A stretch of DNA of 64,000 nucleotides from a virus. Where the stretch lies: positions 1 through 64,000 of IMG/VR virus record IMGVR_UViG_3300020183_000001. One strand, 5' to 3'. This document shows positions 1-64,000 of the stretch, one piece after another. The position numbers and the translations under genes were made by a program. Under the pieces are notes generated by a model that made no database searches, was not told the origin of the DNA, and saw only the letters and a program-made list of their open reading frames with translations. Numbering within the stretch: the first letter of the stretch is position 1; each line of letters starts with the position of its first letter.

Positions 1-2
1 AG

Positions 3-446
3 TACCATGCTCAAGTGAGTCAAGCAGGCCAGGGAATGGCGGCCTTAGAAACCCTGGAAAATTTGACTCCTGAAATGCGTAGTCAGGTTGCAGCAAAAGC
101 AAATCAAATGATGAACCAAGGTTTTAACCAAGTTGAAGATTTAATTAATACACAAGCCTCTTCTCGACTAGATGAAAACTTAGCTCGGATGGCCCAAAAA
201 ACAAGCGGAAAAGAAATTCCAGGTATCGGTCAAGACATTGGAGAGATTTACGAAGCCTTATTAAAAGAACCGACATCAATTACGGGTGAACATATTGGAC
301 GCGCAATAGGTCGTTTTGCCGGAGATGAAATTGGTGTTGTTACTGGAATAGGAGTAGGAGGAATGATATCAAATGCCATGGGAATTGAAAATGAAAAAGA
401 TAAAAAAATTAAAGAACTTAAATCACAATTAGCTAGGGGTTATTGA
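3..446 (+). CDS. hypothetical Gly/Gln-rich protein, 5' partial
   Basis: Frame is open from the window edge; low-complexity C-terminus. Confidence 0.6.
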   Translation, partial: YHAQVSQAGQGMAALETLENLTPEMRSQVAAKANQMMNQGFNQVEDLINTQASSRLDENLARMAQKTSGKEIPGIGQDIGEIYEALLKEPTSITGEHIGRAIGRFAGDEIGVVTGIGVGGMISNAMGIENEKDKKIKELKSQLARGY

Positions 447-782
447 GCGTAGCAACTCTTTTTCTTTTGTTGTTTTTGCACGTAGTTTTTCTTTCCAATA
501 TTCAACAGCTTTTCTTGTATTCATATTCTCTCCACAGGTATAAACATCCAACGCTGCATACTCCTCCTGGGGCCAAGTATGAATTGATGCATGGGACTCA
601 GCCAGTAGTGCCAATAAGGTCACACCTTGTGGTTCAAACTTATGTCCAGCCAAATCCAAGAGGTGTGCATTAGCCAATTCCATGGCATCACGCATCACTT
701 TATACAGATAGTCATAGTCATCCAAGACGTACGGATCACAGCCGTACAAATCAAGGATGACATGATGCCCCTGTTTACTCAT
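429..782 (-). CDS. speD: S-adenosylmethionine decarboxylase proenzyme
   Basis: GHHVILDLYGC, FEPQGVT, LLAE/SHASIHTWP self-cleavage motif, DVYTCG. Confidence 0.95.
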   Translation of the reverse strand: MSKQGHHVILDLYGCDPYVLDDYDYLYKVMRDAMELANAHLLDLAGHKFEPQGVTLLALLAESHASIHTWPQEEYAALDVYTCGENMNTRKAVEYWKEKLRAKTTKEKELLRSITPS

Positions 783-3411
783 CTAACCAATCTTCATCAA
801 TATCCTCCATTCTCGCATTAGGATCTGCTTTTATTTTCACCCCATAATTTGGTTCAAACTTATCCGGGTTGGCAGCCGCTGTTACGGCACTGGGATACCC
901 CTCATACTTTGGATCCGAACCTCGAACAGCTACATTAAACACCCGCATTCCTTTTTTATTTCTTACGCTATACACATTTAAATTAAGCTGGTGCTTACAA
1001 ATGTCAAGGAACAACGGTTCAAACCGGTTCCGAGACATAACATTTACGTTGCACTCTTTACAGAACGCTGCGTAACTTGGATATAACCACTGTTCTTGGT
1101 ATTTGTACATATGTGTATTTCCAGGTGCCTCAATCTTCACAAAACCTATAGCAGCCGACACCCCTGGTTCGTACACAACCTTGTGCGCCATCCAATCCAA
1201 AATTGAGTTGGAACGCAGGTTTTGTGTGTGCGAGTACTTCTTAAAGAACTCCACCTTCTGGTTGGTTTCCATCAAGTACTCTCTCATTTCTGTTTCTGTC
1301 ATGTCCAACAACCAGTTCACCAGTCCTGGAAGCAATGCCGCAAACTCACCCTGAGGTTCACCCTTCGTGTTGAACTTGATGAGATCCCTCTGCTCACTGG
1401 AACCACCAGTAAACGGACGATCGAATGGAACAGTTAAACGCCGACGTGCCAAACCAGATGTGTAGTCAGTTGACTGGATGGCTTCGTTAGCAGTGACGAT
1501 TACCAACCCCTTGAACTGGAACGGTTCGTAATTCTCATTCTGATACTTACGTTCTGCACGAATCCAGTCGTTACCAGTAATTGCCTTCAACCTGGAGACC
1601 GAACCACCCCACCTATCTGCATCTTGGAACAGCAGCAACTTCTTACCCATGTAACTCGCTGCTTCAAACCGGTTCTTTTCCAGGTTCTCAAAGTCAGTTG
1701 AGTACACATTCTTCTTACCAACCAGTGCTACAGCCAGGTTTGCATACGTCGACTTCCCTGACTTCCCTGGTCCAACAATCTCAATAAACTTCTGGATCTC
1801 GTAAGTACTCAACAGGGTGGCACGTAACCAAGCTCTTAACACCTGAGTCCGCTGCCAGTTATCAAATTGTGTGTGCTTCAACCACTTAACGATTGGTTCA
1901 CAGGTAGCCGCTGGGTTGTATGCGTACGGAATCTGTTGTGTCAGGTACAGCTCCCTCTTAAACGGAAGTAATTCCCTAGTTGTTACATCCAACACCCCGT
2001 TGGTAAACAGTAGGTACTTATTCCCTTCATACCATTCTTTTATACACAGCACTGCCTGAAGCTGCTCGTATACATCATTTAGGAATCGAGCCGTAAATCC
2101 CTGAGGAATTAGTTTACTTATTGCCGGATCTTGTAGTTTGTTTCGGATGTCTCCCATCATTTCAACTTTCATGATCGGAGACCAGAGACCAGCCCTCTCC
2201 CGCTGGTACATAAAGAATTGACTGTGAGGAATACTGAATCTCAAATCACCTTTATAAAGAGTTAACAGCATGTCTGAAATTTCACTAGCCGCTTTATTTT
2301 TTGTTTTACTGTCATCCCCATCTTCTTTACCACGCAGTCTTTTTTGTTGCTTGGTTTCTTGCCGCACTTCTTGCAGCTCAGCTTCCATTACAGGTGCCAT
2401 GTTTTTTTCAGCCTCTTCTAGTACTTTGGTGATGTGATCGAGCATGTCATCAGAGACATTAAGTGCAGCCGGGTGTTCTTTTGGTTGCCAACCATTTTCT
2501 TTTGCGATATGAATGAGAGAGCCGACCCCCCGTCCACCACTCTTCGAGAATGATTTCCACCTCCGCTGGCACTCACCTGGCCGATACTTATCACTCTGTT
2601 TGGACCAGTCTTCCCAAACATCAAGGAGTGACTCATCGAGTGAATGAAGTGCCTGGCCCGCCGTAATCCAGATGTCATAATCATCTGCAGCTTCCGGGGG
2701 CATGGCCCAAGTAGCTTCAATAGCAAGTTGAATATCCCTTTCCAATGAAATCCTGGTATTGATTGCAAACCCTGGTCCTACCACCCGACCCCTCTCTTCT
2801 GCCGGAAAACCCTGCCGTTCGTTTTTATTCTTAATACCTTCCAAGATCCAGGACGGAAGTTCAGGAATTGTAGAACACCACTCAAATCCCAACCCTTCTG
2901 GCGTGAAGTAACCAGCAGTTTCCGGATGAGACCCCATCAACACACCCTGGTGCCGCCTCCAAAGAATCTCTAGTTTTTCTTTTTCCGCGTCGGAATGCCA
3001 GACGTACTTGTTGCGGATTAAATGCTCCCAATCTTTTTGTAACAATTTATACAATCGGCGTTCTCTTCCTTCTTTGCCGCTGCAAATTGTTAAGGTTGGA
3101 GGAAGTGCCTGTTCAAATACATAACCCGACACCTGCTCAACCAACTGATAAACACTCGGCCCATCAACGTCTACCCATACAAAACCGTACGGGTGGTTGT
3201 AGCAAGGACCACCAATCAAACCAACAGCATGGCAGTGACCATCTTTAATCTCTGCCGCAATCTCTTCTTTGGTTTGCGGTTTGTTCTGCCAACCTGTCAG
3301 ATAAGGATTTTTACTTTCTCCCAACGGAGTAAGGGGCCATTCCAGTGGCACCCAATCCAAATTGATCTCCCCTGGCAGTAAATTCATACTATTAGCGTTT
3401 GTCATACGCAT
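775..3411 (-). CDS. bifunctional primase-polymerase / PriCT-2 / D5-like SF3 helicase
   Basis: Prim-Pol motif VWVDVDG; PriCT-2-like DDYDIWITAGQALH...WEDWSKQSDKY...WKSF; D5_N FTNGVLDV; Walker A GPGKSGKS; RRRLTVPF. Confidence 0.92.
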   Translation of the reverse strand: MRMTNANSMNLLPGEINLDWVPLEWPLTPLGESKNPYLTGWQNKPQTKEEIAAEIKDGHCHAVGLIGGPCYNHPYGFVWVDVDGPSVYQLVEQVSGYVFEQALPPTLTICSGKEGRERRLYKLLQKDWEHLIRNKYVWHSDAEKEKLEILWRRHQGVLMGSHPETAGYFTPEGLGFEWCSTIPELPSWILEGIKNKNERQGFPAEERGRVVGPGFAINTRISLERDIQLAIEATWAMPPEAADDYDIWITAGQALHSLDESLLDVWEDWSKQSDKYRPGECQRRWKSFSKSGGRGVGSLIHIAKENGWQPKEHPAALNVSDDMLDHITKVLEEAEKNMAPVMEAELQEVRQETKQQKRLRGKEDGDDSKTKNKAASEISDMLLTLYKGDLRFSIPHSQFFMYQRERAGLWSPIMKVEMMGDIRNKLQDPAISKLIPQGFTARFLNDVYEQLQAVLCIKEWYEGNKYLLFTNGVLDVTTRELLPFKRELYLTQQIPYAYNPAATCEPIVKWLKHTQFDNWQRTQVLRAWLRATLLSTYEIQKFIEIVGPGKSGKSTYANLAVALVGKKNVYSTDFENLEKNRFEAASYMGKKLLLFQDADRWGGSVSRLKAITGNDWIRAERKYQNENYEPFQFKGLVIVTANEAIQSTDYTSGLARRRLTVPFDRPFTGGSSEQRDLIKFNTKGEPQGEFAALLPGLVNWLLDMTETEMREYLMETNQKVEFFKKYSHTQNLRSNSILDWMAHKVVYEPGVSAAIGFVKIEAPGNTHMYKYQEQWLYPSYAAFCKECNVNVMSRNRFEPLFLDICKHQLNLNVYSVRNKKGMRVFNVAVRGSDPKYEGYPSAVTAAANPDKFEPNYGVKIKADPNARMEDIDEDWLDE

Positions 3412-3590
3412 GTCTCCTGGGAAGTAACTTTTACTTTAAAATCTCGTCCATTGAACTGTGTATCCTTAATCAAATTGAAAGCATGGAGATGCATTTCAGT
3501 TGGGAGAAGAAAACAATCTCCTTCCATCGCACTATTCATGCGAAGACAAAGGGATTGCATCCACTCCCCAGTTGACACGGGGATGTCCAT
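3402..3590 (-). CDS. hypothetical protein
   Basis: ORF coupled to the primase start. Confidence 0.6.
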   Translation of the reverse strand: MDIPVSTGEWMQSLCLRMNSAMEGDCFLLPTEMHLHAFNLIKDTQFNGRDFKVKVTSQETCV

Positions 3591-3699
3591 GGGGCGGATT
3601 TGTTTTCAGTTCTTTTATCCTACGCTGCCCAACCTTCCTGCAACCTTATAACTTAACTAAGATCAGCAAGTCTTATTGGACTCAATCCTGGATGAGGAC

Positions 3700-4017
3700 T
3701 CAACTGCTAGTTGAATTCTCGCCTGTTTCTCCTCTTCCGTTAAGTTTTTCCACTTCTGCCTCAGCTTCTGCAACCCATTTGGCAACGAGTCGCATCTCTC
3801 CTCCGAGCAACCGGGATTCTCCTGTTTGCAGTTCATCATCAACCTCCTTCTCCTGGTAGACCGGTTCAAATCTTTCCTTCCGCTCCTGCTCCGATTCCCA
3901 CTGGTTCTCAAGTTCGATCATCTTGAGACGAGCCGTTAGCTTGGCTTCAAACCAAACCTTCTTCCACCACTTGAGTAGCGCCTTCCAAATCTCAGACCAG
4001 ATCGGGGTCATAATCAT
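3700..4017 (-). CDS. hypothetical protein
   Basis: ORF coupled to the exonuclease gene; amphipathic Trp-rich N-terminus. Confidence 0.65.
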   Translation of the reverse strand: MIMTPIWSEIWKALLKWWKKVWFEAKLTARLKMIELENQWESEQERKERFEPVYQEKEVDDELQTGESRLLGGEMRLVAKWVAEAEAEVEKLNGRGETGENSTSS

Positions 4018-4843
4018 CTACCTCTTTAATTTGATCGTAGTACTCTTTTACTACCTTCAACCATTTCTCCCTCATAATATTGAGGTGATTCCTGGTAATA
4101 ATGAAGAGTTGCGTACGTTCTTCCGTTGCAACCAAAATGGCTCCTTGCTGGACCCTCATCCCCAAAGTCTGTTCAATCCCCAGGTCGTAAGCACCCAACT
4201 GAAGACAGCACTTTGAGAACTTCATATATCCGCCCAGCCCTTGTCTCCATTCAGGCGAACCTTTCTCCAAAGTTTTAGGCCACCGCCTGTGGTACGGACC
4301 GTTCGAAGTTTTTAAGTCGGCAAGCGTCAGTTTATTTCCAGCTACACCAATGATGTCTGGTGATCCAGCCCATGCTCGTCCGTCATCATCACAACCCCAT
4401 ACCCTGCCAACACCATCATCTGATAATGCAAACTTATGTTTTTCCCACAGCGGTGTTTCAGCCCAGATAACTTCCTGGAACTGATCCAACATTGGTGGCA
4501 TCCCATCCCAAAACTTCGAATACTCTTCTGGTACAGAAAACTCTTCCCGTTTGAGGTAATGCTCCATACAGGAGTGGATCGAAGTACCACGCTCTGCAGC
4601 AGCTTCCTTCTTCCCTGGGTTGTTTTTGGCCCACATCTCCAACTTTTTTTTGTTGGCTTCTGATGCCGTCTGGCCAATAATCGTTGTTACCGATGGCGCT
4701 GGACCAGTTAGGAACGGAGTGTGGTAGTGGCGCTTACCATTTATCTCTACTCGTGCAGGCTTAGAGTTTAACTCCTCAAGAAGCTCAGGCTCCTCAATGT
4801 ACCGCTGGTGCCAAGGTTCGGTCGGAATATCAGCTACAACCAT
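3992..4843 (-). CDS. PD-(D/E)XK phage exonuclease
   Basis: PSVTTI, AAERGTSIH, AGSPDI, ADLKTS, QLGAY motifs. Confidence 0.85.
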   Translation of the reverse strand: MVVADIPTEPWHQRYIEEPELLEELNSKPARVEINGKRHYHTPFLTGPAPSVTTIIGQTASEANKKKLEMWAKNNPGKKEAAAERGTSIHSCMEHYLKREEFSVPEEYSKFWDGMPPMLDQFQEVIWAETPLWEKHKFALSDDGVGRVWGCDDDGRAWAGSPDIIGVAGNKLTLADLKTSNGPYHRRWPKTLEKGSPEWRQGLGGYMKFSKCCLQLGAYDLGIEQTLGMRVQQGAILVATEERTQLFIITRNHLNIMREKWLKVVKEYYDQIKEVDDYDPDLV

Positions 4844-4923
4844 GAAAGATTGTGTGTATTCCTTATATTCTAATTCTTTTTTAAAATTCTGCGCTACGCT
4901 ATGAGCACTGGGACCCCAGAAAA

Positions 4924-5079
4924 ATGACCGCAGATCTTACCCGTTTTTACTACGAAGACTTAACGGATGAGCCCCCGCGTTTAGATCAAGTGTTCGAAGA
5001 TATTGACAAAGAGGATGCCGACGCCCACGAAGCGATGCTCATCAACCAAAAAATTGATTACATTCGTATCGAGCTATGA
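4924..5079 (+). CDS. small acidic protein (51 aa, not in ORF track)
   Basis: MTADLTRFYYEDL...IRIEL; ATGA overlap with the next gene. Confidence 0.65.
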   Translation: MTADLTRFYYEDLTDEPPRLDQVFEDIDKEDADAHEAMLINQKIDYIRIEL

Positions 5080-5921
5080 CCGCAACTCTTGCAGTCCTTT
5101 CCCTTTGGCGCGACTCCGAATCTTATTTAAAGTATTCCCTCTCACAGTTTGATGAGATGGAAGAAGTCTTGCTGGAAAAGGGAATTAACACAGTTTACGG
5201 ATTTTTTGAGAATGATTCAGAGGACAAAACTCCTCAACTTCTCCAGTCCTGGCTGAAAGATCGGATGGGTTTTGTGGTTTCAGAACGGATTGGTGCACCC
5301 AAATGGGGAAGTGTCGCCTCCTTGGAACGCGTCCGTTACCAAGCCAGGTACCGCAACATGGCACTCCAACTGTTAAGTAATTATTACAACTTCGATTACC
5401 TCTTGGTTGCTGACAGTGATGTGCACTGGGAACCTTCCCTCATCACTGGAATGATCGATCGATTGGATTCGAATGAGGATTGGGGAATGGTCTCTCCCAA
5501 CACAACGCAAAACGTTCGTGATTTTATTGAGGATACTGACCGCCCTTCTTACTTTGATAGTTGGTCGCTCCTTGATTCTCATGGGACTCAGTGCATGACC
5601 TTTGCTGCCAACCCATTTCTTACCAAAGAAGATCGCGACCTGTGGGACCAAAACAAACCAGTTTCTTGCAATAGTGCATTTGGTTCAATCGCCATGATTA
5701 AAGCAGAAGCTCTTGACGAAGTGAATTGGTCAGTCATCGACGGTGTCGAACACTGGGAATTTTGTAAGGGCATCCGTTTAAATGACTACCTTGTGATCGC
5801 AGATCCCTCGTTGCAGGCCGAAGTCATCCACAAAAAAGAGGTGGTTCCCCACCCCGATGTAGTACGGATGCACCAGGAAAGACTCTCCAGTAGTCTCATG
5901 GCAACATTCGTTAAACGTTAA
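5076..5921 (+). CDS. GT-A fold glycosyltransferase
   Basis: FENDSEDKT, ARYRN, DxD (VADSD), SAFGS, VEHWEFC. Confidence 0.8.
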   Translation: MTATLAVLSLWRDSESYLKYSLSQFDEMEEVLLEKGINTVYGFFENDSEDKTPQLLQSWLKDRMGFVVSERIGAPKWGSVASLERVRYQARYRNMALQLLSNYYNFDYLLVADSDVHWEPSLITGMIDRLDSNEDWGMVSPNTTQNVRDFIEDTDRPSYFDSWSLLDSHGTQCMTFAANPFLTKEDRDLWDQNKPVSCNSAFGSIAMIKAEALDEVNWSVIDGVEHWEFCKGIRLNDYLVIADPSLQAEVIHKKEVVPHPDVVRMHQERLSSSLMATFVKR

Positions 5922-6942
5922 TTTGCCTGAGATCGTGGTCAACCATTTCAAAAACCAACTCATCCAACGAAATCTCTGGTGCCCACCCAAGCAATTCTTC
6001 TGCTTGTTTTGAATCTCCAAGGAGAGTATCTACTTCTGCCGGACGGTAATACTCAGGATTAATTTTGATTACTTCTTTACCAAGTCGGTAGCAGTACCCA
6101 ACTTCATCAACACCTTTCCCACGCCAACTTAAATCAAGGCCCGCAGCTTTAAACGCTTTCTCACAAAAGGTACGAACACTAGTCTGAATCCCAGTTGCAA
6201 TCACATAATCCAACGGACCCTCCTCCCTCTGGAGCATGAGGTACATTGCTCTCACATAATCTTTTGCATGACCCCAATCTCTACGTGCATCTAAATTCCC
6301 CAACTCAATCCAATCCTGGGACCCAGCCCAAACACCTGCTACACCCTTCGTAATCTTCCGAGTGACAAACTCTTCTCCCCGGATGGGAGATTCGTGGTTG
6401 AAGAGGATGCCATTACAACCGAACAGTCCATAGCTTTCTCGGTAGTTAACCGTTAGCCAGTACCCAAACAACTTGGCGACACCATACGGACTACGCGGAT
6501 GGAAATACGTTCCCTCATTCTGCGGAACTTCCCTCACCTTCCCAAACATCTCCGACGTTGATGCCTGGTAAAACTTAGGCATGTGTTTTGTGTTGCGACA
6601 TGCTTCCAAAATATTAAGGACTCCAAGTGCATTGATATGTGCCGTACTTCCTGGAGACTTAAAACTGACACCCACATGACTCTGGGCCGCCAAGTTGTAC
6701 ACCTCATCTGGTCCAAAAGAATCCACAAGCCGATGCATTGATGTTGCATCAGTCATATCTGAGTACTCAAACTGCACTTCCCCTGGTACGGACCCATCAA
6801 AAATCCACTTGAGTTTATTTAGCTTCCCTGGATTTGCATTGTTCCTAACCAACCCCATCACCTGGTACCCCTCATCCACCAGTAATTTGGTGAGATATGC
6901 ACCATCTTGGCCAGTAATTCCTGTCACCAAAGCTTTTTTCAT
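5911..6942 (-). CDS. gmd: GDP-mannose 4,6-dehydratase
   Basis: GITGQDG, NLAAQSHV, QASTSE, SPYGVAK, NHESP, RDWGHAKDY. Confidence 0.97.
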   Translation of the reverse strand: MKKALVTGITGQDGAYLTKLLVDEGYQVMGLVRNNANPGKLNKLKWIFDGSVPGEVQFEYSDMTDATSMHRLVDSFGPDEVYNLAAQSHVGVSFKSPGSTAHINALGVLNILEACRNTKHMPKFYQASTSEMFGKVREVPQNEGTYFHPRSPYGVAKLFGYWLTVNYRESYGLFGCNGILFNHESPIRGEEFVTRKITKGVAGVWAGSQDWIELGNLDARRDWGHAKDYVRAMYLMLQREEGPLDYVIATGIQTSVRTFCEKAFKAAGLDLSWRGKGVDEVGYCYRLGKEVIKINPEYYRPAEVDTLLGDSKQAEELLGWAPEISLDELVFEMVDHDLRQINV

Positions 6943-6992
6943 TTGATTTATTCTTTATACTGGCAGTATAACGAATAAGAAAGGTTTGAGGA

Positions 6993-8165
6993 ATGACCAA
7001 ATTTGATTGGCCTCTTCAAAAAAATACCATTGGGTTTGACGAAAAGTTTGCACTGATCAAATTTATTCTTACCTCCGACCGTTTTACCAACGGTCCAAAG
7101 TGTCTTGAATTTGAAAAAGCATGGTCCAAATGGCAAGGACGCAAATACTCCCTCTTCGTCAGCAGTGGTACAACAGCTAACACCCTACTACTGGATTCAG
7201 TACGGGACCTGTTCTTTGGAAAGAAAACCAAATTAAAAATCTTGTGCCCTGCCGTCAACTGGGCCACAAACATCTCAACGTTTAAGCAGCAAGGACACGA
7301 TATTTTTTTCTATGACATCGACTACGTTGACTACTCACCAACTTATGCGTCTCTAAAACGATATCACGATGTTGGTATTGAACCAGATGTGGTGTATGCA
7401 ACGCACATCATGGGGTTTGCCAATCGCCTGGACCAAGTGAAAAAGTTCTGGCCCAACGCCATCATCCTAGAAGACTGCTGCGAATCCCATGGTGCTCTGA
7501 ATGGCGACTTCAAGAAGGTGGGTAATAAAGGACTTGGGTCAACCTTCTCCTTTTACTTTGGTCATCACATGACAACAATTGAAGGGGGTATGGTCTGCAC
7601 TGATGACGAAGATCTTTACAATCTAATGAGAGCCAAACGTTCTCATGGGATGTCCCGCGAGATGTTTGGTAAATACCGTGAGCTGGAGGAACGCCTAACC
7701 CCTGACATTGATCCGTCATTCCTATTCCCAACCGAAGGCTACAACTTTCGGAACACAGAAATTGGCGCTGTCCTTGGCCTGGTTCAACTTAGGAAGCTCG
7801 ACTCTTTCATTAAGCAACGACAAAAAAACTACTTCTTCTTTGTCAACTGTTTAGCTGGTCACCCCTGGATCAAATCCCTCCCATCTCCCGTGGGTAACAG
7901 TGCAATGACACTTCCATTCCATTGCAAATCACCAGAAACTAAACAAATCCTTAAAGATCAACTCAAAGAGATGGGTGTTGAAACTCGACCGTTTCTAGTA
8001 GGTAATCTACTCAGGCAGCCCTTTATGTCTGACTACAAGCAACAACCGTACCTACCGAACAGTGAAGAGATTCATACCCATGCTTTTTACATTGGTAACA
8101 ACCACTTTGTAAACCAATTTCAAATCCTTCGTCTTAGTGAGGAGCTTTACAAATGCGCTTCTTAA
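6993..8165 (+). CDS. PLP-dependent DegT-family enzyme, ColD-like 3-dehydratase
   Basis: SSGTTAN, EDCCESHG; FSFYFGHHMTTIEGG has His where aminotransferases have the Schiff-base Lys; GYNFR. Confidence 0.85.
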   Translation: MTKFDWPLQKNTIGFDEKFALIKFILTSDRFTNGPKCLEFEKAWSKWQGRKYSLFVSSGTTANTLLLDSVRDLFFGKKTKLKILCPAVNWATNISTFKQQGHDIFFYDIDYVDYSPTYASLKRYHDVGIEPDVVYATHIMGFANRLDQVKKFWPNAIILEDCCESHGALNGDFKKVGNKGLGSTFSFYFGHHMTTIEGGMVCTDDEDLYNLMRAKRSHGMSREMFGKYRELEERLTPDIDPSFLFPTEGYNFRNTEIGAVLGLVQLRKLDSFIKQRQKNYFFFVNCLAGHPWIKSLPSPVGNSAMTLPFHCKSPETKQILKDQLKEMGVETRPFLVGNLLRQPFMSDYKQQPYLPNSEEIHTHAFYIGNNHFVNQFQILRLSEELYKCAS

Positions 8166-8887
8166 TCTCTACCATCATTCGCAACCGTGGAATCCACATT
8201 CCAACCTGGTGCGAACAATTAATTGCACTTACCAAATACAACAAACAACATCAGTTTGACCTATACGTATTCGAAAATGACTCAACAGACAACACCAAAC
8301 AGGTCCTAAATCTGGTCCAAAAGAAACTCAAACCTCATTTTGGTATTGTTTCAATTGAGATTGAGGACTGTGGGTGGCCATACTTTGGTTCAATCAAAGC
8401 AGAGGAACGTGTCCGTTACTTAGCGCAGGCACGTAACCGAACCTTAAATAAGGCAGACGAATTAATTGGCCTGGTTGAATATGATCAAGTTATCTGTATT
8501 GAACCAGATGTATCGTATTCCATCGAGGAAGTAAGCAAACTCCTTGGTACCAGACACCATATCACTTCTGGATACAGTGTTCTTCCCCCTGGGCATGGAG
8601 TAAAAGATTGGATCTACGATAGCTGGGCCACAAGAATTAACGCAGATGATTCCGAATATTTTGGCCCAAAAATTTCTGATCTCCCAATGAGCCTAAAAAC
8701 TGCCTCGACCTTTAATTGTTTCTGCGTGTATGACGCAAAACCATTTATGATTGGGCTGCGTTTTTCGGATATCAACCCACGAACAAATCAATGGGACTGC
8801 GACACCACAAACATTTGTTTCGCGTTTACCGCACTTGGGTGTGACGATATTGTTATGTATAGGATTCCTATACTACATAAAGTCTGA
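8153..8887 (+). CDS. GT-A fold glycosyltransferase, paralog of 5076..5921
   Basis: FENDSTDNT, ERVRYLAQARN, YDSWA, STFN. Confidence 0.75.
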   Translation: MRFLISTIIRNRGIHIPTWCEQLIALTKYNKQHQFDLYVFENDSTDNTKQVLNLVQKKLKPHFGIVSIEIEDCGWPYFGSIKAEERVRYLAQARNRTLNKADELIGLVEYDQVICIEPDVSYSIEEVSKLLGTRHHITSGYSVLPPGHGVKDWIYDSWATRINADDSEYFGPKISDLPMSLKTASTFNCFCVYDAKPFMIGLRFSDINPRTNQWDCDTTNICFAFTALGCDDIVMYRIPILHKV

Positions 8888-8945
8888 CCGCTGACACCAA
8901 GTGTTTCCAAATACGATTATATTAAAAGGACCGAGTGAATCTCAA

Positions 8946-9155
8946 ATGTCTCTTAGCACCCAAGTAAAAGAATCTCTTAACCAAGCAGCAACTCACCTGC
9001 GTGATGCACTTGCATTTGCTGCACGTTCTGAGCATCCCCTTTGCATTACTACTATTTCTGAACTGCTGATGCGTGTTGAATCCATTGAACAGATGGACGA
9101 GATCATGCAAAAGTTTGGTAGCCCCAACAAGTCATCCGGGACTGCGCCCCATTAA
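8946..9155 (+). CDS. hypothetical protein
   Basis: MSLSTQVKESL...LRDALAFAARSE helical ORF. Confidence 0.7.
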   Translation: MSLSTQVKESLNQAATHLRDALAFAARSEHPLCITTISELLMRVESIEQMDEIMQKFGSPNKSSGTAPH

Positions 9156-9194
9156 CCTCAAGTACAATAGGTAAATAGTTGGTTGGGTCTGTGC

Positions 9195-9479
9195 GTGGCG
9201 CAAGACGATAGTAAGTACACAAAACCAGAGTTACGTGAACGAATTAAAAATCGCGTAATGGCTGGTACCAAAGGTGGGAAGGCGGGCCAATGGAGTGCTA
9301 GGAAGGCTCAACTTGTGGCACAAGAATACAAAGAAGCTGGCGGTGGATACAAAGGTGGCAAGGGCGAGAAACAAAAAGATTTAGAGAAGTGGGGCAAAGA
9401 GAAATGGTCCACTAAAGATGAATATGAAAAGAGGCAGAAAGCTAAGTCTGCTGCTAAAAAATACAAGGAGTCAAAGTAA
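9195..9479 (+). CDS. DUF5872-like basic protein, N-terminal part
   Basis: YTKPELRERIK...GGKAGQWSARKAQL..EY...GGGY. Confidence 0.75.
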   Translation: MAQDDSKYTKPELRERIKNRVMAGTKGGKAGQWSARKAQLVAQEYKEAGGGYKGGKGEKQKDLEKWGKEKWSTKDEYEKRQKAKSAAKKYKESK

Positions 9480-9688
9480 TGGCTGTCGATAAAGCTATCC
9501 AACCTGGGCATACTAAGCGATACTTACCAGAGAAAGCATGGGCTTCTTTATCAAAAGAAGAACGTGAGAAAACTGATCGCAAAAAGAAAGAAGCTAGTAA
9601 GTCCGGTAAACAATTTGTACCTAACACCAAGGCCGCCAAAGAGGCTGGCAAAAAAGCAAGACAATCTAAACCAACGAAAAAGAAGTGA
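9479..9688 (+). CDS. DUF5872-like basic protein, C-terminal part
   Basis: RYLPEKAWASLS..E...T.RKK...GKQFVPN; TAATG coupling to the previous gene. Confidence 0.7.
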   Translation: MAVDKAIQPGHTKRYLPEKAWASLSKEEREKTDRKKKEASKSGKQFVPNTKAAKEAGKKARQSKPTKKK

Positions 9689-9717
9689 TTTATAATTAAC
9701 AAAGAATAAGTATTCCA

Positions 9718-9888
9718 ATGGAAAAGAAAAAGCCTGTTCCTCCCAAAGGTAAAGCAATGCCCCGGAAAGGCAAAGAAGCTGCAGCTAAAAACAAAGGTGG
9801 CGCAACTGACAAACAAGCTGCTGCCCGTGACAAGTTTAAAGAAATGATTGCGAAAAAGAAAGAAGCTGCCGCCAAGAAGAAAAAATAA
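9718..9888 (+). CDS. Lys/Ala-rich basic protein (56 aa, not in ORF track)
   Basis: MEKKKPVPPKGK...AAAKKKK; TATAAT at 9691. Confidence 0.7.
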   Translation: MEKKKPVPPKGKAMPRKGKEAAAKNKGGATDKQAAARDKFKEMIAKKKEAAAKKKK

Positions 9889-9900
9889 CCTATACTTAAA

Positions 9901-9967
9901 CTGCTCAAAATCCTAAGGAGGGATTCCGAAAGTTCGATGTCCTGGCTTGAGCAACCAGGATTTTTTT
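9901..9967 (+). ncRNA. candidate small pseudoknotted RNA ending in an intrinsic terminator
   Basis: TATACT at 9891; 5' TGCTCAA is complementary to TTGAGCA in the TCCTGG/CCAGGA hairpin loop; followed by T7. Confidence 0.45.
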
Positions 9968-9975
9968 GTTATAAT
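9967..9975 (+). promoter_or_regulatory. extended -10 promoter TGTTATAAT
   Basis: Perfect TGnTATAAT upstream of a non-coding hairpin cluster. Confidence 0.7.
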
Positions 9976-9988
9976 TTGAGAGATAGAG

Positions 9989-10194
9989 ACCAGGTCCCTG
10001 TGCGCGTTGAGCACATAGCTCAGAAGGCGACACACCTGGTCCATCTACCACCCCTACTGCTCTGCCGGTAGGGTTCCAGCTCAGATACGCTTTATCGTTT
10101 TTGAGTCTGTGCTAAGTCCTACTTCGGTAGGCCAGGGATTTGATCACCCCTGCGTTGACCCCCTAAGCCTCTCAACGATGCTCAAACCTGGGGG
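9989..10194 (+). ncRNA. cluster of consecutive stem-loops, candidate phage sRNA(s)
   Basis: ACCAGGT/ACCTGGT, CCCTAC/GTAGGG, CCTAC-TTCG-GTAGG, CAGGG/CCCTG, CCCCC/GGGGG; no credible ORF. Confidence 0.55.
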
Positions 10195-10199
10195 CACAC

Positions 10200-10271
10200 C
10201 GACCGTTAGTCCATTGGTAAGGACACCCCGACAAGGGAGTTGGATAGCTGGTTCGATTCCAGTCCGGTCGA
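10200..10271 (+). tRNA. atypical tRNA-like element with a truncated anticodon arm
   Basis: Acceptor CGACCG/CGGTCG, D arm GTCC-ATTGGTAA-GGAC, T arm GCTGG-TTCGATT-CCAGT; anticodon arm only CCC-CGACAA-GGG; no encoded CCA. Confidence 0.6.
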
Positions 10272-10607
10272 TTACTTACCAAACAATCGTTTAACGCGAT
10301 TAACAAGATCCATCACACGTCCAGTGATGTTGACACTACGTTTCCAACTGCCTAACTCTGGTTGGTAACAGATAATTTCCCAGTCAGGAAAGTTGTAATC
10401 ATTATCAAACTTTCCTGTGAACATGTCATATGATCTGTAGTACGCCGTGCGTAATTCCCAATATTGTCCCCAGCCCAGATAAAAGGATCCGTCATCACAC
10501 CCGTCTGGATTAAACCAAGTCAGCTCCAGTTGACCTAATTTAATCTTTCCATAATCTGCCCCTGGGTCAATACGCAGAAATAGTAAGTAGGTATCTTCCG
10601 GTTCCAT
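10272..10607 (-). CDS. hypothetical protein
   Basis: 111-aa ORF convergent on the tRNA-like element. Confidence 0.6.
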   Translation of the reverse strand: MEPEDTYLLFLRIDPGADYGKIKLGQLELTWFNPDGCDDGSFYLGWGQYWELRTAYYRSYDMFTGKFDNDYNFPDWEIICYQPELGSWKRSVNITGRVMDLVNRVKRLFGK

Positions 10608-10651
10608 GTGAATAAATTAGCTATACTCAGTGTACATGTTTTAAGAAGCCT

Positions 10652-10900
10652 GTGCCATCAACCAAAAGCACACTTCAACGAAACAAAGAAAAAGTTTTGG
10701 AGTACAAAAAAACGTTAGCTTGTAAACGTTGTGGACTAACCGATTACCGCGTATTAGATTTTCACCACAAAGGAGATAAAGATAAAAGTGTATCAGAACT
10801 TTTAACTCAAGGCTACGCTTGGCGGCGTATCCAAGAAGAGATCGACAAATGTATTCCGTTATGCGCTAACTGTCATCGGTTAGAACATTGGGTTAATTAA
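10652..10900 (+). CDS. small HNH endonuclease
   Basis: CKRCG...LDFHH...EIDKCIPLCANCHRLEH. Confidence 0.85.
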   Translation: MPSTKSTLQRNKEKVLEYKKTLACKRCGLTDYRVLDFHHKGDKDKSVSELLTQGYAWRRIQEEIDKCIPLCANCHRLEHWVN

Positions 10901-11703
10901 ACACCTTCAAATTGATTTTGAACACCGGGTACAATTAAAGGAGGATCCGTCTGTTTTATATACTTTTGAAGCCACTGTTGAGGTCCTAAAGCATTTTTTT
11001 GTTTTATATAATCAATCATACTTTCATTTGTTGTACCTGCAAATTTACTTATGGCTTTTTTAATTGCTCCCTGAACATTTCCTCGACCAGTATTTATGTT
11101 TTCACCACTTGCTTCATAGATTAATTTGTTGGTATTTACACCTTGTTTTAGTTGTTCTTGTACTCCTTGCTCAAGAACATTTATTTGTCCTGGAGTTAAA
11201 TAATCGCTTATGTCCCCAAGTATTCCATAAGAATTTGGCACTTTAAGTAGTGTATCAAAAGCATTTTTCGATACACTGCGAGCAACGTTTGCAAATGTAT
11301 TAAAACTTGCTTGACTCGGTTTACTTCTAGGGGTTGGGTTTAATTTATTTTCTCTTTCTTTCCATTCGGCTTCAAGTGGATCCCATGTTTGACGAACTTT
11401 TTCAACTGCTTGAGCACGATTAATAATTGCTTGATTGCGCTCTGGATTTGGTTTAAGTTGTTGTTTTATTTCTTTTCTTGTTACATTTCCATATAACTCA
11501 TTTTTAGTTTTTTCAAATTCACTATATAATTTATTAAGCGGTCTTCCCATTTGTCGTAACATTTTTTGCAACGGAAGAGGTTGCAATCCTGCAATATCTT
11601 CATATTCTGTTCCCAAAGATGCATTAAAAAAGTTTTTTGGTGCGTTAAAAGAACGCGCAGTATTTAAATACTGTTCAAATAAAACAGGATTTTGCGTGTT
11701 CAT
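10897..11703 (-). CDS. hypothetical protein (AT-rich)
   Basis: 268-aa ORF immediately after dps. Confidence 0.7.
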   Translation of the reverse strand: MNTQNPVLFEQYLNTARSFNAPKNFFNASLGTEYEDIAGLQPLPLQKMLRQMGRPLNKLYSEFEKTKNELYGNVTRKEIKQQLKPNPERNQAIINRAQAVEKVRQTWDPLEAEWKERENKLNPTPRSKPSQASFNTFANVARSVSKNAFDTLLKVPNSYGILGDISDYLTPGQINVLEQGVQEQLKQGVNTNKLIYEASGENINTGRGNVQGAIKKAISKFAGTTNESMIDYIKQKNALGPQQWLQKYIKQTDPPLIVPGVQNQFEGV

Positions 11704-11707
11704 TTTA

Positions 11708-12259
11708 TTAATTATTCCTCAAACTAGCTTTAATCATCCATGCAGCCTTAAATGCTTCACCACACAACTCAGCCATGTAATTTTGGATATCAATAGCACC
11801 AACCTTGGCAGCAACAGGCTCTAGCTTTTTAGTTTTCATACCTAGCTCTTCAAGGTTTTTGTAGTACACACCAAGCATTTCAGTTGCCTTGTAACTGGTG
11901 CAATGTTTGAACTCTGGGCCTGCTTCCATCAAACCGTTGTGGCACATAGGAAGCAAGTAATCCATTGAACGAATAAACTCACCTAGTTTATCAAACTGTT
12001 CAAGGTGAGCTTCATACTGTTTACCAAGAAATTTATGAACACCTAAAAAGTTTCCAGCCTCATAGTTGAAATGAATCAAATGACTTTGTACCTGGAGCTG
12101 GTGCACATAAGCCATCAGTGCAATCAACTGCTGGATAAAAGAACCAACATCGGTACCCTTAGATTTAGCAGGTGCTTTGGGCTTTTCTTGTGCCTGGGGA
12201 ACCACTTGAAGGGGAGGGGTTTGAGGCTCCTGCACCAGTTGAGGACCGGGGGTATACAT
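11708..12259 (-). CDS. dps: Dps / ferritin-like protein
   Basis: HLIHFNYEAGNFLGVHKFLGKQYE...DKLGEFIRS; KAAWMI. Confidence 0.8.
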   Translation of the reverse strand: MYTPGPQLVQEPQTPPLQVVPQAQEKPKAPAKSKGTDVGSFIQQLIALMAYVHQLQVQSHLIHFNYEAGNFLGVHKFLGKQYEAHLEQFDKLGEFIRSMDYLLPMCHNGLMEAGPEFKHCTSYKATEMLGVYYKNLEELGMKTKKLEPVAAKVGAIDIQNYMAELCGEAFKAAWMIKASLRNN

Positions 12260-12332
12260 AGTCTTTAGTCGTTAGTTCCAGTTTAGTACACAGTAATTGC
12301 ATGACTTAAAATAAATAAAAAGACATAGAACC

Positions 12333-12771
12333 ATAAACGAACAAGGGTTGTTTATTACATATCCAGCATTAACCGCACCAGGATCGGGTACTTCAACCCT
12401 GGCGCAATACTATCCCACAATTAAAACACAAAATTATGTACTGTTTGCAACAGCGTGCCGCGCTACTAGGCCTCGGCACAGGAGCTGTCGCGGGCAGCCA
12501 TTTCCAGCATCGGAAGCTCGCCAAAACATGCATTAAGCTTGCGCCAAAATACGCAGTGTCTGGAATTAATACCAATGTAATTGTTGCATTAAACGGTTCA
12601 ATTGATGGTACAAACTGGTCAAAAGTAATTGAAAATCAAACTATTACATCTAATGGAACTAGCCATTACAACGTAGCCAATCATCCTGTGCAATACATTC
12701 AACCAGTCTTTGTATCTGAATCTGGTGGCACAGCAGCCGAAGTTTTATTTAGCATTGGTGCTACTGCTTAA
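12333..12771 (+). pseudogene. beta-rich probable virion protein gene interrupted by a 100-bp insertion
   Basis: ORFs 12348..12536 and 12436..12771 join into ...NYVLFAT-VSGINTNVIVALNGSIDG... when 12454..12556 is removed; ATA sits where a start would be expected (12333). Confidence 0.7.
12454..12553. mobile_element. 100-bp GC-rich insertion flanked by a CAG direct repeat
   Basis: 59 of 100 bases are G/C in an AT-rich gene; CAG at 12451-53 and 12554-56; CGT/ACG ends; causes a frameshift. Confidence 0.6.
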
Positions 12772-12949
12772 TTAAGTATCCAAAATCTCTAGGTTCAGTT
12801 ACTGCTACATCACTGGTACCACACACGTCACAGGTATCAAGATGATAGGTAGCACAATGCTGCTTGGGAGCAATTGCCCCAGGCTGGTACCACCTACCGT
12901 ATTTAACACCGCAATCATTACAAACCCAGTCAATTTGTTTATTTTTCAT
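12761..12949 (-). CDS. small Cys-rich (Zn-binding) protein
   Basis: CNDCG...CDVCG...TEPRDFGY. Confidence 0.7.
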   Translation of the reverse strand: MKNKQIDWVCNDCGVKYGRWYQPGAIAPKQHCATYHLDTCDVCGTSDVAVTEPRDFGYLIKQ

Positions 12950-13190
12950 TGAGTTTAAACCGAAGAGTTGTCTTAAGGTTGTTGTAAAAATGTTCTTTAG
13001 TTTTGTAGAACAAACGTTGTTCTTCTAGTGCATCAATAAATGCTTTAGATATTTCATCTTCAGTGAACATGTCTTCTGCTACAGCAAGCGTGTCACAGAA
13101 TCCATCTACCATTTGTTTATAGCCAGTTGATTTAAGATCCATTGATGTTAACTCTTGAATAGTTTGCATTACGTTGGTTGTGTCGTGCAT
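12939..13190 (-). CDS. hypothetical protein
   Basis: Operonic ORF; start reassigned to MHDTT. Confidence 0.55.
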   Translation of the reverse strand: MHDTTNVMQTIQELTSMDLKSTGYKQMVDGFCDTLAVAEDMFTEDEISKAFIDALEEQRLFYKTKEHFYNNLKTTLRFKLNEK

Positions 13191-13194
13191 GTGT

Positions 13195-13449
13195 TCACGT
13201 AGTTGTTTGGCATCCCCCGGAGCAGCCGTCGCAGGATTCCCCAGTCTTTTGGTTGCGTTGTACTCCGAAATCAAATCCGAGTCTTTGGGTTTCATTAAGA
13301 AAATCTTCAATACACTTGTGATATCCCTGAAGGAATTCTTCAGGGTAAGGAACTTCGTCGTCAGGTGGATAACCTACATACGAAAGAAAGGTAAGATCAA
13401 GGGTTTGTGTAATTTTTTTTAATACTTGAATAGTAGTAGGTTCATTCAT
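13195..13449 (-). CDS. hypothetical protein
   Basis: Operonic ORF with C-terminal CxxCxxxC. Confidence 0.6.
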   Translation of the reverse strand: MNEPTTIQVLKKITQTLDLTFLSYVGYPPDDEVPYPEEFLQGYHKCIEDFLNETQRLGFDFGVQRNQKTGESCDGCSGGCQTTT

Positions 13450-13495
13450 AAGCCTGGTTCAAACTAGGCCCACCTTACGATGGGCCAGTGTTTTG

Positions 13496-13756
13496 TCAAG
13501 TAGCAGATGATTCTTTTAACGATTGTTCGTAAGCTTCTACCGCAGCCTTGAACTCAAAGTACTGATCGCGCATGGCAGGACCAGCTTCTTTAATACAGAA
13601 GTCTTGCCAGAGCCCTGTGTACAAGCCGTGCATTGGATGACTCTTGTGTTGCCGTCCCGCACAGTTGTACATGTGTTCAAGAAAGTCAACCTTTTGTTGT
13701 TCTTTTTTTACATCCCAATTGTCAAGGATTTTTTGATAATCAAAGTCAAATCTCAT
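13496..13756 (-). CDS. hypothetical protein
   Basis: HPMHGLYTGLW motif; ATGA coupling. Confidence 0.7.
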   Translation of the reverse strand: MRFDFDYQKILDNWDVKKEQQKVDFLEHMYNCAGRQHKSHPMHGLYTGLWQDFCIKEAGPAMRDQYFEFKAAVEAYEQSLKESSAT

Positions 13757-13944
13757 GAGCGTTCTTGAATTTGCATGTGATAAATTTCTTGCACTTCTGG
13801 ACGTGCTTCACGAATGGCATCGAACACATCGTCTTCAACCATCTGAATAAACTGCTCTTTGGTGCGACCTTTAAAGCAGTCCCATTCGATTTCTAAATCG
13901 ATAGTAAGCCGTAAGTCCAGAATTACTTTAGGTGGCGCTTCCAT
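13753..13944 (-). CDS. hypothetical protein
   Basis: Operonic ORF. Confidence 0.6.
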   Translation of the reverse strand: MEAPPKVILDLRLTIDLEIEWDCFKGRTKEQFIQMVEDDVFDAIREARPEVQEIYHMQIQERS

Positions 13945-13975
13945 TGCTAGAAGTGAGGTACCCAAATAGGTTACA

Positions 13976-14239
13976 TCATTTTTCTAGTAAACGTTCAAGT
14001 GAGTGCATTTGATTTTGTTGGTAATAACCAAGACGTTCTTGGATAACGTGTGTGTAGTTGATGGCGGCATCAACCATTTCTTCTGCAGTCATAGAAGCTG
14101 CAAGGTTTTCATTAGCCAACATTGCAGCAGTTAATACTGTTGCTTGCCATTCCAACTTGTTACCAATCAATGCTGGTAACGGGGTACCACCTTGCGTAAA
14201 CGATTCAATTAGACGTACTAACCCGTCGTCTGTTGCCAT
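13976..14239 (-). CDS. hypothetical protein
   Basis: SD-like AAGGGG upstream of ATG. Confidence 0.7.
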   Translation of the reverse strand: MATDDGLVRLIESFTQGGTPLPALIGNKLEWQATVLTAAMLANENLAASMTAEEMVDAAINYTHVIQERLGYYQQNQMHSLERLLEK

Positions 14240-14272
14240 GATACCCCTTACGTTTTCTTTAGTTTACCTCGG

Positions 14273-14686
14273 TCATGCTTTACCCTTCATCAAGTAATAC
14301 CAGTAAGCATTCCTTGAGTTTTGGTGGAACCGTTTACCGCTCAGTAATTTAAGCTTACGTTCTTCCAACTCTTGTGCTTTTGCTTCGTTGTACGGAAGTG
14401 TATCTCCGTTATCACAAAGCATTGCTAACTCAAGTTCAACCATTTCAATCTGAAGCTGGAAGTCATCTACTGCTTGTTCATGGCAGCGGCACATGATGTG
14501 TGCATCTTCCAGATCAGTCGGTGGCGTCAGATTCTGATAGAAACTCTTTTGGATATTCGGATGAAAGATTGTCCATTCCTTTGGTGTGGAGGATGCGATT
14601 TCGTTTGATGTTGTAGTCTTGGTGGATTTTGACACCTTGGGGGATACGGGTTCCTTCTTGGTAAGCACGGCAGAGCTTGTCGACAT
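14273..14686 (-). CDS. hypothetical coiled-coil protein (start uncertain)
   Basis: Overlaps the 3' end of the Gp157-like gene. Confidence 0.6.
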   Translation of the reverse strand: MSTSSAVLTKKEPVSPKVSKSTKTTTSNEIASSTPKEWTIFHPNIQKSFYQNLTPPTDLEDAHIMCRCHEQAVDDFQLQIEMVELELAMLCDNGDTLPYNEAKAQELEERKLKLLSGKRFHQNSRNAYWYYLMKGKA

Positions 14687-15242
14687 TTGGAATAATTTCA
14701 ATTTTCGTGACAGGTTTAATAGTTTGTTCAACCATTTCCCCCTCCATGGAAGTTACCACAACTTCTTTCGTTGTTGTGATCGTTTGCTTCAAACAAAAAT
14801 CAAGTTGGTCTTGTTGGTCCCACTCTTCTACAGGAGTAGAGATTTCAACAGTCAGTTCTTTCTTTTTGCTTAAGACAAACTCGTAGTCTTTGCCAACAAT
14901 ACGATTGGAATCCAGTGGTGCAGACCGTCGCAACCAGTTGATAAGACCACGAATGTTGTTGACCTGAGACTCGTGATGTTTACGTGCTGCCATCAAAAGA
15001 TCTTGTTCTTTCTTGGCACGCTCAACTGCATCTTCATGGTGAACCCATGCGTAGTACAGTCGATCTATTTTTTCAGACCGAAGGTTTCTGCACTGGTCCA
15101 GCTCAGCTTGTGCCAACTCCTGGGACTCAGTAGTAAGCAAAGGAAGAGAGCGCTCCAGGGCACCATAGTGTTCGTAAAGTTTTAAGATGGACAGTTCATT
15201 TAGTTTAGTTTGTGTAACTTGTTTTTGTTGAGTTGAGTTCAT
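14514..15242 (-). CDS. siphovirus Gp157-like protein
   Basis: EKIDRL..AW coiled coil; C-terminal DKL..AYQEGTRIPQGV. Confidence 0.6.
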   Translation of the reverse strand: MNSTQQKQVTQTKLNELSILKLYEHYGALERSLPLLTTESQELAQAELDQCRNLRSEKIDRLYYAWVHHEDAVERAKKEQDLLMAARKHHESQVNNIRGLINWLRRSAPLDSNRIVGKDYEFVLSKKKELTVEISTPVEEWDQQDQLDFCLKQTITTTKEVVVTSMEGEMVEQTIKPVTKIEIIPNVDKLCRAYQEGTRIPQGVKIHQDYNIKRNRILHTKGMDNLSSEYPKEFLSESDATD

Positions 15243-15245
15243 GAT

Positions 15246-15359
15246 TTAAGCAAAGTGATTGGTGAGTTTGTTCATCAAATAAGCCAGCATTGCTCCGCAT
15301 GCTGCCCAAAGAATATCTTTGAGAACAGGGACAACAATACCAAGAAGAGTTTCAAACAT
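15246..15359 (-). CDS. small membrane protein (37 aa)
   Basis: MFETLLGIVVPVLKDILWAACGAMLAYLMNKLTNHFA; fills the gap after a pseudoknot element. Confidence 0.6.
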   Translation of the reverse strand: MFETLLGIVVPVLKDILWAACGAMLAYLMNKLTNHFA

Positions 15360-15382
15360 TGGTTTGGATTGGATTAATGAGT

Positions 15383-15409
15383 AGGTAGTTTAACGTCATA
15401 CCCAGGACG
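15383..15409 (-). repeat. family 1 pseudoknot element, copy 1
   Basis: CGTC-CTGGGTAT-GACG-TTAAAC-TACCT. Confidence 0.85.
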
Positions 15410-15414
15410 GTTAA

Positions 15415-15687
15415 TCACTCTTTGATGTTGCTTTCAAACGAATACTGACGCCGTTTAATTGCATCAGGGTTTTTTTCTTTTTGGATGACACGTGCATCCT
15501 CTGATGCAGCATACAAAACTTCCTGGAACGAATCCCAAACAAACTTAGGATCTTTTAAATAACCAGTAAATTCAAAAGCATCAAGCGTAATAACGTGTTG
15601 TCTAAGTAGTTGACAAAGCAAATCAGCTTTACTCTGGACAAGGTGTTTGAAATCTTCTTCAGGAAGATCGTAGGTATCAAGGTTCAT
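15415..15687 (-). CDS. hypothetical protein
   Basis: Operonic ORF. Confidence 0.55.
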   Translation of the reverse strand: MNLDTYDLPEEDFKHLVQSKADLLCQLLRQHVITLDAFEFTGYLKDPKFVWDSFQEVLYAASEDARVIQKEKNPDAIKRRQYSFESNIKE

Positions 15688-15934
15688 TGTCAAAAGATTC
15701 CTCAGGAAGGTGTTGTTCAATAGCCGCAGTTAAGGCATCAGTAATAAACTGTTTTTGTTTTTCTTCTCCAAGGTCTGTCCACCATTGGAGATCAGCATCT
15801 GCCTCATCCCATTCAATGTGAATGGTACCAGAACCATCTTCTTCTTCAATGAATGTGCATTGAAGTTTAAAGACGGTGTCAGGATTCATACCTGAGACAC
15901 AGAGTTCTGCTCTGTAGTCTTGTTTGTTTTCCAT
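15677..15934 (-). CDS. hypothetical acidic protein
   Basis: EEEDGSGTIHIEWD motif. Confidence 0.6.
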   Translation of the reverse strand: MENKQDYRAELCVSGMNPDTVFKLQCTFIEEEDGSGTIHIEWDEADADLQWWTDLGEEKQKQFITDALTAAIEQHLPEESFDNEP

Positions 15935-16872
15935 GCATTTGCTAGCTGAGGTAATGCAAGTCCTGGGAAAGGAACAAAGCCGTTATCTAACATGTTATCA
16001 AAAAGATTCCATGCATCGTGTTGTGTGAATACCTCCTTTGGTTTGTAGGTTTTCCATGCAGGCAGTGGGGCCATTGACCCATGTTTGGTATACAGAACCA
16101 AGAAACGACCCTTATCTAATTTACCTTCTGGTGGCGCGTACCACCAAGCAGTAGCATCTTGAGCTGTTGCACCACGACCTGCACTACGTACTTCACCACG
16201 CTTAACGAGGAGTTGTCTGTAGCGTTTGATCCAGGTCAGATGAATACACCAAGGTTTGTAATCACTAATCTCAGCCTGGAACTCAGACAGATTATTTAGT
16301 TGTCGCTGGAAAGATCCGCAAGAGCAGTACGGTGCTTTCTCATATTCTTTGTTGCTACTAACCTCAGCAGTCTCACCATCTTCACCTGCATCAAAATAAG
16401 ATTCCTCAACAACATGGAAGCCGTCAGGGGCAACCAGATGTCCAAGGTCAAGCTGATCACTTTGTAATAGTGTCTCAAGCTTAATCCGATCTTGTATGTG
16501 AATGAACTTATCCGCCCACGAACGTTGAGCTTGCGCTGCAGGCGAGAGGTGCCCAAGTGCGTGGCTGTAGTGCCAACCTTTGAAGAGTACGTATGCATTG
16601 TGACGCCAAATGGATGGACCACGGAAGTTAGGACCTAGGTAAGAGAAAAAATCTTTTAGTCGAAATGTAAACTGCTGGTACGCAGCCTTAATCATTTCCC
16701 TGTCATAAGTTTGCTCAGTACCATCGTTACGCACCACGATAGCAGAATTATCTCGCAAATAAATTGCGGAGATTTCCGTGTCATCAAATTCCGGAAACGC
16801 ACGTCTGATATTGCTACGGGTGTAAATAATTTGTTGAGCTTGGTTGAGTTGAGTAATAAGTTCGGTTGTCAT
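15886..16872 (-). CDS. SWIM-type Zn-finger protein
   Basis: YCSCGSF...KPWCIHL. Confidence 0.7.
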   Translation of the reverse strand: MTTELITQLNQAQQIIYTRSNIRRAFPEFDDTEISAIYLRDNSAIVVRNDGTEQTYDREMIKAAYQQFTFRLKDFFSYLGPNFRGPSIWRHNAYVLFKGWHYSHALGHLSPAAQAQRSWADKFIHIQDRIKLETLLQSDQLDLGHLVAPDGFHVVEESYFDAGEDGETAEVSSNKEYEKAPYCSCGSFQRQLNNLSEFQAEISDYKPWCIHLTWIKRYRQLLVKRGEVRSAGRGATAQDATAWWYAPPEGKLDKGRFLVLYTKHGSMAPLPAWKTYKPKEVFTQHDAWNLFDNMLDNGFVPFPGLALPQLANAWKTNKTTEQNSVSQV

Positions 16873-16907
16873 GGTCGAGTTGAGTTTGTGTTGATTTCCT
16901 GACATGC

Positions 16908-17078
16908 TCAGGATTTGGATTTAAACTTTTCAGCCTGGTACACACTGGTAGTAATTTTGTATGTACCCCAGACTGCTGTGGCAAGGGCGACGGGCGTGCC
17001 AATCATAGCAGCTAATCCACCAGTAATCAGACCAGTTGCAATCCCTGTAACAAATGCAACTTTTTCTTCGTGTTTCAT
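16908..17078 (-). CDS. small membrane protein (56 aa)
   Basis: MKHEEKVAFVTGIATGLITGGLAAMIG... Confidence 0.55.
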   Translation of the reverse strand: MKHEEKVAFVTGIATGLITGGLAAMIGTPVALATAVWGTYKITTSVYQAEKFKSKS

Positions 17079-17121
17079 TTAATTAATGTGAGTAGAATTA
17101 ATTATCTTCAAATAGAAACTT

Positions 17122-17376
17122 ATGGAAGAAGTTTACATTCCCCTACATAAGTTTGATATAGAACCATCGATTGATGATTTGTTTTGGGAAGAGAAAATTA
17201 AACGGTCAATTCAAGAGTGTAACTCCGTAAGTACATTGAAAGAAATGGCTACCCTCTTGGCGAGGATAGCCACACAACGCCAAGGAATAATTAAAGGGTT
17301 GGTCAAAGACATTAACATTTTTAACAACGTGTTGATTGATGCTAATGAAATTGCCAACCCTGAAATCAAACCTTAA
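17122..17376 (+). CDS. hypothetical protein (lone + strand gene in the early arm)
   Basis: TAGAAT just upstream; helical ORF. Confidence 0.65.
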   Translation: MEEVYIPLHKFDIEPSIDDLFWEEKIKRSIQECNSVSTLKEMATLLARIATQRQGIIKGLVKDINIFNNVLIDANEIANPEIKP

Positions 17377-18470
17377 AACGAATAGTTTTCACCAGTGTCA
17401 GGATCTTGTGCAGATGCAAGAGCTTTTACTTCTACATCCACAGCCCTGGACACTGGAAGAATCTCTACTCCCTGCTTGATTCCGTAAGCACCACCAAGTT
17501 TTTCAGCATCTTGTTTTGCATGCTGGTTGATGTAGTCATCAAACATCTCTTGGTACTTCCAAGTTGATTCACGATCTTCATCGGGAATACTGAGGCGATG
17601 CAGTGAACTCATTGCTTCATCTTGAGTGTTGTATTCTGGAATCTCAAAGGATTCAATTGCGCAAATCTCAACGTTGTTGGCACCGCGCATCTCATTAGCA
17701 AGCACTGGTACAAACACTGTGGTTGCATAAAACTTTTCGTTGAATGCAAGCGGCACTTCAGAGTCCAGTGCTTTACTCAAACACTTGGACATCTCACGTT
17801 CGTACATCTTGATCTTATCGCTCGCATCCGTGCCATTAAGTCCCTTCAAGGTAAGAACCATAGGGATCTTGTGTGCACGTTTGTTATCCTGGGTCAGGAT
17901 ATAAACCAGATACTTGGTACGTACACTGTACTTACGACGGTACATCTCACCCTTGCTGTTAGCAAGATCAGATGCAACCTTGTCTGCATCCCAAAGTTCT
18001 TTGACCTCAGGGTTATCAAACGTACCAATCGTTTGCCTCATCCCTGAAGTTTCTTCCACCATAAGCGGGGAACGCAAAAGGATTTGAATTCGAGGCTCAG
18101 TGAAATTGAGTCCCTCTTCAATTGAAGTGTTGGGAGCCATACCGAAAGTTTGCTTGTAGTTCCAAATGACTGAACCTTTAGCAAACTGATCTTCAGTGGC
18201 GTTCCATCCGCAAGTGTCAAGATCTGTGTTCCGCACAAACCAACCTCGTGTCTTGGACTTGTTAAGAGGCTGGATCGTGACGAGGTTTTGATACCCCGAA
18301 ACAAATTCTTTAGATTGAAAAAGCTTGAACGAGTCAAGGCTCCTGGTAGCAAGCGCAGATGTTTTCTTAGTAGTCATAACTTTGGTCGGAAGTTTTTCGG
18401 TAGTAGTTTCTTTGGTGGGTTCTTCAGCAGGGTCAGGTTTTCTTAGTAGGTCAAGGACTGATTCAGTCAT
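17373..18470 (-). CDS. DUF5895-like protein (cyanobacterial/phage family, possibly recombination-related)
   Basis: IQPLN..RGWFV, EEGL..PRI, KYLVYIL..DNKRAHKIPMVLTLKG; adjacent to SSB. Confidence 0.55.
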   Translation of the reverse strand: MTESVLDLLRKPDPAEEPTKETTTEKLPTKVMTTKKTSALATRSLDSFKLFQSKEFVSGYQNLVTIQPLNKSKTRGWFVRNTDLDTCGWNATEDQFAKGSVIWNYKQTFGMAPNTSIEEGLNFTEPRIQILLRSPLMVEETSGMRQTIGTFDNPEVKELWDADKVASDLANSKGEMYRRKYSVRTKYLVYILTQDNKRAHKIPMVLTLKGLNGTDASDKIKMYEREMSKCLSKALDSEVPLAFNEKFYATTVFVPVLANEMRGANNVEICAIESFEIPEYNTQDEAMSSLHRLSIPDEDRESTWKYQEMFDDYINQHAKQDAEKLGGAYGIKQGVEILPVSRAVDVEVKALASAQDPDTGENYSF

Positions 18471-18490
18471 TGGATTGTTGAGTTGGTGGA

Positions 18491-18518
18491 TGGGAAGTTT
18501 AACGTCGTACCCAGGACG
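18491..18518 (-). repeat. family 1 pseudoknot element, copy 2
   Basis: CGTC-CTGGGTAC-GACG-TTAAAC-TTCCCA. Confidence 0.85.
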
Positions 18519-18522
18519 TATC

Positions 18523-18789
18523 TCACTTTAGACCAAGGTCAAGGTTTGGAGCTGGAAGATTAAACTTCCTTAACAGTTCATTGTTGCGGCGTTCTTCCAT
18601 ATCAAAATATTCTTCTGATACAGAAGACATGTGCTCATAAATTGCTTTGTCGTAATGACCGCATCCACGAAGAAAACAAATGAATGAATCAATAATTTCA
18701 CCAACAAACATTGCGTTAACAGTGTTTGTTATTGTGGTGTTATCATCAACATGTTTGAATTCAAAGTGGTTAAACTGTTTTTCAGTCAT
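18523..18789 (-). CDS. hypothetical protein
   Basis: F..FLRGCG.Y motif common in small phage ORFs. Confidence 0.65.
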   Translation of the reverse strand: MTEKQFNHFEFKHVDDNTTITNTVNAMFVGEIIDSFICFLRGCGHYDKAIYEHMSSVSEEYFDMEERRNNELLRKFNLPAPNLDLGLK

Positions 18790-18791
18790 GA

Positions 18792-19607
18792 TCAGAAAGG
18801 AGGTTCTCCATCGTCATCGGTAACTGAAGCCATTGCGTAACCAGGAAGATCAGGAAGGCTGGTACCAGTCTGCGCACCCCAAGGTTCAGCAAGATCTTCA
18901 GCAACCTTTCCACCCCACAGGCTAGCTACTCCTGAGCCAGAAGCAACGGTTGTTTGCGGTTGAATTGGTTTGGCTTCATTGTTTCCTTTAGGTGCCAAGG
19001 TCATTGACACCAACTGAATCTTGGTAGCAACCTTCTTCTCTTTGGTTTCTTTATCTGTCCAGGCATCTGTTACCAGTCTCCCCTGGATCGTAAGCCCCAC
19101 ACCTTTACGTGTAAAGTTAACAAGAAGTTCAGCATAGTTTAACTTATCTTCTGCAGCGTTAATTGCATAGAAGTTAAACAGATCTGATTGATTACGACCT
19201 GTATTAACACCAAGGGTTTGATTACAGATCATCAACCCATCGGCCGTAGTTTTGAATGCACGTGCATCATCTTGATCGATGTCCTTAACACAGCGTCCGC
19301 TGAGAACAACTGTATTGAGGATTGGGAATGATGCGTCAACTTGCGCAACAATTCCTCCATGTAAGGAATACGTTTTCGTATCGAGATCATATCGAAGCTT
19401 GGCGCCGTGAATGTAGATCTGTGCACCGGCTGGAATACGGGCAAATCGTTCAGCAGCTTTACCATAAACATTTAGTTGAATTGGGGTTGGAGCTTTGTTA
19501 CCTACTGGAGGCAACAACACATTACATACGGTTGCAAAAGAGCTTTCGCTAATTGCTTTTTCTTTAGGAGCTTCGGCAGTTTGTGCACAAAGGAATGAAA
19601 GATTCAT
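18792..19607 (-). CDS. ssb: single-stranded DNA-binding protein with tandem OB folds
   Basis: NTVVLSGR, KGVGLTIQGRLVTDAWTDKET; acidic tail DDDGEPPF; N-terminal second OB-like segment VYGKAAE...IYIHG. Confidence 0.8.
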   Translation of the reverse strand: MNLSFLCAQTAEAPKEKAISESSFATVCNVLLPPVGNKAPTPIQLNVYGKAAERFARIPAGAQIYIHGAKLRYDLDTKTYSLHGGIVAQVDASFPILNTVVLSGRCVKDIDQDDARAFKTTADGLMICNQTLGVNTGRNQSDLFNFYAINAAEDKLNYAELLVNFTRKGVGLTIQGRLVTDAWTDKETKEKKVATKIQLVSMTLAPKGNNEAKPIQPQTTVASGSGVASLWGGKVAEDLAEPWGAQTGTSLPDLPGYAMASVTDDDGEPPF

Positions 19608-19628
19608 GAGATCAAACAGTTGGTGGTA

Positions 19629-19655
19629 AGGCAGTTTAACGTCATACCTGGGACG
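19629..19655 (-). repeat. family 1 pseudoknot element, copy 3
   Basis: CGTC-CCAGGTAT-GACG-TTAAAC-TGCCT. Confidence 0.85.
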
Positions 19656-19661
19656 GAACAA

Positions 19662-19808
19662 TTAAAATTCTTTTTTTATCTCATCTAAATACTCTACATA
19701 CTTTTCAAAAAGAGCACCATCATTTCTTAATGATGAATCAAAATGAGAATGAAAAAAGAAAGTTGCAATTTCATGCAGTTGTTTTGCAGTAGCTTTCCAA
19801 TCAGTCAT
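19662..19808 (-). CDS. hypothetical protein (48 aa)
   Basis: Exactly fills the gap after polA. Confidence 0.5.
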   Translation of the reverse strand: MTDWKATAKQLHEIATFFFHSHFDSSLRNDGALFEKYVEYLDEIKKEF

Positions 19809-19809
19809 G

Positions 19810-21675
19810 TCAGTGCGTATCAAACCAGGTGCAGCCTACTTTAGCATCGCCATCGATAGGACAACGGAAGTTAAAGAATTGTTGAGCCTTTGGAAAAGCA
19901 TCCAGTGCTACAGACTTAAGAATGTCTGTTAATTCGGGTTTGCAAGCTAACTGAACTTCATCATGAATCATCGCAGCTTGTTGCCAATCAACACCATGTA
20001 CATAACCAAGTTCATCCATATCTGTATGAATGTTAATAACAACTTGCTTCATAATTAATGCACCTGCTGATTGCAATAAAACATTTAATGCTTTGAAATC
20101 TGATCTACAATAAAGAATACGTTTATCTAAACCACGTAACCAATTGTTTTCTTGTAGTGTTTTTGCAAGATGCTCTTTAAGTTTACGTAGTGCTGGTACA
20201 CCATCCATGAATGAATTAATTGCAGTACTACCTAGTTTGCGCAGAACTACTTCATTTTTTTCATTCGGATCAATAACAGTTCCTGCTTTAAGTGCACCAG
20301 CTCCATAAGCCACAGCATAAAGTAAACGCTTACTTATGTCTCTGGTAGCCACACCAAAACGTTCTTGATTATAAACGTGAATATCAATTGATTCATCTGT
20401 TACTACACGTGCATACTCGCCATCATCCCAGTAAGCAAGGTAACCAGCAAGGCACCTAAGTTCAAGAGCTTTAGCATCTACACCAATTAAGTTCCAACCA
20501 TCTGGTGCATGAAACAAAGATCTACATTCTTTTCCGTAAGGTGAGTATGCTGCTGGTACCTGAGCCATGTTGGGGTTGCGATGACTGCAGCGACCAGTAA
20601 TACATCCGTTTGTTACAACGTCACCATGAATACATCCTGTTTCATTGTTGACTAACTTAAGCCAAGCATTTTTACCATCAGCAATCTGACCAAGACGTTT
20701 CTCAATCAGCATGTACTCAGCTAATGGTTTGGCTTCTGGGTAAGGCAACTGTTCAAGTACGTCATCATCAAGGACAGGGTTTCCTTTTTCAGTTGATTTA
20801 CTTGATTTCCATCCATACTTCTGCTGGAGCCTACTGACAATTTGTTGCCTGGATCCAGGATTAAATTCTTCCAGTCGAACTTTTTCAAATGGAACCCCCT
20901 TTACATAACCACGTGTTTTGTTATTGACCTTTGGTACAAATACTTCTTTGTGTTCAATGGGTGGAAAGATTTCTTTTAAGTGTGTTTCAAGTTCTGTTTC
21001 TTTTGCTCTGAGACTATCCACCAGATCAAGAGCTGCATCCACATCAAAAGAAAAACCTGTTCGCACTTGTGCTTCAATGCATCCAGCAAAGTCATGTTCA
21101 AGTTTGAGTGCAGGTTCTGGATAGTTTTGTTTTTGGATTTTTTCAAATAGTTTTGTGGTAACTGCCACGTCTTGACGGCAGTAGTCTGCCATTGCTTCGG
21201 AGTATTCTGAAAAATCTTTGAAGTCAATCTTGTAATCAGCCAACCGATAACCCCACGCTTTAAGTGAGGCTGAACCACGGAGGCCCTTTGGAACCTCCGT
21301 ATATTGTTCTTCATCAAGGTCATACAGTTTTTCTTTGGGCCAGATGAGTCGAGTACAAATGAGTGTATCAATAATTCGTGCAGCTCTAAACGTATAGAAC
21401 GGATAAAGTTTACGAATTACAGGTAAGTCGTAGAACAGGATGTTATGGCCAATGAGCACATGAGCCCGAGCCAAATGCTCGAGACCACTAGCAATATCAT
21501 CAGGCCCATAAGTAAAAGTTTGTTTTCGCTGGACATCATACAGTACCAAGCAATGTATCTTCGTGACTTTGTCATAAAGATTATCGGTCTCCAAATCGAA
21601 CACGTAATACTTCTCAACCTCTGAACTTGCCTTCAGCGGAAACTTCAAGTTTTTGACAGGCGAGATCTGAGTCAT
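19810..21675 (-). CDS. T7-like family A DNA polymerase with 3'-5' exonuclease
   Basis: VFDLETD, GHNILFYD, YCRQDV, GVDAKALELR, RDISKRLLYAVAYG (Tyr at the T7 Y526-equivalent position), IHDEV. Confidence 0.95.
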   Translation of the reverse strand: MTQISPVKNLKFPLKASSEVEKYYVFDLETDNLYDKVTKIHCLVLYDVQRKQTFTYGPDDIASGLEHLARAHVLIGHNILFYDLPVIRKLYPFYTFRAARIIDTLICTRLIWPKEKLYDLDEEQYTEVPKGLRGSASLKAWGYRLADYKIDFKDFSEYSEAMADYCRQDVAVTTKLFEKIQKQNYPEPALKLEHDFAGCIEAQVRTGFSFDVDAALDLVDSLRAKETELETHLKEIFPPIEHKEVFVPKVNNKTRGYVKGVPFEKVRLEEFNPGSRQQIVSRLQQKYGWKSSKSTEKGNPVLDDDVLEQLPYPEAKPLAEYMLIEKRLGQIADGKNAWLKLVNNETGCIHGDVVTNGCITGRCSHRNPNMAQVPAAYSPYGKECRSLFHAPDGWNLIGVDAKALELRCLAGYLAYWDDGEYARVVTDESIDIHVYNQERFGVATRDISKRLLYAVAYGAGALKAGTVIDPNEKNEVVLRKLGSTAINSFMDGVPALRKLKEHLAKTLQENNWLRGLDKRILYCRSDFKALNVLLQSAGALIMKQVVINIHTDMDELGYVHGVDWQQAAMIHDEVQLACKPELTDILKSVALDAFPKAQQFFNFRCPIDGDAKVGCTWFDTH

Positions 21676-21847
21676 GTTCAATAATCCATTGCAAGATCTG
21701 TGCTGCACCAACGCGATATGGATGGCAAAAAACTTTGGACAGATCCGAATCAGATTCTACAGGAATCAAGACGAACTTGTTCTTATTTGAATCTGCTCGG
21801 ACGCAATAGTTAACACCATCTTTACATGTAGCAATAACGTAAGACAC
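21614..21847 (-). CDS. hypothetical protein
   Basis: ORF upstream of and overlapping polA. Confidence 0.55.
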   Translation of the reverse strand: MSYVIATCKDGVNYCVRADSNKNKFVLIPVESDSDLSKVFCHPYRVGAAQILQWIIEHDSDLACQKLEVSAEGKFRG

Positions 21848-21924
21848 AAAAAGTTCCAGAAGAAAGAACAGTTAAATGATACTGTCCTTCTTCTGGAATG
21901 CAACTATGTCAGCCAATCAGTATT

Positions 21925-22695
21925 TTATTTTTTGTAACCAGTCCATTGACCGTTCTTGCGTCGAGCCGCCAGTGCTTTGGATGCTTCGGATCCAGCACGT
22001 TGAACATTATGTACAAGTAAAGCAAAAGAGCTGGGACCAAAGCAATGACTGTCATCGTGGTCAATTTCCAATCCCATTTGCTCAGCCTGTTCTTCTGTGT
22101 ATACAACATAAGCAACACGATAAAATACTTCTGGATACTTGGGAAGCAGGTAGTCAAGCGTACCACCAACTGATGCAGTCAGATAAAAGTTATCTGGAAT
22201 TACATGACGTAACTCATACCACATACCCAAAGATTTTGTGTAGGCATAAAACTTAACATCAGGATTTTGTCTAGCAACCTGGAGCCATGCACGGAAATAC
22301 AACTCAGTATAAAAATCACCACTCTCATGTACACGTACAAGATCACAAGGTTCACGTACGGGTTGTGCAGCTTGAATTGATTCATGAATAAGTTGAGTTA
22401 ACAATACAAGTTTTTCTTCTGGTCGATCAACAGAATACATTACTTCCTTGATCAGATCCCAGTTACCCCAACGTGAATCACGTACGCCTGGCCTAGTCTC
22501 TGCCATTGCAGCAAAGCAGCGATAGTCTTGCCAGCTAGGACCATTCTCTTGTGGCAGATCAATGATCTTCCCTGTGGTACGATCAGCCATAGTTTTGCAC
22601 ACACCAGCGTGCGGACATGTATAACCAGCAGGCAACGAAAAGATTAATCGTTTACCAAGTTTGGCATTGCCGGTAGAAAAACTAAGTTGTTCCAT
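21925..22695 (-). CDS. Gp88-like protein
   Basis: GNAKL...FSLPAGYTCP..C...CFA, VRVHESGDFY, FYAYTKS. Confidence 0.75.
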   Translation of the reverse strand: MEQLSFSTGNAKLGKRLIFSLPAGYTCPHAGVCKTMADRTTGKIIDLPQENGPSWQDYRCFAAMAETRPGVRDSRWGNWDLIKEVMYSVDRPEEKLVLLTQLIHESIQAAQPVREPCDLVRVHESGDFYTELYFRAWLQVARQNPDVKFYAYTKSLGMWYELRHVIPDNFYLTASVGGTLDYLLPKYPEVFYRVAYVVYTEEQAEQMGLEIDHDDSHCFGPSSFALLVHNVQRAGSEASKALAARRKNGQWTGYKK

Positions 22696-22717
22696 GGTTG
22701 TGTTGAGTTGAGTGAAC

Positions 22718-22744
22718 AAGCAGTTTAATGTCGTGCTCAGGACA
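22718..22744 (-). repeat. family 1 pseudoknot element, copy 4
   Basis: TGTC-CTGAGCAC-GACA-TTAAAC-TGCTT. Confidence 0.85.
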
Positions 22745-22761
22745 AATCAATTGTTTGTAAC

Positions 22762-23388
22762 TTAACTAAATGCAGCCTCACCAATAATTGGAAACTGTTT
22801 ACAAAAAATTTCTTTACACTGTTCTGCAATACGTCTGTGTTCAAGTTGTGTGCTTACATCAGTTCGTATTTGAATGTAATGTAGCCAACTACGTAATGTA
22901 CCTGACATGTGCATAGTTGTTTGTGTACACAAAGGAAGTATGCGCCTGGCACACTCCTTTGCTACACCCGCTTCCAACAACTCTTCATACAGTTGAGTAA
23001 CAGCAAGTAATACTTCTGTTGTTTTATTTTTTAAATTTACTTTAACGACTGGATCAATATTATCAATTGAATTCTGTCTGTTCTTCAAGTCTTGTCTTCT
23101 GTAATCAGGGATTGTAAATGGTTGAGCTTTAGCATAACGAGTTGAATATTCTTGAAATGAAAATGAACGATGCCTAAGTATTTGTGCAGCAATATCACGT
23201 TCTGTGTGAATAGTTAAAGTCATGTGCGCCATTTCAAATGGCGACCAGTGTTTGTGTGTAATTAAATAACGCAACAACTTTGGAGCGGTCACCATATTAG
23301 TTGCGTTATCAGGATTAGAAACCCTGGCTAACTCAACAATAATTTCTTCTGCATTAGGTGTTGCAGATTTAAAAACAACTTGCGTCAT
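22762..23388 (-). CDS. thyX: flavin-dependent thymidylate synthase
   Basis: HWSPFE, QILRHRSFSFQEYSTRY, AKECARRILP, TQLEH. Confidence 0.96.
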   Translation of the reverse strand: MTQVVFKSATPNAEEIIVELARVSNPDNATNMVTAPKLLRYLITHKHWSPFEMAHMTLTIHTERDIAAQILRHRSFSFQEYSTRYAKAQPFTIPDYRRQDLKNRQNSIDNIDPVVKVNLKNKTTEVLLAVTQLYEELLEAGVAKECARRILPLCTQTTMHMSGTLRSWLHYIQIRTDVSTQLEHRRIAEQCKEIFCKQFPIIGEAAFS

Positions 23389-23411
23389 AGTAGTTTGTTT
23401 AGATGATCGGA

Positions 23412-23606
23412 CTAAGAGGCTGAAGGATAGTTAAACAGTTTCTCAATTCGGGCTACTTCGTTTTCGTAAAACTCCATAGCTTCAAACGGGTCCATGTCGT
23501 AGGTAAAAGCCAGCACATCTAGTTTGTCCCTCAGTTCACCAGGCTCTTGTAGTTGCCGAAGAATAAACAGCCGGACTTCGTCTTTGTGGGATTTTTTCAA
23601 AGTCAT
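23412..23606 (-). CDS. hypothetical protein
   Basis: Operonic ORF. Confidence 0.6.
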   Translation of the reverse strand: MTLKKSHKDEVRLFILRQLQEPGELRDKLDVLAFTYDMDPFEAMEFYENEVARIEKLFNYPSAS

Positions 23607-23670
23607 TAGTGGTGTTGATTACTAGGTTTAAGCATTCCTTTCCTCTACTGTGTTGGTTTAAATTGATAGA

Positions 23671-23952
23671 TTATTTTTCAAACTCTTTTTTTAATTCTTC
23701 GTATTCCTTGCGCCGTTTTTCTTCTCGTTTTTTCAACGATTTTATTCGTCTTTCGTATTCTTTGTCGGTCTCCAAACGATGTTTGTAAACGTAATATTCC
23801 ACACCATCGTATCCCCTGTTTTCCATTTCAATTCCTTCCCAACCATCATCTAGCTCTGATTGCAATAAAGAAATAATCTTTTCAAGAGGACCTTGGAAAT
23901 CATCCCAAAATCGTTCGGTTTCTTTAACTTGAATTTTAAAAGAAGTAGTCAT
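23671..23952 (-). CDS. hypothetical protein flanked by 16-bp direct repeats
   Basis: RLETDKEYERR...EYEELKKEFE motif. Confidence 0.7.
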   Translation of the reverse strand: MTTSFKIQVKETERFWDDFQGPLEKIISLLQSELDDGWEGIEMENRGYDGVEYYVYKHRLETDKEYERRIKSLKKREEKRRKEYEELKKEFEK

Positions 23953-23964
23953 TAGTCCTTTCCT

Positions 23965-24279
23965 CTACTGTTCAAGAATGAAGTTCAGTGGCATTGCTGA
24001 GTAGTCCAATTCGCGGGCAATTTGAAGCAGTTCAGGTGCGGCAATCATCCCTTGGCCGTCTTGGCACTGGTTAATCACTTCACGCAAAGCGGCGGCCAGC
24101 ATTTCCTTGTCGCTGACCTCACGGTTGCGCAGATCAGCAAGTGTGCAGTAGGCGTCAAAGATTGCTTCTGTTTTCTCTTCAACCTTTTTGCGGGCAGCCT
24201 TCTGCCACCAACACGGTTCAAGTTTAACGCCAGATACATCAGCGCTGGCTTGGCGCAGGTTATTCATGGGGTCACTCAT
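23965..24279 (-). CDS. hypothetical protein (GC-richer)
   Basis: LAAALRE...LLQIARELD. Confidence 0.6.
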   Translation of the reverse strand: MSDPMNNLRQASADVSGVKLEPCWWQKAARKKVEEKTEAIFDAYCTLADLRNREVSDKEMLAAALREVINQCQDGQGMIAAPELLQIARELDYSAMPLNFILEQ

Positions 24280-24472
24280 CAGAAGAAAACCGCCAGAAAC
24301 TAATCTTGAAAAACGGGAAAGACTTAATAGGAAATACAATCCACGTTTTTTGGCTAGTCAAATCAATCCATCCGGTAAGCCCTCGTGGATTAAGACACCC
24401 TTGGTTGTGCCAGACCAAACCAAATACTTTGCCCCAGTCAGACGTGATCTGGATAGGAAGGTCGTCAGTCAT
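24272..24472 (-). CDS. hypothetical protein
   Basis: Operonic ORF. Confidence 0.5.
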   Translation of the reverse strand: MTDDLPIQITSDWGKVFGLVWHNQGCLNPRGLTGWIDLTSQKTWIVFPIKSFPFFKISFWRFSSDE

Positions 24473-24502
24473 TAGTCGCTTTCTCTTGTGTGTGTAGTTA
24501 AG

Positions 24503-24802
24503 TTATTCAATAGCATTGCGGTAATCCTGGAGCACACCAGCTAGTTCATGTTCGTGGCACAGACGGAACTGTGCATGTGTTGATGATCTGCCGTTGTCCC
24601 AAGCTACATCGTAGTAGGTGTAGGTGTGTTTGCGTGCATCTTTTTTTTCAAATACATTGGTTACAACACCAATGCGTTGAGTTGAATTACGCAACACAAC
24701 AATTGTTTTTTCTGGTCTGATAGTTGGGATGTAATTGTCTTTTGGTTTTTCAGCAACGCGATCACCAACCTTGAATCGAATAATCTTAACGTGTTTAGAC
24801 AT
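24503..24802 (-). CDS. hypothetical SH3-like beta-barrel protein
   Basis: FKVGDRV...GVVT...YYDVAWD. Confidence 0.6.
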   Translation of the reverse strand: MSKHVKIIRFKVGDRVAEKPKDNYIPTIRPEKTIVVLRNSTQRIGVVTNVFEKKDARKHTYTYYDVAWDNGRSSTHAQFRLCHEHELAGVLQDYRNAIE

Positions 24803-25133
24803 GGGTCCAGACTTTGTAGTTAACAATACGTGACACGTGGCCACTGTTGATTCCGTAGATAACAGCAATAGCACGGTTTGATTTGCCTTGACGTTTTAAT
24901 CTACGAATATCAAGGATGTTCTTTTCAATTAATATTGCATTACCATTTTTAACTCCTTGTGTGTCAGGTAGTTTACCACCACGCTTAGGTCCTCGCTGGT
25001 ACTTGAGATACCGTTCAACTGTTAAGAACTTTTTGTTGCAATCAAAGCATTGACAATACCGTTTGGTAAAAGTGTCATAACGATCTGTTGAACTAATTTT
25101 TGTATTAGTGCTGTGACATTTAGGACAACGCAT
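24795..25133 (-). CDS. NrdR-like Zn ribbon fused to an HTH DNA-binding domain
   Basis: MRCPKC...RYCQCFDCNKKFLTVE; C-terminal IAVIYGINSGHVSRIV...WTHV. Confidence 0.7.
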   Translation of the reverse strand: MRCPKCHSTNTKISSTDRYDTFTKRYCQCFDCNKKFLTVERYLKYQRGPKRGGKLPDTQGVKNGNAILIEKNILDIRRLKRQGKSNRAIAVIYGINSGHVSRIVNYKVWTHV

Positions 25134-25294
25134 TAATTCTTTTCAGTAACTAAGTTGTCTACTACTGCAGGTAAGTATTCATCCAACCAATCTTCAACAG
25201 TAAGCTGATCTTCTGCAGCAATAGCAACAAGTTTCCAATAGGTGCTTTCTTTTAAAGAAAGACGTACATCAATAAACTTTTCTCGTTCAGTCAT
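25133..25294 (-). CDS. small ribbon-helix-helix-like protein (53 aa)
   Basis: IDVRLSLKESTYWKLVAIAAEDQLTVEDWL; coupled to both neighbours. Confidence 0.55.
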   Translation of the reverse strand: MTEREKFIDVRLSLKESTYWKLVAIAAEDQLTVEDWLDEYLPAVVDNLVTEKN

Positions 25295-25569
25295 GATTCA
25301 ATTTCAGTAGGAACTTTATTAAGCTGGAGCGAATCTAACACATGTACTGTGGTATCAATACCAACAAAAGAAATAAGATCTTGAATGATCTCATCTTTAT
25401 GTTCGTGATAATACTCAGAGAGTGATAGTTCTGCAAGCTTAAGCAATGTATTGAGATCCATCAAATCTACAATCTGTGCAATAGCTGCATCTCTTACTAG
25501 ATCCCATGTGTGGTCAGGAATGTTGTCGTTGATTTGTTGGATGAGCTGTTGAAGTTCTTCTGGTTGCAT
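25291..25569 (-). CDS. hypothetical protein
   Basis: Operonic ORF. Confidence 0.65.
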   Translation of the reverse strand: MQPEELQQLIQQINDNIPDHTWDLVRDAAIAQIVDLMDLNTLLKLAELSLSEYYHEHKDEIIQDLISFVGIDTTVHVLDSLQLNKVPTEIES

Positions 25570-25579
25570 AAAATAAATA

Positions 25580-25597
25580 CCCCCGTTTGCACGGGGG
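25580..25597 (-). terminator. GC-rich hairpin with GCAA tetraloop and U-rich tail
   Basis: CCCCCGT-GCAA-ACGGGGG followed by TATTTATTTT. Confidence 0.5.
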
Positions 25598-25620
25598 CTG
25601 AGTTGTGTTTCGTAAGTAGT

Positions 25621-25977
25621 TTAAACAGCTTGAGCACTGGTGTCAATGATGTTATCCATCATGCCAGCCTCACGCATCTTATCCAACATTGCGCACATAA
25701 TGGTAGCGTGTTCATGTGTTTTATCCATGAATGCTTTAGCGCGTTCAGGAGTAATGGCATGAACAGTACCATTGGCTTCTACGTATTGCCAGCTACCATC
25801 AGGCATTGGTTCTCCCTGGAGTGCAAGACGCTCTGAGTTGCGTACGTACCTGAACTCAAGATTGTGACAATCAGTAAGACCGTCTACATCAGTCCAGGTC
25901 AAGCCAAGGTTGTAACGCTTGTCCTCATCCATGTAACCATGGGGTTGAGGAATGAGATGTTTGAAGTAGGAAAACAT
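25621..25977 (-). CDS. hypothetical protein
   Basis: ORF following a family 2 element. Confidence 0.7.
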   Translation of the reverse strand: MFSYFKHLIPQPHGYMDEDKRYNLGLTWTDVDGLTDCHNLEFRYVRNSERLALQGEPMPDGSWQYVEANGTVHAITPERAKAFMDKTHEHATIMCAMLDKMREAGMMDNIIDTSAQAV

Positions 25978-26007
25978 GGTGTGAATTGAGTAAATGAACT
26001 ATTAAAC

Positions 26008-26035
26008 CTGGGACTTACACTGTATAGATGCCCAG
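26008..26035 (-). repeat. family 2 structured element, copy 1
   Basis: CTGGG-CAT-[CTATACAG]-TGTAAGT-CCCAG. Confidence 0.8.
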
Positions 26036-26039
26036 TTAG

Positions 26040-26537
26040 TCAAACGTTTTTCCAAGTAACTCCCCTGTGGATAAATTGAATACACATATAAGTAACACCA
26101 TAAACGCCAGCAATTTCTTTATATGCTTGATAACAAGATGGATAAGTAGCCATAAACTTTGGATCGTAAAGCATTGTTTTAATTTCCATAACTTGTGATC
26201 GAGTAAGTTTAGATGTAAATGGTTTTAGGTTTTGATTTCTATTTTTTATATATTTCTTGGGTTCTTCTCTTGGAAGTTTTGTAATCTTTGGTTCAATACG
26301 TTGTTCAATTTGCCGACCATCTTCTGTATAATCAATGCGTACAACAGTAGGTTTACTAACTTTTGGTTTGGTTACAACAGGAGCTTGTTCTACTTTTTTA
26401 ATTACTTTGGTTGTACTGGTTGGCAACTTAATTGATTGCTCAATTCCATTGTCATCAGTAACAGAGATGTGGAAATAGTTATCTGTTTTAAATACAGATA
26501 CTTGTTGTGGCTTGGTGTAAGTAACAATAGGTTGCAT
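26040..26537 (-). CDS. protein with C-terminal HTH domain
   Basis: KLTRSQVMEIK...IAGVYGVTYMCIQFIHRGVTWKNV. Confidence 0.65.
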   Translation of the reverse strand: MQPIVTYTKPQQVSVFKTDNYFHISVTDDNGIEQSIKLPTSTTKVIKKVEQAPVVTKPKVSKPTVVRIDYTEDGRQIEQRIEPKITKLPREEPKKYIKNRNQNLKPFTSKLTRSQVMEIKTMLYDPKFMATYPSCYQAYKEIAGVYGVTYMCIQFIHRGVTWKNV

Positions 26538-26557
26538 GATTTTAATAGCAAATGGAT

Positions 26558-26633
26558 TGGTACCTGAGGTGAGATTTGAACTCACGCTGGAACGATTTTA
26601 AGTCGTTTGCCTCTTCCGCTGGGCTACTCAGGC
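26558..26633 (-). tRNA. trnL: tRNA-Leu(UAA), short variable loop, CCA encoded
   Basis: GCCTGAG/CTCAGGT acceptor; AACGA-CTTAAAA-TCGTT; GTGAG-TTCAAAT-CTCAC; ACCA end. Confidence 0.9.
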
Positions 26634-26839
26634 ATACTTGGATTTACACTCACATCTATTGATGTGTGATACCAAGTATGATCATGAGGCAGCGGTTCGC
26701 AGCCATAGTTCCACGTATCGTAATCATTCTCGTTACGTGGGTCTTCAATCAGGATGTACTGAGGTGAGTTGTCATGAATGTAGTTACTAATAGTTGCCAT
26801 TGCCATGGCAAGAAGTTGATCGTCTGTGTAGTCAGTCAT
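26624..26839 (-). CDS. hypothetical protein; last 10 nt overlap tRNA-Leu
   Basis: Ends ATG CCT GAG TAG inside the tRNA 5' end. Confidence 0.6.
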   Translation of the reverse strand: MTDYTDDQLLAMAMATISNYIHDNSPQYILIEDPRNENDYDTWNYGCEPLPHDHTWYHTSIDVSVNPSMPE

Positions 26840-26890
26840 TAAGTGTGACCCGTCCTATCCTCGACAATAGGGCGGGTCAGCCTGTGGGGG

Positions 26891-28648
26891 CTAAGCAGAT
26901 GCTAGCGCAGACTCACGTTGCGTCAACGCCTTGCTGAATGCAGTTGTGTACAACTCACGTTCCTCATCCGTAAGCCTGGCGTTGCTAATACCAGCGATCT
27001 GTTTAACGGACATCATACCCATGTTGACTTCCAATTGGATTGTGAACATGGGTTTGCTATCAATCATGCACAGCACAATGAAGTGCTTCTTCTTACGAAC
27101 ACCATCTGCATAACCACTGGCACTACCGACGCAATTACGTACGGCTTGTCCCCATGCAGCTAGTTGATGGGTATCAACTGGTTGGAAAAATGTCCACCTA
27201 CTGGAACCAAGTTCAAGCTTGACTGGTTCTGGGAACAAATCCTGGGGTAGTGATTCGTTTTTGTTCTTGACCTTCCATGCAACAGACTGAACGTGATCAT
27301 GGAACTCCATGAGACGCCAACGTTTTGGAACATCAAGAGTTAGTGGTTCCGTTGCACATGCATTGTGTGCAAGGATTGTATCTAGCATTGATACCGTATC
27401 ACTCCAGTTGGAATAATAAAAACGTGGACACTGTAGATCTGAGTCATAATAGTAACGAGTGTGCGTATTGTTTATTTCTCGTTCATATTCTTTTTCAAGA
27501 ATAGAAAAGAATGAAGCAACAGGCATGTGTTTGTTCAACCATGCTTGTGTAATAATTGTACCTTGACGTGTTGATTTAAAACTTAACAGTTGAACAATGT
27601 AAGTTTGATAGTAATCAATGGGACACTCAGGCCATACGTCATACACAAAAGCAATAGCATTAAATAGTACATGGATCTGAGCCCATGGTCCACGGATACA
27701 CCTAAGATATTGATTACTAGTATCGTTAAACATTGCATTGACTTGATCACATCTTGCTTGAATCCATTTCTTAAAGAACGGAGTAGCAATAATGTGCAGC
27801 ATCTTGTTTAGTTGCCTATAGATATCACCGTCATATCCACTGTCGTGTGCATAATGAGTGATAAGTTTGAACAACAAGTCATATGAGATTACAGCTTTGG
27901 TAATGTCATGTTGTTGCCAGAATGTTCTACATTCTTGACCATAATGATAACCATTAGTGAAGATAACAGAAGCTGGATTGATTGCCCGGAGCCGAGCAAA
28001 AGTTGATTGACTGTCAGACCACATAGGGATTGTGTTAAACAGTTGATCTTCAAATGCTTTTACTTGTTGGCACAGATTACCAGACTTTTTGTAGTAAGCT
28101 TGAGCACCTGGGATGTTCCAGTTCTTTGCATCGTAACCATCAATAATATCTTGTCTGGTTACTAGTTTGTTGAATGTAAAATACTGAACGCGGCCAAGCT
28201 GATATGTAGATAGTTTGTTTGGATTGTCAACGTATAAGTGCTTACGAACTCTATGTGGCAGCATCTTGTGTGCAGATGCGTTGTCTTTGAATGCAAACGA
28301 GTATCCATAAATGTACTGATCTTTTTGATGCTTAGGTGGTAGCCATGCTGCATACCACACTTGCTCAAAGTGATACAAGATTGCATACGGAGTTACTGCA
28401 CCTTCAACAATTCGTGTAAACAGTTGGTAACGATCAGGTGCAGCCTGCAAATTAATATTGTCAATAGCATCGTTATATAACGATACTGGCAATACTTCAG
28501 TTGGAATCAGTTGGTTGGGTTTACCCAGTGGGTGTGCAGCTTTCTTAGTCTTGTTGTTAATTGTTTTCTGTTGTTTAGCCAGTGCTTTAAGAGCTGGGTC
28601 ATACGCCAACAACTCTTGTTGTAGTTGAGTAGGAAGACGGAATTGCAT
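26891..28648 (-). CDS. PcfJ-like domain protein
   Basis: C-terminal HDH...P..THQLAAWGQAVRNCVG..Y...FTIQL...QIAGISN. Confidence 0.7.
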   Translation of the reverse strand: MQFRLPTQLQQELLAYDPALKALAKQQKTINNKTKKAAHPLGKPNQLIPTEVLPVSLYNDAIDNINLQAAPDRYQLFTRIVEGAVTPYAILYHFEQVWYAAWLPPKHQKDQYIYGYSFAFKDNASAHKMLPHRVRKHLYVDNPNKLSTYQLGRVQYFTFNKLVTRQDIIDGYDAKNWNIPGAQAYYKKSGNLCQQVKAFEDQLFNTIPMWSDSQSTFARLRAINPASVIFTNGYHYGQECRTFWQQHDITKAVISYDLLFKLITHYAHDSGYDGDIYRQLNKMLHIIATPFFKKWIQARCDQVNAMFNDTSNQYLRCIRGPWAQIHVLFNAIAFVYDVWPECPIDYYQTYIVQLLSFKSTRQGTIITQAWLNKHMPVASFFSILEKEYEREINNTHTRYYYDSDLQCPRFYYSNWSDTVSMLDTILAHNACATEPLTLDVPKRWRLMEFHDHVQSVAWKVKNKNESLPQDLFPEPVKLELGSSRWTFFQPVDTHQLAAWGQAVRNCVGSASGYADGVRKKKHFIVLCMIDSKPMFTIQLEVNMGMMSVKQIAGISNARLTDEERELYTTAFSKALTQRESALASA

Positions 28649-28675
28649 GGTGAGTTCGTAGTGAGTGTGTGGTGT

Positions 28676-28703
28676 TGAGCAGTTTAACGTCATGCTCAGG
28701 ACG
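28676..28703 (-). repeat. family 1 pseudoknot element, copy 5
   Basis: CGTC-CTGAGCAT-GACG-TTAAAC-TGCTCA. Confidence 0.85.
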
Positions 28704-28708
28704 ATGGA

Positions 28709-28909
28709 TCAGATACGCATTACCTCTTCACCGTTACAGGTAAAGACTAGTTGATCGTCATAGTCATCCATGTATTCCTGCAATGTCATAGTCTTCTCTG
28801 GTGTGAAGACAGGCATTTCGTTTGCAAAACCAAACGCACTGTACACACGACCTTTGGGACCACGAATTACCAGGTACCACCGTTTGAATTCGATAGAGAA
28901 ACCAATCAT
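28709..28909 (-). CDS. hypothetical protein
   Basis: Operonic ORF. Confidence 0.55.
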   Translation of the reverse strand: MIGFSIEFKRWYLVIRGPKGRVYSAFGFANEMPVFTPEKTMTLQEYMDDYDDQLVFTCNGEEVMRI

Positions 28910-29166
28910 GATGCTAGGTACCAATCAGATGTGTCGACAAGTTGCCATTGAAGATCTCTGTCAGCAAGATACTGACAGAAGCCATCTTCATCAACAGGGA
29001 TTTGTTCATCCTCATCCAATTCAAAATCTGCAATACAAAGTGCTGGAGCCCATTCATCAGGTTCAAAGTAAGTTGCTTTGTGTAGAAGAAGCATGTCTTC
29101 AACAAGTGCAGTAACTGTGACATGGGATTGATTGATGGTTGTTTCTTCAATTGATAAGATTGTCAT
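28906..29166 (-). CDS. hypothetical acidic protein
   Basis: VEDMLL..ATYFEPDEWAPALC motif. Confidence 0.7.
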   Translation of the reverse strand: MTILSIEETTINQSHVTVTALVEDMLLLHKATYFEPDEWAPALCIADFELDEDEQIPVDEDGFCQYLADRDLQWQLVDTSDWYLAS

Positions 29167-29258
29167 GAGTGTAGTTAGTAGAGATAACTATTGTCACTAA
29201 TAGTGCCTCCGTGGTACAGGTTTGCAGGGGGGTCCAGGGGGGACCCCATGCATGTACC

Positions 29259-29435
29259 TTAGTCAGGTTCTACAAACTGACAAGCAGTTGTGATGTAACA
29301 CTTGTATTTGTTCCAGGCACGTGCTGTGCAGAACTCGCCATGGAACCGTTGTTCATCACTGCAGTATTCACGTGCACGCTTAGCTGCACACTGTGCAAGA
29401 TTGATGCGATCAAACATGCTAATGTAGTTGTCCAT
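29259..29435 (-). CDS. hypothetical protein (58 aa)
   Basis: MDNYISMFDRINLAQ...; starts 32 nt after a family 2 element. Confidence 0.55.
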   Translation of the reverse strand: MDNYISMFDRINLAQCAAKRAREYCSDEQRFHGEFCTARAWNKYKCYITTACQFVEPD

Positions 29436-29466
29436 AGTTAAGTTGTTGTTGGGGTTGAAGTTGATG

Positions 29467-29505
29467 CTGGGACTTACACCACGTACTTATGTAGGTGATG
29501 CCCAG
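29467..29505 (-). repeat. family 2 structured element, copy 2
   Basis: CTGGG-CAT-[hairpin]-TGTAAGT-CCCAG. Confidence 0.8.
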
Positions 29506-29509
29506 TGTT

Positions 29510-29770
29510 TCAGTCTTCTTTATCAAATGATTTCATAATTGATTCAGGCATAGACATTTCAATTGAAGGCAAGTCATAGTCGTCATTTGTATCAACAATA
29601 ATTTTATGTAACGGAAAATATCCATCACTAAGATCAGCGTTGAGTTTCCAAATTTCTACTAATAGTTCTCGAAAAAATCTTTTTCGGTCCTCTATGCCTG
29701 TAAACTCATCAGCACCATAAACTTTTTTAGTGTCAGTAAATTTAAATTCAATAGTAAATGAATCGATCAT
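29510..29770 (-). CDS. hypothetical protein
   Basis: Operonic ORF. Confidence 0.6.
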   Translation of the reverse strand: MIDSFTIEFKFTDTKKVYGADEFTGIEDRKRFFRELLVEIWKLNADLSDGYFPLHKIIVDTNDDYDLPSIEMSMPESIMKSFDKED

Positions 29771-29775
29771 GATCT

Positions 29776-29973
29776 TTAGATTATCTTTATGTTTCGTTTG
29801 CTTAAACCGGTGCCTGGGATTGAGATAGATCCAAGGACACCAGACTGCCGTGCGTTAAGTGTTAGTTGGAATGGACCAAGTTTAATTGATTTGGTGTACG
29901 ATTTGATACCATGTTCAGTTAAGTTAAAGCCAGCGATAGTACGGTCAAAGTTAATAGGTGATTTCTTTGTCAT
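29776..29973 (-). CDS. DUF4236-like small protein
   Basis: KSIKLGPFQLTLN...SISIPGTGLS. Confidence 0.55.
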   Translation of the reverse strand: MTKKSPINFDRTIAGFNLTEHGIKSYTKSIKLGPFQLTLNARQSGVLGSISIPGTGLSKRNIKII

Positions 29974-30190
29974 AACCAAAGTCGTGAATTTGTTTAACAA
30001 GTTTGTGTTCGTCTTGAGTTAATTGTGAATATAAATATTCAACCATATCATCATCAGATGATAATGAATTGATTGCAGCAATTGCACGATGTTTGTCATG
30101 TGTTGTTGTATAAGAATGTGGATGAGAAATAATTTTAGATATGCAATCTAAAATTTTATTGTAACGAGCTTCGTTTACTTCATTTGTCAT
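29951..30190 (-). CDS. hypothetical protein
   Basis: Operonic ORF. Confidence 0.55.
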   Translation of the reverse strand: MTNEVNEARYNKILDCISKIISHPHSYTTTHDKHRAIAAINSLSSDDDMVEYLYSQLTQDEHKLVKQIHDFGYDKEITY

Positions 30191-30513
30191 CACCAGTCTC
30201 CACAAGTAAATGTTTGAGTAACAACAAATGAAAGAGCAAAGGTCTCCTCTTCAATCTCGTCTTCTTCTGCTGGATAGTAACGAGCTTCGAATCCGCCAGT
30301 GCCTACCGATCGATCATTAATAGATCGATACAAAAGATTCCGACATGAACGCTTCATACGTTCAATGGTTGGAACAGTTAAGCTACCGTCTTCCATAACG
30401 TTAGCCCACTTCCAATCAAGTGCAGTCATTGCAATTTGGACTTTCTCAAAGTTAAAACGTTCGAGAAGGTCTTCAATAAGTTGGGATTGATGTTCAGTGA
30501 TTGTGAATGTCAT
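30190..30513 (-). CDS. hypothetical protein
   Basis: FNFEKVQIAMTALDWKW...PTIERMK...TGGF motif. Confidence 0.7.
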   Translation of the reverse strand: MTFTITEHQSQLIEDLLERFNFEKVQIAMTALDWKWANVMEDGSLTVPTIERMKRSCRNLLYRSINDRSVGTGGFEARYYPAEEDEIEEETFALSFVVTQTFTCGDW

Positions 30514-30592
30514 TGCAGTTATTCAAACATTTTGATAAAGAGAATTGTGCCACATATAAAAAATGTGCACAATACTAATGCATCAGGCCAGC

Positions 30593-30874
30593 TCATGGTT
30601 TGTTGTAAATAGTTCCGTTGCGTTTGTAAAGATCAAACCCATGCATAGTCTTTGTGTCAAGTGTAGTGTAAGGACCAATGTTGGCACAGCCAATTAAGTA
30701 GTAGAACTTAAAGAAGCCTGGGTGTTCATCCCACTCTTCATCAGTACACATAAGTTTAGATCCAACACCAAACGTATTCTTACGTTGGGTAGTCCATATG
30801 TCACCTGGCTGAGCAGGCAGGTGACGTGTCTTAGATTGAGTCTTAGGTTGAGTCTTTGGTTTAGTTGTAGTCAC
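30593..30874 (-). CDS. hypothetical protein
   Basis: GTGA coupling to the upstream gene. Confidence 0.55.
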   Translation of the reverse strand: MTTTKPKTQPKTQSKTRHLPAQPGDIWTTQRKNTFGVGSKLMCTDEEWDEHPGFFKFYYLIGCANIGPYTTLDTKTMHGFDLYKRNGTIYNKP

Positions 30875-31089
30875 TGCAGATCTCCTGGCATGAGTGCATT
30901 GGTGTCTTCATCAGACATATTGGACATAACAAATTTGTTTCCATCGGCGTCTACAAAGCCGCCGACAAAACCAATACCATGTCGATCAGCAGATTCTTTC
31001 ATCTTTGCAACGATTGACATAGCTTGCAACCGTTGGTTATCAATGGCATCAGGGATGCGTGGTTTGGGTGCGTCGTTAAGTGCAGTCAT
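30871..31089 (-). CDS. hypothetical protein
   Basis: Follows a family 2 element. Confidence 0.65.
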   Translation of the reverse strand: MTALNDAPKPRIPDAIDNQRLQAMSIVAKMKESADRHGIGFVGGFVDADGNKFVMSNMSDEDTNALMPGDLQ

Positions 31090-31115
31090 GGTGAGTTAAG
31101 TGTGTAGTAGTTGAG

Positions 31116-31160
31116 CAAGCTGGGACTTACACGCCTTCTGTCAGAGCGATGCCCAGCTTG
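31116..31160 (-). repeat. family 2 structured element, copy 3
   Basis: CAAGCTGGG-CAT-[CGC..GCG]-TGTAAGT-CCCAGCTTG. Confidence 0.8.
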
Positions 31161-31269
31161 TGTTTATAAGCTTACCACCCTCTGTCAAGGGTGACCACCC
31201 CGTTCATGAGTGGGAGCGTGCATATTTGGGGTGAAAGCTTATTGAGAATTTAAATAAATGTTTAATTTA

Positions 31270-31641
31270 TTAATTAGCTTTTGTTAATTCAAATGTATTT
31301 AAGTTATTGTTCATTGTTTTAAAACCCCATTTTCTACGGTTAGTATTTTGTTCAGATTTTATTGCCCATTTTAAATTATTTGGATTATTGTTAGATGGAC
31401 AATTATCAATGTGATCAATAGTCATAGATAATTTGTATTCATTAAAAGTTAAAACATACACTATTAAATGTACTGGATATTGTTTACCTTTATATGTAAC
31501 ACGCCAATATCCATGTGAAGTTAAACAACCTGCAACGTTGTTTGCTTTAACACGATTAGTAATTGATATTTTCCATCTTAAAAAAGATGGAGAAGTTTCA
31601 TCTACATAAAACAAATTTTTAAATAAGGTTAAATTGTTCAT
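31270..31641 (-). CDS. HNH homing endonuclease-like protein (AT-rich island)
   Basis: AGCL..GYWRV...VHLIVY...IDHIDNCPSNNNPNNL. Confidence 0.85.
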   Translation of the reverse strand: MNNLTLFKNLFYVDETSPSFLRWKISITNRVKANNVAGCLTSHGYWRVTYKGKQYPVHLIVYVLTFNEYKLSMTIDHIDNCPSNNNPNNLKWAIKSEQNTNRRKWGFKTMNNNLNTFELTKAN

Positions 31642-31646
31642 TGCAG

Positions 31647-31970
31647 TTACCGATGCATTTCTTGGTGTTCTTTCCATGCAGCAGTGTGCATTTCATCCAT
31701 AGTTATCGGTGGTTCACCAACCCATTCATCTGGTTCATCAGGCCATTCGATAGCTTGCTCAAGTTGACCAATGGCTTCTAACAGATATTCTTCGTAATGA
31801 TACGGAAGATCATTGTATCCCAAGGGACGATTCTGTTCCCGTTGGTAGATAGCCATAAGTTCTTCGATGATCAGCGTGATGCGCATGTCATCGTTGAGCT
31901 GGTAGGTATGTGTACTACCATCATGACGGGTGTACGTGTTGCTGGTGAATTGAAGTTGATGTTTAGCCAT
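31647..31970 (-). CDS. hypothetical protein
   Basis: GEPPITMDEMH.AAW motif. Confidence 0.7.
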   Translation of the reverse strand: MAKHQLQFTSNTYTRHDGSTHTYQLNDDMRITLIIEELMAIYQREQNRPLGYNDLPYHYEEYLLEAIGQLEQAIEWPDEPDEWVGEPPITMDEMHTAAWKEHQEMHR

Positions 31971-31998
31971 GGTGTGTTTGTTGATAGTTGATTTGATG

Positions 31999-32037
31999 CT
32001 GGGACTTACATCACGTACTTATGTAGTAAATGCCCAG
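31999..32037 (-). repeat. family 2 structured element, copy 4
   Basis: Near-identical to copy 2. Confidence 0.8.
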
Positions 32038-32103
32038 CTTGTAGTATTAGTACTATTGCCAATACATGGATAGTATTGGCAAGTTTTATGTGCGCTTCAA
32101 TAC

Positions 32104-32385
32104 TTAGATTAAGCCAAGGATTGAGAGCCAACTGTTGGGGTCGTCGGGTTCGACCTCGTCCTCCTCTGGCGTGAAACAGACTGAGTCGAAGACCCACTCT
32201 TCAATTTCTTCGAGCGTGGGGACGGGGTACCACTCACGTTTCCAGAAGATGTGCGGCCAACCGTCTCTGATTTCAACGTCGTGGAAGCAGAGTGTGGTGT
32301 CGGCTGGCTCTTGTCCCTCTTCGTTGGTGAGTGGGGTGTAACCGACGATTGCAGCAATGTCGTGTTGGATGGGTTGGAGGGCCAT
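32104..32385 (-). CDS. hypothetical protein (GC-rich)
   Basis: PTLEEIEEWVFDSVC.TP..DEVEPD...SWLSILGLI. Confidence 0.7.
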   Translation of the reverse strand: MALQPIQHDIAAIVGYTPLTNEEGQEPADTTLCFHDVEIRDGWPHIFWKREWYPVPTLEEIEEWVFDSVCFTPEEDEVEPDDPNSWLSILGLI

Positions 32386-32481
32386 AGTAGTGAGATGAAT
32401 TGAAGGAACAGTGTAGTGAGAATGGTCAGGATAACGATGATGTGTAGTATTACATCATCATTATATTGTTGAGGCTGAGTG

Positions 32482-32619
32482 TTAGTCATCAGTTAGTTCA
32501 TCAGTTGGGTTAGGTGGTTGCATCTCTTCTTGCATAGCTTGTTCCTGCTGGTACGCAAGGTCAGACCATGCGTCAAGAAGATCTGCATTGTAGTTCTCAT
32601 CGAGTTGTTGAGTTGTCAT
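32482..32619 (-). CDS. small acidic protein (45 aa)
   Basis: Starts 20 nt after family 1 copy 6. Confidence 0.55.
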   Translation of the reverse strand: MTTQQLDENYNADLLDAWSDLAYQQEQAMQEEMQPPNPTDELTDD

Positions 32620-32638
32620 CGAATGAGTTGATAAAGGA

Positions 32639-32667
32639 CTGAGCAGTTTAACGTCATACTCAGGACG
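32639..32667 (-). repeat. family 1 pseudoknot element, copy 6
   Basis: CGTC-CTGAGTAT-GACG-TTAAAC-TGCTCAG. Confidence 0.85.
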
Positions 32668-32716
32668 GATATCAAGAATATGAATAAACGACGTTTATCA
32701 GAATTCCAAGTAATAG

Positions 32717-33100
32717 CTAGTCAAATGGTTTAAAATCTGTATCTTTCAAGAGAGAGTCAATGTGTGCAACATCGCATTCTCTCATGTATTCACTTAAGTT
32801 TTCTGATGGATCAATCTCATAGTCATCAGTTTGATTCTCAACAACTTCGCATCCAATGTCTTCGAGTTGATCAACGTAGTTATCCCAGCTATTGGCATTG
32901 CCATAGACATGGGCATAACGCCCGGTCTGGTCAACGACAAGTGCTACATAAGTCATGGGTTGAGCCTCAGGTAGTGTGAAGGGTCTTTGTTCTGCAGCCA
33001 TTAACTTTGCAGTAATGGCACGCAAATCGTGCCTAGATAGTTCTCCATTTGGTCTCCACTTCAACGCGGTATTTGCAAATGTTGTAGTAGGTAAGACCAT
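32717..33100 (-). CDS. hypothetical protein (start uncertain)
   Basis: Operonic ORF. Confidence 0.55.
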   Translation of the reverse strand: MVLPTTTFANTALKWRPNGELSRHDLRAITAKLMAAEQRPFTLPEAQPMTYVALVVDQTGRYAHVYGNANSWDNYVDQLEDIGCEVVENQTDDYEIDPSENLSEYMRECDVAHIDSLLKDTDFKPFD

Positions 33101-33125
33101 TGGAATAACAGATAGGTTAATTAGT

Positions 33126-33344
33126 TTACCGTGGTTCGACCAAGGTTTGTTGGCATGACCACTGTAGTAAAGACTTTGTAAAGTCGGTACCAAGCATAGC
33201 GCCTGTTACGACAAAAGCGATACCGATAACAATGGTTGCAGATAAAAAGTTACAAAGGTAACGTCCTGCTCTACTGCTGTGGTACTCAGGGTACACATCA
33301 GTGTGAATAAATTGTTTAGGTCCAAGTTTAGTAATCTGTTTCAT
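33126..33344 (-). CDS. small membrane protein
   Basis: Single hydrophobic helix. Confidence 0.55.
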   Translation of the reverse strand: MKQITKLGPKQFIHTDVYPEYHSSRAGRYLCNFLSATIVIGIAFVVTGAMLGTDFTKSLLQWSCQQTLVEPR

Positions 33345-33420
33345 TGGAGAAAGTCCTGTGTAGTAGGAATCAACCTTCGGTTGATGGACGGAGTAATACA
33401 ACTGTACTACGTTGCAATAG

Positions 33421-33490
33421 GCAGGAGAGGAAGAAGATCTCCTGCAGAAAACCCACTCATCAATGATGAGCAGGGTTAAGTGCAAGAATC
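33421..33490 (-). repeat. family 3 structured element, copy 1
   Basis: TTGCA-N3-..CCC[hairpin]GGG-TTTTC-TGCAG..CTGC. Confidence 0.7.
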
Positions 33491-33503
33491 AGTTAGTCAA
33501 GAG

Positions 33504-33896
33504 TCAGGCCGCAGCAGTTGCAGCCTTCTTCTTACTAGCAGCCTTCGTTCCTTCCTCAGCTTTGGGCTGAGGCTTGGAACCAAAGGCATAATCAGTCACT
33601 TTCAGTTGAAACTCTGGTTGCTTGAGCGGCATGAGCTCTTCATCTTTCATATAGAAAGCACGGATGCCTTGAATTTTACCAGACACCGTGAGCTCTTGGC
33701 CTACAACCAGATTGTCATTGGTATAAGCAGTAAGCAAACCATTGCTGTTGAAGAATTTGATTGTGACCACAGCATCTTTAGAGATACGGTGGTACAAAGT
33801 AACAACCAAACAGTCACGCTCATCTTCCGTTTTGATAACGATAAGACTTGCAATGCGACCAACAACAGTAAACGTTTGCAGATCAGCGTAAGTCAT
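33504..33896 (-). CDS. second SSB-like single OB-fold protein
   Basis: TFTVVGRI...LVVGQELTVSGKI; basic rather than acidic tail. Confidence 0.55.
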   Translation of the reverse strand: MTYADLQTFTVVGRIASLIVIKTEDERDCLVVTLYHRISKDAVVTIKFFNSNGLLTAYTNDNLVVGQELTVSGKIQGIRAFYMKDEELMPLKQPEFQLKVTDYAFGSKPQPKAEEGTKAASKKKAATAAA

Positions 33897-33926
33897 AAAA
33901 TTAAATTGAGTTGAGTTGATAAGCAA

Positions 33927-33980
33927 GCAGAGATGAACTCTGCAGAAACCCATCGAAATCGATGGGAATATGCAAAGATC
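33927..33980 (-). repeat. family 3 structured element, copy 2
   Basis: CTTTGCA-TAT-TCCCATCG..CGATGGG-TTTC-TGCAGAG..CTCTGC. Confidence 0.75.
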
Positions 33981-34133
33981 ACCAGTCGTAAACACGAATG
34001 GCTTTAAGGTTAACAGGAGAGATATCCAGTAGTTCAGCACCAGCAAGCAATGCTTCTGTTTGTGTGCGAGCCATTAGCTCAATAACAAACTCACTACTAA
34101 ACACTTTCCAAATAACCAAGGGACGTTCCACGA

Positions 34134-34376
34134 TTAGTCCACTAGATGTTCTTGTTCCCATTTAAGAAGTGCACGGTTGAGATCAACCTTCTTCTCAAGG
34201 ACAACACAGAACGGGACCAAGTCTTGGAACTGTACCAAGCCATCTTGCCATTGATAAAAGATCTCCAGTGCAGCCTGGCGCTGACTTTCAATCTCCTGAT
34301 CAATGATAGGAGTGTCTCGACGTGCAAGAAGACGAGCTTCTTGGGTAAGGAGACGTTCAACAGCTTTAGGAGTCAT
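34134..34376 (-). CDS. hypothetical protein
   Basis: Follows a family 3 element. Confidence 0.65.
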   Translation of the reverse strand: MTPKAVERLLTQEARLLARRDTPIIDQEIESQRQAALEIFYQWQDGLVQFQDLVPFCVVLEKKVDLNRALLKWEQEHLVD

Positions 34377-34406
34377 AGCGAAACCAAGTGGAGTTGAGTT
34401 GAGTTG

Positions 34407-34460
34407 TGCAGATGTAAAGTCTGCAGAAACCCATCTTGTTACAGATGGGAATTTGTAGAC
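34407..34460 (-). repeat. family 3 structured element, copy 3
   Basis: GTCTACA-AAT-TCCCATCT..AGATGGG-TTTC-TGCAGAC..TCTGCA. Confidence 0.75.
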
Positions 34461-34461
34461 A

Positions 34462-34728
34462 TCACATCATTTGTTCGATGCGTTCTTGCTCCATTGTGGT
34501 GGAATAGTCGTAATACTCTTGCATCTCCATCAGCATGTCTTTCATGCTGGTAGGAATTGAACCAAGAGTACGTACGTCGCGATCAATCCACTCTTGCCAT
34601 GTGGCACCAGTGTCTAGATCATACATGTTCCACAACTTCTCAAAGTGAAGCTGTGTAGTTTCAACGTTGTACCAAGTAACGCGATACCGTCCTTCGTCAG
34701 GACGGTAGGTAAGTGTTGGGGTAGCCAT
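34462..34728 (-). CDS. hypothetical protein
   Basis: Operonic ORF. Confidence 0.6.
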   Translation of the reverse strand: MATPTLTYRPDEGRYRVTWYNVETTQLHFEKLWNMYDLDTGATWQEWIDRDVRTLGSIPTSMKDMLMEMQEYYDYSTTMEQERIEQMM

Positions 34729-34731
34729 AAG

Positions 34732-34917
34732 TCAATTAGTTTTGTAACCGTTAGAAGCACACCAATTCATATGAATTTGATGCGCAGGCTTAGGCCAGTC
34801 ATGTTGAAGGCATTGTTTAGCAGTTGCTTCGTGCAACAAACGTGCACCAATGCAACTAGCAATACCTCCACCAATAACAACGGTAGCAATGTAAATAACC
34901 AATTGATTCTTAGTCAT
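34732..34917 (-). CDS. small membrane-anchored protein
   Basis: TM helix followed by QCLQHDWP...WCASNGY. Confidence 0.65.
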   Translation of the reverse strand: MTKNQLVIYIATVVIGGGIASCIGARLLHEATAKQCLQHDWPKPAHQIHMNWCASNGYKTN

Positions 34918-35090
34918 GAGTTGATGTGCAGTTGACAATCGTTAGGCATAATAAGTGCAGCCGCACGAATGCGGTATTCACTTATCTTCTGTCCAAGCTG
35001 CTGTTTAGATGGCAGCTTAGCAGTTTCTACTGCAGATGCTGTTAGTTTCAGCAATGCAGCAGTATTCTTTCGAATGTGTAGTGCAGTCAT
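34914..35090 (-). CDS. hypothetical protein (58 aa)
   Basis: ATGA coupling to the next gene. Confidence 0.55.
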   Translation of the reverse strand: MTALHIRKNTAALLKLTASAVETAKLPSKQQLGQKISEYRIRAAALIMPNDCQLHINS

Positions 35091-35129
35091 AAGTTGAATT
35101 GAGTTAAGCCACTCTCAGTGAGTGGCAAT

Positions 35130-35176
35130 AGTTAGGCAGGGGTTTGCACCCTGCCACCCGCTTGTACGGATTAACC
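35130..35176 (-). ncRNA. family 4 mini tRNA-like three-way junction, copy 1
   Basis: GGTTA-A-TCCGT ACAA GCGGG-T-GGCAGGG TGCAAAC CCCTGCC-TAACT. Confidence 0.65.
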
Positions 35177-35416
35177 GTAGTTCTCGGGAAGCTCTACAAG
35201 CTCTGCAAGAACTTGGTGTTGCAGCTCGCGTTCGCCAGCAATCTTCAGTCCCCATGCGGCAATCTGAAGAGCTTGCTCACGGCTTAGTAGCTGCGAGTGG
35301 CCTGACTCCATCCAAAACTGGATGAGATCGTAGGCCGTAGCCGCTAGTTCTTCCCTGGTAGGAAGTACAGCAGCAGTAGTGTTGGTCACGGTATTCTCCG
35401 TGTGTGCGGTACCCAT
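35171..35416 (-). CDS. hypothetical protein
   Basis: Start MGTAH inside a 30-bp repeat. Confidence 0.6.
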   Translation of the reverse strand: MGTAHTENTVTNTTAAVLPTREELAATAYDLIQFWMESGHSQLLSREQALQIAAWGLKIAGERELQHQVLAELVELPENYG

Positions 35417-35431
35417 CTCCGCTGAGGGTAA

Positions 35432-35480
35432 TAACTGGGACAGGGTTTGCACCTGTCCTCCCGCTTTAACGGATCAGTTA
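35432..35480 (-). ncRNA. family 4 mini tRNA-like three-way junction, copy 2
   Basis: TAACTG-A-TCCGT TAAA GCGGG-A-GGACAGG TGCAAAC CCTGTCC-CAGTTA. Confidence 0.65.
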
Positions 35481-35641
35481 AGAGACCTAAACTTAATTAA
35501 AGCCTCACGAATTGCTTCTTGTACCCAGTGCTTTGGTACTGGATACAGCTGCCATTGCTTCCACGTCTCAAAAACAAGACGCCGTTCGACAGCTGAAAGA
35601 TGTTTGTAGCTCACAGGAATCTCCTGTTGTGCGGTACCCAT
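35474..35641 (-). CDS. hypothetical protein (55 aa)
   Basis: Start MGTAQ inside a 30-bp repeat. Confidence 0.55.
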   Translation of the reverse strand: MGTAQQEIPVSYKHLSAVERRLVFETWKQWQLYPVPKHWVQEAIREALIKFRSLN

Positions 35642-35657
35642 TTCCGCTGGGGGTAAT

Positions 35658-35686
35658 GCTACGGTTTAACGTCCATCAGCTAGACG
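35658..35686 (-). repeat. family 1 pseudoknot element, divergent copy 7
   Basis: CGTC-TAGCTGATG-GACG-TTAAAC-CGTAGC. Confidence 0.65.
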
Positions 35687-35767
35687 TGAATCGCTGAGAT
35701 CCCTTGCTACGACTGGGTTCTAAGAACGACAGTCATTCCTGAACCGCTACCTCGCGGGAGGTTCCCC

Positions 35768-35800
35768 ATATCCACATACTTTTCCACAGGGTGTGGAAAA
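35768..35800. promoter_or_regulatory. DnaA-box-like cluster
   Basis: TTTTCCACA (35780-88), inverted TGTGGAAAA (35792-800), ATATCCACA (35768-76). Confidence 0.45.
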
Positions 35801-35835
35801 CGTAGTCAGATGTGTGGGTTCCCTGACATGCGGTG

Positions 35836-35895
35836 TGCAGGTTAGTGAGAGCTGCATAAACCCCTGCCGTAAAGACGACAGGGGAAGAGGCAACT
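35836..35895 (-). repeat. family 3 structured element, copy 4
   Basis: AGTTGC-CTCT-TCCCCTGTCGT..ACGGCAGGGG-TTTA-TGCAGCT..CTGCA. Confidence 0.65.
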
Positions 35896-35896
35896 A

Positions 35897-36178
35897 TCAG
35901 ATCTTGTGAATCACAACGATCTTCAACCCGTCCTTGTCTTGGTAAATGCGCATGCTCAGCTTATCGCTTTGCATGTCACATACCACTTGGAACAAGTACT
36001 GAGGCTGGCATACCTGACGCAGATCGCTATAAACAAAGTCGGCGGAGCCAAGCTCCTCCAACATCTGGTAAGCAAATTCCACATAGTTGCGGAAAAGCTC
36101 AGCATTCTGTTGCGTCGGACGCTCACCAACTTGCTGGCGCCAGTCGTGTTGCCAACGCTTAGCCTGTTTCGTTTGCAT
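35897..36178 (-). CDS. hypothetical protein, first gene of the leftward arm
   Basis: 93-aa ORF ending next to family 3 copy 4. Confidence 0.55.
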   Translation of the reverse strand: MQTKQAKRWQHDWRQQVGERPTQQNAELFRNYVEFAYQMLEELGSADFVYSDLRQVCQPQYLFQVVCDMQSDKLSMRIYQDKDGLKIVVIHKI

Positions 36179-36438
36179 TGAATTAAACGCGATGGATTAC
36201 CTGCGTTGCACGGATGCGCAGCCCCCGTTACACTTATATACCTACACACCTATTCTTTTTTTCTACCCACAACTCACTACGTATATGTATGTGGAGAACA
36301 CTCAGACAATTATTACCCCAAAAGGGTTAAAAAGTTGGTACCCTCATCTGTAATAATGAGTATTTATACTTAAAAAAATATATAAAATACCCATTTGTAC
36401 ACCAAAAGTGCACGTAGCCCAAACTTTTACACAAAAAT

Positions 36439-36461
36439 GCCGGGGTTATTTATGCCCCGGC
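36439..36461 (-). terminator. intrinsic terminator
   Basis: GCCGGGG/CCCCGGC hairpin then ATTTTTGT, downstream of gene 36486. Confidence 0.6.
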
Positions 36462-36485
36462 TTGGTTAATAAACTTTACTTATGT

Positions 36486-36707
36486 TTATTTTTGTTTTTT
36501 ACTCATGTAAGCTTTGGTTGCACCCACTGCTTTTCTAAATGCTTCTTCATCTGGAAGCCCATATGCCAATTCTTTTTTTGCTTCGGTTACAAAATCACGC
36601 ACTTCTAGCGAATCGCGTCCAGTTTTAGCCATATCCATGGCTTTTTCTTTAATTTTCTCCAGGGCTTCTACCCGTTGTTGGCGCACACCTGCGTCCATTT
36701 CACACAT
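36486..36707 (-). CDS. hypothetical helical protein
   Basis: MDAGVRQQRVEALEKIK... Confidence 0.65.
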   Translation of the reverse strand: MCEMDAGVRQQRVEALEKIKEKAMDMAKTGRDSLEVRDFVTEAKKELAYGLPDEEAFRKAVGATKAYMSKKQK

Positions 36708-36799
36708 TACTTCTGTATTTAAATAATATAACGTACGTACGCTCCAGATTTCTAAACAATAGAATGTAAAAAGATTAAAAGTCGGTTTAAAAGTAATAA

Positions 36800-39700
36800 A
36801 TGGCGCTTTCTCAAGCTGATTTCTACGCTTACAGTCGTGCCACTGGTGCTCCTGTCCCAGAAGATCCCAGGGAACGGGCAGAGATGGCGCCCGAAGTACT
36901 GGCATTCCGCCGTAATCAGCTCAAAGCACCTGAACAACAGGGTCCAGACCCCTTATCTGTAGGAATTGGGGTAGGTTTGGCTCTTGCTGGAGCAGGTGGA
37001 GCATATTTTGGTGCGCGTCGGTTGATGCGTGCGCCAAAACAAGCTGCAAACGCAGGCGTTCGTGTAGCAGATATTAAAGAAGCAGTTGCGCGAACTCCTG
37101 ATGTAACAAAAGTTTCTAAAACTTACACACCTGACCCTTCTAAAGTTGCAACACCGTCAACTGTTGCAGTAGATATACCAGATCCCTGGAGCGATGCAGA
37201 AACAAAATTTACACCACGTTCTTTTTTAGAAGAGCGAGGTTCAGTTGCTCCACGTGTAGACGTTATTGATAATGCCGATCTTACTTCTAAACAAAAACAG
37301 TTAGGTCCTTCACTAACTGATCAAACATACGACGCAGTTGAGTCGGGTATTAATCAAGAAGAACAACGAATTGACGTTAAACTTCAACGTCATACAGGTG
37401 TTGATGTTCCAGAAGTAGATATTCCTCAAGTAGAGGATACTTTTGAAGCATATGGTTTATTACCACCTGTCCAACGTACTTTAACAAAAGAAGAAAAAGA
37501 AGCAAAGATATTTGCACGTTTAGAAACAGAAGCATTAAAACTTGGCAAGACAACGCATTCAGCAGCTAATCCCTTTGGACCAGAAGGAAAACGCATTCCC
37601 CCTGGGCCATTGCTATATCCTTCTCAGATTCCCGCACAAGAAGGTCAAACGGTTGCAGGTGTTTCAAGCCCTACTCGTGAGTTTTTAAGTGCATATGCAC
37701 AAGGTGATCCCCGCGTACAAGATGTTGTTCGACGTGAAAATGTTACAGGGTTTGAACGGATTAAAACTTATGGCGGCGTAAAAGGAGCTTCTTTATTAGA
37801 AGGTGATGTTTTTGATCCTTTATCTGGTGAGTTAATTTCTCAAGGAGAGCAAATTTCTGGTACTGGAAAAACTAAACAGGTACTTAATCCTGCCTGGACC
37901 GAGGCGTATAAAACATATTGGGAACGTCGCGCAGCAGAACTTCCGCATACCCTTGATGATTATGAGGCACGTAAAGCTGTTGGTAAATTAAATTATCAAT
38001 TACCTGCAGAAGAACAAACTGAAAACAATAATGCACAAATGTTTGCAAAGTGGGATAAACAAACATCAGGAGCTTTGCAAGAATTGTATGCTGAAACAGT
38101 TGGTGATACGCCTCAATACATTACCGAGATTGTAGAACCCAAAACAAGTTTTGCGGGAACCGAAACCCAATATCGTGGACAAGCTGGAACAACAGGCGAA
38201 ACAACTGGTGCACCTGTGCCCGTATTAAATCCAAAAGGGATTGTCTTTGGTGCTCGAAAAAAAGAAGGACCATTTGTTTCTGTCGAAGAAAAGGCTCTTG
38301 CTCGCGCGGCGCAAGACCCCTCTTACGCTTCAGGAAAAGTACTTCGCTTTAAAGGAGAAGGCGGTTCAACCAAACTTGATGTAATGCCTCTTAGTTACGA
38401 TACTGAAGGCGATGTTCTTCTACCTTCTTCTGTTTCAGGCCAACAAGTTAGGGGTAAAGCAAAAGTAACGCGCACAGCCCTAGTTCCTTTACAAAAAGCT
38501 GTTTTAGTAAAAGACGCAAGAACGGGACAACAAAAAACACAACTTGTTAATTTTTCTGTTGATTTAATGGCTCCTGTTGGTACGCGCACGGGTATAGATG
38601 AATCAGGCAAAGAAATTGCAAAAACAGTAACTTTACAAGAAGCTGTTAATGATTTACGTAATTATCACGGAAATGATTACGCATCTTTAAATCGTGATGT
38701 AGATGCATTGTTAAAACGTACTCATAATGCTTATGACGTTCCAGTAATGACACGAAGTGCGTTTGATAAATATGACGAAGGACGCAACGAGTTTATTCGT
38801 ATGCTTTCTGGTAGTCAATATGAAGCAAAAGAATATGGGTTTTTAACATCTGTAGAAGGACAAAAATTACCCTACACAGGACCTATTGGTCCAGGTCAAA
38901 AAGGAAATAGAGCCGAAAACGTAGCAAATGCACGTTTAATGCTTTCACAAGCAGGTGTTCCTTTGGATAAACTCTCTGATTATTTACCTGATCTAGAAGA
39001 GTTGGGAGAAACTCCTCGTGTTGAAACAACATCTAAACGTGACCTTGGAATTCCCAAGCCAGATGTTATGTCAACTGGTACAGATTTGGGTATTCTTACC
39101 AGTACATATGAACGTATTTCTCCCAGGATGGGAGGTGCTGTCACAAGTCAATTAAGAGATTTAATTTCTAAAGGTGCCAAAGTTGAAAATATTGATGGTA
39201 ATGTAATTTATTCAACTGAACGAGGTAAGGTTTCTTATCCAGAAAATCAATTAATTCAAACTTTAAAATCAGAAAACCAAGACGCACCTTCTATTGCTGC
39301 TTTAGTTGGCAGATCTATTGCTACAGAAAAAACTGATCCTTTAGCTATTCGCAAAGAACCAAGCGTTCTTGCACAAGAGCGAGGTAGTGAAACTGGTTAT
39401 TATTACGACGAAGCTGGTCAACGGCGTAAAGAGCCTGTTACAACTCCCTGGGGCTCTTTTACAGGAGCAGCTCGTTTTGCTGCTGGTCCAGCTTCCGTTG
39501 CTTCCATGGGAACGTATCCACAAGGAGGCAGTCGGGTACGCGTAAAAACTTCGCCTACAGATTTAAGTCAACTTCAAGAACGTAATCAATTTGCTTTAAC
39601 TGCTAACCTTACTCCTGGTGGAACAGTTCGTCAAGGTGCAATAAACCTGGGCGGCGGCCTTGGTTCAATTGCAGCAGGTATTGAATCGTTACCTAGTGAA

Positions 39701-40018
39701 TCGGCAACGATTGAGCGCTATGGTGTAACCGGCGGACAACTCAAACAAGTTGGAGAAACTCTTATGTCTCGTGCTGCACAAAAAAAAGCATCACAACAAA
39801 CCGCAGCTTCCTTGCCTATTAATCAAGAAGAGATTGCCCGTGACCGAGCAACCGCACAACATCTAGCTAATTACATTACAGCAGCAGCTCAACGTTTGGA
39901 AGGCCCAGAGACTTGGCAAGGTGATGTTAAGCTAAAAGGCAGGGGTCAGAGTGCGTTAAGACCGTATCAAGCACCTTCTGAAGCAATGCTTCAACAATTA
40001 ATGCGTGCGTATCGTTAA
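36800..40018 (+). CDS. large (1072 aa) probable internal virion protein
   Basis: Start of the late arm; N-terminal GxGxxxAG hydrophobic segment; no enzyme motif seen. Confidence 0.7.
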   Translation: MALSQADFYAYSRATGAPVPEDPRERAEMAPEVLAFRRNQLKAPEQQGPDPLSVGIGVGLALAGAGGAYFGARRLMRAPKQAANAGVRVADIKEAVARTPDVTKVSKTYTPDPSKVATPSTVAVDIPDPWSDAETKFTPRSFLEERGSVAPRVDVIDNADLTSKQKQLGPSLTDQTYDAVESGINQEEQRIDVKLQRHTGVDVPEVDIPQVEDTFEAYGLLPPVQRTLTKEEKEAKIFARLETEALKLGKTTHSAANPFGPEGKRIPPGPLLYPSQIPAQEGQTVAGVSSPTREFLSAYAQGDPRVQDVVRRENVTGFERIKTYGGVKGASLLEGDVFDPLSGELISQGEQISGTGKTKQVLNPAWTEAYKTYWERRAAELPHTLDDYEARKAVGKLNYQLPAEEQTENNNAQMFAKWDKQTSGALQELYAETVGDTPQYITEIVEPKTSFAGTETQYRGQAGTTGETTGAPVPVLNPKGIVFGARKKEGPFVSVEEKALARAAQDPSYASGKVLRFKGEGGSTKLDVMPLSYDTEGDVLLPSSVSGQQVRGKAKVTRTALVPLQKAVLVKDARTGQQKTQLVNFSVDLMAPVGTRTGIDESGKEIAKTVTLQEAVNDLRNYHGNDYASLNRDVDALLKRTHNAYDVPVMTRSAFDKYDEGRNEFIRMLSGSQYEAKEYGFLTSVEGQKLPYTGPIGPGQKGNRAENVANARLMLSQAGVPLDKLSDYLPDLEELGETPRVETTSKRDLGIPKPDVMSTGTDLGILTSTYERISPRMGGAVTSQLRDLISKGAKVENIDGNVIYSTERGKVSYPENQLIQTLKSENQDAPSIAALVGRSIATEKTDPLAIRKEPSVLAQERGSETGYYYDEAGQRRKEPVTTPWGSFTGAARFAAGPASVASMGTYPQGGSRVRVKTSPTDLSQLQERNQFALTANLTPGGTVRQGAINLGGGLGSIAAGIESLPSESATIERYGVTGGQLKQVGETLMSRAAQKKASQQTAASLPINQEEIARDRATAQHLANYITAAAQRLEGPETWQGDVKLKGRGQSALRPYQAPSEAMLQQLMRAYR

Positions 40019-40020
40019 TT

Positions 40021-40239
40021 ATGGCTGAAGAAAAGAAAAAAGAGAAAAAATGGATTCAAAAAGCTGATATTAAAGAAGGTGTTTTTACAGCTAAGGCTAA
40101 GCGTAAAGGAATTACTTCTGCTCAGCTCCAGGAGAACGTTCTTGCTAATCCTGAGAAGTACGACGAGCGTACGGTAAAACAAGCTAACCTTCGTAAAACT
40201 CTTGTAGGATTACATAACAAGAAAAAAAATAAAGAATGA
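40021..40239 (+). CDS. small basic protein
   Basis: KKWIQKADIKEGVFTAKAKR...ANLRKTL. Confidence 0.75.
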   Translation: MAEEKKKEKKWIQKADIKEGVFTAKAKRKGITSAQLQENVLANPEKYDERTVKQANLRKTLVGLHNKKKNKE

Positions 40240-40880
40240 AAGATGCACGCCTGGAGCTAGGTCGATACATATCCAATCCTTTTGATAACAAAGGACGAAT
40301 TCCGTCTCAGTTAAATTTTCGTGAGTTGTTTCGTGATAAATATGCAACGGAATATGGTGGCTCCCCCTGGGTACCGTCTCGATATACTTTTGAAGATTTA
40401 ACTAAGGCCGTTCAAAATCGTAAAGTAATTCATAATCCCCGTCTTAACTACGTTTCTAATTCTCCTTTTTGGGATGACAAGAACGAGCTTCCTCAAGAAG
40501 GGTATGAAATGTTCCAGGGGCTGGGGCGATTTAAAAGAACTGATTATAACTTTGATGAAGGCCGCGCTTTAACACGTGTGCGCCCAGAAGAACAACCAGA
40601 TTTTAATCCTGGCTGGATAGAAGCTTATAAGTTAAGTCCTACAGTGCGCCCTGATAAACGCGCTAAAAATCCTATGCCACGTACCAGGAATCCAGATCCA
40701 AATGGATTCATTATGCAGCTTGCAGAAAAGCGTGCAGAAAATGAATTTAAAGATAACGTATCTGTTGCACAACTTCTTGCTGACAAAAAATTAAACCCAA
40801 CAGAAGAACGGGTTGGCCAAGAAAAAATTACGGAAGAAGAAGAAAACATATCTCCGGGCAAGACGATTACAACAACGTAA
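40236..40880 (+). CDS. hypothetical protein
   Basis: ATGA-coupled late ORF. Confidence 0.75.
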   Translation: MKDARLELGRYISNPFDNKGRIPSQLNFRELFRDKYATEYGGSPWVPSRYTFEDLTKAVQNRKVIHNPRLNYVSNSPFWDDKNELPQEGYEMFQGLGRFKRTDYNFDEGRALTRVRPEEQPDFNPGWIEAYKLSPTVRPDKRAKNPMPRTRNPDPNGFIMQLAEKRAENEFKDNVSVAQLLADKKLNPTEERVGQEKITEEEENISPGKTITTT

Positions 40881-40910
40881 AATAAGTACAGAATCATAAG
40901 TTAGATATCT

Positions 40911-41528
40911 GTGGTTAAAGCGCAACCCCTAAAAAATTTATTGTCTTTTTTAAGGTTAGGTAGCCCCGGCTCTAAAGGAGCTGCTCAGTCTGCTGCAATG
41001 GGAGCTGGTTTAAGTGGAGCTGTAGGTTTATTAACGGGTGGTCCAGTAGAGGCATTGGCTTATGGTGCAGGAGATTTTTTAATTAACTATCCTATTCTTA
41101 GGGCGACACGTAAAGTATTTAAACCAACACCTAAACAGATTTTAGATAAAAAAACTAATAAATACGTAGAAGCACCAGGCGACCCTCATTTTGTTGAGAA
41201 TATTGTTAACGTTGGCGCTTCTCTTGGCGCAAGCCAATTGATTGGAAGTATGCTGCCACAACGCGTTGAATCTGTTCAACCTGATGCACAACAGTTTTTA
41301 GCGCAACAAGCTCAACAAGTTATTCCTCAAGTTGAATCTCAAGCGGCGCAAAATACTCAACAAATGATTCAACGATCTCGTGTAAACAGTCTTCCGTTGG
41401 GTAGTCTTGATGTTGCTCCCAACACAATGTATCAAACACAAGGAATTGAACATACCGCTTTTCATTATCCTGGTTTGACGTTGCCTCCTGAACTACTCGC
41501 TCAGTTGCAAGAGCAAGGAATGACATAG
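40911..41528 (+). CDS. probable virion protein (Gly/Ala/Gln-rich)
   Basis: Composition and late context. Confidence 0.7.
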   Translation: MVKAQPLKNLLSFLRLGSPGSKGAAQSAAMGAGLSGAVGLLTGGPVEALAYGAGDFLINYPILRATRKVFKPTPKQILDKKTNKYVEAPGDPHFVENIVNVGASLGASQLIGSMLPQRVESVQPDAQQFLAQQAQQVIPQVESQAAQNTQQMIQRSRVNSLPLGSLDVAPNTMYQTQGIEHTAFHYPGLTLPPELLAQLQEQGMT

Positions 41529-41530
41529 TT

Positions 41531-42493
41531 ATGTTAAAGCAATATCAAGGTTTTCGTGGTGGTGTCAGAGCTGCTCAACAATCTTTAGAAACCTTAGGAA
41601 CGGGCAAGTCTTATCGTCCAAGGCGTAATATTTTTTATGATCCAGAGTTTAGGGAGGATATTAAAAAAGCAGGGATTAGTAAAGAAACACCGTTAGCTTT
41701 TCTTGGTGCATATGCAACACGTCTTGGTGCTGACTTAACCACTGATGAGTTGCGTTCATTGTATTGGCAAATGAGTCATCCATTGGAGATGGCTGATCAA
41801 ACAATGCGTAAAGTTGTTGATCCAGATAAGCAACTTGGTTACGCACGTGGCTTGCTTGCATTAACTGCTATTGCTCCAGCCGCAGCTCTTACTGGTGCAT
41901 ACAACCCATTAAACATTGGAGAGTTAGGTAGGCCAACTGGTTACAAGCAAAATGCTCCTGACCCAGAAGATCCAACTAAAACAACAGAACCTGGTACTGA
42001 ACTGTTTCAACGTTTCTTCCAAGGAAGAACAGGTCGTCCTTTAGCTTTTGAGAAAGCTCGTGAAGAAATTCCTGATTTAACAAAGCAACGGTATGCCAAT
42101 TACATGAATTTTCTTTATAACGATCCTGGTCCAATTGGTAAGGCAACTATGGGTATTGTTAAAGTTACACCAGAGAACCTTCAGGGCGACCCAGAGGCCC
42201 GTGTTCTTGGTTACCCGGTCAGTATCCCTTCTGTTACTGCACTAGCTGGTGGCATCACTGGGTCACGTATGGGAATCCTTTCTTCTCCCACTGTTGAGCG
42301 AACTGTCCAGCCAAGCCTGCTCAAAGGTGAGAGGGCGACTATTACTCGGACGATGGGAAGAAAAAGCCCAGTTCTTGTGCGTGGTTTAGCAGGCGGAGCA
42401 ATTGGATCTGCCGCTGGTGCAATTGCAGGTGTTCTTGTCAACCAGGCTATTGCTGCCGCTGGCAATACACAAGATAAATTACCGATGCAATAA
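41531..42493 (+). CDS. probable virion protein with glycine-zipper-like helices
   Basis: GLAGGAIGSAAGAIAG. Confidence 0.75.
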   Translation: MLKQYQGFRGGVRAAQQSLETLGTGKSYRPRRNIFYDPEFREDIKKAGISKETPLAFLGAYATRLGADLTTDELRSLYWQMSHPLEMADQTMRKVVDPDKQLGYARGLLALTAIAPAAALTGAYNPLNIGELGRPTGYKQNAPDPEDPTKTTEPGTELFQRFFQGRTGRPLAFEKAREEIPDLTKQRYANYMNFLYNDPGPIGKATMGIVKVTPENLQGDPEARVLGYPVSIPSVTALAGGITGSRMGILSSPTVERTVQPSLLKGERATITRTMGRKSPVLVRGLAGGAIGSAAGAIAGVLVNQAIAAAGNTQDKLPMQ

Positions 42494-42539
42494 ATGTTGC
42501 TTCTGGTAGAATTTAAACATCTCAAGAAATATTATTAAT

Positions 42540-43367
42540 ATGGACGACGGGTCCTCTTTTGGGTATTTAAGAAACCTTGTAGCATCGCGTGAAAAAGGTG
42601 GACAAGGCGTAAACCCGCTTTTAATTCGTTCTTTGGGGCCAGAAAAAGCGCAGCAATTTCAACAGGGAGTTGGAAATATAGGTCCACAAGCAGAAGCAGT
42701 AAGAAAAGGATATATGAAGAAGCCTGGTGCATATAGCACTATTGCAGCAACCGCAGGTACTTCTGCTTTACAGGCGTTAGGTGGTGATCCTCTTGGTGCA
42801 GTTACTTCTATTCCTGGAACTTTAGCGGGAGGCGGAGCTGGAAGTCTTCTTGCAGGTCTTATGCCAAAAAGTATTCAACCTATTGCAAAAGCAGTCTTTC
42901 CTTTAATCGGCGCTACAGTTGGTGGTAGCGCATCAGAACAAGCTGCACGTGCGGGCCTTAATTATCTTGGAGCTAAAATTCCAGGGTCAGAAGAAGTTTC
43001 TGCAAAGAGTAAAGAAGAACGGGATCGTGAGTTTATTCGTGAGCAAGCAAGGAAAGATATTGAAACTCAATCACGGGCCGATCTTGCGCGTGACGTAGAG
43101 TATGCAAGGGCAATGCTGCCGTTAACAATTGAGCAAGAAAAAGCATTAATGCCTCTTCGAGAGCGCCTTATGCGTACACAACTTGTTAACCAACAGGCTC
43201 TCAACGCAAGTAACGCAGCCCTTTATCAACAAATGGGACGTAGTGCAACGATGGGTAAATACGTGTTAGGAGCACAAGCAGAAGCTGGAGCTACAACTCG
43301 CACACTATTATCCCAAAATCCATACGCTGGTTCTGTTCTTCAAGCTCCTCAAATTAGCTTTGGTTGA
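42540..43367 (+). CDS. probable virion/ejection protein
   Basis: Gly-rich hydrophobic segments plus Gln/Ala helices. Confidence 0.7.
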   Translation: MDDGSSFGYLRNLVASREKGGQGVNPLLIRSLGPEKAQQFQQGVGNIGPQAEAVRKGYMKKPGAYSTIAATAGTSALQALGGDPLGAVTSIPGTLAGGGAGSLLAGLMPKSIQPIAKAVFPLIGATVGGSASEQAARAGLNYLGAKIPGSEEVSAKSKEERDREFIREQARKDIETQSRADLARDVEYARAMLPLTIEQEKALMPLRERLMRTQLVNQQALNASNAALYQQMGRSATMGKYVLGAQAEAGATTRTLLSQNPYAGSVLQAPQISFG

Positions 43368-43369
43368 TC

Positions 43370-43819
43370 ATGGCTTTTTCTGATACTCTTTCTAAAGGTA
43401 ATCAAATAGGTATGTTTGGTTGGAATCCTCTTGCCAATATTCGCTCTCAAGAAGATTACAACAAATTACCTGACGATCTTAAAAAGGTTTATAATGAAGC
43501 TCTTGGGTACAGAAATATTGTTCGCGACTTAAACGAAACTCCAGATGAACGTCGCGAAAGATTGCAAGTTGAACTTGATGCACAAAAACAAATGCTTAAT
43601 TTTGCACAAGGCTTAGGCAAAGAATCTGTAAAAGAAGCATATAAATATTCAACACTTGCTAATATTCCTAAAACCATTGCTCAAGGTTTTGGTAATATTG
43701 CGGCAACAAATTTATATGCAGGCCAAGCTGTAGCAGATACTTTTGCTAAAACTCTTGCTAATTATCCCAGGGCGCAATTCGCTTCTTATCAGTTTCAGCC
43801 TGAAAAATACTTTGGGTAG
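43370..43819 (+). CDS. hypothetical protein
   Basis: Late operon ORF. Confidence 0.7.
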   Translation: MAFSDTLSKGNQIGMFGWNPLANIRSQEDYNKLPDDLKKVYNEALGYRNIVRDLNETPDERRERLQVELDAQKQMLNFAQGLGKESVKEAYKYSTLANIPKTIAQGFGNIAATNLYAGQAVADTFAKTLANYPRAQFASYQFQPEKYFG

Positions 43820-43825
43820 AATATA

Positions 43826-44380
43826 GTGAGTTACAGTTTTCCGTCATCATTTTCAACTTTTGATCCGTCAAAAGCTTTTTCTGGTGGTTATGGAAATTTT
43901 TCTAGCCTTGGCACGTTAAAAAGTGGAAGTGGAGGTGGAATGGATCCCTTAAGTCTTGGCCTTGGTTTGGGTGGCAGTTTGATTAGCGGTTTGTTTGGCA
44001 TGGGCCAGGCACAGACCTCTGCAAGCATTGCACAAGCGCAACTTGCCGCTCAGAACCAAGCTATTCTTGAAGGACGTGAGCAAACTAAAGCAGCTCTTGG
44101 TTCTTCAATGTGGGGACCTCTGTTTGCTGCTGGTGCAGGCGGTGATATTGCTTTTGGTCGAGAAAAAGCTGCTAAAAAATGGCTGCAAGGATCTTTTGCA
44201 GAGCGTCAACTTGGCCTTGGTTCAGAAGCAGCAAAACGTGAGCGCCTGGCACGCATTTCACCAGAATCGAAAGAAGCCGCTCAATTTGAAAACCGTTTGG
44301 CTATTGAGCGTTCTTTGGCCGAAAAACGCGCATTAACTGATGCGATGTTTGGTCGTACATCTTCTAGTTACTTTGCATAA
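43826..44380 (+). CDS. probable internal virion (pilot-like) protein
   Basis: MDPLSLGLGLGGSLISGLFG...AQAQLAAQ. Confidence 0.7.
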   Translation: MSYSFPSSFSTFDPSKAFSGGYGNFSSLGTLKSGSGGGMDPLSLGLGLGGSLISGLFGMGQAQTSASIAQAQLAAQNQAILEGREQTKAALGSSMWGPLFAAGAGGDIAFGREKAAKKWLQGSFAERQLGLGSEAAKRERLARISPESKEAAQFENRLAIERSLAEKRALTDAMFGRTSSSYFA

Positions 44381-44389
44381 GGAGAAAAT

Positions 44390-45271
44390 ATGGGAGGAGG
44401 TCCTACCATTAAATATACTCCGCCACCGCCGGACGATAGTTTTGCAAAGTATTTGCAATACACAAAAGAAAAAGAATCTTTAGCAGAAGAACGTGCTGCA
44501 ACAGAACGTGCAGAAGCTAAAGCTGCAGAACAAGCACGTAAGGCTTCTGGCGCCGCTGCTTACGGTGGGCTTAAACAAACCACTCAACAACAACTTGCTC
44601 AAGGTTTAATTGGTTACGAAAGTGCCGCTAACCAATTACGTGACTATGCAGCTAAATATGATTTAACTCCTCCTGAAGCAGATATTCAAGAGCTGACCCA
44701 ACAGTACACAGCAGCTTTACCTGGTAAACGTGAGACCGGTATTAAAGCATCTTATGAAGAACTTCTTGGTCGTCAAGCAACTACTGAAGAACTTGCCAAA
44801 GCTCAAGAGCGTTTTGGACAGGGTTATTATGGTTCGATGGAAGACTTTAAGTCTTCTCTTACCAAAAGTTCTGAGTATCAAGATAAATTCAATCAAAGCT
44901 ATCTTGATAATTATTACGACACCATGTACGGTAAGCAAACGCTTACCGCAGAGGGAAAGAAAACAGGTCAACGCACCTTCAAATTTGATTCCTCTCTTCT
45001 TCCCCAGTATGGCGGAGATCTTCAGGCGCGTACCAAGGTCACGACACCTGACTTTGGGAAAGAGTTTGTAGGCACTCCGGCAGAGCTGGAAGCGCAACAA
45101 CAAAACATTCGTGATACTAGACAGTATCTGTACAGTGCAGGTCTTACCAACCTCCAAGGTGAGATTGATAAAGAGACACAGAAGCTTAAGAATGAAGGTA
45201 CAGAAAAAGTTGCAAAGATTGCTTCTGCCGGTAGCCTGTATTCAAATCTTGTTTCTGGGTTCTGGTCTTAA
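44390..45271 (+). CDS. probable virion protein
   Basis: AGGAG SD; MGGGPT..PPPP N-terminus; helical. Confidence 0.75.
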   Translation: MGGGPTIKYTPPPPDDSFAKYLQYTKEKESLAEERAATERAEAKAAEQARKASGAAAYGGLKQTTQQQLAQGLIGYESAANQLRDYAAKYDLTPPEADIQELTQQYTAALPGKRETGIKASYEELLGRQATTEELAKAQERFGQGYYGSMEDFKSSLTKSSEYQDKFNQSYLDNYYDTMYGKQTLTAEGKKTGQRTFKFDSSLLPQYGGDLQARTKVTTPDFGKEFVGTPAELEAQQQNIRDTRQYLYSAGLTNLQGEIDKETQKLKNEGTEKVAKIASAGSLYSNLVSGFWS

Positions 45272-45314
45272 ATTCATATTGTTATAATTAATCAAGAGTC
45301 AATACTTATACAAG

Positions 45315-45494
45315 ATGACCAGCTCTGTTCCTGCAGGACAAGGTACTGCCGACGATTACTTTGATATCAATAAGTTCGAGCAACTGCTTGCTCGTCTTGA
45401 AGCTTCCAAAGGTCGTCAACAACGTCAGAAATCTCTTGAAGGCCGTCGCGATATCTTTTCGCAAGGTCTTGCCAGCATGATGTCTAACTTCTGA
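45315..45494 (+). CDS. small protein, paralog A (59 aa)
   Basis: MTSSVPAGQGTADDYFDINKFEQLLARLEASKGRQQR. Confidence 0.7.
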   Translation: MTSSVPAGQGTADDYFDINKFEQLLARLEASKGRQQRQKSLEGRRDIFSQGLASMMSNF

Positions 45495-45646
45495 TGCAAG
45501 AAGAAATTCAAGAAGGTCAAATGCCTGAACAAGGATTTGATCTTGACAGTTACCGAAACCTTCTTGAGCGTTTGCAAGCAAACAAACGTGATCAACAACG
45601 GTTGGCTAAAAAACTTCCTGATTCTTCGCAACAACAAACTGTATAA
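45494..45646 (+). CDS. small protein, paralog B (50 aa)
   Basis: GFDLDSYRNLLERLQANKRDQQR; TGATG coupling. Confidence 0.65.
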   Translation: MQEEIQEGQMPEQGFDLDSYRNLLERLQANKRDQQRLAKKLPDSSQQQTV

Positions 45647-45655
45647 TTCGTTATC

Positions 45656-45904
45656 ATGACTAGCAGTGTTCCCGCTGGACAAACTGATGTTGATGATTGG
45701 TTTGATCTAGATAAATATCGTCAGGCGGCTGGCGTTGCCTACGAATTTTCCAAAAAGAAAATGGAGACTGCTGGTGAACAAGAGCGAGAAACTATCGGTA
45801 AGGGTGCAGAAGAGCAGAGAACTTCCTCTGAGCAATCCCAGCGATTTAAACAAGAAGACGAAGCCCGAGACTACGGTCAGTCTCAACGAGCATATCGATA
45901 TTAA
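45656..45904 (+). CDS. small protein, paralog C
   Basis: MTSSVPAGQTDVDDWFDLDKYRQ. Confidence 0.7.
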   Translation: MTSSVPAGQTDVDDWFDLDKYRQAAGVAYEFSKKKMETAGEQERETIGKGAEEQRTSSEQSQRFKQEDEARDYGQSQRAYRY

Positions 45905-46391
45905 AGTTTTTGACCACTGGTTAGACAACTTAGATTCTCCCACCAGGGAAAGTTTTGTTGCGTTTGCTGAAAGTAATAATTCAGTAATTGAAATTTATCT
46001 TTATTCTCGGTTCCTTGGTTACAACGGTTCAATTACTTGTTGTAATCTTTGGATTAACGAACACTACTCAAAGCCTGATCACAGGAGTGTACTTCTTGCT
46101 GAGATCATGGAGATGCAAGAAGACATCCGTAAACTCAGGGAAGATATTGAAAACTTTGCTGTTAAACGTGATTCAGGAGTTGCACGTATTGCTGGTATGC
46201 AAAAAGAATTGCGCGGTACTATTGCACAGGTAGAAAACTATACAGCTAATAAAGATCGTAAAGGTTTGTTGATGGCTGGTGCTGACCAGGCCATTCGTGA
46301 GTTATTGATGATTTTTAAAGACGATCCAATTGAAGGTCCCCTGCAAGAAGCATCAATGTCAGTGTGGGCTAAAATGCAATTAAGTGAATAG
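45735..46391 (+). CDS. helical protein, possible terminase small subunit (start unresolved)
   Basis: Coding-like from about 45860; coiled coil; lies upstream of terL. Confidence 0.55.
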   Translation: MPTNFPKRKWRLLVNKSEKLSVRVQKSRELPLSNPSDLNKKTKPETTVSLNEHIDIKVFDHWLDNLDSPTRESFVAFAESNNSVIEIYLYSRFLGYNGSITCCNLWINEHYSKPDHRSVLLAEIMEMQEDIRKLREDIENFAVKRDSGVARIAGMQKELRGTIAQVENYTANKDRKGLLMAGADQAIRELLMIFKDDPIEGPLQEASMSVWAKMQLSE

Positions 46392-46396
46392 TAGTA

Positions 46397-46555
46397 ATGC
46401 AACAACTACCAAACTATCAACATCCCCTTCCTGAGTCGCAACTGCGGACTGGTATTGTCTTTGGACCAGGGAGAACTACTCGTCTACCTGAGAAAGGTAC
46501 ACGCGAGTATCAAGAGCTTATTAATCGTATCCGTGGTACTGCAGCACAGAACTAA
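46397..46555 (+). CDS. hypothetical protein (52 aa)
   Basis: TAATG coupling. Confidence 0.55.
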   Translation: MQQLPNYQHPLPESQLRTGIVFGPGRTTRLPEKGTREYQELINRIRGTAAQN

Positions 46556-46710
46556 TGAGTAAGATGCCACCAGAGCTTCTTGAGCACTTTAAGAAGAAAG
46601 AAGCCAAGAAAGAAGACGGTACTGAGATGAACGATAAGGAAAAACGTAAAGCGGCTCTTGATAAAGCACGTAAGTATCAAGAACAAAAACGCAGTAAAAA
46701 AGAAGAATAG
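46555..46710 (+). CDS. small basic protein (51 aa)
   Basis: MSKMPPELLEHFKKK... Confidence 0.65.
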   Translation: MSKMPPELLEHFKKKEAKKEDGTEMNDKEKRKAALDKARKYQEQKRSKKEE

Positions 46711-46741
46711 GTTAGTATCAGATTACTAACTGGTCTTTTCT

Positions 46742-48268
46742 GTGCCTGCGTATCTTCATCAAGCTTATCGACGTAACGCCCAGGCTGCTGCTAAGAATCA
46801 CAGGGTACGTAAAAAAAATAATGAAGATCTTCTGGAGCTGGCACGAGAAGACTTTGGTTATTTCTGTGAGTATGTAGCAGATAAACCACCTGCCCAACAT
46901 CACCAAGAGTGGCACCGTCAATTGGTTACCAACCAAGACAGCTCTTGTTTACTGAAGATTGCCGGTCCAAATATTGATCTATTAGCACCACGCGGAAGTG
47001 CCAAATCGACTGTTGCAGGTTTGTTTGCTGCCTGGGCTATTGGTATTCATACAGCAGCTAAACGTCCACTGCAGATTCTTTATCTTTCCTACACGGTTGA
47101 TATTGCTCGTTCCAAGTCAGCAACAATCAAAAGACTTATTGAAAGCAAAAGATATCAAGATGTTTTTCCGACAGTAAAACTTTTAAAGAATGTCACCAGT
47201 AATGAGTACTGGTCAATTGATCATCGTTTTGCTGGTATTGATATTGCTGGTGAAGAACAGTTTACACTCTGCGCTGCTGGCCTAAAAGGTTCAGTTACTT
47301 CTAAGCGTAGCCAATTGGTAATCATCGATGACGCAATCAAAAGCTCATCAGATATTGCCAACCCTGATATCAGGAAGATGATGCAGGATAACTGGAATGC
47401 TGTGATTGCACCCACCATGTTTGAAGGGGGAAGGGCAATCTGTCTTGGTACCAGATTCAGACATGATGACATCCATGCAACTACTTTTAATGAACAAAAT
47501 AATTGGATGCAGATTGTTCTTTCTGCAATCCAAAACAATGAGATAACTGGAGAAGAAGAATCTTATTGGCCCGAGATGTGGTCATTGGATTACTTAAAGG
47601 AAAAGAAACGGCAAGCACCAATTGCTTTTTCTTTCCAGTACATGAATCAAATTGTCAGGCAAAACGAGTTGTCATTGGCGCCTGAACTATTGGTCAAAGC
47701 AGAGATTGCTACTGAGTTTGATTCACTGGCTGTTGGGGTTGACCTCTCCGCTGGTACAAAAGAAAAAAATGATTACACCGTTTTTGTGCTCGGTGGAAAA
47801 TTAGGTGATCAGATTCACATTATTGATTACCGGCGTATGCGAGTGATGGGTAATCTAGAAAAACTAGATGCTCTTAAAGAATTGCTTAATGATTGGTCCA
47901 TTCTTGGGCGCGACGAGAACGGCAATTACTTCCCCACGTACAACACTTGTGATGTCTACTCAGAAGCTGTAGCGTACCAAGCATCTCTTGAAGCTGACTT
48001 CAAACGAATTTGTTTGAGAAACGAGAATCTTTACAACATTAACTGGCATGCCGTTAAAGGTTTTAGGGCAGATAAACTTGCTCGCTTCCGTGGTTGCATG
48101 GGTCTTTTTGAAGATCGAAAAGTTATCTTCAATCGGTATCGAAACTTTACTTCAATGTTTGAAGAGCTTACTAACTTTGGCGTGAGTAGTCACGACGATT
48201 GTGTTGATGCGCTTGTTTGGTTAATCAATGGATTAACACGAAAAGGTACTCTTCAGGTTGATTATTAG
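46742..48268 (+). CDS. terL: terminase large subunit
   Basis: APRGSAKST, VIIDD, LGTRF..DD, GVDLS...NDYT, HDDCVDA. Confidence 0.93.
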   Translation: MPAYLHQAYRRNAQAAAKNHRVRKKNNEDLLELAREDFGYFCEYVADKPPAQHHQEWHRQLVTNQDSSCLLKIAGPNIDLLAPRGSAKSTVAGLFAAWAIGIHTAAKRPLQILYLSYTVDIARSKSATIKRLIESKRYQDVFPTVKLLKNVTSNEYWSIDHRFAGIDIAGEEQFTLCAAGLKGSVTSKRSQLVIIDDAIKSSSDIANPDIRKMMQDNWNAVIAPTMFEGGRAICLGTRFRHDDIHATTFNEQNNWMQIVLSAIQNNEITGEEESYWPEMWSLDYLKEKKRQAPIAFSFQYMNQIVRQNELSLAPELLVKAEIATEFDSLAVGVDLSAGTKEKNDYTVFVLGGKLGDQIHIIDYRRMRVMGNLEKLDALKELLNDWSILGRDENGNYFPTYNTCDVYSEAVAYQASLEADFKRICLRNENLYNINWHAVKGFRADKLARFRGCMGLFEDRKVIFNRYRNFTSMFEELTNFGVSSHDDCVDALVWLINGLTRKGTLQVDY

Positions 48269-48297
48269 ATCTTAGAATAAAAGAAAATCTTTTTGCC

Positions 48298-48588
48298 ATG
48301 GGACCCGAGTACCTGGCGATCCTCGTTACAACTTGTGTAGCTGGAATCTCAGGTGGTACCTGGGCCGCAAATAAGTTACTATCTAGGTCGCATGAAAGAA
48401 TCAAACAACTTTCTGATCGCGTGACAATTCAAGAAAAAAAACTTGAGCATCTTGACGAAAGTTTTAATCGGATGCCACTGGAGTACGTGTTAAAAGTTGA
48501 TTTTCTTCGCGAAATTCAGCACATGCACGACACCTTTAAGGAAATTAATAGTAAGCTGGACAGAATGATGGATCGCCTTCTCAAATGA
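48298..48588 (+). CDS. N-terminal TM plus coiled-coil protein
   Basis: Hydrophobic N-terminus; YVLKVDF...KLDRMMD. Confidence 0.7.
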   Translation: MGPEYLAILVTTCVAGISGGTWAANKLLSRSHERIKQLSDRVTIQEKKLEHLDESFNRMPLEYVLKVDFLREIQHMHDTFKEINSKLDRMMDRLLK

Positions 48589-48770
48589 CCAGCTACATCG
48601 TCGAAGTACAAGAGGATCAAGACGGAGAACTTTTTATTGAGTTTCCCGAAGAAATCATCGAAGAACTCGGTTGGCAAGAAGGAGATATTCTTTCGTGGGA
48701 TCTGAAAGGCGAAGGTATTGTCCTTTCTAAACTTAATGATGAGTCTGGTTACGAAGTTATAGAAGAGTAA
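48585..48770 (+). CDS. AbrB/MazE/SpoVT-like DNA-binding protein
   Basis: GELFIEFPEEIIEELGWQEGDILSW...IVLSK. Confidence 0.75.
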   Translation: MTSYIVEVQEDQDGELFIEFPEEIIEELGWQEGDILSWDLKGEGIVLSKLNDESGYEVIEE

Positions 48771-48796
48771 GATAGAAACAAGATAATAACAGGGAC

Positions 48797-49147
48797 ATGG
48801 CTGGTTTTTACGGCGGATACATGGGTAACGCTGGTATAGAGCAATTAATGGCTGGTAATCCCAGTTTTGATATTAACCGTACCCCTGGCGCTTTAGGTGG
48901 AAGAAGTGGGGAACAACTAAAAAGACTGTATGAAGGTGGTACGCAACAAAATCAACAACTAAATGATGAGTTGAGGCAACGGGGAATTATGCCAGGGGGA
49001 GCTAAACTTTTTCCGCTTTCTTTACAAAACAATATGCAAGGTGCCGCCATGGGTAATATGGCTGGTCTTACTAACGCTCAGTTTTATGGCGGTCCACAAA
49101 TGGGACAACAAGTCCCCCCTGGATTTCAAAATAAAATGGTCTACTAA
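48797..49147 (+). CDS. Gly/Gln/Met-rich hypothetical protein
   Basis: Low-complexity late ORF. Confidence 0.65.
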   Translation: MAGFYGGYMGNAGIEQLMAGNPSFDINRTPGALGGRSGEQLKRLYEGGTQQNQQLNDELRQRGIMPGGAKLFPLSLQNNMQGAAMGNMAGLTNAQFYGGPQMGQQVPPGFQNKMVY

Positions 49148-49194
49148 TACTTTGTAAAACTGTTAAACTAATTCCAGTGGGTTGAAAATAGTTA

Positions 49195-51549
49195 ATGTCT
49201 GCAGACGCTAAATCCAGGCTCAAAGAAATTGTTGATTCCTATCTTGAAAAAGATGGTGGGGTTGGCGTTGATACTGGTGTCGTAGCAGCACACTTGGCAC
49301 AAATGAAACTCTTTGGTATCCGCCAGGGGGTAGAATTTTTCCCAGCTCAAGACAACTTTGGTAATCAACGCAAAGATTTTATTGATCGCGTAGTTAAATA
49401 CAATCAGATTGACACAAGGCTTGATTCCATTTGGGATTACTTTTTGTGTGATGGCCAGGGGTTGTTTTACATCCGGCCTACTATCAGCAATTACCGTCTT
49501 TATTTTTTCAGGAAGCACGAGTATCGTACCTACTACAACGTAGATGGAGAGCTTGATGAAGTTGTCATTATCTACAGTTATAAAGTTAAAAATGGTTTTG
49601 GCGTTAATCAAGATATTCAGCAAACTTCAATCACGGGGATGGATGGCCTTGGTTCCCCAGGCCAAAAGAAGTATATAAAATTATCAATCAAACGTAAGAC
49701 TATTGAAGAGACTCATTCAGATGGTGAACTCTCTTTTGACCAACCTGTGTCTGTGGTACCAGGCAAAACACAAACTTATCGCAACACTCTTGGATTTATT
49801 CCTTGTGTAGAGATCTTCAACAACCCCAAAGGTTTCTCTACTGAAGGTGTTGGTGAGTTTGATTCACTTGCAAATCATATTGTTACGCATGACGAGATGA
49901 TTCGTACGATGCGGAAGAACGTTCAATTCTTTGGTAATCCAACTCTTCTTTCGTCTCGTCCCAAGACTGATCTGATTGAGTCAGGTGGAGAAGGCGTGGT
50001 ACAGCGCCCATCAATCGCTGCCAACTCTGGGTTTGCAAGCCCGTCTTCTCTTAGTCGTTCCATGTTTAAGGCTGATCCAATCAGCCGTGGAATGGATGGT
50101 CAAATTCGTGTTCCAAGGATTATTGCCAACCTGGAACCAAACGATCGTGTTGGTTACATTGTCCCAGATGCTATTACTGGAGATCAAAACGCGTTTGCTC
50201 GCCAATATCGAGAAGAGATTCGTACGGCACTTGGCGGTGTTGACGAGTTGTCAATTTCTGCAGGTGTGACTGCAACTGAGTACAAGTCACTGTTTGGTCG
50301 TGTCTCTGCCACATCCAAGAAAAAAGCAAATTCTATTTACACATATGGCATCTGCCGTTGCCTGGAACTCATTATTTTCCAAGAAGAACGTTTGTTCCGC
50401 GAAACGCTTGCTGCTGCTGCAGGATTAGAGAAGCCTGTGGAGCCTGACGAAGGTGCAGATGAAAGTATTGTGCAGATGTATAAAGATGCCTTAGTTGGGT
50501 TTGAAGATCGCATCAAGCAATTGATGATGGCTTGTGTGCGCACACAACAAATTCCTCCTGGTGTCCTTGGTTTAATTCCAGATGGCGATCTAACTATTCA
50601 GTGGCGCTGGCTCGGACCAGTGTACGAAGATTCAACGCAAGACATTCTTAACAACTCGATTGTTGTTAGAAACTTACAAGAATTAGGTGTTGATAGCATT
50701 GAAGCACTGAAATACCTCTTCCCGTCAAAAACGGATGAGGAACGGGCCGAGATGTTATCTGGGTTCCCGTTCAGGATGGTGGGTGAACTACAGAATGCAT
50801 ATTCTTCGTTCGCACGCCTGGTGGGGGGCATGATGCAGACTCCTCATCCGCAATCACCGGACTTACCGATGGCTGCAGATCCAAGACTGGATTTAACCCC
50901 ATATCTGTATCGAACTCTTGAAGCATTACAAAAGGAGATGAGTTATGCAGGACGCTACCGTCCAGTCGATCCCACAGACGAGCCAAGTACCGGCGGCAGT
51001 GGCACCAAGCAGCTACGTGGCACCGGCTCCGTCCAGCCAACCGGTCAATTACCAGGTGGCACCTCAGGCGTATCAGGTGGGTACCAGTTACCCCCAAGCG
51101 GTACCTCAGGCAGCCCCCAGCTACCAATCAGCCCCTATTCAGTACGCCCCCCAATCCCAACCGGAAGCGCCCCAGGGCAATCCATGGGAATCGGCGTTCA
51201 ACAAGGTGGTGAACCTGCTGAGCGCACCAGTCCAATCCCCGTTCCAGGGTCAACCCTCAGCGCCGAGTCCGCAGTACGCCCCGGCGAACTTCGGTCAAGT
51301 CAGCAGCCCAGCTACGCAACAATCGGCTCCGCAGACCTGGTCGCCCAGCCCGGCATACTCGCCCAACTATTCCCAAACCTCCTCGACAGTCTCTTTAGAG
51401 CAGGTGGCCGACCTGGTGGGAATGAGCCAGGAAAGCCGTCAGGTGATGGACGCGTTCGGAATCGAAACACCGGCAATTCTGAACAACTACGCCCTGAATC
51501 TGGAAGGAATGCTGGACAGCGCCGTCGCGTGGGGAAACCGCGCCGCTGA
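49195..51549 (+). CDS. probable portal protein with an overprinted low-complexity C-tail
   Basis: Lies between terL and capsid; NTLGFIPCVEIFN; QWRWLGPVY. Confidence 0.75.
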   Translation: MSADAKSRLKEIVDSYLEKDGGVGVDTGVVAAHLAQMKLFGIRQGVEFFPAQDNFGNQRKDFIDRVVKYNQIDTRLDSIWDYFLCDGQGLFYIRPTISNYRLYFFRKHEYRTYYNVDGELDEVVIIYSYKVKNGFGVNQDIQQTSITGMDGLGSPGQKKYIKLSIKRKTIEETHSDGELSFDQPVSVVPGKTQTYRNTLGFIPCVEIFNNPKGFSTEGVGEFDSLANHIVTHDEMIRTMRKNVQFFGNPTLLSSRPKTDLIESGGEGVVQRPSIAANSGFASPSSLSRSMFKADPISRGMDGQIRVPRIIANLEPNDRVGYIVPDAITGDQNAFARQYREEIRTALGGVDELSISAGVTATEYKSLFGRVSATSKKKANSIYTYGICRCLELIIFQEERLFRETLAAAAGLEKPVEPDEGADESIVQMYKDALVGFEDRIKQLMMACVRTQQIPPGVLGLIPDGDLTIQWRWLGPVYEDSTQDILNNSIVVRNLQELGVDSIEALKYLFPSKTDEERAEMLSGFPFRMVGELQNAYSSFARLVGGMMQTPHPQSPDLPMAADPRLDLTPYLYRTLEALQKEMSYAGRYRPVDPTDEPSTGGSGTKQLRGTGSVQPTGQLPGGTSGVSGGYQLPPSGTSGSPQLPISPYSVRPPIPTGSAPGQSMGIGVQQGGEPAERTSPIPVPGSTLSAESAVRPGELRSSQQPSYATIGSADLVAQPGILAQLFPNLLDSLFRAGGRPGGNEPGKPSGDGRVRNRNTGNSEQLRPESGRNAGQRRRVGKPRR

Positions 51550-51910
51550 TACCATCAAGGGTTACGCTGAGTTTGCCGTTAATGAGCACCAGGAAAACCT
51601 GGCTTACAACGAGATCCTGACCAATCCCGATGTCCTGAGCGATTACACGCTGAAGTTCTTCGGTCCTGAAGGTCCGTATCCTGTGTATGAAAATGAACAA
51701 CAGCTTGAGACTCCTGGGTATCGCACTGAGCCTGTGAATCCTCAGTATGGTCAGTTCCCCGCTCCTCCTGCTGCAGCCGCTCCTCAGCAACCTGAGAACT
51801 TCTGGGGTTCGTTTAATGAGATGATGGCTCGTGACCCACAGAATGCCTGGCGCGTCATTAACCAAGCTCAACCTCAAGTCCTGGCAAACAAACTGTTTGT
51901 GATGGAGTGA
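50945..51910 (+). CDS. Pro/Gln-rich probable scaffolding protein
   Basis: AAGGAG upstream; P/Q/A-rich linkers with folded blocks; precedes capsid. Confidence 0.7.
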   Translation: MQDATVQSIPQTSQVPAAVAPSSYVAPAPSSQPVNYQVAPQAYQVGTSYPQAVPQAAPSYQSAPIQYAPQSQPEAPQGNPWESAFNKVVNLLSAPVQSPFQGQPSAPSPQYAPANFGQVSSPATQQSAPQTWSPSPAYSPNYSQTSSTVSLEQVADLVGMSQESRQVMDAFGIETPAILNNYALNLEGMLDSAVAWGNRAADTIKGYAEFAVNEHQENLAYNEILTNPDVLSDYTLKFFGPEGPYPVYENEQQLETPGYRTEPVNPQYGQFPAPPAAAAPQQPENFWGSFNEMMARDPQNAWRVINQAQPQVLANKLFVME

Positions 51911-51914
51911 GGCC

Positions 51915-52499
51915 ATGCGTCCACTTCTTAAACTGGGTATTCCTGCTGCCGCTGGTTTAGCTACCGGCGGCTATGCCCTCTCCCAAGGTGAAGATCCAGG
52001 TTCTGCTGCACTTGCCGGTATTGCTGGAGGCCTGGGTGGGGCAGCAGGTTTGCTTGGTGCTCGCGGTCTTGCAGGTAAGTACAACCCGGCTTTAATTTCA
52101 GCAGCTCAAAAGCAAGTATCCAATCTTGGTAACAAGGTGGGTGATGTTGCACGTAATCTTCCTGAAAAGGGATTACGCCGCGGAACCGCTAACATTGCGG
52201 CGGATGTTGTATCCGCAGTAGATACACGGTTGTTTGGTAGCCCTTATGCTGGAATCTCTGCAGCACTACCTTTCCCCACGCAGAATGTTCAAAGAAACAT
52301 TGGGCGTGGCTTAGCTGCTGGCCTTGTTCCTGCTTCCGCAGTCGCTGCTGGCCTTGGTGGTGTAGCCCTTGGTGCCATCCCCGGCTCAATGGGAGTTCCA
52401 GGTTTCCAGCAAAATGTAATTGCTGATCCCGAACTTGCTGCTTCTAGTAATACTCCGATGGCCCGGAGTTATACTCCTACGCTTAAATATCTTGGTTGA
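51915..52499 (+). CDS. Gly/Ala-rich membrane-like protein
   Basis: GAGG SD; glycine-zipper-like segments. Confidence 0.7.
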   Translation: MRPLLKLGIPAAAGLATGGYALSQGEDPGSAALAGIAGGLGGAAGLLGARGLAGKYNPALISAAQKQVSNLGNKVGDVARNLPEKGLRRGTANIAADVVSAVDTRLFGSPYAGISAALPFPTQNVQRNIGRGLAAGLVPASAVAAGLGGVALGAIPGSMGVPGFQQNVIADPELAASSNTPMARSYTPTLKYLG

Positions 52500-52597
52500 T
52501 AAATTATCAACTGTTAAAATTTGTTTTAGATGAGACAATATCTATTGTCTGAATCTTTCACCAAATAATCGTCCTGTGTACTGGAGGATAAACTAAA

Positions 52598-53761
52598 GTG
52601 TTCCTTGATACCGACTTCCCTAAGATTCTGGGTGCTGAGCTGTATCGCCCTCACCCCGCTTATATCTGTGAGATGGCGGTAGAGCCTGTGGTTGTCCACG
52701 ACTTTACCCGTCAACCTGGTCAAACTGTTCAACTTGATCGCTACAAGTTCTGGGGTAACCCTGGCACTAAGGACAGCCGTGCTCGTGTGGCTGACCAAAC
52801 CATTGGTACCGCCAATAGCCGTAACATCACCAAGGAGAAAGTCCTGGTGGTGCTTAACGAATACACTGGCCCTGCTGATCCTGGCGATCCGACCCAGCCT
52901 TCGACCTTTAAGATTGCTCGCGAAACTCTGATTACCGCTCAGCGCCTTCTGCTGGACACTGGTAATCTCAACATGTTCCACCAGTCAATCGGTAGCCTGA
53001 CGCTGCTTGACGACTATCGCCGTTGGCGTGACCGCGTCTTCATTGACGAACTGTCCAAAGCAGAAGCTAATGGCGCTGCTTCCAGCACTCAAGGCGGTTA
53101 CTTCTTCCCTGGTGGTAAGACCAAGAATTCTTCTGGTCAAATCACCTACACTGCCGCTGAATATACTGCTGATCAACAACAGTTTTCGGTTCGTACCGAC
53201 TTGCTGAACGTTGTTAAGGATCTGCGCAAGCGTAACGTTCCGACCTTTGCTGATGGTCTGTATCGTTGTATTTGCGATCCTGTGTTCATGATGCATCTGC
53301 GTCGTGACCCCGACTTCCGTGAGATCGCCCGTTACAGCGGCAACCCTGGTCAAGGCATGTACATGGGCAATCCCATGATGCCTAACAACGCCAGCTTCTA
53401 CATGGGTCCCCAGGCTGGTCAAGGTTACTTCCTGGCTGGTGAACCCGTCATGCCGACTGGTGTTCAGTTTGAAGGTGTTAAGTTCTTCGAATCGACCAAC
53501 TTCCCCAACAAGACCATTGCTGCTTCGTTTACTGGTGGTGCTCCTTACGCCAACCAAGACGTTGCTCAAGGTTTCTTCTTCGGTCCTCAGGCCGTTGGTG
53601 TTGGTATCGGTGGTCCGAACGCTCAAGTGCTCATCAATAACAACGATGACTTTAGCCGTTTCATCATCTTGATCTGGCAACTGTACGCTGGTTTTGAAGT
53701 TCTGAACAACGACTTCATCACCACTGCCTACAGCTTCGTCTCTGATGACGGTACCGTCTGA
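52598..53761 (+). CDS. major capsid protein
   Basis: GGAGG SD; strong codon bias; PGQTVQL, LRKRNVP, FEGVKFFEST, DDFSR....W motifs. Confidence 0.85.
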   Translation: MFLDTDFPKILGAELYRPHPAYICEMAVEPVVVHDFTRQPGQTVQLDRYKFWGNPGTKDSRARVADQTIGTANSRNITKEKVLVVLNEYTGPADPGDPTQPSTFKIARETLITAQRLLLDTGNLNMFHQSIGSLTLLDDYRRWRDRVFIDELSKAEANGAASSTQGGYFFPGGKTKNSSGQITYTAAEYTADQQQFSVRTDLLNVVKDLRKRNVPTFADGLYRCICDPVFMMHLRRDPDFREIARYSGNPGQGMYMGNPMMPNNASFYMGPQAGQGYFLAGEPVMPTGVQFEGVKFFESTNFPNKTIAASFTGGAPYANQDVAQGFFFGPQAVGVGIGGPNAQVLINNNDDFSRFIILIWQLYAGFEVLNNDFITTAYSFVSDDGTV

Positions 53762-53794
53762 TCTATAACATAAACATACATAAAGGAGAAATAA

Positions 53795-54592
53795 ATGTCC
53801 TACCTTTCGTCTAAAAAAATCTACCCCGGCAACTGGGCAGAGCCTCTCAACGGTTGGTACAAGAATATTGATACTGACTACAGTGGTGCTAACGACGGTT
53901 CGGAAGCAGGTCCTACTTCGGTTCTTGCTATCCCTGGCTATCGTTATTTCCAACAGCGTGGTTATGTTGCAGTGTCCAACACCTCTGGTGATGGTGCCAT
54001 TGCTTCTGGTAGCGTTATCGTTCCTTCGCCTTACCGCCAAGACGATACCCGTACTGATATCACCGGCATGGTGATCAGTGGTTCTTCCACCTATCCCATC
54101 TACGTGTACCGCACCGCAATGTCGGTTGCTTCCGGTTGGGGTGATGGTCGCGTTGCCTCCGGTATCTACACCGCTACTGGCCGTGTGATCTCGTTTGCTA
54201 CTGGCCTTGTTTCCAGCGCAGCTTCTGGTGAAGGTGTGGCCCAGGTCAACTTGGCCTCTACCGTGTCTGGTTCGCAAGAAGGTGAAATCTTCTTTGCTGC
54301 TGGTACCAATGCAGTTGCTGCTGTTCCCGTTCCCGTGGTTAGCGGTGCTGTTGGTATCACCGATGGCAACGTCTACAAGCCTCACACTGCAGCCGCTACT
54401 TATAGCGTCTTTACCCGTACTGCTTCTACCGTTACTTCTGGTACCGCCGCTGGTTGGTACATCTCTGCTGCTGATAAAGCTGCTGGTCGTACCGGTTACT
54501 TTGTTGTTGAAGTCTGCTACATCCAACCCGATGAAGCTCCTGGTTACAACGACATCGAAGCTTATCTGGTCAACCGCATCGTGAGTAACTGA
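53795..54592 (+). CDS. probable capsid decoration / abundant structural protein
   Basis: AAGGAG SD; capsid-like codon bias; Ser/Gly/Ala beta-rich. Confidence 0.7.
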   Translation: MSYLSSKKIYPGNWAEPLNGWYKNIDTDYSGANDGSEAGPTSVLAIPGYRYFQQRGYVAVSNTSGDGAIASGSVIVPSPYRQDDTRTDITGMVISGSSTYPIYVYRTAMSVASGWGDGRVASGIYTATGRVISFATGLVSSAASGEGVAQVNLASTVSGSQEGEIFFAAGTNAVAAVPVPVVSGAVGITDGNVYKPHTAAATYSVFTRTASTVTSGTAAGWYISAADKAAGRTGYFVVEVCYIQPDEAPGYNDIEAYLVNRIVSN

Positions 54593-54624
54593 GTTAAACT
54601 AGGACCAGGTATTTTCTTGGTCCT

Positions 54625-55056
54625 ATGTCAGTTGCCACAGAGTTACTCTTGCATCGTCATAAAAAAACAGGTGCACGGGTACGAATCATTAGTGAGTGGG
54701 ATGAAGGCGATTGGTTCATGGTCGAAGATCAGGACGGTCGCCTTTACACCGCTTACAAAACTGAACTTGAACCTGATGAGTCGGCAACTAAAAAAGTAAA
54801 GACTCTTCAAGTAAAAGACAAAGCAGCTAACGAGGAACCTCGTAATTTTCCACCCGATACGCGTCTTAATATTAATGGTGCTACTGCACAAATGATTGCA
54901 GACCATATCAAAGGAATTGGTTTGAAAACTGCCCGAGAAATCAAGGACCTTCAGTTGTCCCTGTCTGGTGAAAGATTCAGTAGTCTTGAGCAGCTACGCC
55001 AAATCAAACGAATTGATTGGGATGCAGTATTTGCCGCAGACCTGGTACGTGTATAA
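54625..55056 (+). CDS. ComEA-like helix-hairpin-helix DNA-binding protein
   Basis: LNINGATAQMI..IKGIGLKTAREI...FSSLEQL. Confidence 0.75.
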   Translation: MSVATELLLHRHKKTGARVRIISEWDEGDWFMVEDQDGRLYTAYKTELEPDESATKKVKTLQVKDKAANEEPRNFPPDTRLNINGATAQMIADHIKGIGLKTAREIKDLQLSLSGERFSSLEQLRQIKRIDWDAVFAADLVRV

Positions 55057-55075
55057 CTAACATCTCCAACTACAA

Positions 55076-55100
55076 GCCCCTGAGTAATCAGGGGTTTTTT
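55076..55100 (+). terminator. intrinsic terminator after the capsid operon
   Basis: GCCCCTGA-GTAA-TCAGGGGT plus T-run. Confidence 0.85.
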
Positions 55101-55126
55101 AGTTTTAAAATAAAAAGAAAAGTATA

Positions 55127-55867
55127 ATGTCATATTTAACAGAGCGATCTGGTTTTACCGCTCCAAAGGGAAAGGGTGGAGTAGGTGATGAATATCATAT
55201 TGATTTAAAACTTTTATCATCTTTGCCAATTGCTGAACGAGTAAAAATGTTTGACGCCTTGGCGCGTCAAAAACAAGCAATTGGTAGAGAGATTGAATTT
55301 TCTAATCCAGCAGTTTCAGGTCGCCGCTGGAATCTCAATGCAGAACTGGCTGAAAAAGTAGATTTATTAGAAAGAGCTGCGGGGGCACACAGTCACAGTC
55401 AACATCCTGACTGGCAGTCTTTTGATTATTACGTACCCTTTAAAGGAAAAAGTAGGTTTGATAAAGGGGCGGTAGAAGACGCTTCTATTTATATTCCTGC
55501 TGTTGCGGGTGGGAAAGTGCGCAGGGGATCTGGTGGTGGTTATGGTTATTTTTCTGAGTCCTTAGATCCCAGTGGAAAAGTTATTGCTCGTGTTGGTCAC
55601 GGTAATGTCGATCGACCCGAAGTGGGCGATGTAAATGTTTTAGGCGCTCCTCCGGAAGCCCCACAACTTCCTAGCACAAACACACCAGATCAAAATACAG
55701 ATAAACTTCTTGAACAGTTACTGGGTAAACAGCCCACAATAAAAGATATTCTTTTGTCGCGAGCATTAGGTCAAGCCTTGGAACGTAGACAAGAAATGTC
55801 AAATTTGTTTAACACACCTCAAGCTGGTTACATTTCTCCACAACAAGCAATGAAAATGTTTAGTTGA
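55127..55867 (+). CDS. virion-associated protein with M23-peptidase-like segment
   Basis: YHIDLK; FDY..PF; GGYGYF...ARVGHG. Confidence 0.5.
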   Translation: MSYLTERSGFTAPKGKGGVGDEYHIDLKLLSSLPIAERVKMFDALARQKQAIGREIEFSNPAVSGRRWNLNAELAEKVDLLERAAGAHSHSQHPDWQSFDYYVPFKGKSRFDKGAVEDASIYIPAVAGGKVRRGSGGGYGYFSESLDPSGKVIARVGHGNVDRPEVGDVNVLGAPPEAPQLPSTNTPDQNTDKLLEQLLGKQPTIKDILLSRALGQALERRQEMSNLFNTPQAGYISPQQAMKMFS

Positions 55868-55906
55868 TTGTTTGAATTTATAATGTTAAGTAAATGGGTG
55901 TAGTTT

Positions 55907-56368
55907 GTGAAACTCAGTGACTTTGATAAGAGTAGAGTCAGGTATCACCTAGGTTACTACGTGGTTTCTGTCCCAGCAGGCGACTACGCCCGTTTGGAAG
56001 AAGCTATGAACACGGTTCCTGATTCATACTTTTATAGTAAAATTATTATTCAGATCGATCGTTGTGATACGGCCGAAAAGAAAACTGAGGTTGCAACCAC
56101 GCCTTCAACAAGGGTTGAAAACATTGCTGGTGACGTGGATCGTACCATCCGATCTAGCAATGCCAAAGAAGCATTAAAGACCTGGGATGAGATTTATCTT
56201 TACGAGACAAATCGACTTGCCCACATTCTTTACGTTCCTAACTACAAAGATCCTTTCCAGGCTCGTTATCGTTACGAACGCTCAGGTGCTGAATTCATTC
56301 AGGCCATGCCTGGACCTGCTGACGTATCTGTTGGCTCTAACATTTTCTTAGCGGAGAATTACCGATGA
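55907..56368 (+). CDS. probable head-completion protein
   Basis: DKSRVRYHLGY N-terminal motif; post-capsid position. Confidence 0.55.
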   Translation: MKLSDFDKSRVRYHLGYYVVSVPAGDYARLEEAMNTVPDSYFYSKIIIQIDRCDTAEKKTEVATTPSTRVENIAGDVDRTIRSSNAKEALKTWDEIYLYETNRLAHILYVPNYKDPFQARYRYERSGAEFIQAMPGPADVSVGSNIFLAENYR

Positions 56369-57252
56369 TTGGACCTGCACTACAAGGAGCACAGTTTTTA
56401 TCACGAGCAGGGCAAATTGCTCCCTGGGCTTTAAACGTTGGACTTGCAAGCGCACAGTTCGCACCTCAAATTGTTAGTGGTTTAAACGCTTTTGGGGGAG
56501 TCTTCAGTCGCCCCGGAGCGCCCTACACTCCTGGCGGTGGAGGTATGGGAGGGCGCCGTGGGGCCACGAGAACACAAGTAAGTAACTTGGGTAAAAACTA
56601 TCGTGGTGAAGAGCTTGCCTTGTCTGCTGCCGCTAGGGCTGCCGCTGGTCCCAGTGCGGGAGGTGGTATTGGCGGAGGGAATATGGCAAGCTACGTTCCC
56701 CGCTCAACAACTTTTGCTTCTGTTGATACACCGAGCCAACGTGAAGAAAAAGTTGAACGCTCACGTATTGCTCAGTTGAGTGAACAAGATCCTCTGTTTA
56801 AAAAGTATCGTGTTGCTGAATTAACTAAAGCTTATAACACTGCTAGTCCAGAAGATAAAGAAAAGATTGGTCTTGAGATCTGGGCCACCACAAATCCACA
56901 GTTGGCACAAAAACTTAAACCAGGCCAACTTGGTTACACACAAGCTACCTCTGCCGTCATGTCCCAAAGTCCTCTGGGTCAATTCCAGGCACAGACTGGT
57001 GATATGCAGTATGCCAATAAAATGGATCAGGTACCAGGTGCAATGGCTGGATTCCAACCACAAACTCCGCTTACTGGTATCCCAACTCCAACAGTTCCTC
57101 AGTTTGGTGCTTCTGAAGTTTTTGCCAAAGCAACACCAATTCCTGGTGCCACCGAGATGTTTACAGATCCACGTAAGTTTTTAAGCCAGGAAGACCTTGA
57201 TCAGACTAAGCTTGCACTCCTTAAAAGAGCGTATGAAAGCCGCTTAAAATAA
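56365..57252 (+). CDS. hypothetical virion protein
   Basis: ATGA-coupled; low complexity. Confidence 0.7.
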   Translation: MIGPALQGAQFLSRAGQIAPWALNVGLASAQFAPQIVSGLNAFGGVFSRPGAPYTPGGGGMGGRRGATRTQVSNLGKNYRGEELALSAAARAAAGPSAGGGIGGGNMASYVPRSTTFASVDTPSQREEKVERSRIAQLSEQDPLFKKYRVAELTKAYNTASPEDKEKIGLEIWATTNPQLAQKLKPGQLGYTQATSAVMSQSPLGQFQAQTGDMQYANKMDQVPGAMAGFQPQTPLTGIPTPTVPQFGASEVFAKATPIPGATEMFTDPRKFLSQEDLDQTKLALLKRAYESRLK

Positions 57253-57274
57253 CCCTTTGATAAACTAGGGTTAC

Positions 57275-57347
57275 TTGGCACCACACCTGTGGGTAAGACC
57301 ACCAACTGGACACAAGACTTTTAGTCGCCGGGGGCCAGTGTAGTTGC
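57275..57347 (+). ncRNA. structured leader resembling family 2
   Basis: TGG-CAC-[CAC ACCT GTG]-GGTAAGA-CCA, then ACTGG/CCAGT and GACT/AGTC stems; TGaTAAACT at 57258. Confidence 0.45.
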
Positions 57348-57357
57348 ATTATTTCCA

Positions 57358-57474
57358 ATGATTCTCTGCCGTAATTTTGTCCGTCGACTTACTGCTAAAT
57401 TGAGTCTGATCGTAGCTCTACAGGCAGTATTTGTCCCCGGTCTTAAGGCAGAGTCAAATTGGGTAGGAGAATAA
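57358..57474 (+). CDS. 38-aa signal-peptide-like ORF
   Basis: MILCRNFVRRLTAKLSLIVALQAVFVPGLKA-ESNWVGE. Confidence 0.55.
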   Translation: MILCRNFVRRLTAKLSLIVALQAVFVPGLKAESNWVGE

Positions 57475-57487
57475 GGAAACAATTACA

Positions 57488-58183
57488 ATGGCACAACCAA
57501 AAGCCAAACTTCGCGTCGGTACTCTTCCCCAAGAAGAGCGTATGGCGATTATTGAAGGTGCTAGAAAATTAGGACTTGATCCTTACGAGTTTGGTGGGTT
57601 TCTTTCTTTAGAATCCGGTATGAATATGGATCCCAACATAGTTGGGGGAGCTGGAGGTCGCCATAGAGGTTTAATTCAATTTGGTCAAAATGAACAAAGA
57701 ATGTATGGTATTACGGGTCCGCAAACGCGAGTCGGGCAAATGCCTAAAGTTCTTCAATATTTTCAAGACCGTGGATATAAACCTGGCATGGGTATTGAAC
57801 GTGCTTACGCCACAGTATTAGGTGGAAATCCAAACGTATCTTTAAATGCTAAAGATTCTTTTGGTACATCAGTGGCAAGTGCTTCAAAAAGATTTAAAAA
57901 AGGTGGTGATCTTTATGCGAATGCGCAACGTGTTCTTGGAGATTTTACGCCGCCCGCTCCAGCACTTCCACCCGCTTCATCTACAGCAGCAGCAAGTCCT
58001 AGAGAACAAGGTAATAGCCTTGGTGCAAGTTTTTTGAATTTAATTAAAGGTTCAGGTTTAGGTACCATATTTCGTCCACAAAGTTCTCTCCCTGGTTACG
58101 ACGAAATTTTAAACACAATTCCTGATCCACAATCTTATCTTCAAGCTTTCGCAAACCGTTTAATGGAAGAGGAAGAGGTCTGA
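57488..58183 (+). CDS. lysozyme-fold (lytic transglycosylase-like) virion protein
   Basis: LSLESG...RGLIQF; YATVLGGNP. Confidence 0.75.
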   Translation: MAQPKAKLRVGTLPQEERMAIIEGARKLGLDPYEFGGFLSLESGMNMDPNIVGGAGGRHRGLIQFGQNEQRMYGITGPQTRVGQMPKVLQYFQDRGYKPGMGIERAYATVLGGNPNVSLNAKDSFGTSVASASKRFKKGGDLYANAQRVLGDFTPPAPALPPASSTAAASPREQGNSLGASFLNLIKGSGLGTIFRPQSSLPGYDEILNTIPDPQSYLQAFANRLMEEEEV

Positions 58184-58446
58184 TGGCTAGGTTTTCTGAA
58201 TACGTTGATAGCAACGATTATTTACCCGGAGACATCTATTCTGCCGGGTTAAGCGATTATCAACTTTATCCACAGTTGCGGACAGATTACGTCAATCGCA
58301 AACGCTGGAAATTTCAACCAAGAAAAGAAGATGAGGATGGAACATCATTTCAAACATTTTTAGCATTACAAAACAATCCAGAAGCTTTAATGCCGCGCTT
58401 ACCAGATACTCCGTTTGGTAATTTAAAATCCTTTATGGGCGGCTAA
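58183..58446 (+). CDS. hypothetical protein
   Basis: TGATG coupling. Confidence 0.65.
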   Translation: MARFSEYVDSNDYLPGDIYSAGLSDYQLYPQLRTDYVNRKRWKFQPRKEDEDGTSFQTFLALQNNPEALMPRLPDTPFGNLKSFMGG

Positions 58447-58483
58447 ATCGTTTATAATTGGAAATAAAAGTTTGAGTTGGTAA

Positions 58484-59266
58484 ATGAGCAGCACAAGTTC
58501 CAATAAACAACCCGTTTTCGTAGATCGTCCTCTTTACGATTCGGTTCGTGTAACTACTCAGGTTGCTGGTAGTGCAACTTCCAATACGCTTTTTGTGCAG
58601 GGTGGTCAAGTTCCGGCAATTCTTGTGGACATGGATGCCACACTTAGCGAAGATAATAACAGCGGTGGCATTGTTGATTCGGTAAAGATTGTTCGTAATG
58701 ATTTCTACCGTGATCCTGATTACACGGTAAGTGCTTCTACTTCTGGTACTGTTATTTCTTTTGTAAGTGGACAGATCGTTAATATTGCTGCTACAGGTGT
58801 ACTCACTGGTAGTGGCGCTGCAAGTGGGGTTGGTTATTACACTTACACTGGCGCGGCCACTCTTACAGGGGTAAACACAGCTCTCCACTATTCTGGTGGA
58901 CTGGTTAATGGCTTTACTTACAACGGGGTAAACTACGGTAATCAACCAGCAGTAACCTTCGTGTTTTACCACACCCGTGGTACGACACAACCCGTCCCGG
59001 CCTCTGGTGACTACAAAGTTGTGTTCGCCAAAACAATCCCTGGTAATGCACAAGAAGCTGACTGTTCTGATGTGATGCCAATCATTGCTACTCCAGCAAT
59101 GTCCGCAGGCAACACCACAGGGCTCGGGGAGACCGCTCCACTACGCAATAAGGGTGTGTACCTGGAACGAGGCGATAGGCTGTACGTAGGCGTCTTTCCG
59201 GACGGTCCCAACATCTCTGGTTACATCCCTGGTGCGCACGTTGTTGCACAAGGTGGTTTCTTCTAA
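58484..59266 (+). CDS. probable tail structural protein
   Basis: MSSTSSNKQPVFVDRP; beta-rich; GVYLERGDRLYVG. Confidence 0.65.
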   Translation: MSSTSSNKQPVFVDRPLYDSVRVTTQVAGSATSNTLFVQGGQVPAILVDMDATLSEDNNSGGIVDSVKIVRNDFYRDPDYTVSASTSGTVISFVSGQIVNIAATGVLTGSGAASGVGYYTYTGAATLTGVNTALHYSGGLVNGFTYNGVNYGNQPAVTFVFYHTRGTTQPVPASGDYKVVFAKTIPGNAQEADCSDVMPIIATPAMSAGNTTGLGETAPLRNKGVYLERGDRLYVGVFPDGPNISGYIPGAHVVAQGGFF

Positions 59267-59268
59267 AG

Positions 59269-60789
59269 ATGGCTAAAAAAATTGGAAGTAGCTTTGGTAA
59301 CTTCCAAGAGGTTAAATCTTTAACACCAAATAAAATAAAACCGATCACTACAGAGTTTTCTAGGGGCAGCGTCCCTGATTCAATCTACTCTGCAAACAGG
59401 GAATCGGCCTGGACCAGATGGAGAAAGGGTTACGAACTGGCAACATCTCTTACCTATAACGGTGAGTACACATTCCCTTTTTCTTACACAGTTCCCAACA
59501 CAACTACTTCTGGTAATCCATCAGTTACAATCTCTGGTGCATTTGTAGGTTTTCCTACAACCAATAAAGAGTTTGGTATGCATTGGGCCATTTGGCGTTA
59601 TGCGGGATCTTTTCGCACCGACTCTGTACAAGATCCAGTTAGCAGTCAGAAGCTGTTTGTTGAATCCGTCACAGAAGACGCTAGTTACTGGTATGTGAAG
59701 TTAGCTGGAACCTGGAGTCCATCTAATCCACTTCCTCCACCTTTTTACATCCCCGTAACGGGGCAACCCAATGGATTAAAACCTGCCAACACAGAGATCT
59801 TTGAGGATCGAATCGTTGTTGATGGTGGTCCGCTTATTGATAAAGAGACGATTAACCCTGCAAACCAAAGACGATATGGTTATGTCCAGGCAGTTGTTGT
59901 CAACATAAACCAAAACACAGGAGTACTGACATTTAAAAAAGCAGGTTCTGTGTATGTAACTCCTGATGCTGTATTTACCACACCATCACCACAAGGATTT
60001 GAAGTTGGTAGATACTTGGTAACAGGATCTAGATATTCATGTACTTGTCAAGATTTTACCCATCGCGATTATTCCTTTATTTCAAATGGTGGGAAAAATA
60101 ATCAACGTCAATTTCCTCGAAGTTCCAGAGCATCTGTTAAGCCTGGTCGATTTGAAGAAATTAAAACCAATGGGAGAATTGACAACAGAGCGATGACACG
60201 CCCTGATGTTAACAGGGTGCTTGAAACGTATGCTCCACAGGGTTTTGAGTTGGATTACACCGTAAATGAATCTACTACAGATACAAAAGCAACACGTGAT
60301 AATCCTGGAGTGTACAGAGATTTTGGGATGATTTATACACGAAGTACTAGTAACATTGCAACGGTTGGTTCACAGGCAGAGGGTATGCCTGGATACGGCG
60401 ACTACAGCTCTGCAGCATTCGAGACAGATGCAAGTGTTGTTCCACAAGATGTCATCTTGACGATTAGTGACAACTGGACGCCACTACTTGATGAGTTACG
60501 ATACTGCAAACATATTTATGCGCTTAGGTTTAAAGATCGTGTGTTTCCTCCAGAACCATCTGATTTCCCTGTGGGACCAGATAGCATGGCCAACTGGGAG
60601 CAACGGTTAGTTAAACAAACAGAAGAAGATTTGACAAAGGCACGCACATTGCAAGAGACCAAACGTGCATTGGCAGTCATGGATGTTCCGCCATATAACT
60701 GTCAATCACCAATGATTTATCCAATGGTGCAAAAAATATTTAACATTGCAACAGATAAGATCACAATCGATAACTTTACAATGCTTTAA
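59269..60789 (+). CDS. protein with a split SWIM-like Zn motif
   Basis: YSCTCQDF ... RYCKHIYA. Confidence 0.65.
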   Translation: MAKKIGSSFGNFQEVKSLTPNKIKPITTEFSRGSVPDSIYSANRESAWTRWRKGYELATSLTYNGEYTFPFSYTVPNTTTSGNPSVTISGAFVGFPTTNKEFGMHWAIWRYAGSFRTDSVQDPVSSQKLFVESVTEDASYWYVKLAGTWSPSNPLPPPFYIPVTGQPNGLKPANTEIFEDRIVVDGGPLIDKETINPANQRRYGYVQAVVVNINQNTGVLTFKKAGSVYVTPDAVFTTPSPQGFEVGRYLVTGSRYSCTCQDFTHRDYSFISNGGKNNQRQFPRSSRASVKPGRFEEIKTNGRIDNRAMTRPDVNRVLETYAPQGFELDYTVNESTTDTKATRDNPGVYRDFGMIYTRSTSNIATVGSQAEGMPGYGDYSSAAFETDASVVPQDVILTISDNWTPLLDELRYCKHIYALRFKDRVFPPEPSDFPVGPDSMANWEQRLVKQTEEDLTKARTLQETKRALAVMDVPPYNCQSPMIYPMVQKIFNIATDKITIDNFTML

Positions 60790-60908
60790 GAAAGGTTTGT
60801 ATAATGTATACTAATGTTGAGTCTATTAAGACTCAAAAAGATTTGTCCACCACGGCGTCCCTGGGCTAAGTAAGGTCTAAGGTTTGGTTAGCTCATACGC
60901 ACCAACCA

Positions 60909-61340
60909 ATGAAGCACCTACACCCTCCTCCGCCTGACCAGGCGATTGTTGACGACTATTTCAAACTTCTTCACAAGAAGTCTTTTGGACAAGCAGCCTG
61001 GTTTTATGGTATGCTTGCGACTTACGGCGTACACCCAAAAGAGCTAAAAGGATTTACCTGGAACGCTGACAACACAATTAATATCAACTCAAAGAAGAAA
61101 AAAGTTCGTCCTATGCATCCACAGTGGGTTCTCCTTTTCCAACTAAAAGAAAAGCAGCCCTCAAAACTTGAGAACTGCTTTAAAGAAATTCAAGACAAAC
61201 TCGAAGCTGGTATCAAGAACAAAGTAATTAATTTAAACTTGACGGATCTGATTCTTTCCTATCGAATCAGGAAGGATTTTTATCAGCCGAAGAAAGTGGA
61301 TCAGCAAATGCAATACCCTGTTTACGCAGTGCTTTCCTGA
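60909..61340 (+). CDS. truncated tyrosine-recombinase-like protein
   Basis: WFYGMLATYGVHPKEL resembles integrase box I (LATYGLRPxE); VRPMHPQWVLLFQL. Confidence 0.5.
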   Translation: MKHLHPPPPDQAIVDDYFKLLHKKSFGQAAWFYGMLATYGVHPKELKGFTWNADNTININSKKKKVRPMHPQWVLLFQLKEKQPSKLENCFKEIQDKLEAGIKNKVINLNLTDLILSYRIRKDFYQPKKVDQQMQYPVYAVLS

Positions 61341-61512
61341 CGCTGGTCACATTCCAACGATACGAATCACGCGAAAACGTATCCTTAAAAGCTGCAAAGT
61401 GAGGACCTAGTTTCATGGTGCCGTCATCTCGCATCTTAAACAGTTGTTTTTTGTCGAGCCCAAGAAGCTCGCACGCTTTGTTGGCTGTGACCCAGCCGGT
61501 AGAAGCAGTCAT
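61267..61512 (-). CDS. excisionase-like winged HTH protein
   Basis: WVTANKACELLGLDKKQLFKMR...GPHF...YRWNV. Confidence 0.6.
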   Translation of the reverse strand: MTASTGWVTANKACELLGLDKKQLFKMRDDGTMKLGPHFAAFKDTFSRDSYRWNVTSVRKALRKQGIAFADPLSSADKNPS

Positions 61513-61636
61513 AAGAACAGGAAGTGTTCATATATACACTACCCATAAACCAAGGTGCGTCAAGGATTTTTAGCAAATCTTAAGACTTTTGGCTCGGTTA
61601 AGCAACCTTAAAATAAGGTAACGGCAACTAAAGAGT

Positions 61637-61999
61637 ATGTTCAGTGACGAGAACGCACCACTCGCCCTACTGATCGAAGTAACTCCAAGGTTAGCAAAGA
61701 AACGATTTAAAGAAGATATCTACAAATCCTGGGACTACAAATGTGGTTATTGCGAAGATGTAGCAACAAGCCTGGATCACATTGTCCCAAGGTTCAAGTC
61801 AGGTTCTAGTAATAGGAACAATCTGATTCCTGCTTGTCGTCGCTGCAACAGCAATAAAGGCAGCACTGAAGTAGAAACCTGGTACAGACAACAAGAATTC
61901 TTTACTCAGGCTAGGATGGAAAGAATTAGTTCTTGGATGTCGCAAGAGATTATCGACATCTTTTCTTGTCATTTAGACGCATTGCAGGTGGCTGTTTGA
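61637..61999 (+). CDS. HNH endonuclease
   Basis: CGYC...LDHIVPRFKSG...NLIPACRRCNSNK. Confidence 0.9.
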   Translation: MFSDENAPLALLIEVTPRLAKKRFKEDIYKSWDYKCGYCEDVATSLDHIVPRFKSGSSNRNNLIPACRRCNSNKGSTEVETWYRQQEFFTQARMERISSWMSQEIIDIFSCHLDALQVAV

Positions 62000-62000
62000 G

Positions 62001-64000
62001 ATGGGACTTTCATATGATCCTGGTTCGCGCAAGTGGAATTTAATTTATGAAAAAGTAGATTACAAGACCGATAATCCAACAAACCTTCCCGAAACTAATC
62101 AAGTTCAAAGAACTTTTGCGGATCTTCGCTCAGATCCTGATATTGAATTTAGGCGTCAGTGGGGAGGACCACAGTTCCCTTGGAGTAAATCTCGACAAAG
62201 ATATATAGGCCCTGGTAATTTAGGTACCAAAGCTGTACCGAATGAAGCCAATATAACAACTAATAAGAGGAACAAAGAATTAAATGATTTAAATGCATCT
62301 TTAAACACAAGTAACGCAGCCAAGAACGCTGCTTACGATAAAACAATGGCAGCCGTTAATTCAACACGAGGAGGTGATTATGTTCAACAAAGAGAGTTAA
62401 TTCGTCAAATTGGTGGAGTTGATTCAGGTTTAAAAAATACACTCGAAAATTATTACAAGGCGTATTACAGTAATGAAAAACTGCAACCATGGGATTCAAA
62501 CCTTGGAGCTAAACCTCCCTATGGTACGTTTGATCCCAGCTATTACAAAGCTCAAAACCCAGCAGCTACACAACAATGGCAAGCTGCTGTTGCCAACGAT
62601 GATATTGATATTACACAACGGTATGGTGAGAATGGGTTTTACTTAAATCACTACACAACGCAGGGAAAACCAGCAGGTGCCCGTGGGAACAAAGCAGAAG
62701 AACTCGCAGCGGCTAAACAATATGTAGAACGTAAACCAACTGATGTAGACCTCCAACAAGTACGTACAGTTCAACTTGGCGTAGATACAGATACACAAAC
62801 GGAACGTCTTTTGCGTGTACCAGAAGTGGCTGCAGCCTGGGAAGCAGCCAAAGCAGGAGATAGTTATTGGAAAGCAAAAGGAAAAGAATTCTTCCTGGAC
62901 CCCAACAAACCAGATGAGTTTGCTGTTCTCTTCCGGATGTCTGATCGACCGGAAGATAAAGAGATTGCTTTCAAGTACAACATTAATGCAGATTACGGTA
63001 TTACTGAGCTGGAAGATGCTCTTAACGTTGCTGTTGGTGAAAAAGCAATTGTTGACGTAAAGCGTTTTGGTGCGTTAACTCAGAACGTCTTAAAAGATAC
63101 AATTGATCAGATGAAGCAAGCAAAAGCACGAGAACAAGAGCTTGCCATCTTTAATAGCTTTGATACTTTTGGTGAGATCACAAATATTAATAAAGATTTA
63201 ACAAATTCAATTCTTGGTGATTCTGGGATTGGTGGAGTTCTTTCATTTATGGGTGGCGATAAAGCTCAGAAATCTTTAGAAAAATCTCTGCGTGGAATTA
63301 CTGGTATTAATAACGAAGTCACTTATAACTGGCAGCAATGGTTTGATGATACTCTTAAGAAAAAGTACCAGGAAGATATTGAGCTGGGACTTACAAAAGA
63401 TGAAGCACAAGAACAAGTAAAAATTCAAGGGCAGTTTGCACGTGACTTCATTGATCAATATTTGATTCCGCGTTTTAACGAATCAAGATCGATGAATGAA
63501 TTTGTCGAGTATCTTGATGTACGTCAATCAGAGCAAAACCCATTTCAGACTCAAGACATTCTTAATGCTGTAAAATTGGTTGCCGATTTGAAAGCTAATC
63601 AATATATTGAAGAGTTGCGTAAAACACCAGAACGATACTTTAATGCTGAGTTTTATTTCAACCCATCGGGAGACAAAGCAAGAGAAGGTGCTTATGCAAC
63701 ACAAGCGCAAACAGTTAACGCCGACTGGGAAGCAGCTAAAAATGGAGATCCCTACTGGGCATCACAAGCTTATCGCTTTGGTGTAGACATCAATGACAAA
63801 GATGCCTTTGCACGCATGCACTTCCAAGTCAAAGGACAAGGACAAGGATATGATCCAGCGGATGACATCTTAAATGCTTCTAAAGTCAGCGATTACATCT
63901 ACAGTAAAATTCTGCCTGCACTTAACGAAGAGGCCCTGGCGCAAGGGACAGTCTTTGGTCAGTTCCTGCGGCCAGAAGAGTTTGCTGATGAAATGCTAAA
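62001..64000 (+). CDS. large virion-like protein, 3' partial (absent from ORF track)
   Basis: Frame appears open from ATG 62001 to the window end; internal repeats FDPSYY..NP / FNAEFYFNP and WEAAK.GD.YW. Confidence 0.8.
   Translation, partial: MGLSYDPGSRKWNLIYEKVDYKTDNPTNLPETNQVQRTFADLRSDPDIEFRRQWGGPQFPWSKSRQRYIGPGNLGTKAVPNEANITTNKRNKELNDLNASLNTSNAAKNAAYDKTMAAVNSTRGGDYVQQRELIRQIGGVDSGLKNTLENYYKAYYSNEKLQPWDSNLGAKPPYGTFDPSYYKAQNPAATQQWQAAVANDDIDITQRYGENGFYLNHYTTQGKPAGARGNKAEELAAAKQYVERKPTDVDLQQVRTVQLGVDTDTQTERLLRVPEVAAAWEAAKAGDSYWKAKGKEFFLDPNKPDEFAVLFRMSDRPEDKEIAFKYNINADYGITELEDALNVAVGEKAIVDVKRFGALTQNVLKDTIDQMKQAKAREQELAIFNSFDTFGEITNINKDLTNSILGDSGIGGVLSFMGGDKAQKSLEKSLRGITGINNEVTYNWQQWFDDTLKKKYQEDIELGLTKDEAQEQVKIQGQFARDFIDQYLIPRFNESRSMNEFVEYLDVRQSEQNPFQTQDILNAVKLVADLKANQYIEELRKTPERYFNAEFYFNPSGDKAREGAYATQAQTVNADWEAAKNGDPYWASQAYRFGVDINDKDAFARMHFQVKGQGQGYDPADDILNASKVSDYIYSKILPALNEEALAQGTVFGQFLRPEEFADEML

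What the first reader, a model, noticed from the sequence alone, without database searches (positions are those of the whole stretch)
9891..10271. Promoter-driven non-coding RNA island: candidate decoy / anti-defence RNAs
Seen: two -10 elements (TATACT 9891, TGTTATAAT 9967) precede about 370 nt with no credible ORF, packed with at least seven stem-loops and ending in a tRNA-like element that could provide processing sites. Complementary words recur (TGCTCAA/TTGAGCA, CGTTGAG/CTCAACG), allowing long-range pairing. Established: some phages carry RNA antitoxin mimics (ToxI-like) and CRISPR-repeat mimics. Inference: this is a polycistronic sRNA cassette of that kind.
Basis: partly seen in the sequence, partly recalled or inferred. 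Interest (0 to 1): 0.7.

Follow-up and report, generated by a model that had tools for sequence, protein, structure and literature searches.

The report
Phage copy of AbiF antitoxin RNA
A lake cyanophage carries, behind its own promoter, a protein-free chain of folded RNAs that includes a toxin-less copy of the small RNA bacteria use to keep their AbiF suicide nuclease switched off, followed by a tRNA look-alike, so it is probably an RNA anti-defence device.

Summary
The island is real. A terminator (9940-9967) overlaps a conserved promoter (TTGAGC-17-TGnTATAAT, 9947-9975). Behind it lie about 290 nt without a conserved ORF: five hairpin modules, an Rfam abiF RNA (RF03085, 10159-10195, 53.1 bits against a cut-off of 37) and, 4 nt later, a tRNA-like RNA (10200-10271) with a mini anticodon arm.

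The complete 82.6-kb phage has no Abi_2/AbiF gene. Well-formed abiF motifs sit differently in viruses and bacteria:
- Viral contigs: a tRNA follows 3-9 nt later at 62 of 107 sites, and an AbiF-like gene lies nearby at 2.
- Bacterial genomes: 1 of 94 and 52 of 94.

abiF RNA is a published type III antitoxin of the AbiF HEPN RNase and works in trans. My best reading (about 0.5) is an orphan antitoxin mimic that is released by tRNA-processing enzymes.

Not shown: transcription, binding, and whether the cyanobacterial host has AbiF.

Earlier agents of this scan reported the same kind of cassette on other cyanophage DNA. In print I found only an unexplained 'abiF sRNA' annotation in phage S-CREM1.

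The parts
9891..9896 (+). TATACT, a -10-like hexamer right after the stop codon of the 56-aa Lys-rich gene. It is not the island's promoter.
   Evidence: Sequence. The promoter scan does not call it. A -10-like hexamer stands at the same place in L314, L053, L340 and S-EIVl. A terminator lies between it and the island.
9940..9967 (+). Intrinsic terminator of the upstream operon: stem 9940-9945/9955-9960, loop CTTGAGCAA, then seven T.
   Evidence: Sequence and fold. The stem changes on both sides in L251 and L314 (TCCCGG/CCGGGA against TCCTGG/CCAGGA).
9947..9975 (+). Sigma-70-type promoter with extended -10: TTGAGC, 17 nt, TG-n-TATAAT. The predicted start is near 9982.
   Evidence: 10 of 12 matches, TG present. 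Identical in L077, L251, L292 and L335; TATACT in L300 and L314. The start site is inferred, not measured.
9988..10041 (+). HP1: a long hairpin (GACCAGGU/ACCUGGUC) with an inner stem UGAGC/GCUCA (10008-10012/10018-10022).
   Evidence: Fold. The inner stem becomes UAGGC/GCCUA in L335, two compensatory pairs. It is shortened in L053. No Rfam match.
10052..10073 (+). HP2: an 8-bp hairpin (CCCUACUG/CGGUAGGG).
   Evidence: Fold. Present in L077, L300 and L314, absent from L335. Too little variation to test pairing.
10080..10105 (+). HP3: a hairpin (CUCAGA...UUUGAG).
   Evidence: Fold. Present in L077, L251, L292, L300 and L335; another module replaces it in L314 and L341. Nearly invariant, so untested.
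10114..10152 (+). HP4-HP5 module: AAGUCC, hairpin 10118-10131 with a UUCG loop, GGCC, then hairpin 10133-10152 with a UUGAUC loop. In lake phages it usually sits directly 5' of abiF.
   Evidence: RNAalifold on 17 sequences: 9 of 13 pairs have compensatory changes. In a viral scan with its pattern, 21 of 27 stretches have abiF or a variant of it next (counted by eye from the print). Seen at 1 of 94 well-formed bacterial sites, the phage-like L217.
10159..10195 (+). abiF RNA motif (Rfam RF03085): P1 10159-10163/10190-10194, inner stem AGC/GCU, loop CUCUCAACGAU, 3' bulge CAAACC.
   Evidence: 53.1 bits against a gathering score of 37; E 4.8e-7 for the 64-kb window. Alignment to the consensus. It is the only copy in the 82.6-kb genome. 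Covariation in phage copies.
10196..10199 (+). Four-nucleotide linker between abiF and the tRNA-like RNA.
   Evidence: Sequence. In viral contigs the gap from the end of P1 to the tRNA is 3-9 nt in all 62 of the 62 sites where a tRNA follows.
10200..10271 (+). tRNA-like RNA: a 6-bp acceptor stem and standard D and T arms. The anticodon arm is replaced by a 4-bp stem with a bulged A and a GACAA pentaloop. No CCA is encoded.
   Evidence: ARAGORN 'tRNA-???'. The best tRNA-clan score is tRNA-Sec at 23.5 bits, below its cut-off of 47. In 31 homologues 98.5% of cells pair, 14 of 19 pairs are compensatory, and all 4 mini-arm pairs covary.

Best explanation
The island is a promoter-driven, protein-free RNA cassette of an S-EIV1-like lake cyanophage. 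Its recognisable working part is an orphan copy of the abiF RNA, the type III antitoxin that binds and blocks the AbiF (Abi_2, HEPN) abortive-infection RNase.

Proposed mechanism (inferred):
1. The phage transcribes the cassette from its own sigma-70-type promoter.
2. RNase P cuts at the 5' end of the tRNA-like RNA, 4 nt after abiF, and other tRNA-processing enzymes trim the rest. This releases a stable abiF hairpin, probably together with the HP4-HP5 module.
3. This RNA keeps host AbiF inhibited when the host's own labile antitoxin falls during infection, so the abortive response does not fire.

Shown here: family membership of the RNA, absence of a toxin gene, the promoter and terminator anatomy, structural conservation of the modules, and the phage-specific abiF-tRNA arrangement. 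Inferred: transcription, processing, binding to AbiF, and presence of AbiF in the host.
For: Identity and orphan status:
- abiF (RF03085) scores above gathering at 10159-10195 and matches the consensus loop at every position.
- No Abi_2 (PF07751) match at E<=1 in the complete, terminally repeated 82,633-bp genome.
- Flanking ORFs give no HEPN or Abi hit.

Phage copies against bacterial copies:
- Of 107 well-formed motifs in viral contigs, a tRNA starts 3-9 nt later at 62 (14 anticodon types) and an AbiF-like ORF lies within 3 kb at 2.
- Of 94 well-formed motifs in bacterial genomes, the figures are 1 and 52.
- Abi_2 is found in 1 of 100 viral records, and in 0 of the 10 that are at least 90% complete.
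- A T-loop motif lies at +45..+85 downstream in 63 of 118 viral sites, against 3 of 118 in the mirror window upstream.
- The same abiF-then-tRNA layout occurs in S-SZBM1, S-CREM1, S-SRM01 and Mycobacterium phage Lolly9.
- In a sampled actinobacterial order, all 3 of 3 abiF hits (in 3 of 151 genomes) sit directly upstream of AbiF-like ORFs.

Structure: phage copies keep the fold through compensatory changes.

Published work:
- RCd22, which carries abiF motifs, neutralises AbiF in cis and in trans by direct binding (bioRxiv 10.1101/2025.04.15.648962; abstract and passages).

Variation: the cassette is accessory and modular. Relatives swap modules between the same promoter and the same tRNA-like RNA, and L340 and L355 have none. 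Counter-defence loci typically vary in this way.
Against: - Host AbiF was not examined; I could not reach any cyanobacterial genome.
- In 73 metagenome stretches with the cyanophage-type motif, no AbiF-like ORF lay nearby. So no host copy of this variant was seen.
- No usable expression data (contigs only).
- The tight link to tRNA genes could mean a role in tRNA biology rather than in defence.
- The cultured relative S-EIVl has only a disrupted remnant, with no abiF match even at E<=10.
- Invariance of the loop in my alignment A1 follows from the search pattern and is not evidence.
- Many of the 62 tRNA-linked sites (42 are tRNA-Arg UCU) may be one phage lineage.
Confidence: 0.5

Rival explanations
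1. The abiF-like hairpin is a cis-acting processing, stability or insulator element of phage tRNA and tRNA-like transcripts and has nothing to do with AbiF. For example, it could be a 5' leader structure that guides RNase P or RNase E or protects the precursor.
For: A tRNA follows at a fixed 3-9 nt at 62 of 107 viral motifs. In the window it sits 4 nt before the tRNA-like RNA. Relatives L340 and L355 make the tRNA-like RNA from the same promoter without any module, so the tRNA-like RNA is the constant product.
Against: The loop is the one found next to AbiF genes in bacteria. Bacteria almost never place it beside tRNAs (1 of 94). 45 of 107 viral motifs have no adjacent tRNA called by ARAGORN. 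A mere processing hairpin would not need an 18-nt conserved loop shared across phyla.
Confidence: 0.15
2. Combined tRNA-nuclease countermeasure. AbiF-type HEPN RNases cut tRNAs, and the phage pairs the antidote RNA with spare tRNAs. In this phage the partner is an uncleavable tRNA look-alike that acts as a second decoy.
For: abiF sits inside tRNA arrays. The tRNA-like RNA keeps acceptor, D and T arms but has a strongly covarying mini arm in place of the anticodon loop. Target-activated Cas13a, described as a descendant of AbiF, cuts tRNA anticodons (passage in 10.1101/2025.04.15.648962 citing Jain et al. 2024).
Against: AbiF's cellular targets are not known from anything I read. The tRNA-like RNA mostly occurs without abiF: an abiF core lies within 120 nt upstream at 9 of 52 sites. 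There is no test of binding.
Confidence: 0.12
3. The phage RNA works with a protein other than host AbiF. It could partner an unrecognised phage-encoded toxin (a phage TA or exclusion module), or it could redirect a host nuclease for the phage's benefit.
For: Several neighbouring ORFs have no family. AbiF processes its own ncRNA (PMC12737573, passage), so RNA-protein partnerships in this family can be more than simple inhibition.
Against: No Abi_2 or HEPN signal in the genome. No conserved protein gene travels with the motif across phage lineages; the neighbours are tRNAs and other RNA modules.
Confidence: 0.08
4. The motif is a hitch-hiking relic: an RNA module shuffled between phages, perhaps with the help of nearby homing endonucleases, that has no current function in this phage.
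For: Modules come and go between close relatives. S-EIVl carries a disrupted copy. An HNH-like ORF lies 380 nt downstream (below Pfam's cut-off).
Against: Stems are kept by compensatory changes across many lineages. The motif is intact at 53 bits and stands behind a conserved promoter.
Confidence: 0.07

Closest known systems
abiF RNA motif (Rfam RF03085), also called AbiFr of Prevotellaceae AbiF and RCd22 of Clostridioides difficile: the type III antitoxin of AbiF
   Same: Same RNA family by covariance-model score and by loop sequence. Same two-stem fold.
   Different: There is no toxin gene. The copy is encoded by a lytic-type phage behind its own promoter, fused to other RNA modules and a tRNA-like RNA. 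RCd22 carries two motifs and a terminator and is the leader of abiF.
Pseudo-ToxI and hijacked ToxI of Pectobacterium phage PhiTE, an RNA antitoxin mimic against ToxN
   Same: A phage-encoded RNA that resembles a type III antitoxin and would neutralise an abortive-infection RNase.
   Different: A different toxin family (ToxN against the HEPN protein AbiF). PhiTE's mimic arose as escape mutants in the laboratory, whereas this RNA is a widespread natural fixture of phage tRNA regions. Activity here is untested.
The 'abiF sRNA' annotated in cyanophage S-CREM1 (PMC9964418)
   Same: Same motif, 4-5 nt before a tRNA, in a cyanophage RNA-gene cluster.
   Different: The passages I read call it a conserved sRNA that is probably functional during infection. 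They offer no mechanism and do not mention the missing toxin gene or the tRNA linkage.
RNA anti-CRISPRs (Racr, solitary repeat units) of phages
   Same: Phage RNAs that imitate the RNA partner of a defence nuclease. AbiF is described as the ancestor of Cas13 (PMC12737573).
   Different: No CRISPR repeat is involved. The target would be a toxin-antitoxin RNase, not a Cas effector.
Stable small RNAs in the T4 tRNA gene cluster (species 1 and 2 RNAs), matured by tRNA-processing enzymes (recalled)
   Same: Non-tRNA RNAs embedded in a phage tRNA transcription unit and presumably released by RNase P-type processing.
   Different: No sequence relation was tested, and the function of the T4 RNAs is also unknown.

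Membership tests
abiF RNA (Rfam RF03085) | Covariance-model score at or above the curated gathering score (37 bits) | tested here: met
   53.1 bits, full length 1-37, E 4.8e-7 for the window. 0 of 14 control genomes ring.
abiF RNA (Rfam RF03085) | Six-pair outer stem, three-pair inner stem, conserved CUCUCAACGAU loop and CAAA bulge | tested here: met
   Alignment (5 of 6 outer pairs; one U-U). In 42 distinct phage copies 93.1% of cells pair, 7 of 9 pairs change on both sides, and 0 of 500 shuffles reach this.
Type III toxin-antitoxin system AbiF/abiF | An adjacent gene for the Abi_2/HEPN toxin | tested here: not met
   No PF07751 match at E<=1 in the whole 82.6-kb genome. Neighbouring ORFs give no such hit. 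So this is not a TA system but an orphan antitoxin-like RNA.
Type III toxin-antitoxin system AbiF/abiF | The RNA binds and neutralises the toxin | not testable with these tools
   Needs co-expression, EMSA or co-purification.
Phage antitoxin mimic (pseudo-ToxI kind) | The host of the phage carries the cognate toxin and RNA | not tested
   No cyanobacterial genome could be reached. 0 of 73 lake and other metagenome stretches with this motif variant lay beside an AbiF-like ORF. In an actinobacterial order, 3 of 151 genomes have abiF RNA and each copy is beside an AbiF-like ORF.
tRNA (Rfam RF00005) | Model score at or above 29 bits and a 7-nt anticodon loop on a 5-bp stem | tested here: not met
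   No RF00005 match. The best in the clan is tRNA-Sec at 23.5 bits. ARAGORN gives a two-base 'anticodon'. The arm is 4 bp with a bulged A and a 5-nt loop. Homologues in L115 and L053 do pass 29 bits.
tRNA (Rfam RF00005) | Acceptor, D and T arms with a T-loop of the UUCGAUU type | tested here: met
   the acceptor stem is 95% paired with 6 of 6 pairs compensatory; the D and T stems are 100% paired.
RNA anti-CRISPR (solitary repeat unit) | Similarity to a CRISPR repeat of the host | not tested
   No host repeats were available. Rfam gave no CRISPR-DR match in 9700-10500 at E<=10.

The most novel reading that the evidence does not exclude
Orphan AbiF-antitoxin RNAs are a general phage counter-defence that is built into tRNA operons, from cyanophages to mycobacteriophages. 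tRNA-processing enzymes release the decoy, and the phage delivers it together with spare tRNAs or uncleavable tRNA mimics because AbiF-type HEPN RNases, the ancestors of Cas13, kill by cutting tRNAs. This cassette would then be a two-part RNA antidote: an active-site blocker and a substrate decoy.
Probability: 0.15. Interest if true: 0.85.

Novelty: new variant of a known kind. Interest (0 to 1): 0.62.

Why it matters
AbiF is a widespread abortive-infection RNase and is reported to be the ancestor of Cas13. A natural, trans-acting RNA inhibitor carried by phages would matter in three ways:
- It would be a new class of RNA anti-defence.
- It would explain some of the unexplained small RNAs in phage tRNA clusters.
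- It would offer compact RNA inhibitors of HEPN nucleases.

The same motif occurs in cultured mycobacteriophages (65 records matched a 42-nt blastn query; Rfam confirmed the motif in the two I checked, Redno2 and Lolly9) and in cultured cyanophages (S-CREM1, S-SZBM1, S-SRM01). The idea can therefore be tested with ordinary phage genetics.

Tried and rejected
Expression. The look-up of sequencing runs listed 24 runs, and one is on record as RNA (X23). I laid X23, X22, X24 and the DNA run X1. All are contigs. In X23, pieces lie only on 10129-10301, and one 147-nt contig spans 10158-10301. X22 and X24 may be DNA. Contigs cannot show transcription, ends or strand. The breaks at 10160, 10193, 10207 and 10244 occur in the DNA run too, so they are assembly branch points caused by shared modules. 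I draw no conclusion on expression or habitat from this.

Host AbiF. I could not reach a cyanobacterial genome.
- 'of' takes only a handle.
- Protein searches with S-PM2 CpeT and with the window's Dps-like protein returned hits that were on short contigs or named as phage; none was recognisably from a host genome.
- tblastn of an AbiF-like ORF against plasmids gave 506 records, but the ten organism names shown include no cyanobacterium.
- A blastn of the motif against plasmids gave one convincing hit, in Piscirickettsia.
- Paper searches for AbiD or Abi2 in Synechococcus or cyanobacteria found nothing useful.

Long-range pairing. This is rejected for TTGAGCA/TGCTCAA. In L077 the two words become TTGGGCA and TGCACAA, which no longer match. 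L053 lacks the inner part of HP1. In L335 the word covaries with its local partner. GCGUUGA (10152-10158) can pair with the abiF loop UCAACG in the minimum-energy fold, but L314 has a different sequence there. I treat that pairing as lineage-specific or fortuitous.

Second abiF copy. None was found in 9700-10500 at E<=10.

Other Rfam families. No wcaG, manA or ToxI match in the window. S-EIVl gave no abiF match at E<=10.

Literature. Searches found no paper that proposes phage abiF RNAs as anti-AbiF decoys. The main text of Weinberg 2017 (PMC5737381) does not contain 'abiF'. Supplements are closed and may describe the motif's phage copies. I could not read Zilberzwige-Tal et al. 2025 and know it only through PMC12737573 and PMC13064643.

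Rows dropped.
- A1 uses 43 of 55 sequences (the window's copy plus 42 of the 54 unique phage motifs). The 12 left out are mostly of a length other than 36 nt.
- A2 uses 29 of the 54 unique tRNA-like sequences, chosen by eye for diversity, plus the window's own copy and the copy in L001, which I added by hand (31 rows).
- L107-L125 (19 records) were not searched for Abi_2.
- 'Well-formed' excludes 14 of 121 viral sites and 29 of 123 bacterial sites that lack the stems.
Full report
**What the window is.** The window is the first 64 kb of an 82,633-bp IMG/VR virus record with direct terminal repeats, rated complete. The nearest named phage is Synechococcus phage S-EIVl from an arctic lake, at 76% identity over part of the query. 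A search with the window's Dps-like protein found 544 proteins at E<=1e-8 on contigs of at most about 85 kb, so this phage lineage is large. DNA runs that hold the stretch are lake and freshwater metagenomes.

**Anatomy.**
- The 56-aa Lys-rich gene ends at 9888.
- TATACT (9891) follows at once.
- A hairpin 9940-9960 with seven T is the operon's terminator.
- Its loop holds TTGAGC, the -35 box of a promoter whose extended -10, TGTTATAAT, is at 9967-9975 (10 of 12 matches, TG present).
- From about 9982 the + strand reads HP1 (9988-10041), HP2 (10052-10073), HP3 (10080-10105), HP4-HP5 (10114-10152), abiF (10159-10195), a 4-nt linker and a tRNA-like RNA (10200-10271).
- A convergent 111-aa ORF starts at 10607 and ends at 10272.
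- The 296-nt RNA folds at -105.8 kcal/mol, z = -2.58.

**Identification.** Rfam at gathering thresholds finds two things in the 64 kb: a tRNA-Leu elsewhere, and abiF (RF03085) at 10159-10195 (53.1 bits, cut-off 37, E 4.8e-7). The alignment matches the consensus loop CUCUCAACGAUGCUCAAA letter for letter. It is the only copy in the genome, and the same search rings in 0 of 14 control genomes. No Abi_2 (PF07751) match at E<=1 exists in the genome. Nine flanking ORFs give only DUF5872, a weak HNH, ferritin and a glycosyltransferase.

**What abiF RNA is, from papers.**
- The C. difficile preprint 10.1101/2025.04.15.648962 (abstract, outline and passages) shows that RCd22, which carries two abiF motifs, neutralises the AbiF toxin in cis and in trans by direct binding. 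Stem-breaking mutations abolish this and compensatory ones do not.
- Two reviews (PMC12737573; PMC13064643; passages only) report the following from Zilberzwige-Tal et al. 2025, which I could not read. The ncRNA blocks the HEPN active site. AbiF is placed at the root of Cas13. [quoted passage not shown]
- The S-CREM1 paper (PMC9964418, passages) annotates an 'abiF sRNA' in that cyanophage without a mechanism. A 2025 review repeats this (PMC12197685).

**Phage copies against bacterial copies.** I kept only sites whose outer stem pairs at 5 of 6 positions or better and whose inner stem pairs at 3 of 3.

| Set | Well-formed sites | ARAGORN tRNA starting 3-9 nt after the motif | AbiF-like ORF within 3 kb |
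|---|---|---|---|
| Viral | 107 of 121 | 62 | 2 |
| Bacterial | 94 of 123 | 1 | 52 |

- The AbiF-like ORFs were found with an HMM that I built from these loci, seeded on the one Pfam-confirmed case.
- The 62 viral tRNAs span 14 anticodon types; 42 are tRNA-Arg UCU.
- The single bacterial tRNA case is L217, a 2.2-kb phage-like contig in an Aquiluna MAG.
- Of the 52 bacterial AbiF-like ORFs, 42 lie upstream and 10 downstream on the same strand.
- Pfam Abi_2 itself is found in 1 of 100 viral records, and in 0 of the 10 rated at least 90% complete.
- A simple T-loop motif lies 45-85 nt downstream in 63 of 118 viral sites, against 3 of 118 in the mirror window upstream and 1 of 115 bacterial sites.
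- Rfam confirms abiF followed within 4-6 nt by a tRNA in S-SZBM1, S-CREM1, S-SRM01 and Mycobacterium phage Lolly9. It also confirms abiF in Redno2, L077, L053 and L115.
- A blastn of the motif hits 81 phage records, 65 of them Mycobacterium phages.
- As a stand-in for a host group, I sampled 151 genomes of the order of a Corynebacterium sp. genome. Three have abiF RNA, and all three copies sit directly upstream of an AbiF-like ORF.

**Structure.**
- In 42 distinct phage abiF copies 93.1% of cells pair, 7 of 9 pairs change on both sides, 0 of 500 shuffles reach this, and slid controls fall to 39-61%. The inner pair 8-24 occurs as A-U, U-A, C-G and G-C. Loop invariance in this alignment follows from the search pattern. 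Variants with changed loops do turn up through the HP4-HP5 scan.
- The tRNA-like RNA belongs to a family spread through cyanomyoviruses such as S-PM2 and S-RIM8 and through S-EIV1-like phages. In 31 sequences 98.5% of cells pair and 14 of 19 pairs are compensatory. The anticodon arm is a 4-bp stem with a bulged A and a GACAA loop, and all four of its pairs covary.
- Most copies of the tRNA-like RNA are not next to abiF: an abiF core lies within 120 nt upstream at 9 of 52 sites. It is therefore an independent module.
- HP4-HP5 is also real, with 9 of 13 pairs compensatory. It usually precedes abiF or a variant of it: 21 of 27 viral stretches, counted by eye.

**Modularity.** Close relatives keep the same upstream gene, terminator, promoter and tRNA-like RNA but differ in what lies between.
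- L077, L251 and L292 add two modules.
- L300 adds one.
- L335 lacks HP2.
- L314 and L341 replace HP3.
- L340 and L355 go straight from the promoter to the tRNA-like RNA.
- S-EIVl has a P1 stem and the 3' half of the loop separated by an insertion of about 60 nt. Rfam does not call it even at E<=10.

These insertions and deletions, and the loss of the ATG in L077, rule out the 44-aa and 61-aa ORFs as genes.

- TTGAGC at 9947 is the -35 box.
- TTGAGCA at 10007 pairs locally (UGAGC/GCUCA) and becomes UAGGC/GCCUA in L335.
- In L077 it no longer complements the abiF loop.

Long-range pairing is not supported.

**Mechanism.** The RNA is a member of the abiF family without a toxin. It stands behind its own promoter and is placed exactly where RNase P cleavage of the next tRNA or tRNA-like RNA would define its 3' end. 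I therefore favour an antitoxin mimic that keeps host AbiF silent during infection.

The weak points are these:
- Host AbiF is unverified.
- No AbiF-like ORF lies beside any of 73 metagenome stretches with this motif variant.
- There are no expression data.
- The tRNA linkage might instead point to a tRNA-related role.

**Earlier notes of this scan.** Follow-up agents reported 'phage RNA arrays mimicking AbiF antitoxins' in other cyanophages, and one of those windows shares 44 of 98 words with this stretch. They also state that Cyanobium-type hosts carry such leaders in front of AbiF genes. I could not test that, and it is not counted as evidence here. I had reached my reading before these look-ups. 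They led me to examine a second module, HP4-HP5. I found that module at only 1 of 94 well-formed bacterial sites, the phage-like L217.

Noticed in passing
window 10200-10271; L004 2493-2565; L005 2493-2565; 54 unique sequences: A cyanophage-wide family of tRNA-shaped RNAs whose anticodon arm is a 4-bp stem with a bulged A and an invariant GACAA pentaloop. All four arm pairs covary. It has no Rfam family of its own, and ARAGORN calls it tRNA-??? or a spurious tRNA-His or tRNA-Leu. In one lake DNA run a 117-nt contig of its core has depth 1338, against 8-15 for the flanks.
   Followed up: partly
L246 1501-1537 (Mycobacterium phage Redno2); L247 1497-1534 (Lolly9): Rfam-level abiF motifs without an annotated feature in cultured mycobacteriophages. 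65 Mycobacterium phage records match by blastn. In Lolly9 tRNA-Asn starts 5 nt later. This is a ready laboratory system.
   Followed up: partly
L004 2418-2492 (S-PM2): S-PM2 has the HP4-HP5 module followed by a different hairpin (GGGGAG-UCCUCUAACA-CUCCCC) where abiF would be, then the tRNA-like RNA. A similar AGUCCUCUAACACUUGG element replaces HP3 in L314 and L341. It could be a reduced abiF relative or a separate module.
   Followed up: no
bacterial loci L126-L245: In Bacteroidales the abiF RNA looks like a separate small gene. A TAnnTTTG-type promoter motif stands about 10 nt before the stem and a T-run follows it. The AbiF-like ORF is more often upstream (42) than downstream (10) on the same strand.
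   Followed up: no
window 9183-9888; L248 1067-1255: Three small Lys/Ala-rich ORFs (98, 69 and 56 aa; one has a weak DUF5872 hit) precede the cassette. In S-SRM01 a CDS annotated 'histone H1' also stands just upstream of its abiF motif.
   Followed up: no
window 10652-10900: An 82-aa ORF with a CxxC...HH...CxxCH pattern and a sub-threshold HNH hit (E 8e-4) lies 380 nt downstream of the cassette. A homing endonuclease here might help shuffle modules.
   Followed up: no
window 9903-9908 and 9947-9952: GCUCAA just after TATACT is complementary to the terminator loop UUGAGC. Both words are kept in L053 and L314, but neither varies, so pairing cannot be judged. The loop word is also the -35 box.
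   Followed up: partly
L217 (2,217-nt contig filed in an Aquiluna MAG): This contig carries HP4-HP5, abiF and a tRNA-Ile in the phage arrangement. It is probably a phage fragment binned into a bacterial MAG.
   Followed up: no
L053 3873-3950; L001 2990-3090: A second tRNA-shaped element follows the first in L053 and S-EIVl. The same type (GUCCGAG..AAUUGGA) follows abiF directly in L093 and L120, and ARAGORN does not call it.
   Followed up: no

Follow-up and report, generated by a model that had tools for sequence, protein, structure and literature searches.

Four kinds of small conserved folded RNA in the gaps between replication genes of a lake cyanophage

In the early transcript of phage T7, RNase III processing signals are hairpins with an internal loop that lie between cistrons. 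Beny-, cucumo-, and other eukaryotic RNA viruses carry the coremin motif (xrRNA-C) and its Watson-Crick variant xrRNA-WCC (PMC6546385, PMC10520033, PMC10321173). Coremin stalls Xrn1, with spacer letters A16-A20 being essential (PMC6546385), and this resistance requires a second hairpin after the spacer (PMC6546385, PMC10520033, PMC10321173), while xrRNA-WCC has a one-letter first loop and a pseudoknot between loop and spacer (PMC10321173). Some coremin-like motifs are intergenic (PMC10520033). A paper matching both coremin and bacteriophage concerns BNYVV rather than phages, judging by its title and the opening of its abstract. In plant mitochondria, t-elements were proposed to be RNase P/Z signals at mRNA ends (PMC1920247), and T4-type phages contain promoter-early stem-loop (PeSL) cassettes, described as promoter-terminator motifs (PMC2839356, PMC4122927).

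Four families of short RNA folds conserved in evolution, here called A, B, C, and D (Table 1), lie between the replication genes of a lake cyanophage. The window analyzed is a stretch of 64,000 nt (positions 1 to 64,000 of IMG/VR record IMGVR_UViG_3300020183_000001), and 16 full copies of the four families were recovered between 15382 and 35884, all on the minus (coding) strand, as the original prediction had placed them. Its four bulged stems (B), four two-state hairpins (C), and two tRNA-like junctions (D) were found in the same numbers, whereas its seven pseudoknots (A) comprise six full copies and one degenerate, partial copy. The core motifs of all four families occur far above chance in the window: six matches vs. 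0.07 expected for the A core pattern (0 of 100 shuffles reached six), five vs. 0.01 for the B 11-mer core, three vs. 0.04 for the strict C core (the fourth copy is a variant), and two vs. 0.00 for D. The fifth match to the B core (63384-63394) lacks the 5' arm and is not a full copy. A covariance model of A, run with filters off, returned six matches at E ≤ 2e-7, the next best having an E of 0.65. No element matched any Rfam 15 family when the window was scanned up to E 10, which leaves their novelty intact by the measure set in the original prediction.

Table 1. RNA elements and neighboring folds in the window.
Element	Position	Strand	Remarks
A pseudoknot	15382..15409	-	stop 5 nt upstream, ATG 22 nt downstream; core pattern and covariance model
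A pseudoknot	18491..18518	-	precedes DUF5895 gene (17373-18470); covariance model
A pseudoknot	19628..19655	-	precedes SSB gene (18792-19607); covariance model
A pseudoknot	22717..22744	-	precedes GP88-family gene; stem 1 UGUC/GACA, a compensatory variant
Hairpin, terminator-like	25578..25599	-	GUGCAAAC loop as in D T-arm, then U-rich run
B hairpin	26008..26035	-	11-mer core
tRNA-Leu(UAA)	26558..26633	-	same junction type; upstream ORF stop (26624-26626) inside tRNA
A pseudoknot	28676..28703	-	precedes 584-aa PcfJ-like gene; covariance model
B hairpin	29467..29505	-	11-mer core
B hairpin	31120..31156	-	11-mer core
B hairpin	31999..32037	-	11-mer core
A pseudoknot	32640..32667	-	precedes 45-aa gene (32482-32619); covariance model
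C variant	33421..33475	-	order: hairpin 1, UUUUC, UGCAG, loop, CUGC
C two-hairpin element	33927..33966	-	upstream word X (UUGCA) could pair Y (UGCAG) instead of Z
C two-hairpin element	34408..34449	-	strict core
D tRNA-like three-way junction	35130..35176	-	upstream UAA stop in outer stem; plain hairpin and leader next
D6 small pseudoknot	35406..35431	-	then hairpin holding GGAG and likely GUG start
D tRNA-like three-way junction	35433..35479	-	upstream UGA stop in outer stem; D6 pseudoknot next
D6 small pseudoknot	35631..35656	-	then hairpin holding GGAG and likely GUG start
Degenerate A-like hairpin and linker	35664..35687	-	stem 1 and linker only, no stem 2; E 1.7
C element	35837..35884	-	head of ~290 nt without convincing ORF

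Family A is a 28-nt H-type pseudoknot. In its alignment, pairing holds in 94.5% of 1290 cells, two-sided changes number 119 vs. 34.8 in shuffles (0 of 500 reached 119), and sliding the partners left pairing in 20-51% of cells. With stem 1 left free, 148 of 760 TTAAAC sites fit the fold, compared with 0 of 754 reversed controls. Stem 1 appears as CGUC/GACG, UGUC/GACA, AGUC/GACU, GGAC/GUCC, and GGUC/GACC. Family B is built of P1, a CA bulge, a short P2, and a GUAAGU internal loop, its shortest form being 26 nt with only ~8-10 bp altogether; among 91 unique matches, P1 covaries (CUGGG/CCCAG in 66, CUUGG/CCAAG in 12, and CUAGG/CCUAG in 5). The D alignment has 98.6% of 561 cells paired and two-sided changes in 11 of 17 pairs. 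Thus, stems that vary compensatorily around fixed loops are confirmed in large alignments for A, B, and D; family C was looked at by eye only.

These compensatory pairs, together with many G-U pairs, fit selection on RNA structure and the coding strand only: two pairs of A stem 2 are UG 43 times and GU 30 times, which would be mismatches on the other strand and so disfavors a DNA-level reading. That the elements are promoters, promoter-terminator cassettes, or protein-binding sites with incidental RNA folds appears very improbable to us. In Staphylococcus phage B166, the annotation gives the A copy as a promoter predicted by BPROM, three hairpins within elements were flagged terminator-like, and the repeats mark an indel; however, the compensatory changes preserve pairs rather than sequence, none of the 16 full copies departs from the coding strand, and promoter-like sites are not enriched in the window (31 found vs. 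45.9 ± 6.7 expected).

More than 115 viral contigs contain A, and more than 115 contain B; A also turned up in 138 records of cultured phages and in at least 120 contigs of bacterial genomes, spanning phages of staphylococci, vibrios, actinobacteria, and cyanobacteria, as well as bacterial chromosomes of many phyla. Several unrelated structured families sharing one phage genomic niche is a pattern also displayed by ribozyme classes (PMC4604425), and a RAGATH-5 RNA lies ~1 kb from an A copy in locus L024. Nevertheless, self-cleaving ribozymes of new classes that cut the transcript themselves seem quite unlikely, as no ribozyme family was matched in any Rfam scan (the window to E 10, five cultured-phage loci to E 1, and, with gathering scores as the only threshold, 19 viral and 16 bacterial loci); A itself matched no Rfam family among the 19 viral loci or the five cultured-phage loci. 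The lengths of A and of the shortest B also argue against it, since all natural self-cleaving ribozymes known to us are well above 26-28 nt.

Related phages interchange the families. Different families stand ahead of orthologous downstream genes in 10 of 36 gene clusters, including cases in which B takes the place of A before the same gene. Elements are retained in place when either the upstream or the downstream neighbor differs, and the same family is kept in 75% of cases with the upstream gene and 75% with the downstream gene, so the data do not tell which side is served. In one gene-sized indel, both breakpoints fall inside two B copies. The original interpretation is thus partly supported: it stands as to RNA-level selection, modularity, and recombination joints, is corrected as to the copy number of A, and remains a prediction as to cleavage and 5' protection.

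This exchangeability bears on two explanations involving a specific ligand. A pseudoknot with an open leader behind it might nucleate a phage repressor of SSB type or another kind, much as in T4 gene 32; operators of this kind would explain the invariant loop and linker letters in A, B, and D and the A copy ahead of the SSB gene, which recurs ahead of an annotated ssDNA-binding protein gene in S-EIVl. The gene 32 pseudoknot is described in PMC10690425, which also lists 12 candidate RNAs ahead of GP32 genes. We regard such operators as improbable, since four folds with no relation to each other stand in for one another ahead of the same gene, and A spans the wide range of phages and bacterial phyla given above, among which an unsystematic search noticed no shared phage protein. 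As a small ligand-sensing riboswitch aptamer, A would have a suitable compact H-type form with an invariant junction, tandem copies (three in locus L064, with a short hairpin and a U run behind each of the first two), and a bacterial context in which Rrf2 regulators (29 of 63) and redox and metal genes lie downstream. A riboswitch is nonetheless highly doubtful given at least six copies per phage with unrelated genes behind them, interchangeability with B, and cyanophage copies that have no expression platform overlapping the ribosome site or a terminator.

The positions relative to genes are tight. Among 139 contexts, A starts 5-7 nt past an ORF stop in 54 and ends 19-22 nt ahead of an ATG-led ORF in 56; for the six window copies, the distance from the stop is 4-6 nt in four, 17 nt in one, and ~53 nt in one, and the distance to the ATG is 20-27 nt. 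The gap of B to the start is similar when its conserved 3' tail, located in the flanks, is included. Leaders after A and B contain 10% G vs. 22% in coding sequence, and only 10 of 99 (A) and 12 of 91 (B) carry a Shine-Dalgarno core. The D folds copy the top half of a tRNA, and 30 of 34 matches contain a stop codon. The degenerate A occupies the slot of the tRNA-like element in other copies, with a D6 pseudoknot directly next; the hairpin with GGAG and start codon that follows the two D6 pseudoknots, downstream of D or A-like elements, covaries. In C, word X lies 2-4 nt past the stop and competes with Z for Y. Among 120 bacterial loci, 93 sites have a conserved tiny ORF, coding by its codon periodicity, whose end falls within A or shortly ahead of it.

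Most of these arrangements would suit folds that organize initiation at the following gene or deal with the ribosome finishing the one before, possibly as a 30S standby or docking site, as a block to post-termination scanning, or through coupling in which the terminating ribosome unfolds them; coremin, for its part, blocks scanning ribosomes and promotes -1 frameshifting (PMC10520033, PMC10321173). A ribosome terminating at B or D has to unzip the fold at its base; like the tiny-ORF stop inside bacterial A, this points to a link with translation. As a full explanation, translation devices have an appreciable but lesser likelihood in our view. Shine-Dalgarno cores are just as scarce at the remaining ORF starts of these phages (72 of 559), in Firmicute phages 30-88 nt with other hairpins separate A from the start, and A also precedes hairpin-capped non-coding units and, by 2-3 nt, tRNA genes (Nostoc phage NMeng1 and Arthrobacter phage Molivia), where nothing is translated. 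For these, an end-shielding role fits better than a role in translation only.

We therefore tentatively favor, at somewhat less than even confidence, cis-acting RNA boundary modules that separate and shield units of the long leftward replication transcript. Each module would be a compact fold between the stop codon of one gene and the G-poor leader of the next, mostly without a Shine-Dalgarno core. The tRNA-like D and the real tRNA may mark where RNase P and RNase Z, which trim tRNAs, cut the transcript. Counted for the boundary modules were the strand-specific folds, their set positions between stop and leader, the interchange of families, the A copies ahead of tRNA genes and non-coding units, and the tRNA-Leu that fills a slot of this kind and contains the upstream stop. 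Coremin-like A, the D6 pseudoknot, and the B hairpin could act as mechanically stable roadblocks just upstream of the next ribosome site, halting 5'-to-3' decay or scanning nucleases (RNase J, RNase E); C may contribute a ribosome-sensitive two-state version. Cutting and roadblocks would together make each cistron a separately stable unit, and because the modules repeat, they would also act as joints for the gain and loss of gene cassettes. The roadblock idea derives from the core that A shares with Xrn1-resistant coremin and from the tRNA half copied by D; Xrn1 is not RNase J, and thus the resistance may not transfer. Ends could be protected by plain GC-rich hairpins as well, so the invariance of the loops hints that they have a specific partner.

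Compared with known systems, the elements resemble PeSL cassettes as short repeated intergenic motifs that lie beside small variable genes and at sites of insertion and deletion, but what is conserved in them is RNA pairing, and the window shows no enrichment of promoter-like sites. A and the T4 gene 32 leader both combine a pseudoknot with an open leader ahead of an SSB gene (PMC10690425), but A also precedes many unrelated genes and tRNAs and can be replaced by B. In Firmicute phages, A lies upstream of a scaffold (GP20-type) gene, like GP20-a and GP20-b (RF02991, RF03003), although RF03003 scored above cut-off in none of four A-bearing records. B has the general shape of the T7 RNase III signals, an internal-loop hairpin between cistrons of a long early transcript; it differs in its low number of pairs and invariant internal-loop sequence, and the cyanophage uses four fold types rather than one. 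D and the real tRNA-Leu have a tRNA shape and stand where coding units end, much as t-elements do at mRNA 5' or 3' ends (PMC1920247), but D consists only of a 5-bp outer stem, a single short arm, and a 7-bp T-like arm, takes in the stop codon of the upstream gene, and lies in a phage operon, where its cutting is predicted. A differs from coremin in its 8-nt loop, which is not YGAD or YGNNAD and usually has U rather than G as second letter, in a stem 2 of 6 bp 3' from U19 instead of 3 bp within the spacer, in lacking a second hairpin after the spacer, and in its bacterial hosts, which have no Xrn1. The loop consensus and the second hairpin are both tested requirements of coremin, which speaks against a roadblock of the coremin type. 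Both nevertheless have the GUC/GAC stem and GUUAAACU spacer of the coremin 20-mer (PMC10520033), a loop starting with a pyrimidine, and an A before the last loop letter, and family A further resembles xrRNA-WCC, with its loop-spacer pseudoknot and one-letter first loop. Among known RNAs, A, the commonest of the four kinds, is closest to coremin, a plant-virus RNA that stops RNA-degrading enzymes, and has the core of that RNA.

The window covers the first 64 kb of a phage genome in a single contig of 82.6 kb. Just one cultured phage is related to it at the DNA level, Synechococcus phage S-EIVl, with 74% identity across the DNA polymerase gene, and the two have a common gene order. The 24 runs listed with DNA of window positions 27000-36900 are all lake or freshwater DNA metagenomes. 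The arm transcribed leftward codes for DNA polymerase A, SSB, ThyX, and proteins of the GP88, PcfJ, and DUF5895 families. Repeat finding, reading of the minus strand, and a junction-by-junction listing recovered all four families of RNA elements that the original prediction had placed at the gene junctions of this arm (referred to as A to D; see the table). Seven pseudoknots had been claimed for family A; six are full copies, which a covariance model run with filters off returned on the minus strand at E <= 2e-7 (runner-up E 0.65), but the seventh is a partial copy with an E of only 1.7. No A copy was found in the remainder of the genome (64001-82633).

According to the junction listing, all junctions of the arm that exceed about 40 nt contain a folded element or the tRNA-Leu gene, and the short junctions are overlapping, tightly coupled, or equipped with a plain purine-rich ribosome site. 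A purine-rich ribosome-site word of the ACAGUAGAGGAAAGGA type is repeated at three places that have no folded module. A possible fifth family consists of a long outer stem enclosing a G/C-rich hairpin, with a CCUGCAAACC word resembling the T-loop of D. Near the right end of the arm, a stretch of about 290 nt without a convincing ORF carries a C copy, another hairpin, the degenerate A copy, and a D6 pseudoknot consecutively; a 36-aa ORF was called there, the start of which falls within the C element. An AT-rich 135-aa ORF, which could be an inserted mobile gene, lies between two B copies where the GC content of the arm is at its lowest (0.38 in 30001-32000). The 11-letter core of B occurs once outside the arm, lacking the 5' arm and, by eye, within coding sequence of the opposite strand. 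Elsewhere in the window, an abiF RNA (RF03085, 53.1 bits) is immediately followed by a tRNA-like gene that ARAGORN called as tRNA-??? with a two-letter anticodon.

Table. Positions and counts of the elements and neighboring features (window coordinates, unless preceded by the handle of a compared contig).
Feature	Position	Strand	Description	Count
Family A		-	28-nt H-type pseudoknot	6 full + 1 partial in window; 6 matches vs. 0.07 expected
Family B		-	Bulged hairpin	4 in window; 5 matches vs. 0.01 expected, one without 5' arm
Family C		-	Two hairpins, possibly two-state	4 in window; 3 matches vs. 0.04 expected
Family D		-	tRNA-like three-way junction	2 in window; 2 matches vs. 0.00 expected
D6	35406-35431, 35631-35656		Small pseudoknots just downstream of D slot	2
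Partial A copy	35664-35687	-	Seventh A copy	
Arm	~14.5-36.3 kb	-	Leftward-transcribed genes	
abiF RNA	10159-10271	+	Followed by tRNA-like gene	
Ribosome-site word	23627-23651, 23947-23971, 24467-24491	+ coordinates, read on -	Purine-rich	
Terminator-like sites	33474-33452, 33943-33927, 25598-25579		Within elements	3
tRNA-Leu(UAA)	26558-26633	-	Equivalent junction	
Possible fifth family	29167-29258	-	Long stem with inner hairpin	
135-aa ORF	31270-31677	-	Between two B copies	
45-aa gene	32482-32619		Preceded by A or B in different phages	
Element cluster	~35610-35897	-	C, hairpin, A, D6	
B core	63384-63394	-	Outside arm	
Nostoc phage NMeng1	L339:899-1007		A before tRNA gene	
Arthrobacter phage Molivia	L340:899-1012		A before tRNA gene	
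Giant-virus-binned contig	L064:4617-4801	+	Tandem A copies	3
150-kb viral contig	L024:2617-2669	-	RAGATH-5 RNA	
Bacterial contig (among L343-L462)	L355:6896-6976	-	Tiny ORF with A	

The original prediction took compensatory change in the stems as a sign of selection on RNA structure, and larger alignments of A, B, and D bear this out. A pattern scan of viral contigs gave at least 115 A loci. Across the 129 distinct 36-mers among the matches listed, 94.5% of cells are paired, as opposed to 20-51% in a control with slid partners, and two-sided changes number 119 vs. 34.8 in shuffles, with none of 500 shuffles reaching 119. Stem 2 is paired at all six positions in 80 of the 128 listed matches, at five in 40, and at four in 8, with compensatory (two-sided) change at five of its six pairs. 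Because the first pattern had fixed stem 1, we re-scanned with the linker alone as anchor, and the fold then fitted 148 of 760 sites vs. 0 of 754 in reversed controls. In the 89 unique folds, stem 1 is mostly CGUC/GACG (57), followed by UGUC/GACG (15), UGUC/GACA (6), AGUC/GACU (4), and the rarer GGAC/GUCC (3), GGUC/GACC (2), and AGAC/GUCU (1); the first letter of the loop is C in 88. G-U pairs are common, which is compatible with the coding strand only.

Family B was found at no fewer than 120 viral loci, with 100 unique cores among the matches listed. With its stem P1 left free, B gave 135 hits vs. 4 in the control, and P1 covaries among the 91 unique hits (CUGGG/CCCAG in 66, CUUGG/CCAAG in 12, CUAGG/CCUAG in 5, AUGGG/CCCAU in 2). 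The inner stem P2 has at least 3 bp in 61 of the 100 cores, compared with 17% of shuffles. A BLAST search for B in cultured phages returned 8 records with half-query matches inside coding genes, and no B element. The 33 copies of D form a gap-free alignment, in which 98.6% of 561 cells are paired and two-sided changes occur at 11 of 17 pairs (67 cells vs. 15.1 in shuffles). The upstream stop codon has its first two letters in the outer stem of D, where they covary with the 3' strand (UGA-CAG, UAA-UAA). For C, viral contigs were scanned with a loose pattern; most hits lacked hairpin 1, and 16 distinct sites were kept after filtering. By inspection, these 16 sites share the layout of stop codon, X, hairpin 1, UUUC, Y, loop, and Z, where Y is complementary to both X and Z.

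Family A extends well beyond this phage. BLAST with one A copy retrieved 138 cultured-phage records, including 83 Staphylococcus and 27 Vibrio phages, as well as phages of Synechococcus, Nostoc, Microcystis, Arthrobacter, Mycobacterium, Bacillus, Streptococcus, Lactobacillus, Moorella, and Paracoccus, and the covariance model confirmed the A copies in the records fetched. S-EIVl, a phage of Synechococcus PCCC-A2c, contains 6, every one on the coding strand, and it has B and D as well. Staphylococcus phage B166, phage D6E, and a common gut phage all have A between head-assembly genes and the scaffold gene, and in phages NMeng1 and Molivia A lies 2-3 nt 5' of a tRNA gene (the Molivia copy has a longer linker and begins 6 nt past the SSB stop). 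A strict search for A copies no more than 60 nt from an ARAGORN tRNA gave 0 of 174; it misses three cases seen by eye (NMeng1, Molivia, and compared contig L016), owing to an atypical stem 1, linker, or tRNA in them. A giant-virus-binned contig carries a tandem array of three A copies. After the first copy, and again after the second, come a short hairpin and a U run; these two units resemble small capped RNAs. A 150-kb viral contig has a RAGATH-5 RNA (52.1 bits against a cut-off of 50) some 1 kb away from an A copy, and the loop word of this RNA is similar to the small arm of D.

The A pattern was also found in at least 120 bacterial contigs, from Bacillota, Desulfobacterota, Omnitrophota, Actinomycetota, and other phyla. 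At 93 sites among the 120 loci listed, a tiny ORF, 16-114 codons long and mostly 18-30, with the consensus ..R-[YFW]-M-[LI]-[RP]-[PR]-V-A-H-C-x-x-G-C (RYMLRPVAHCKEGC), ends at or inside A. Its stop falls 4 nt before the fold in 8 of these 93, and 2, 14, or 20 nt into the fold in 12, 24, and 47 respectively. Variation at third codon positions is about double that at the first and second (entropy 1.59 vs. 0.71 and 0.76), which shows the tiny ORF to be coding. Its peptide matched no fitting family in NCBIfam and Pfam (sole hit, E 0.15). The gene after A encodes an Rrf2 regulator in 29 of the 63 listed cases and a redox, metal, or stress function in the others. The tiny ORF and A together could constitute a leader-peptide switch.

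The position of the elements relative to the flanking genes is narrowly constrained. Among 139 distinct contexts, A begins 5 nt after an ORF stop in 35, 6 nt in 12, and 7 nt in 7, and almost never nearer; 19-22 nt separate its end from an ATG-led ORF in 56. For B, the distance to the ATG is 29-31 nt in 45 of 251 loosely defined hits, and its flanks include a further conserved tail of ~8 nt, so that the free leader is similar to that of A. Of 34 D hits, 30 enclose the stop codon. The leaders after A and B contain 10% G, compared with 22% in coding sequence, and a Shine-Dalgarno core occurs in 10 of 99 and 12 of 91 of them respectively, other starts in the same phages being no higher (72 of 559). 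A role linked to translation would be in keeping with this tight spacing, with the stop codons within B, D, and the bacterial A copies, with the two-state layout of C, and with the action on ribosomes of coremin, the Xrn1-resistant RNA motif of plant viruses. We rank this second and consider it rather unlikely; it is compatible with the cutting and shielding of the transcript discussed below.

Two other translational explanations were rejected: readthrough fusions, as the gaps (53-60 nt) do not consistently preserve the frame, and -1 frameshift sites, as the linker forms no slippery heptamer in the six A copies. The PeSL-type arrangement of an early promoter with a stem-loop was not found, with 31 promoter-like sites vs. 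45.9 +/- 6.7 expected in 15000-34999, none of them on an element. Terminator-like sites number 25 vs. 14.7 +/- 3.4 expected, three of which are in elements; a U run is absent from A, B, and D.

The elements had also been proposed to serve as recombination joints for swapping genes, and comparison among phages agrees with this. When proteins encoded just downstream of 235 elements were clustered, 10 of 36 clusters were preceded by different families in different phages. For example, the PcfJ-like gene follows A in 19 phages and follows B in 3, and the 45-aa gene follows A in 11 and B in 7. Further, compared contigs L019 and L067 differ from L052 and L030 by one extra small gene together with one B copy, and the indel breakpoints fall within the conserved 3' half of B. 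Where one neighboring gene differs, the element family is retained in 75% of pairs, on either side alike, against a background of 31%; in these pairs there was no asymmetry of the element traveling with its upstream or its downstream gene. The repeats also supply a means by which gene cassettes can be exchanged in this little-known lineage of cyanophages.

As to function, we rank first, tentatively and at somewhat less than an even chance, that the elements cut the long transcript and shield the resulting pieces. We favor this reading because A precedes genes, tRNAs, and hairpin-capped non-coding units alike, because it is consistent with the sole experimentally characterized relative, because it would account for unrelated stable folds replacing one another, and because it would give D and tRNA-Leu a role. 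Protein operators, ribozymes, DNA sites, and a riboswitch are ranked below both this reading and the translational one. The tRNA-Leu gene, at an equivalent junction, covers the last codons and stop of the upstream 71-aa ORF, so that processing by RNase P would remove that stop. To our knowledge, Rho factor is absent from the cyanobacterial hosts.

A broader proposal, which we hold to be on the unlikely side, is that protein-free exoribonuclease-resistant RNAs exist in phages and bacteria: A would be a prokaryotic version of coremin that blocks RNase J or RNase E, to which the cyanophages of the S-EIVl group would add tRNA mimics and two other folds, making up a cut-and-cap punctuation code that sets the stability of each cistron in a long message. 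If true, one fold would be common to eukaryotic RNA viruses, DNA phages, and bacterial chromosomes. More generally, the system of elements would account for the expression of many genes at differing levels from a single long transcript in these phages, nearly all of whose leaders lack a Shine-Dalgarno core. A may represent the first prokaryotic example of a nuclease-resistant RNA of the xrRNA type. At 28 nt, it is small enough for a portable mRNA stabilizer or insulator, and since it precedes scaffold and capsid genes of well-studied Staphylococcus phages, experimental systems exist already.

With respect to described RNAs, Rfam 15 (including pistol, preQ1, GP20-a/b, and tLRNA-type tRNA mimics) gave only tRNA-Leu and abiF at gathering score in the window and matched no element up to E 10, in line with the novelty originally proposed. 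Likewise, nothing was found on the elements of 19 other viral and 16 bacterial loci at gathering scores, or of five cultured phages up to E 1, and GP20-b (RF03003) scored above cut-off in none of four A-bearing records. A and B are short, very widespread RNA families missing from Rfam 15, and testing them is easy. We found no description of families A to D in the phage literature on coremin in bacteriophages or on intergenic phage pseudoknots; they may be among the 10,006 candidate viral RNAs of PMC10690425.

D resembles tRNAs and t-elements in its stacking, with a 5-bp outer stem, a 7-bp arm, and a T-loop-like 7-nt loop (UGCAAAC), and relatives have canonical UUCGA-type T-loops with stems of 7+5 bp in that slot. 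ARAGORN called no tRNA at the D sites of 16 loci or the window, the Rfam tRNA model had no hit on D, and tRNA detectors likewise made no call on the elements with canonical T-loops. The nearest parallel to D in the literature is the plant mitochondrial t-element (PMC1920247).

For A, the closest comparison is with coremin (xrRNA-C), given as the 20-mer GUCCGAAGACGUUAAACUAC in PMC10520033, with which A has in common a GUC/GAC stem and the GUUAAACU spacer. According to the mutagenesis in PMC6546385 and PMC10520033, the coremin stem must pair, the loop must fit YGAD or YGNNAD, spacer letters A16, A17, C18, U19, and A20 are essential, and a second hairpin is needed for Xrn1 stalling; a natural 8-nt loop is Xrn1-resistant in the BNYVV context (PMC10520033). 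A has the 5' hairpin of 3-4 bp and GUC/GAC type, as CGUC/GACG in 57 of 89 unique folds and as compensatory variants otherwise. Its 8-nt loop departs from the YGAD (4 nt) and YGNNAD (6 nt) rule, the second letter being mostly U and the last letter C in 15 of the 89. The spacer UUAAACU is kept, though fixed by the search pattern, and the variant linkers AUAAAC and UUGUAAAAC occur; at position 20 in coremin numbering, most copies have G and few have A. Where coremin has its second hairpin, the spacer of A is followed directly by the 3' strand of stem 2, after which comes the G-poor open leader. The Watson-Crick variant xrRNA-WCC, described in PMC10321173, has a 3-bp loop-spacer helix and a one-letter first loop, and its frameshifting works without the second hairpin, whereas its Xrn1 resistance needs it. 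A has the same pairing between loop 1 and spacer, borne out by the two-sided changes in stem 2, but in a register one letter off and with 6 bp rather than 3. Judged on these sequence features, A is no member of the coremin class by the tested rules, yet it is coremin-like on paper and has the coremin core in common.

Follow-up and report, generated by a model that had tools for sequence, protein, structure and literature searches.

To our knowledge, exoribonuclease-resistant RNAs (xrRNAs) have until now been described solely in eukaryotic RNA viruses. The described xrRNA closest to the element reported here is the plant-virus motif coremin (xrRNA_C / xrRNA_WCC), a short hairpin (hp1) with an adjoining spacer, which halts the exoribonuclease Xrn1 one nucleotide ahead of hp1. 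According to the published mutagenesis, the closing pair of coremin may be C-G or U-A, not G-C, and only a pyrimidine is accepted at the start of the loop. Within the spacer A15-A17, C18 and U19 are essential and U13U14 is tolerant to change, and Watson-Crick pairs between loop and spacer (6-8/18-20) were proven with compensatory mutants. The loop consensus is YGAD (4 nt) or YGNNAD (6 nt), but the motif reportedly tolerates loops of 6-8 nt, and those of 7 and 8 nt can still work in the BNYVV context. Furthermore, Xrn1 is resisted only if a second hairpin (hp2) adjoins the spacer on its 3' side. In these reports coremin acts without protein in vitro, works without a ligand, blocks scanning ribosomes and stimulates -1 frameshifting, and its fold is called unelucidated. 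Bacterial RNase J1 is also stopped by other xrRNAs. No published report of coremin in phages was found.

Other known systems resemble the element in part. In the preQ1-I riboswitch aptamer (RF00522) the elements follow in the same H-type order, and an A-rich linker precedes the short 3' pairing. Luteovirid-type pseudoknots, which stimulate -1 frameshifting, are very small and of H-type, measuring about 28 nt; their first loop is a single base, a junction base is present, and an A-rich linker runs along the first stem. Bacterial mRNAs are stabilised by 5' stem-loops or stalled ribosomes, which block the entry of RNase J or RNase E, and by REP or terminator hairpins, which block 3' exonucleases.

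The window analysed here comprises 64,000 nt of a lake cyanophage, in which the original prediction had placed seven copies of an H-type pseudoknot. All seven strings are present at these places, on the minus strand, which is the gene-sense strand, and the positions originally given are their 3' (low) ends. The 10-mer GACRTTAAAC occurs eight times in the window (seven times on the minus strand, once on the plus strand) versus 0.37 expected, and at least eight copies were reached in none of 100 shuffles of the window. Scores with the covariance model R1, which was built from 129 family members, mark six occurrences as firm copies (43.3-50.3 bits, E 1e-9 to 1e-11), located among the early and replication genes; of the other two, one is a doubtful copy and one a chance 10-mer. 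All eight are listed below with the R1 scores and, in brackets, the span in gene sense.

15382..15409, minus strand (15409-15382): copy 1, CGUC / CUGGGUAU / GACG / UUAAAC / UACCUA; 47.8 bits, E 6.7e-11; ATG of a 37-aa ORF 22 nt downstream.
18491..18518, minus strand (18518-18491): copy 2, one U-U in S2; 44.9 bits; upstream stop codon at 4 nt, ATG of a DUF5895 gene (Pfam) 20 nt downstream.
19628..19655, minus strand (19655-19628): copy 3; 44.8 bits; upstream stop codon at 6 nt, ATG of ssb (271 aa, Pfam SSB) 20 nt downstream.
22717..22744, minus strand (22744-22717): copy 4, outer P1 pair U-A; 43.3 bits; stop codon of thyX (Pfam Thy1) at 17 nt, ATG of a GP88-like gene (Pfam GP88) 21 nt downstream.
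28646..28675, minus strand: example of a leader from knot to start codon, unstructured, G-poor and without a Shine-Dalgarno sequence.
28676..28703, minus strand (28703-28676): copy 5, 6-bp S2 without mismatch; 50.3 bits, E 1.4e-11; upstream stop codon at 5 nt, ATG of a PcfJ-like gene (585 aa, Pfam PcfJ) 27 nt downstream.
32640..32667, minus strand (32667-32640): copy 6; 49.4 bits; ATG of a 45-aa ORF 20 nt downstream.
35658..35686, minus strand (35686-35658): copy 7, doubtful, P1 and UUAAAC present; 10.4 bits, E 1.6.
37372, plus strand: chance 10-mer inside a 1072-aa ORF; 12.1 bits, E 0.55.

In the doubtful copy 7 the model matches only the 10-mer locally (35664); the loop has 9 nt and begins with U instead of the C of the family, and the tail can pair only with a bulge. 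The downstream genes named before, ssb, DUF5895, GP88 and PcfJ, were all found again with Pfam, and the loop-tail pairings had been listed correctly, including the U-U of copy 2 and the G-U pairs. The anatomy of copy 4 likewise agrees with the swap of the outer P1 pair, which is U-A there and C-G in the other window copies, and the closing pair is C-G in all window copies. The linker UUAAAC, which had been called invariant, is so within the window genome, but across the family invariance is confined to AAAC, with which the linker ends in 97/100 sequences; its 5' part is free in sequence and length, with a total of 6-11 nt. Copy 3 moreover shows compensatory changes at the orthologous site of S-EIVl.

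The copies are compact H-type pseudoknots of about 28 nt, made as RNA in the sense of the genes. From 5' to 3' each is composed of P1 (4 bp), a C, a 6-nt loop arm, a Y, the second strand of P1, UUAAAC and a tail, which pairs with the loop arm. This second stem, S2, has 5-6 bp between the hairpin loop and the bases just 3' of the NNAAAC linker, one C crosses between the stems, and the linker presumably lies in the minor groove of P1. Covariation in both stems had been predicted from the window copies and is strongly borne out, as both stems covary across hundreds of sequences of unrelated phages. Among 129 sequences, 91.9% of the pairing cells can pair versus 83.1% in shuffles (0/500 shuffles as high), while slid registers pair in just 20-51% of cells; five of the six S2 pairs show changes on both sides. 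At the four inner S2 pairs, 93-96% of 121 unique sequences have Watson-Crick or G-U combinations, and swaps of G-C to A-U occur. With S2 held fixed and P1 left free, 82 of 106 unique sequences form all four P1 pairs and 23 form three, and some 40 stem sequences can be distinguished; a C-G pair closes the loop in 103 of the 106, and the loop begins with C in 105, the remaining one having U. The first tail base is U in 88/97 sequences and its partner, the loop A, is present in 93/97; the second loop base is U in 79/97 (G in 5) and the last one U in 75 and C in 12. Loops of 8 nt (C-U-N4-A-U) are found in the window and in most phage copies. The cells include 80 G-U versus 26 A-C, which points to RNA in the gene sense. 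An Rfam search, suggested along with the original prediction, matched no family, whether the gathering score was applied or E<=10 was allowed in a 91-nt search.

The fold is common to many unrelated phages, with hosts in Firmicutes, Actinobacteria, Cyanobacteria, Proteobacteria and Bacteroidota, and to some bacterial chromosomes; 74 of 115 loci with an identical core share no protein with the window phage. True copies are intergenic and co-oriented with the neighbouring genes. Only 3/131 viral copies lie inside same-strand and 8/131 inside opposite-strand ORFs, versus 18/44 and 24/44 of the chance matches, and 244 of 447 copies sit between two same-strand genes. Head scaffolding genes recur downstream (14 and 9 loci), and in Staphylococcus B166 and Lactobacillus phiEF-1.1 the knot stands in the late operon directly before the scaffold and major capsid genes. 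True copies are also present in a Vibrio phage and a crAss-like phage. In L024 the motif is sometimes found in tandem near contig ends, in Staphylococcus phages a BPROM-predicted promoter is annotated over it, and in two loci Pistol and RAGATH-5 RNAs lie 0.6-1 kb from it.

Compared at the level of sequence, this phage and bacterial family has an invariant core equal to the plant-virus coremin motif, since its invariant positions, namely C-G as closing pair, C at the start of the loop, AAAC in the linker and the next U, are those essential in coremin mutagenesis. Neither this match nor the wide spread of the family had been noticed in the original prediction. Both elements are short hairpins closed by C-G with a pyrimidine first in the loop; both keep AAAC and the following U in the spacer, the 5' part of which tolerates change and insertion, and both occur intergenically. 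A loop base pairs with that U in the register of the proven 6-8/18-20 pairs, here extended to 5-6 bp, and 13 consecutive bases are common to copy 1 and the published 20-mer. However, the phage loop of 8 nt (C-U-N4-A-U) is not of the YGAD or YGNNAD type, S2 has 5-6 Watson-Crick pairs versus 0-3 in coremin, and no second hairpin follows the knot in any of the six window segments from S2b to ATG, all of which fold at 0 kcal/mol. Moreover, the phage form resides in dsDNA phages and bacterial chromosomes, with hosts lacking Xrn1, and it occurs in several copies per genome at cistron junctions. The possibility that the knot blocks exonucleases, one of the functions originally proposed, thereby gains real but indirect support from the match of its core to an xrRNA.

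The same spread bears on the other proposals. An operator for an RNA-binding protein, serving a phage regulon or autoregulation as in the T4 gene 32 leader, might be suspected from the six copies heading early and replication genes of one temporal arm, ssb among them, and from the conserved sequence core. However, the identical core is found in many loci that have no protein in common with the window phage, in phages of five host phyla, in bacterial chromosomes and in eukaryotic RNA viruses; a partner protein common to them all is not plausible, and coremin needs none in the published in vitro assays. A protein-binding site had been suggested, but a single shared one is thus unlikely, and the operator reading as a whole is quite improbable. 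We judge it even less probable that the knot is a ligand-sensing riboswitch or a very small self-cleaving ribozyme punctuating transcripts. The H-type topology with an A-rich linker, the adjacency to tRNAs and the neighbouring Pistol and RAGATH-5 RNAs would agree with it, and the likeness to preQ1-I in topology without likeness in sequence had been noted before. However, the Rfam model of preQ1-I is not matched, there is no link to queuosine genes (ssb, DUF5895, GP88, PcfJ, scaffold genes and tRNAs follow, which are not of one pathway), and the knot differs by its single-base junction, its long S2 and its many copies per genome. The length of S2 should let it form with no ligand bound, the plant-virus form works without one, six copies per genome precede unrelated genes and tRNAs, and in the accessible part of the coremin reports the transcripts are assayed as Xrn1-resistant RNAs, with no mention of self-cleavage. 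Least of all do we expect a signal at the DNA level, such as a promoter read by a phage RNA polymerase or a binding site of a transcription factor. Whereas the location upstream of genes, the tandem copies and the annotated promoter would suit such a signal, covariation in P1 and between loop and tail has no role in duplex DNA recognition, the excess of G-U over A-C speaks for RNA, and the motif is also found in RNA viruses. No phage RNA polymerase family was detected among 17 distinct large ORFs scanned in the window, a subset of its ORFs.

We tentatively favour, with a confidence approaching but not reaching the even mark, that the knot acts as a protein-free mechanical bulkhead at the cistron junctions of polycistronic phage mRNA, most likely as a block to 5'-to-3' decay. 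While fold, strand, spread, intergenic placement and coremin match are established, we infer the nuclease resistance, its direction and its benefit. In the window form the coremin-type Watson-Crick helix between loop and tail is lengthened and the second hairpin is dropped. An enzyme tracking along the RNA from the 5' side, such as the exonuclease RNase J, RNase E searching from a 5' monophosphate end or perhaps a sliding ribosome, would halt at the knot, and after an upstream cut the message behind it would survive as a stable unit. Such units might comprise ssb, the polymerase-arm genes and the PcfJ-like gene here, and scaffold and capsid genes or tRNAs elsewhere. The knot appears to be packed as tightly as ribosomes permit, 4-6 nt past the stop codon (copies 2, 3 and 5) and about 20 nt ahead of the start, so that it could stay folded during translation of both genes. 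The proposed role, a structure at a processed end giving operon segments different lifetimes, is shared with the known stabilisers of bacterial mRNA ends, which however are plain hairpins of free sequence and not a sequence-specific tertiary fold found across virus realms.

The same spacing could belong to a ribosome insulator or translation element, which would stop sliding or re-initiation or position a start lacking a Shine-Dalgarno sequence, and thus allow independent translation of the cistrons. The near-fixed distance of 20-27 nt from knot to ATG in copies 1-6, across unstructured, G-poor leaders without Shine-Dalgarno sequences, the short gaps behind the stop codons and the published effects of coremin on scanning ribosomes and on -1 frameshifting are consistent with this, as is a conserved 25-codon ORF that in some MAGs ends within the knot ahead of an Rrf2 regulator gene. 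Nevertheless it is improbable, as the knot stands directly before tRNA genes in 27 contexts, where translation is not at issue, and other phages have variable distances to the start and leaders with ordinary Shine-Dalgarno sequences. On inspection by eye, no slippery heptamer is evident at 5-9 nt ahead of the window copies, nor an overlapping -1 frame. A -1 frameshift stimulator was considered and rejected, since in the window the knots come behind a stop codon and ahead of an independent start, and many family members precede tRNAs. Luteovirid-type knots share size, H-type plan, one-base first loop, junction base and A-rich linker with the phage knot, and coremin stimulates frameshifting as well, but they act in overlapping frames, and according to the coremin literature known frameshifting knots do not stall Xrn1.

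The tests of genomic context give no clear preference to a 5'-to-3' decay block over a structured 3' end, in which the knot would belong to the upstream gene and stabilise its message. In that case an endonucleolytic cut just behind the knot, by RNase P if a tRNA follows and otherwise by RNase E or Y, would leave a tail too short for the 3'-to-5' exonucleases PNPase, RNase II and RNase R. The knot begins 0-9 nt past a same-strand upstream stop codon in 45 of 139 cases with an upstream ORF within 250 nt. Where junctions have changed, it stays with the upstream family in 70/147 and with the downstream family in 39/132 (p 0.002, from junctions that are not independent events), and Hsp20 (25/29 junctions), DUF932 (25/26) and ribonucleotide reductase (12/16) are the upstream families that it follows faithfully. 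A tRNA lies 2-8 nt 3' of the knot in 23 distinct contexts, and also in the named phages NMeng1, Molivia and cr124_1; this is easier to reconcile with a 3' cap arising from RNase P cleavage than with a shield of the 5' end. RNase J is present in cyanobacteria (the Synechococcus elongatus control was positive) and is weakly enriched in hosts with the motif: 28/47 genomes with a true motif versus 14/44 with chance matches exceed the cut-off (p 0.011), but at E<=1e-20 the numbers are 30/47 and 22/44 (p 0.21). It was not found in 17 motif-bearing genomes, mostly small MAGs, nor in the tested Vibrio and Bacteroidales genomes, and a cap against 3'-to-5' exonucleases, which are universal, would suit hosts without RNase J. 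These three points, the weak RNase J link, the knot following the upstream gene more often and the closely placed tRNAs, count against the 5' block, as does the missing hp2 in the window copies, and the first three leave the 3'-end cap a serious rival, which we nevertheless regard as unlikely. The sole experimental data on the core, those on coremin, describe a 5'-to-3' block with a stop just upstream of hp1. Knots of Gram-positive phages precede scaffold and capsid genes, which are those expected to need stabilising, and 22 copies head a same-strand gene after an opposite-strand one versus 12 at convergent ends. In L073 and the L080 group the knot lies 1-2 nt 3' of a CCA-encoding tRNA, the 3' trimming of which it would hinder. 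Furthermore, a plain hairpin would suffice as a 3' cap, which leaves the conserved tertiary core unexplained. If the knot did cap 3' ends, it would represent a type of 3' stabiliser, linked to cleavage by RNase P, that is likewise new for bacteria.

If instead the favoured block to 5'-to-3' decay holds, the xrRNA principle would extend to bacteria, since the coremin core is present in hundreds of dsDNA phages as well as in bacterial chromosomes. We regard it as possible, though rather less than probable, that the family constitutes the first class of exoribonuclease-resistant RNA in prokaryotes. The tertiary fold with which RNA viruses of plants and fungi oppose Xrn1 would then serve dsDNA phages of many phyla, along with some bacteria, as a protein-free roadblock, selective for direction, to RNase J and 5'-end-dependent RNase E, by which long messages are cut into units of different lifetime. 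This could explain the differing expression of genes within one phage operon (scaffold and capsid genes, ssb, tRNAs), and synthetic operons would gain a stabiliser or insulator part of 28 bases that works without protein. Within the same claim, covariation would also solve the coremin fold, as the natural set of sequences gives a testable secondary and tertiary model with a 4-bp P1, a one-base crossing, an S2 of 5-6 bp and the AAAC strand along P1. Coremin forms with 4-nt CGAA and 6-nt YGNNAD loops and the same P1 and linker were found in the same database scan on small contigs, five of eight checked encoding an RdRp.

The source virus record comprises 82,633 bases with direct terminal repeats, the window being its first 64 kb, and the DNA polymerase of this phage is 74.9% identical to that of the freshwater cyanophage Synechococcus phage S-EIVl. 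DNA of the phage is present in 24 sequencing runs, all of which are DNA runs of lake or freshwater metagenomes. The minus strand is the sense of a long block for replication and nucleotide metabolism, encoding primase, DNA polymerase A, SSB, ThyX, GP88, DUF5895 and a PcfJ-like protein. The 10-mer GACRTTAAAC occurs seven times on the minus strand and once on the plus strand of the window, versus 0.37 expected occurrences. The anatomy of the originally predicted ~28-nt pseudoknot, consisting of a 4-bp first stem (P1), a loop arm, a UUAAAC linker and a tail that pairs with the loop (helix S2), is present at all seven minus-strand sites. The predicted number of seven copies stands for six of them, which score 43-50 bits with a covariance model made from family members, whereas the site at 35664 matches the 10-mer only and scores 10.4 bits. 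Since the scores split in this way, six sites of the window are counted as firm copies, one as doubtful and the plus-strand site as a chance match. The whole genome was also searched with a looser structural detector, which is blind to copies with an S2 mismatch, recovers 5/6 copies of the window and has a false-hit rate of 0.35 per shuffled genome; it revealed no additional divergent copies. The sites and their neighbors are as follows.

15382, 18491, 19628, 22717, 28676 and 32640 (lower ends), minus strand: the six firm knots, copies 1 to 6
35658 (lower end), minus strand: copy 7, doubtful
~37372-37373, plus strand: chance GACGTTAAAC, a 10-mer match only (12.1 bits, covariance model), within a 1072-aa ORF
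36800-40018, plus strand: this 1072-aa ORF, heading the plus-strand arm, with no match in Pfam or PHROG
15246-15359, minus strand: 37-aa hydrophobic ORF behind copy 1, starting MFETLLGIVV
10159-10195, plus strand: abiF RNA (Rfam RF03085, 53.1 bits)
10200-10271, plus strand: tRNA-like gene directly after the abiF RNA, with an odd 2-base anticodon call
26558-26633, minus strand: tRNA-Leu (anticodon UAA) within the early arm, with no knot adjoining in this genome

In the relatives L016, L030, L039 and L076 the orthologous knot is likewise followed by a conserved start of the 37-aa ORF, which probably encodes a small membrane protein missed by a 50-aa cut-off.

A pattern scan of IMG/VR gave at least 115 loci. 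This and the further family scans held parts of the motif fixed, P1 in the first one. Their tallies count sequences and not evolutionary events. Among the matches listed there are 121 unique instances with flanks, in which the loop pairs with the tail in a single register: the four inner S2 positions form Watson-Crick or G-U pairs in 93-96%, and shifting the S2 partner by one to three bases destroys the pairing. Exchanges between G-C and A-U are frequent in the inner pairs. When 129 sequences were aligned, the share of paired cells was 91.9% versus 83.1% in column shuffles (0/500 shuffles as high), slid registers paired in 20-51%, and five of the six S2 pairs changed on both sides. Because the first scan had fixed P1, it was repeated with S2 fixed and P1 free, and among the matches listed 4/4 P1 pairs formed in 82 and 3/4 in 23 of 106 unique sequences, the stem being made of some 40 distinct sequences. 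The C-G pair that closes the loop was constant in 103/106, and the first loop base was C in 105/106. With the linker left free, AAAC stands at its end in 97/100 unique sequences among the matches listed, after 2-7 bases that vary. In the scan that did not fix the loop, 8 nt is the commonest length (97/169 unique, among the matches listed), and these 97 sequences have A as penultimate loop base in 93, U (75) or C (12) as last base, and U as first tail base in 88. Moreover, G-U pairs outnumber A-C mismatches by 80 to 26 (121 unique, among the matches listed), and therefore the structure belongs to the gene-sense strand. S-EIVl itself has seven copies, all on the same strand, and the knots that precede its genes for SSB and for the GP88-like and PcfJ-like proteins are set apart from the window knots by paired, compensatory changes. 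These data show a genuine fold, formed at the RNA level. The covariation that had been proposed for both stems is thus borne out by the shuffle and register tests of S2, by the P1-free scan and by the paired ortholog changes. The knot also occurs in tandem, with three copies at ~43-nt spacing near a contig end (L024, 11121-11240, minus strand) and pairs in L056, L122 and L209.

A literature search with the literal 10-mer pointed to a paper by Dilweg, Peer and Olsthoorn from 2023 (PMC10520033) and hence to coremin, a plant virus motif that is described there as a hairpin of 3 bp with a YGAD loop, followed by a conserved spacer of 10 nt and another hairpin. Coremin is reported to halt Xrn1 one base ahead of the first hairpin and also to stall scanning ribosomes, and loops of 6 to 8 nt are able to work (PMC10520033). 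According to the published mutational map, the essential bases of the spacer are its three As, its C and its U; the two Us preceding the As can be changed and tolerate insertions, and a closing C-G or U-A pair is allowed whereas G-C is not (Dilweg et al. 2019, PMC6546385). For "Watson-Crick type" variants, pairing of loop positions 6-8 with spacer positions 18-20 is described as proven by compensatory mutants, and the second hairpin as dispensable for frameshift stimulation yet required for resistance to Xrn1 (Dilweg et al. 2023, PMC10321173). The natural variation of the phage knot tracks this map at each position, and its loop-tail helix lies in the same register but is longer. However, the phage knot has neither the literal loop consensus nor the second hairpin. 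Therefore, judged by sequence, it is classed not as a plain coremin member but as a coremin-class variant with a lengthened S2 and without hairpin 2. For the papers listed, titles and abstracts give no account of the motif from phages or bacteria; literal 13-14-mers matched primers only, and "coremin" together with bacteriophage gave an unrelated match only. Among the matches listed in our scan there are also small contigs on which the P1 and linker of the phage knot are combined with 4-nt CGAA or 6-nt YGNNAD-type loops. Of eight such contigs checked, five encode an RdRp (tombus-, picorna- or alpha-like), one a sobemovirus-type protease and one a tombusvirus-type coat protein alone. The IMG/VR contig L017 (3959 bases) carries a phage-type knot with an 8-nt loop at 2383-2404 (plus strand), just before a tombusvirus-type coat gene (PF00729), and is probably a eukaryotic RNA virus with the exact phage knot variant. 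The 786-aa ORF of L017 and the large ORFs of another motif locus, L046, have no Pfam match.

The family is not confined to relatives of the window phage, as 74 of the first 115 loci listed have no protein in common with it. At least 83 Staphylococcus records match, many of them temperate Staphylococcus aureus phages, of which one copy (B166) was read. In B166 and in Lactobacillus phiEF-1.1 the knot lies within the late operon, where it directly precedes the genes for scaffold and major capsid protein, and its P1 sequence is flipped. In Nostoc NMeng1, Arthrobacter Molivia and a crAss-like phage a tRNA follows 3-5 nt behind the knot, and true copies are also present in Mycobacterium Labelle, Paracoccus ParMal1, the T4-like cyanophage S-H35 and Vibrio phage D454. 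Among at least 122 pattern matches in bacterial genomes, all five inner pairs are formed in 49 and four of them in 19; the remaining ones look like chance matches. Nine loci (L134, L142, L162, L172, L179, L196, L222, L235, L242) have a conserved ORF of ~25 codons with its own Shine-Dalgarno sequence that ends inside the knot; the MAGs concerned, where checked, are by title Candidatus Omnitrophota, Planctomycetales or Planctomycetia. The peptide core is Y-M-L-R-P-V-A-H-C-K-E-G-C, the stop is a UGA formed by the last loop base and the GA of P1, or elsewhere a UAG or UAA overlapping the knot, and a gene for an Rrf2-family regulator begins 16-75 nt further on. The peptide ahead of the Rrf2 genes matches no Pfam or NCBIfam family, and the arrangement looks like a control unit of leader peptide and knot.

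True family instances are intergenic. Among the matches listed, viral copies lie inside ORFs in 3/131 cases on the same strand and in 8/131 on the opposite strand, and genomic copies in 4/68 and 6/68, respectively, versus 18/44 and 24/44 for the chance pattern matches in bacterial genomes. Moreover, 244/447 detector hits with flanks stand between two same-strand genes (among the matches listed), and 61 copies were classed as heading a unit and 68 as ending one, with no-neighbor cases counted in, figures that favor neither the upstream nor the downstream gene as partner. In the window, the gap from the upstream stop codon to the knot is 4-6 nt for copies 2, 3 and 5, and the next ATG follows 20-27 nt after the knot end in copies 1-6. 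These six leaders are G-poor, have no Shine-Dalgarno sequence and fold at 0 kcal/mol, i.e., are unfolded. Taking the generally known footprint sizes of ribosomes, this spacing suggests that the knot fits between the footprints of a terminating and an initiating ribosome and can stay folded because it is packed between them. Outside the S-EIVl group the commonest downstream genes encode two families of head scaffolding proteins, at 14 and 9 loci (among the matches listed). Paenibacillus- and Desulfosporosinus-type loci (L034, L101, L127, L156, L183, L210, L233) have a second conserved stretch ~15-25 nt past the knot, preceding a DUF4355 scaffolding gene, where Rfam gave no match at gathering score.

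By analogy to coremin, the knot would by itself, without a protein, halt enzymes that track from the 5' side, so that the RNA behind it would outlast an upstream cut. Other xrRNAs are described to stop bacterial RNase J1 in vitro, cyanobacteria possess RNase J (control), and the position ahead of scaffold and capsid genes in late operons fits such a 5' shield. RNase J above the family cut-off is found in 28/47 genomes with the true motif versus 14/44 with chance matches (p 0.011), and at E<=1e-20 in 30/47 versus 22/44 (p 0.21), both comparisons being confounded by phylogeny. Seventeen motif-bearing genomes, chiefly small MAGs, gave no RNase J match; it is also absent from the tested Vibrio and Bacteroidales genomes, yet Vibrio and crAss-like phages carry true copies. 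The link between RNase J and the knot is thus weak. Several observations suit a different role, in which the knot caps the 3' end of the upstream RNA. Where a neighboring family differs, the knot is kept with the upstream family at 70/147 junctions versus 39/132 for the downstream family (p 0.002; crude ORF calls were used as genes and related loci were not collapsed), which leans toward the upstream gene as partner of the knot; Hsp20, DUF932 and ribonucleotide reductase are among the upstream families that keep it faithfully. A tRNA lies within 2-8 nt behind the knot in 23 distinct contexts (among the matches listed); the reverse order, tRNA then knot, was found in two detector cases and in two further groups at 1-2 nt. 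A cut by RNase P at the knot-tRNA junction would leave an upstream RNA that ends in the knot and a very short tail, and therefore suits a 3' cap. Since the RNase J, junction and tRNA results count against a 5' shield, we hold that the knot may act as a block to decay, without commitment to the 5' or 3' direction of protection.

Two further readings were rejected. A promoter is disfavored by the covariation, and no RNA polymerase was found among the large ORFs scanned; by eye, no consistent -10 box stands at a fixed distance from the window copies. For a frameshift signal there is an A-run 14 nt before copy 3, yet the -1 frame has just ~25 codons. The comparison with Rfam that the original prediction had proposed was carried out and revealed no known family at the knot, neither in the whole window at gathering score nor at E<=10 in 25 kb or in the 91 nt around copy 5. 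On 18 other loci Rfam matched neighboring RNAs alone and none at the knot. A DUF2800 RNA (RF02960, 88.9 bits) starts 7 nt past the knot in L148 (1-128, minus strand), and a Pistol ribozyme (L026) and a RAGATH-5 RNA (L047) lie 0.6-1 kb from knots.
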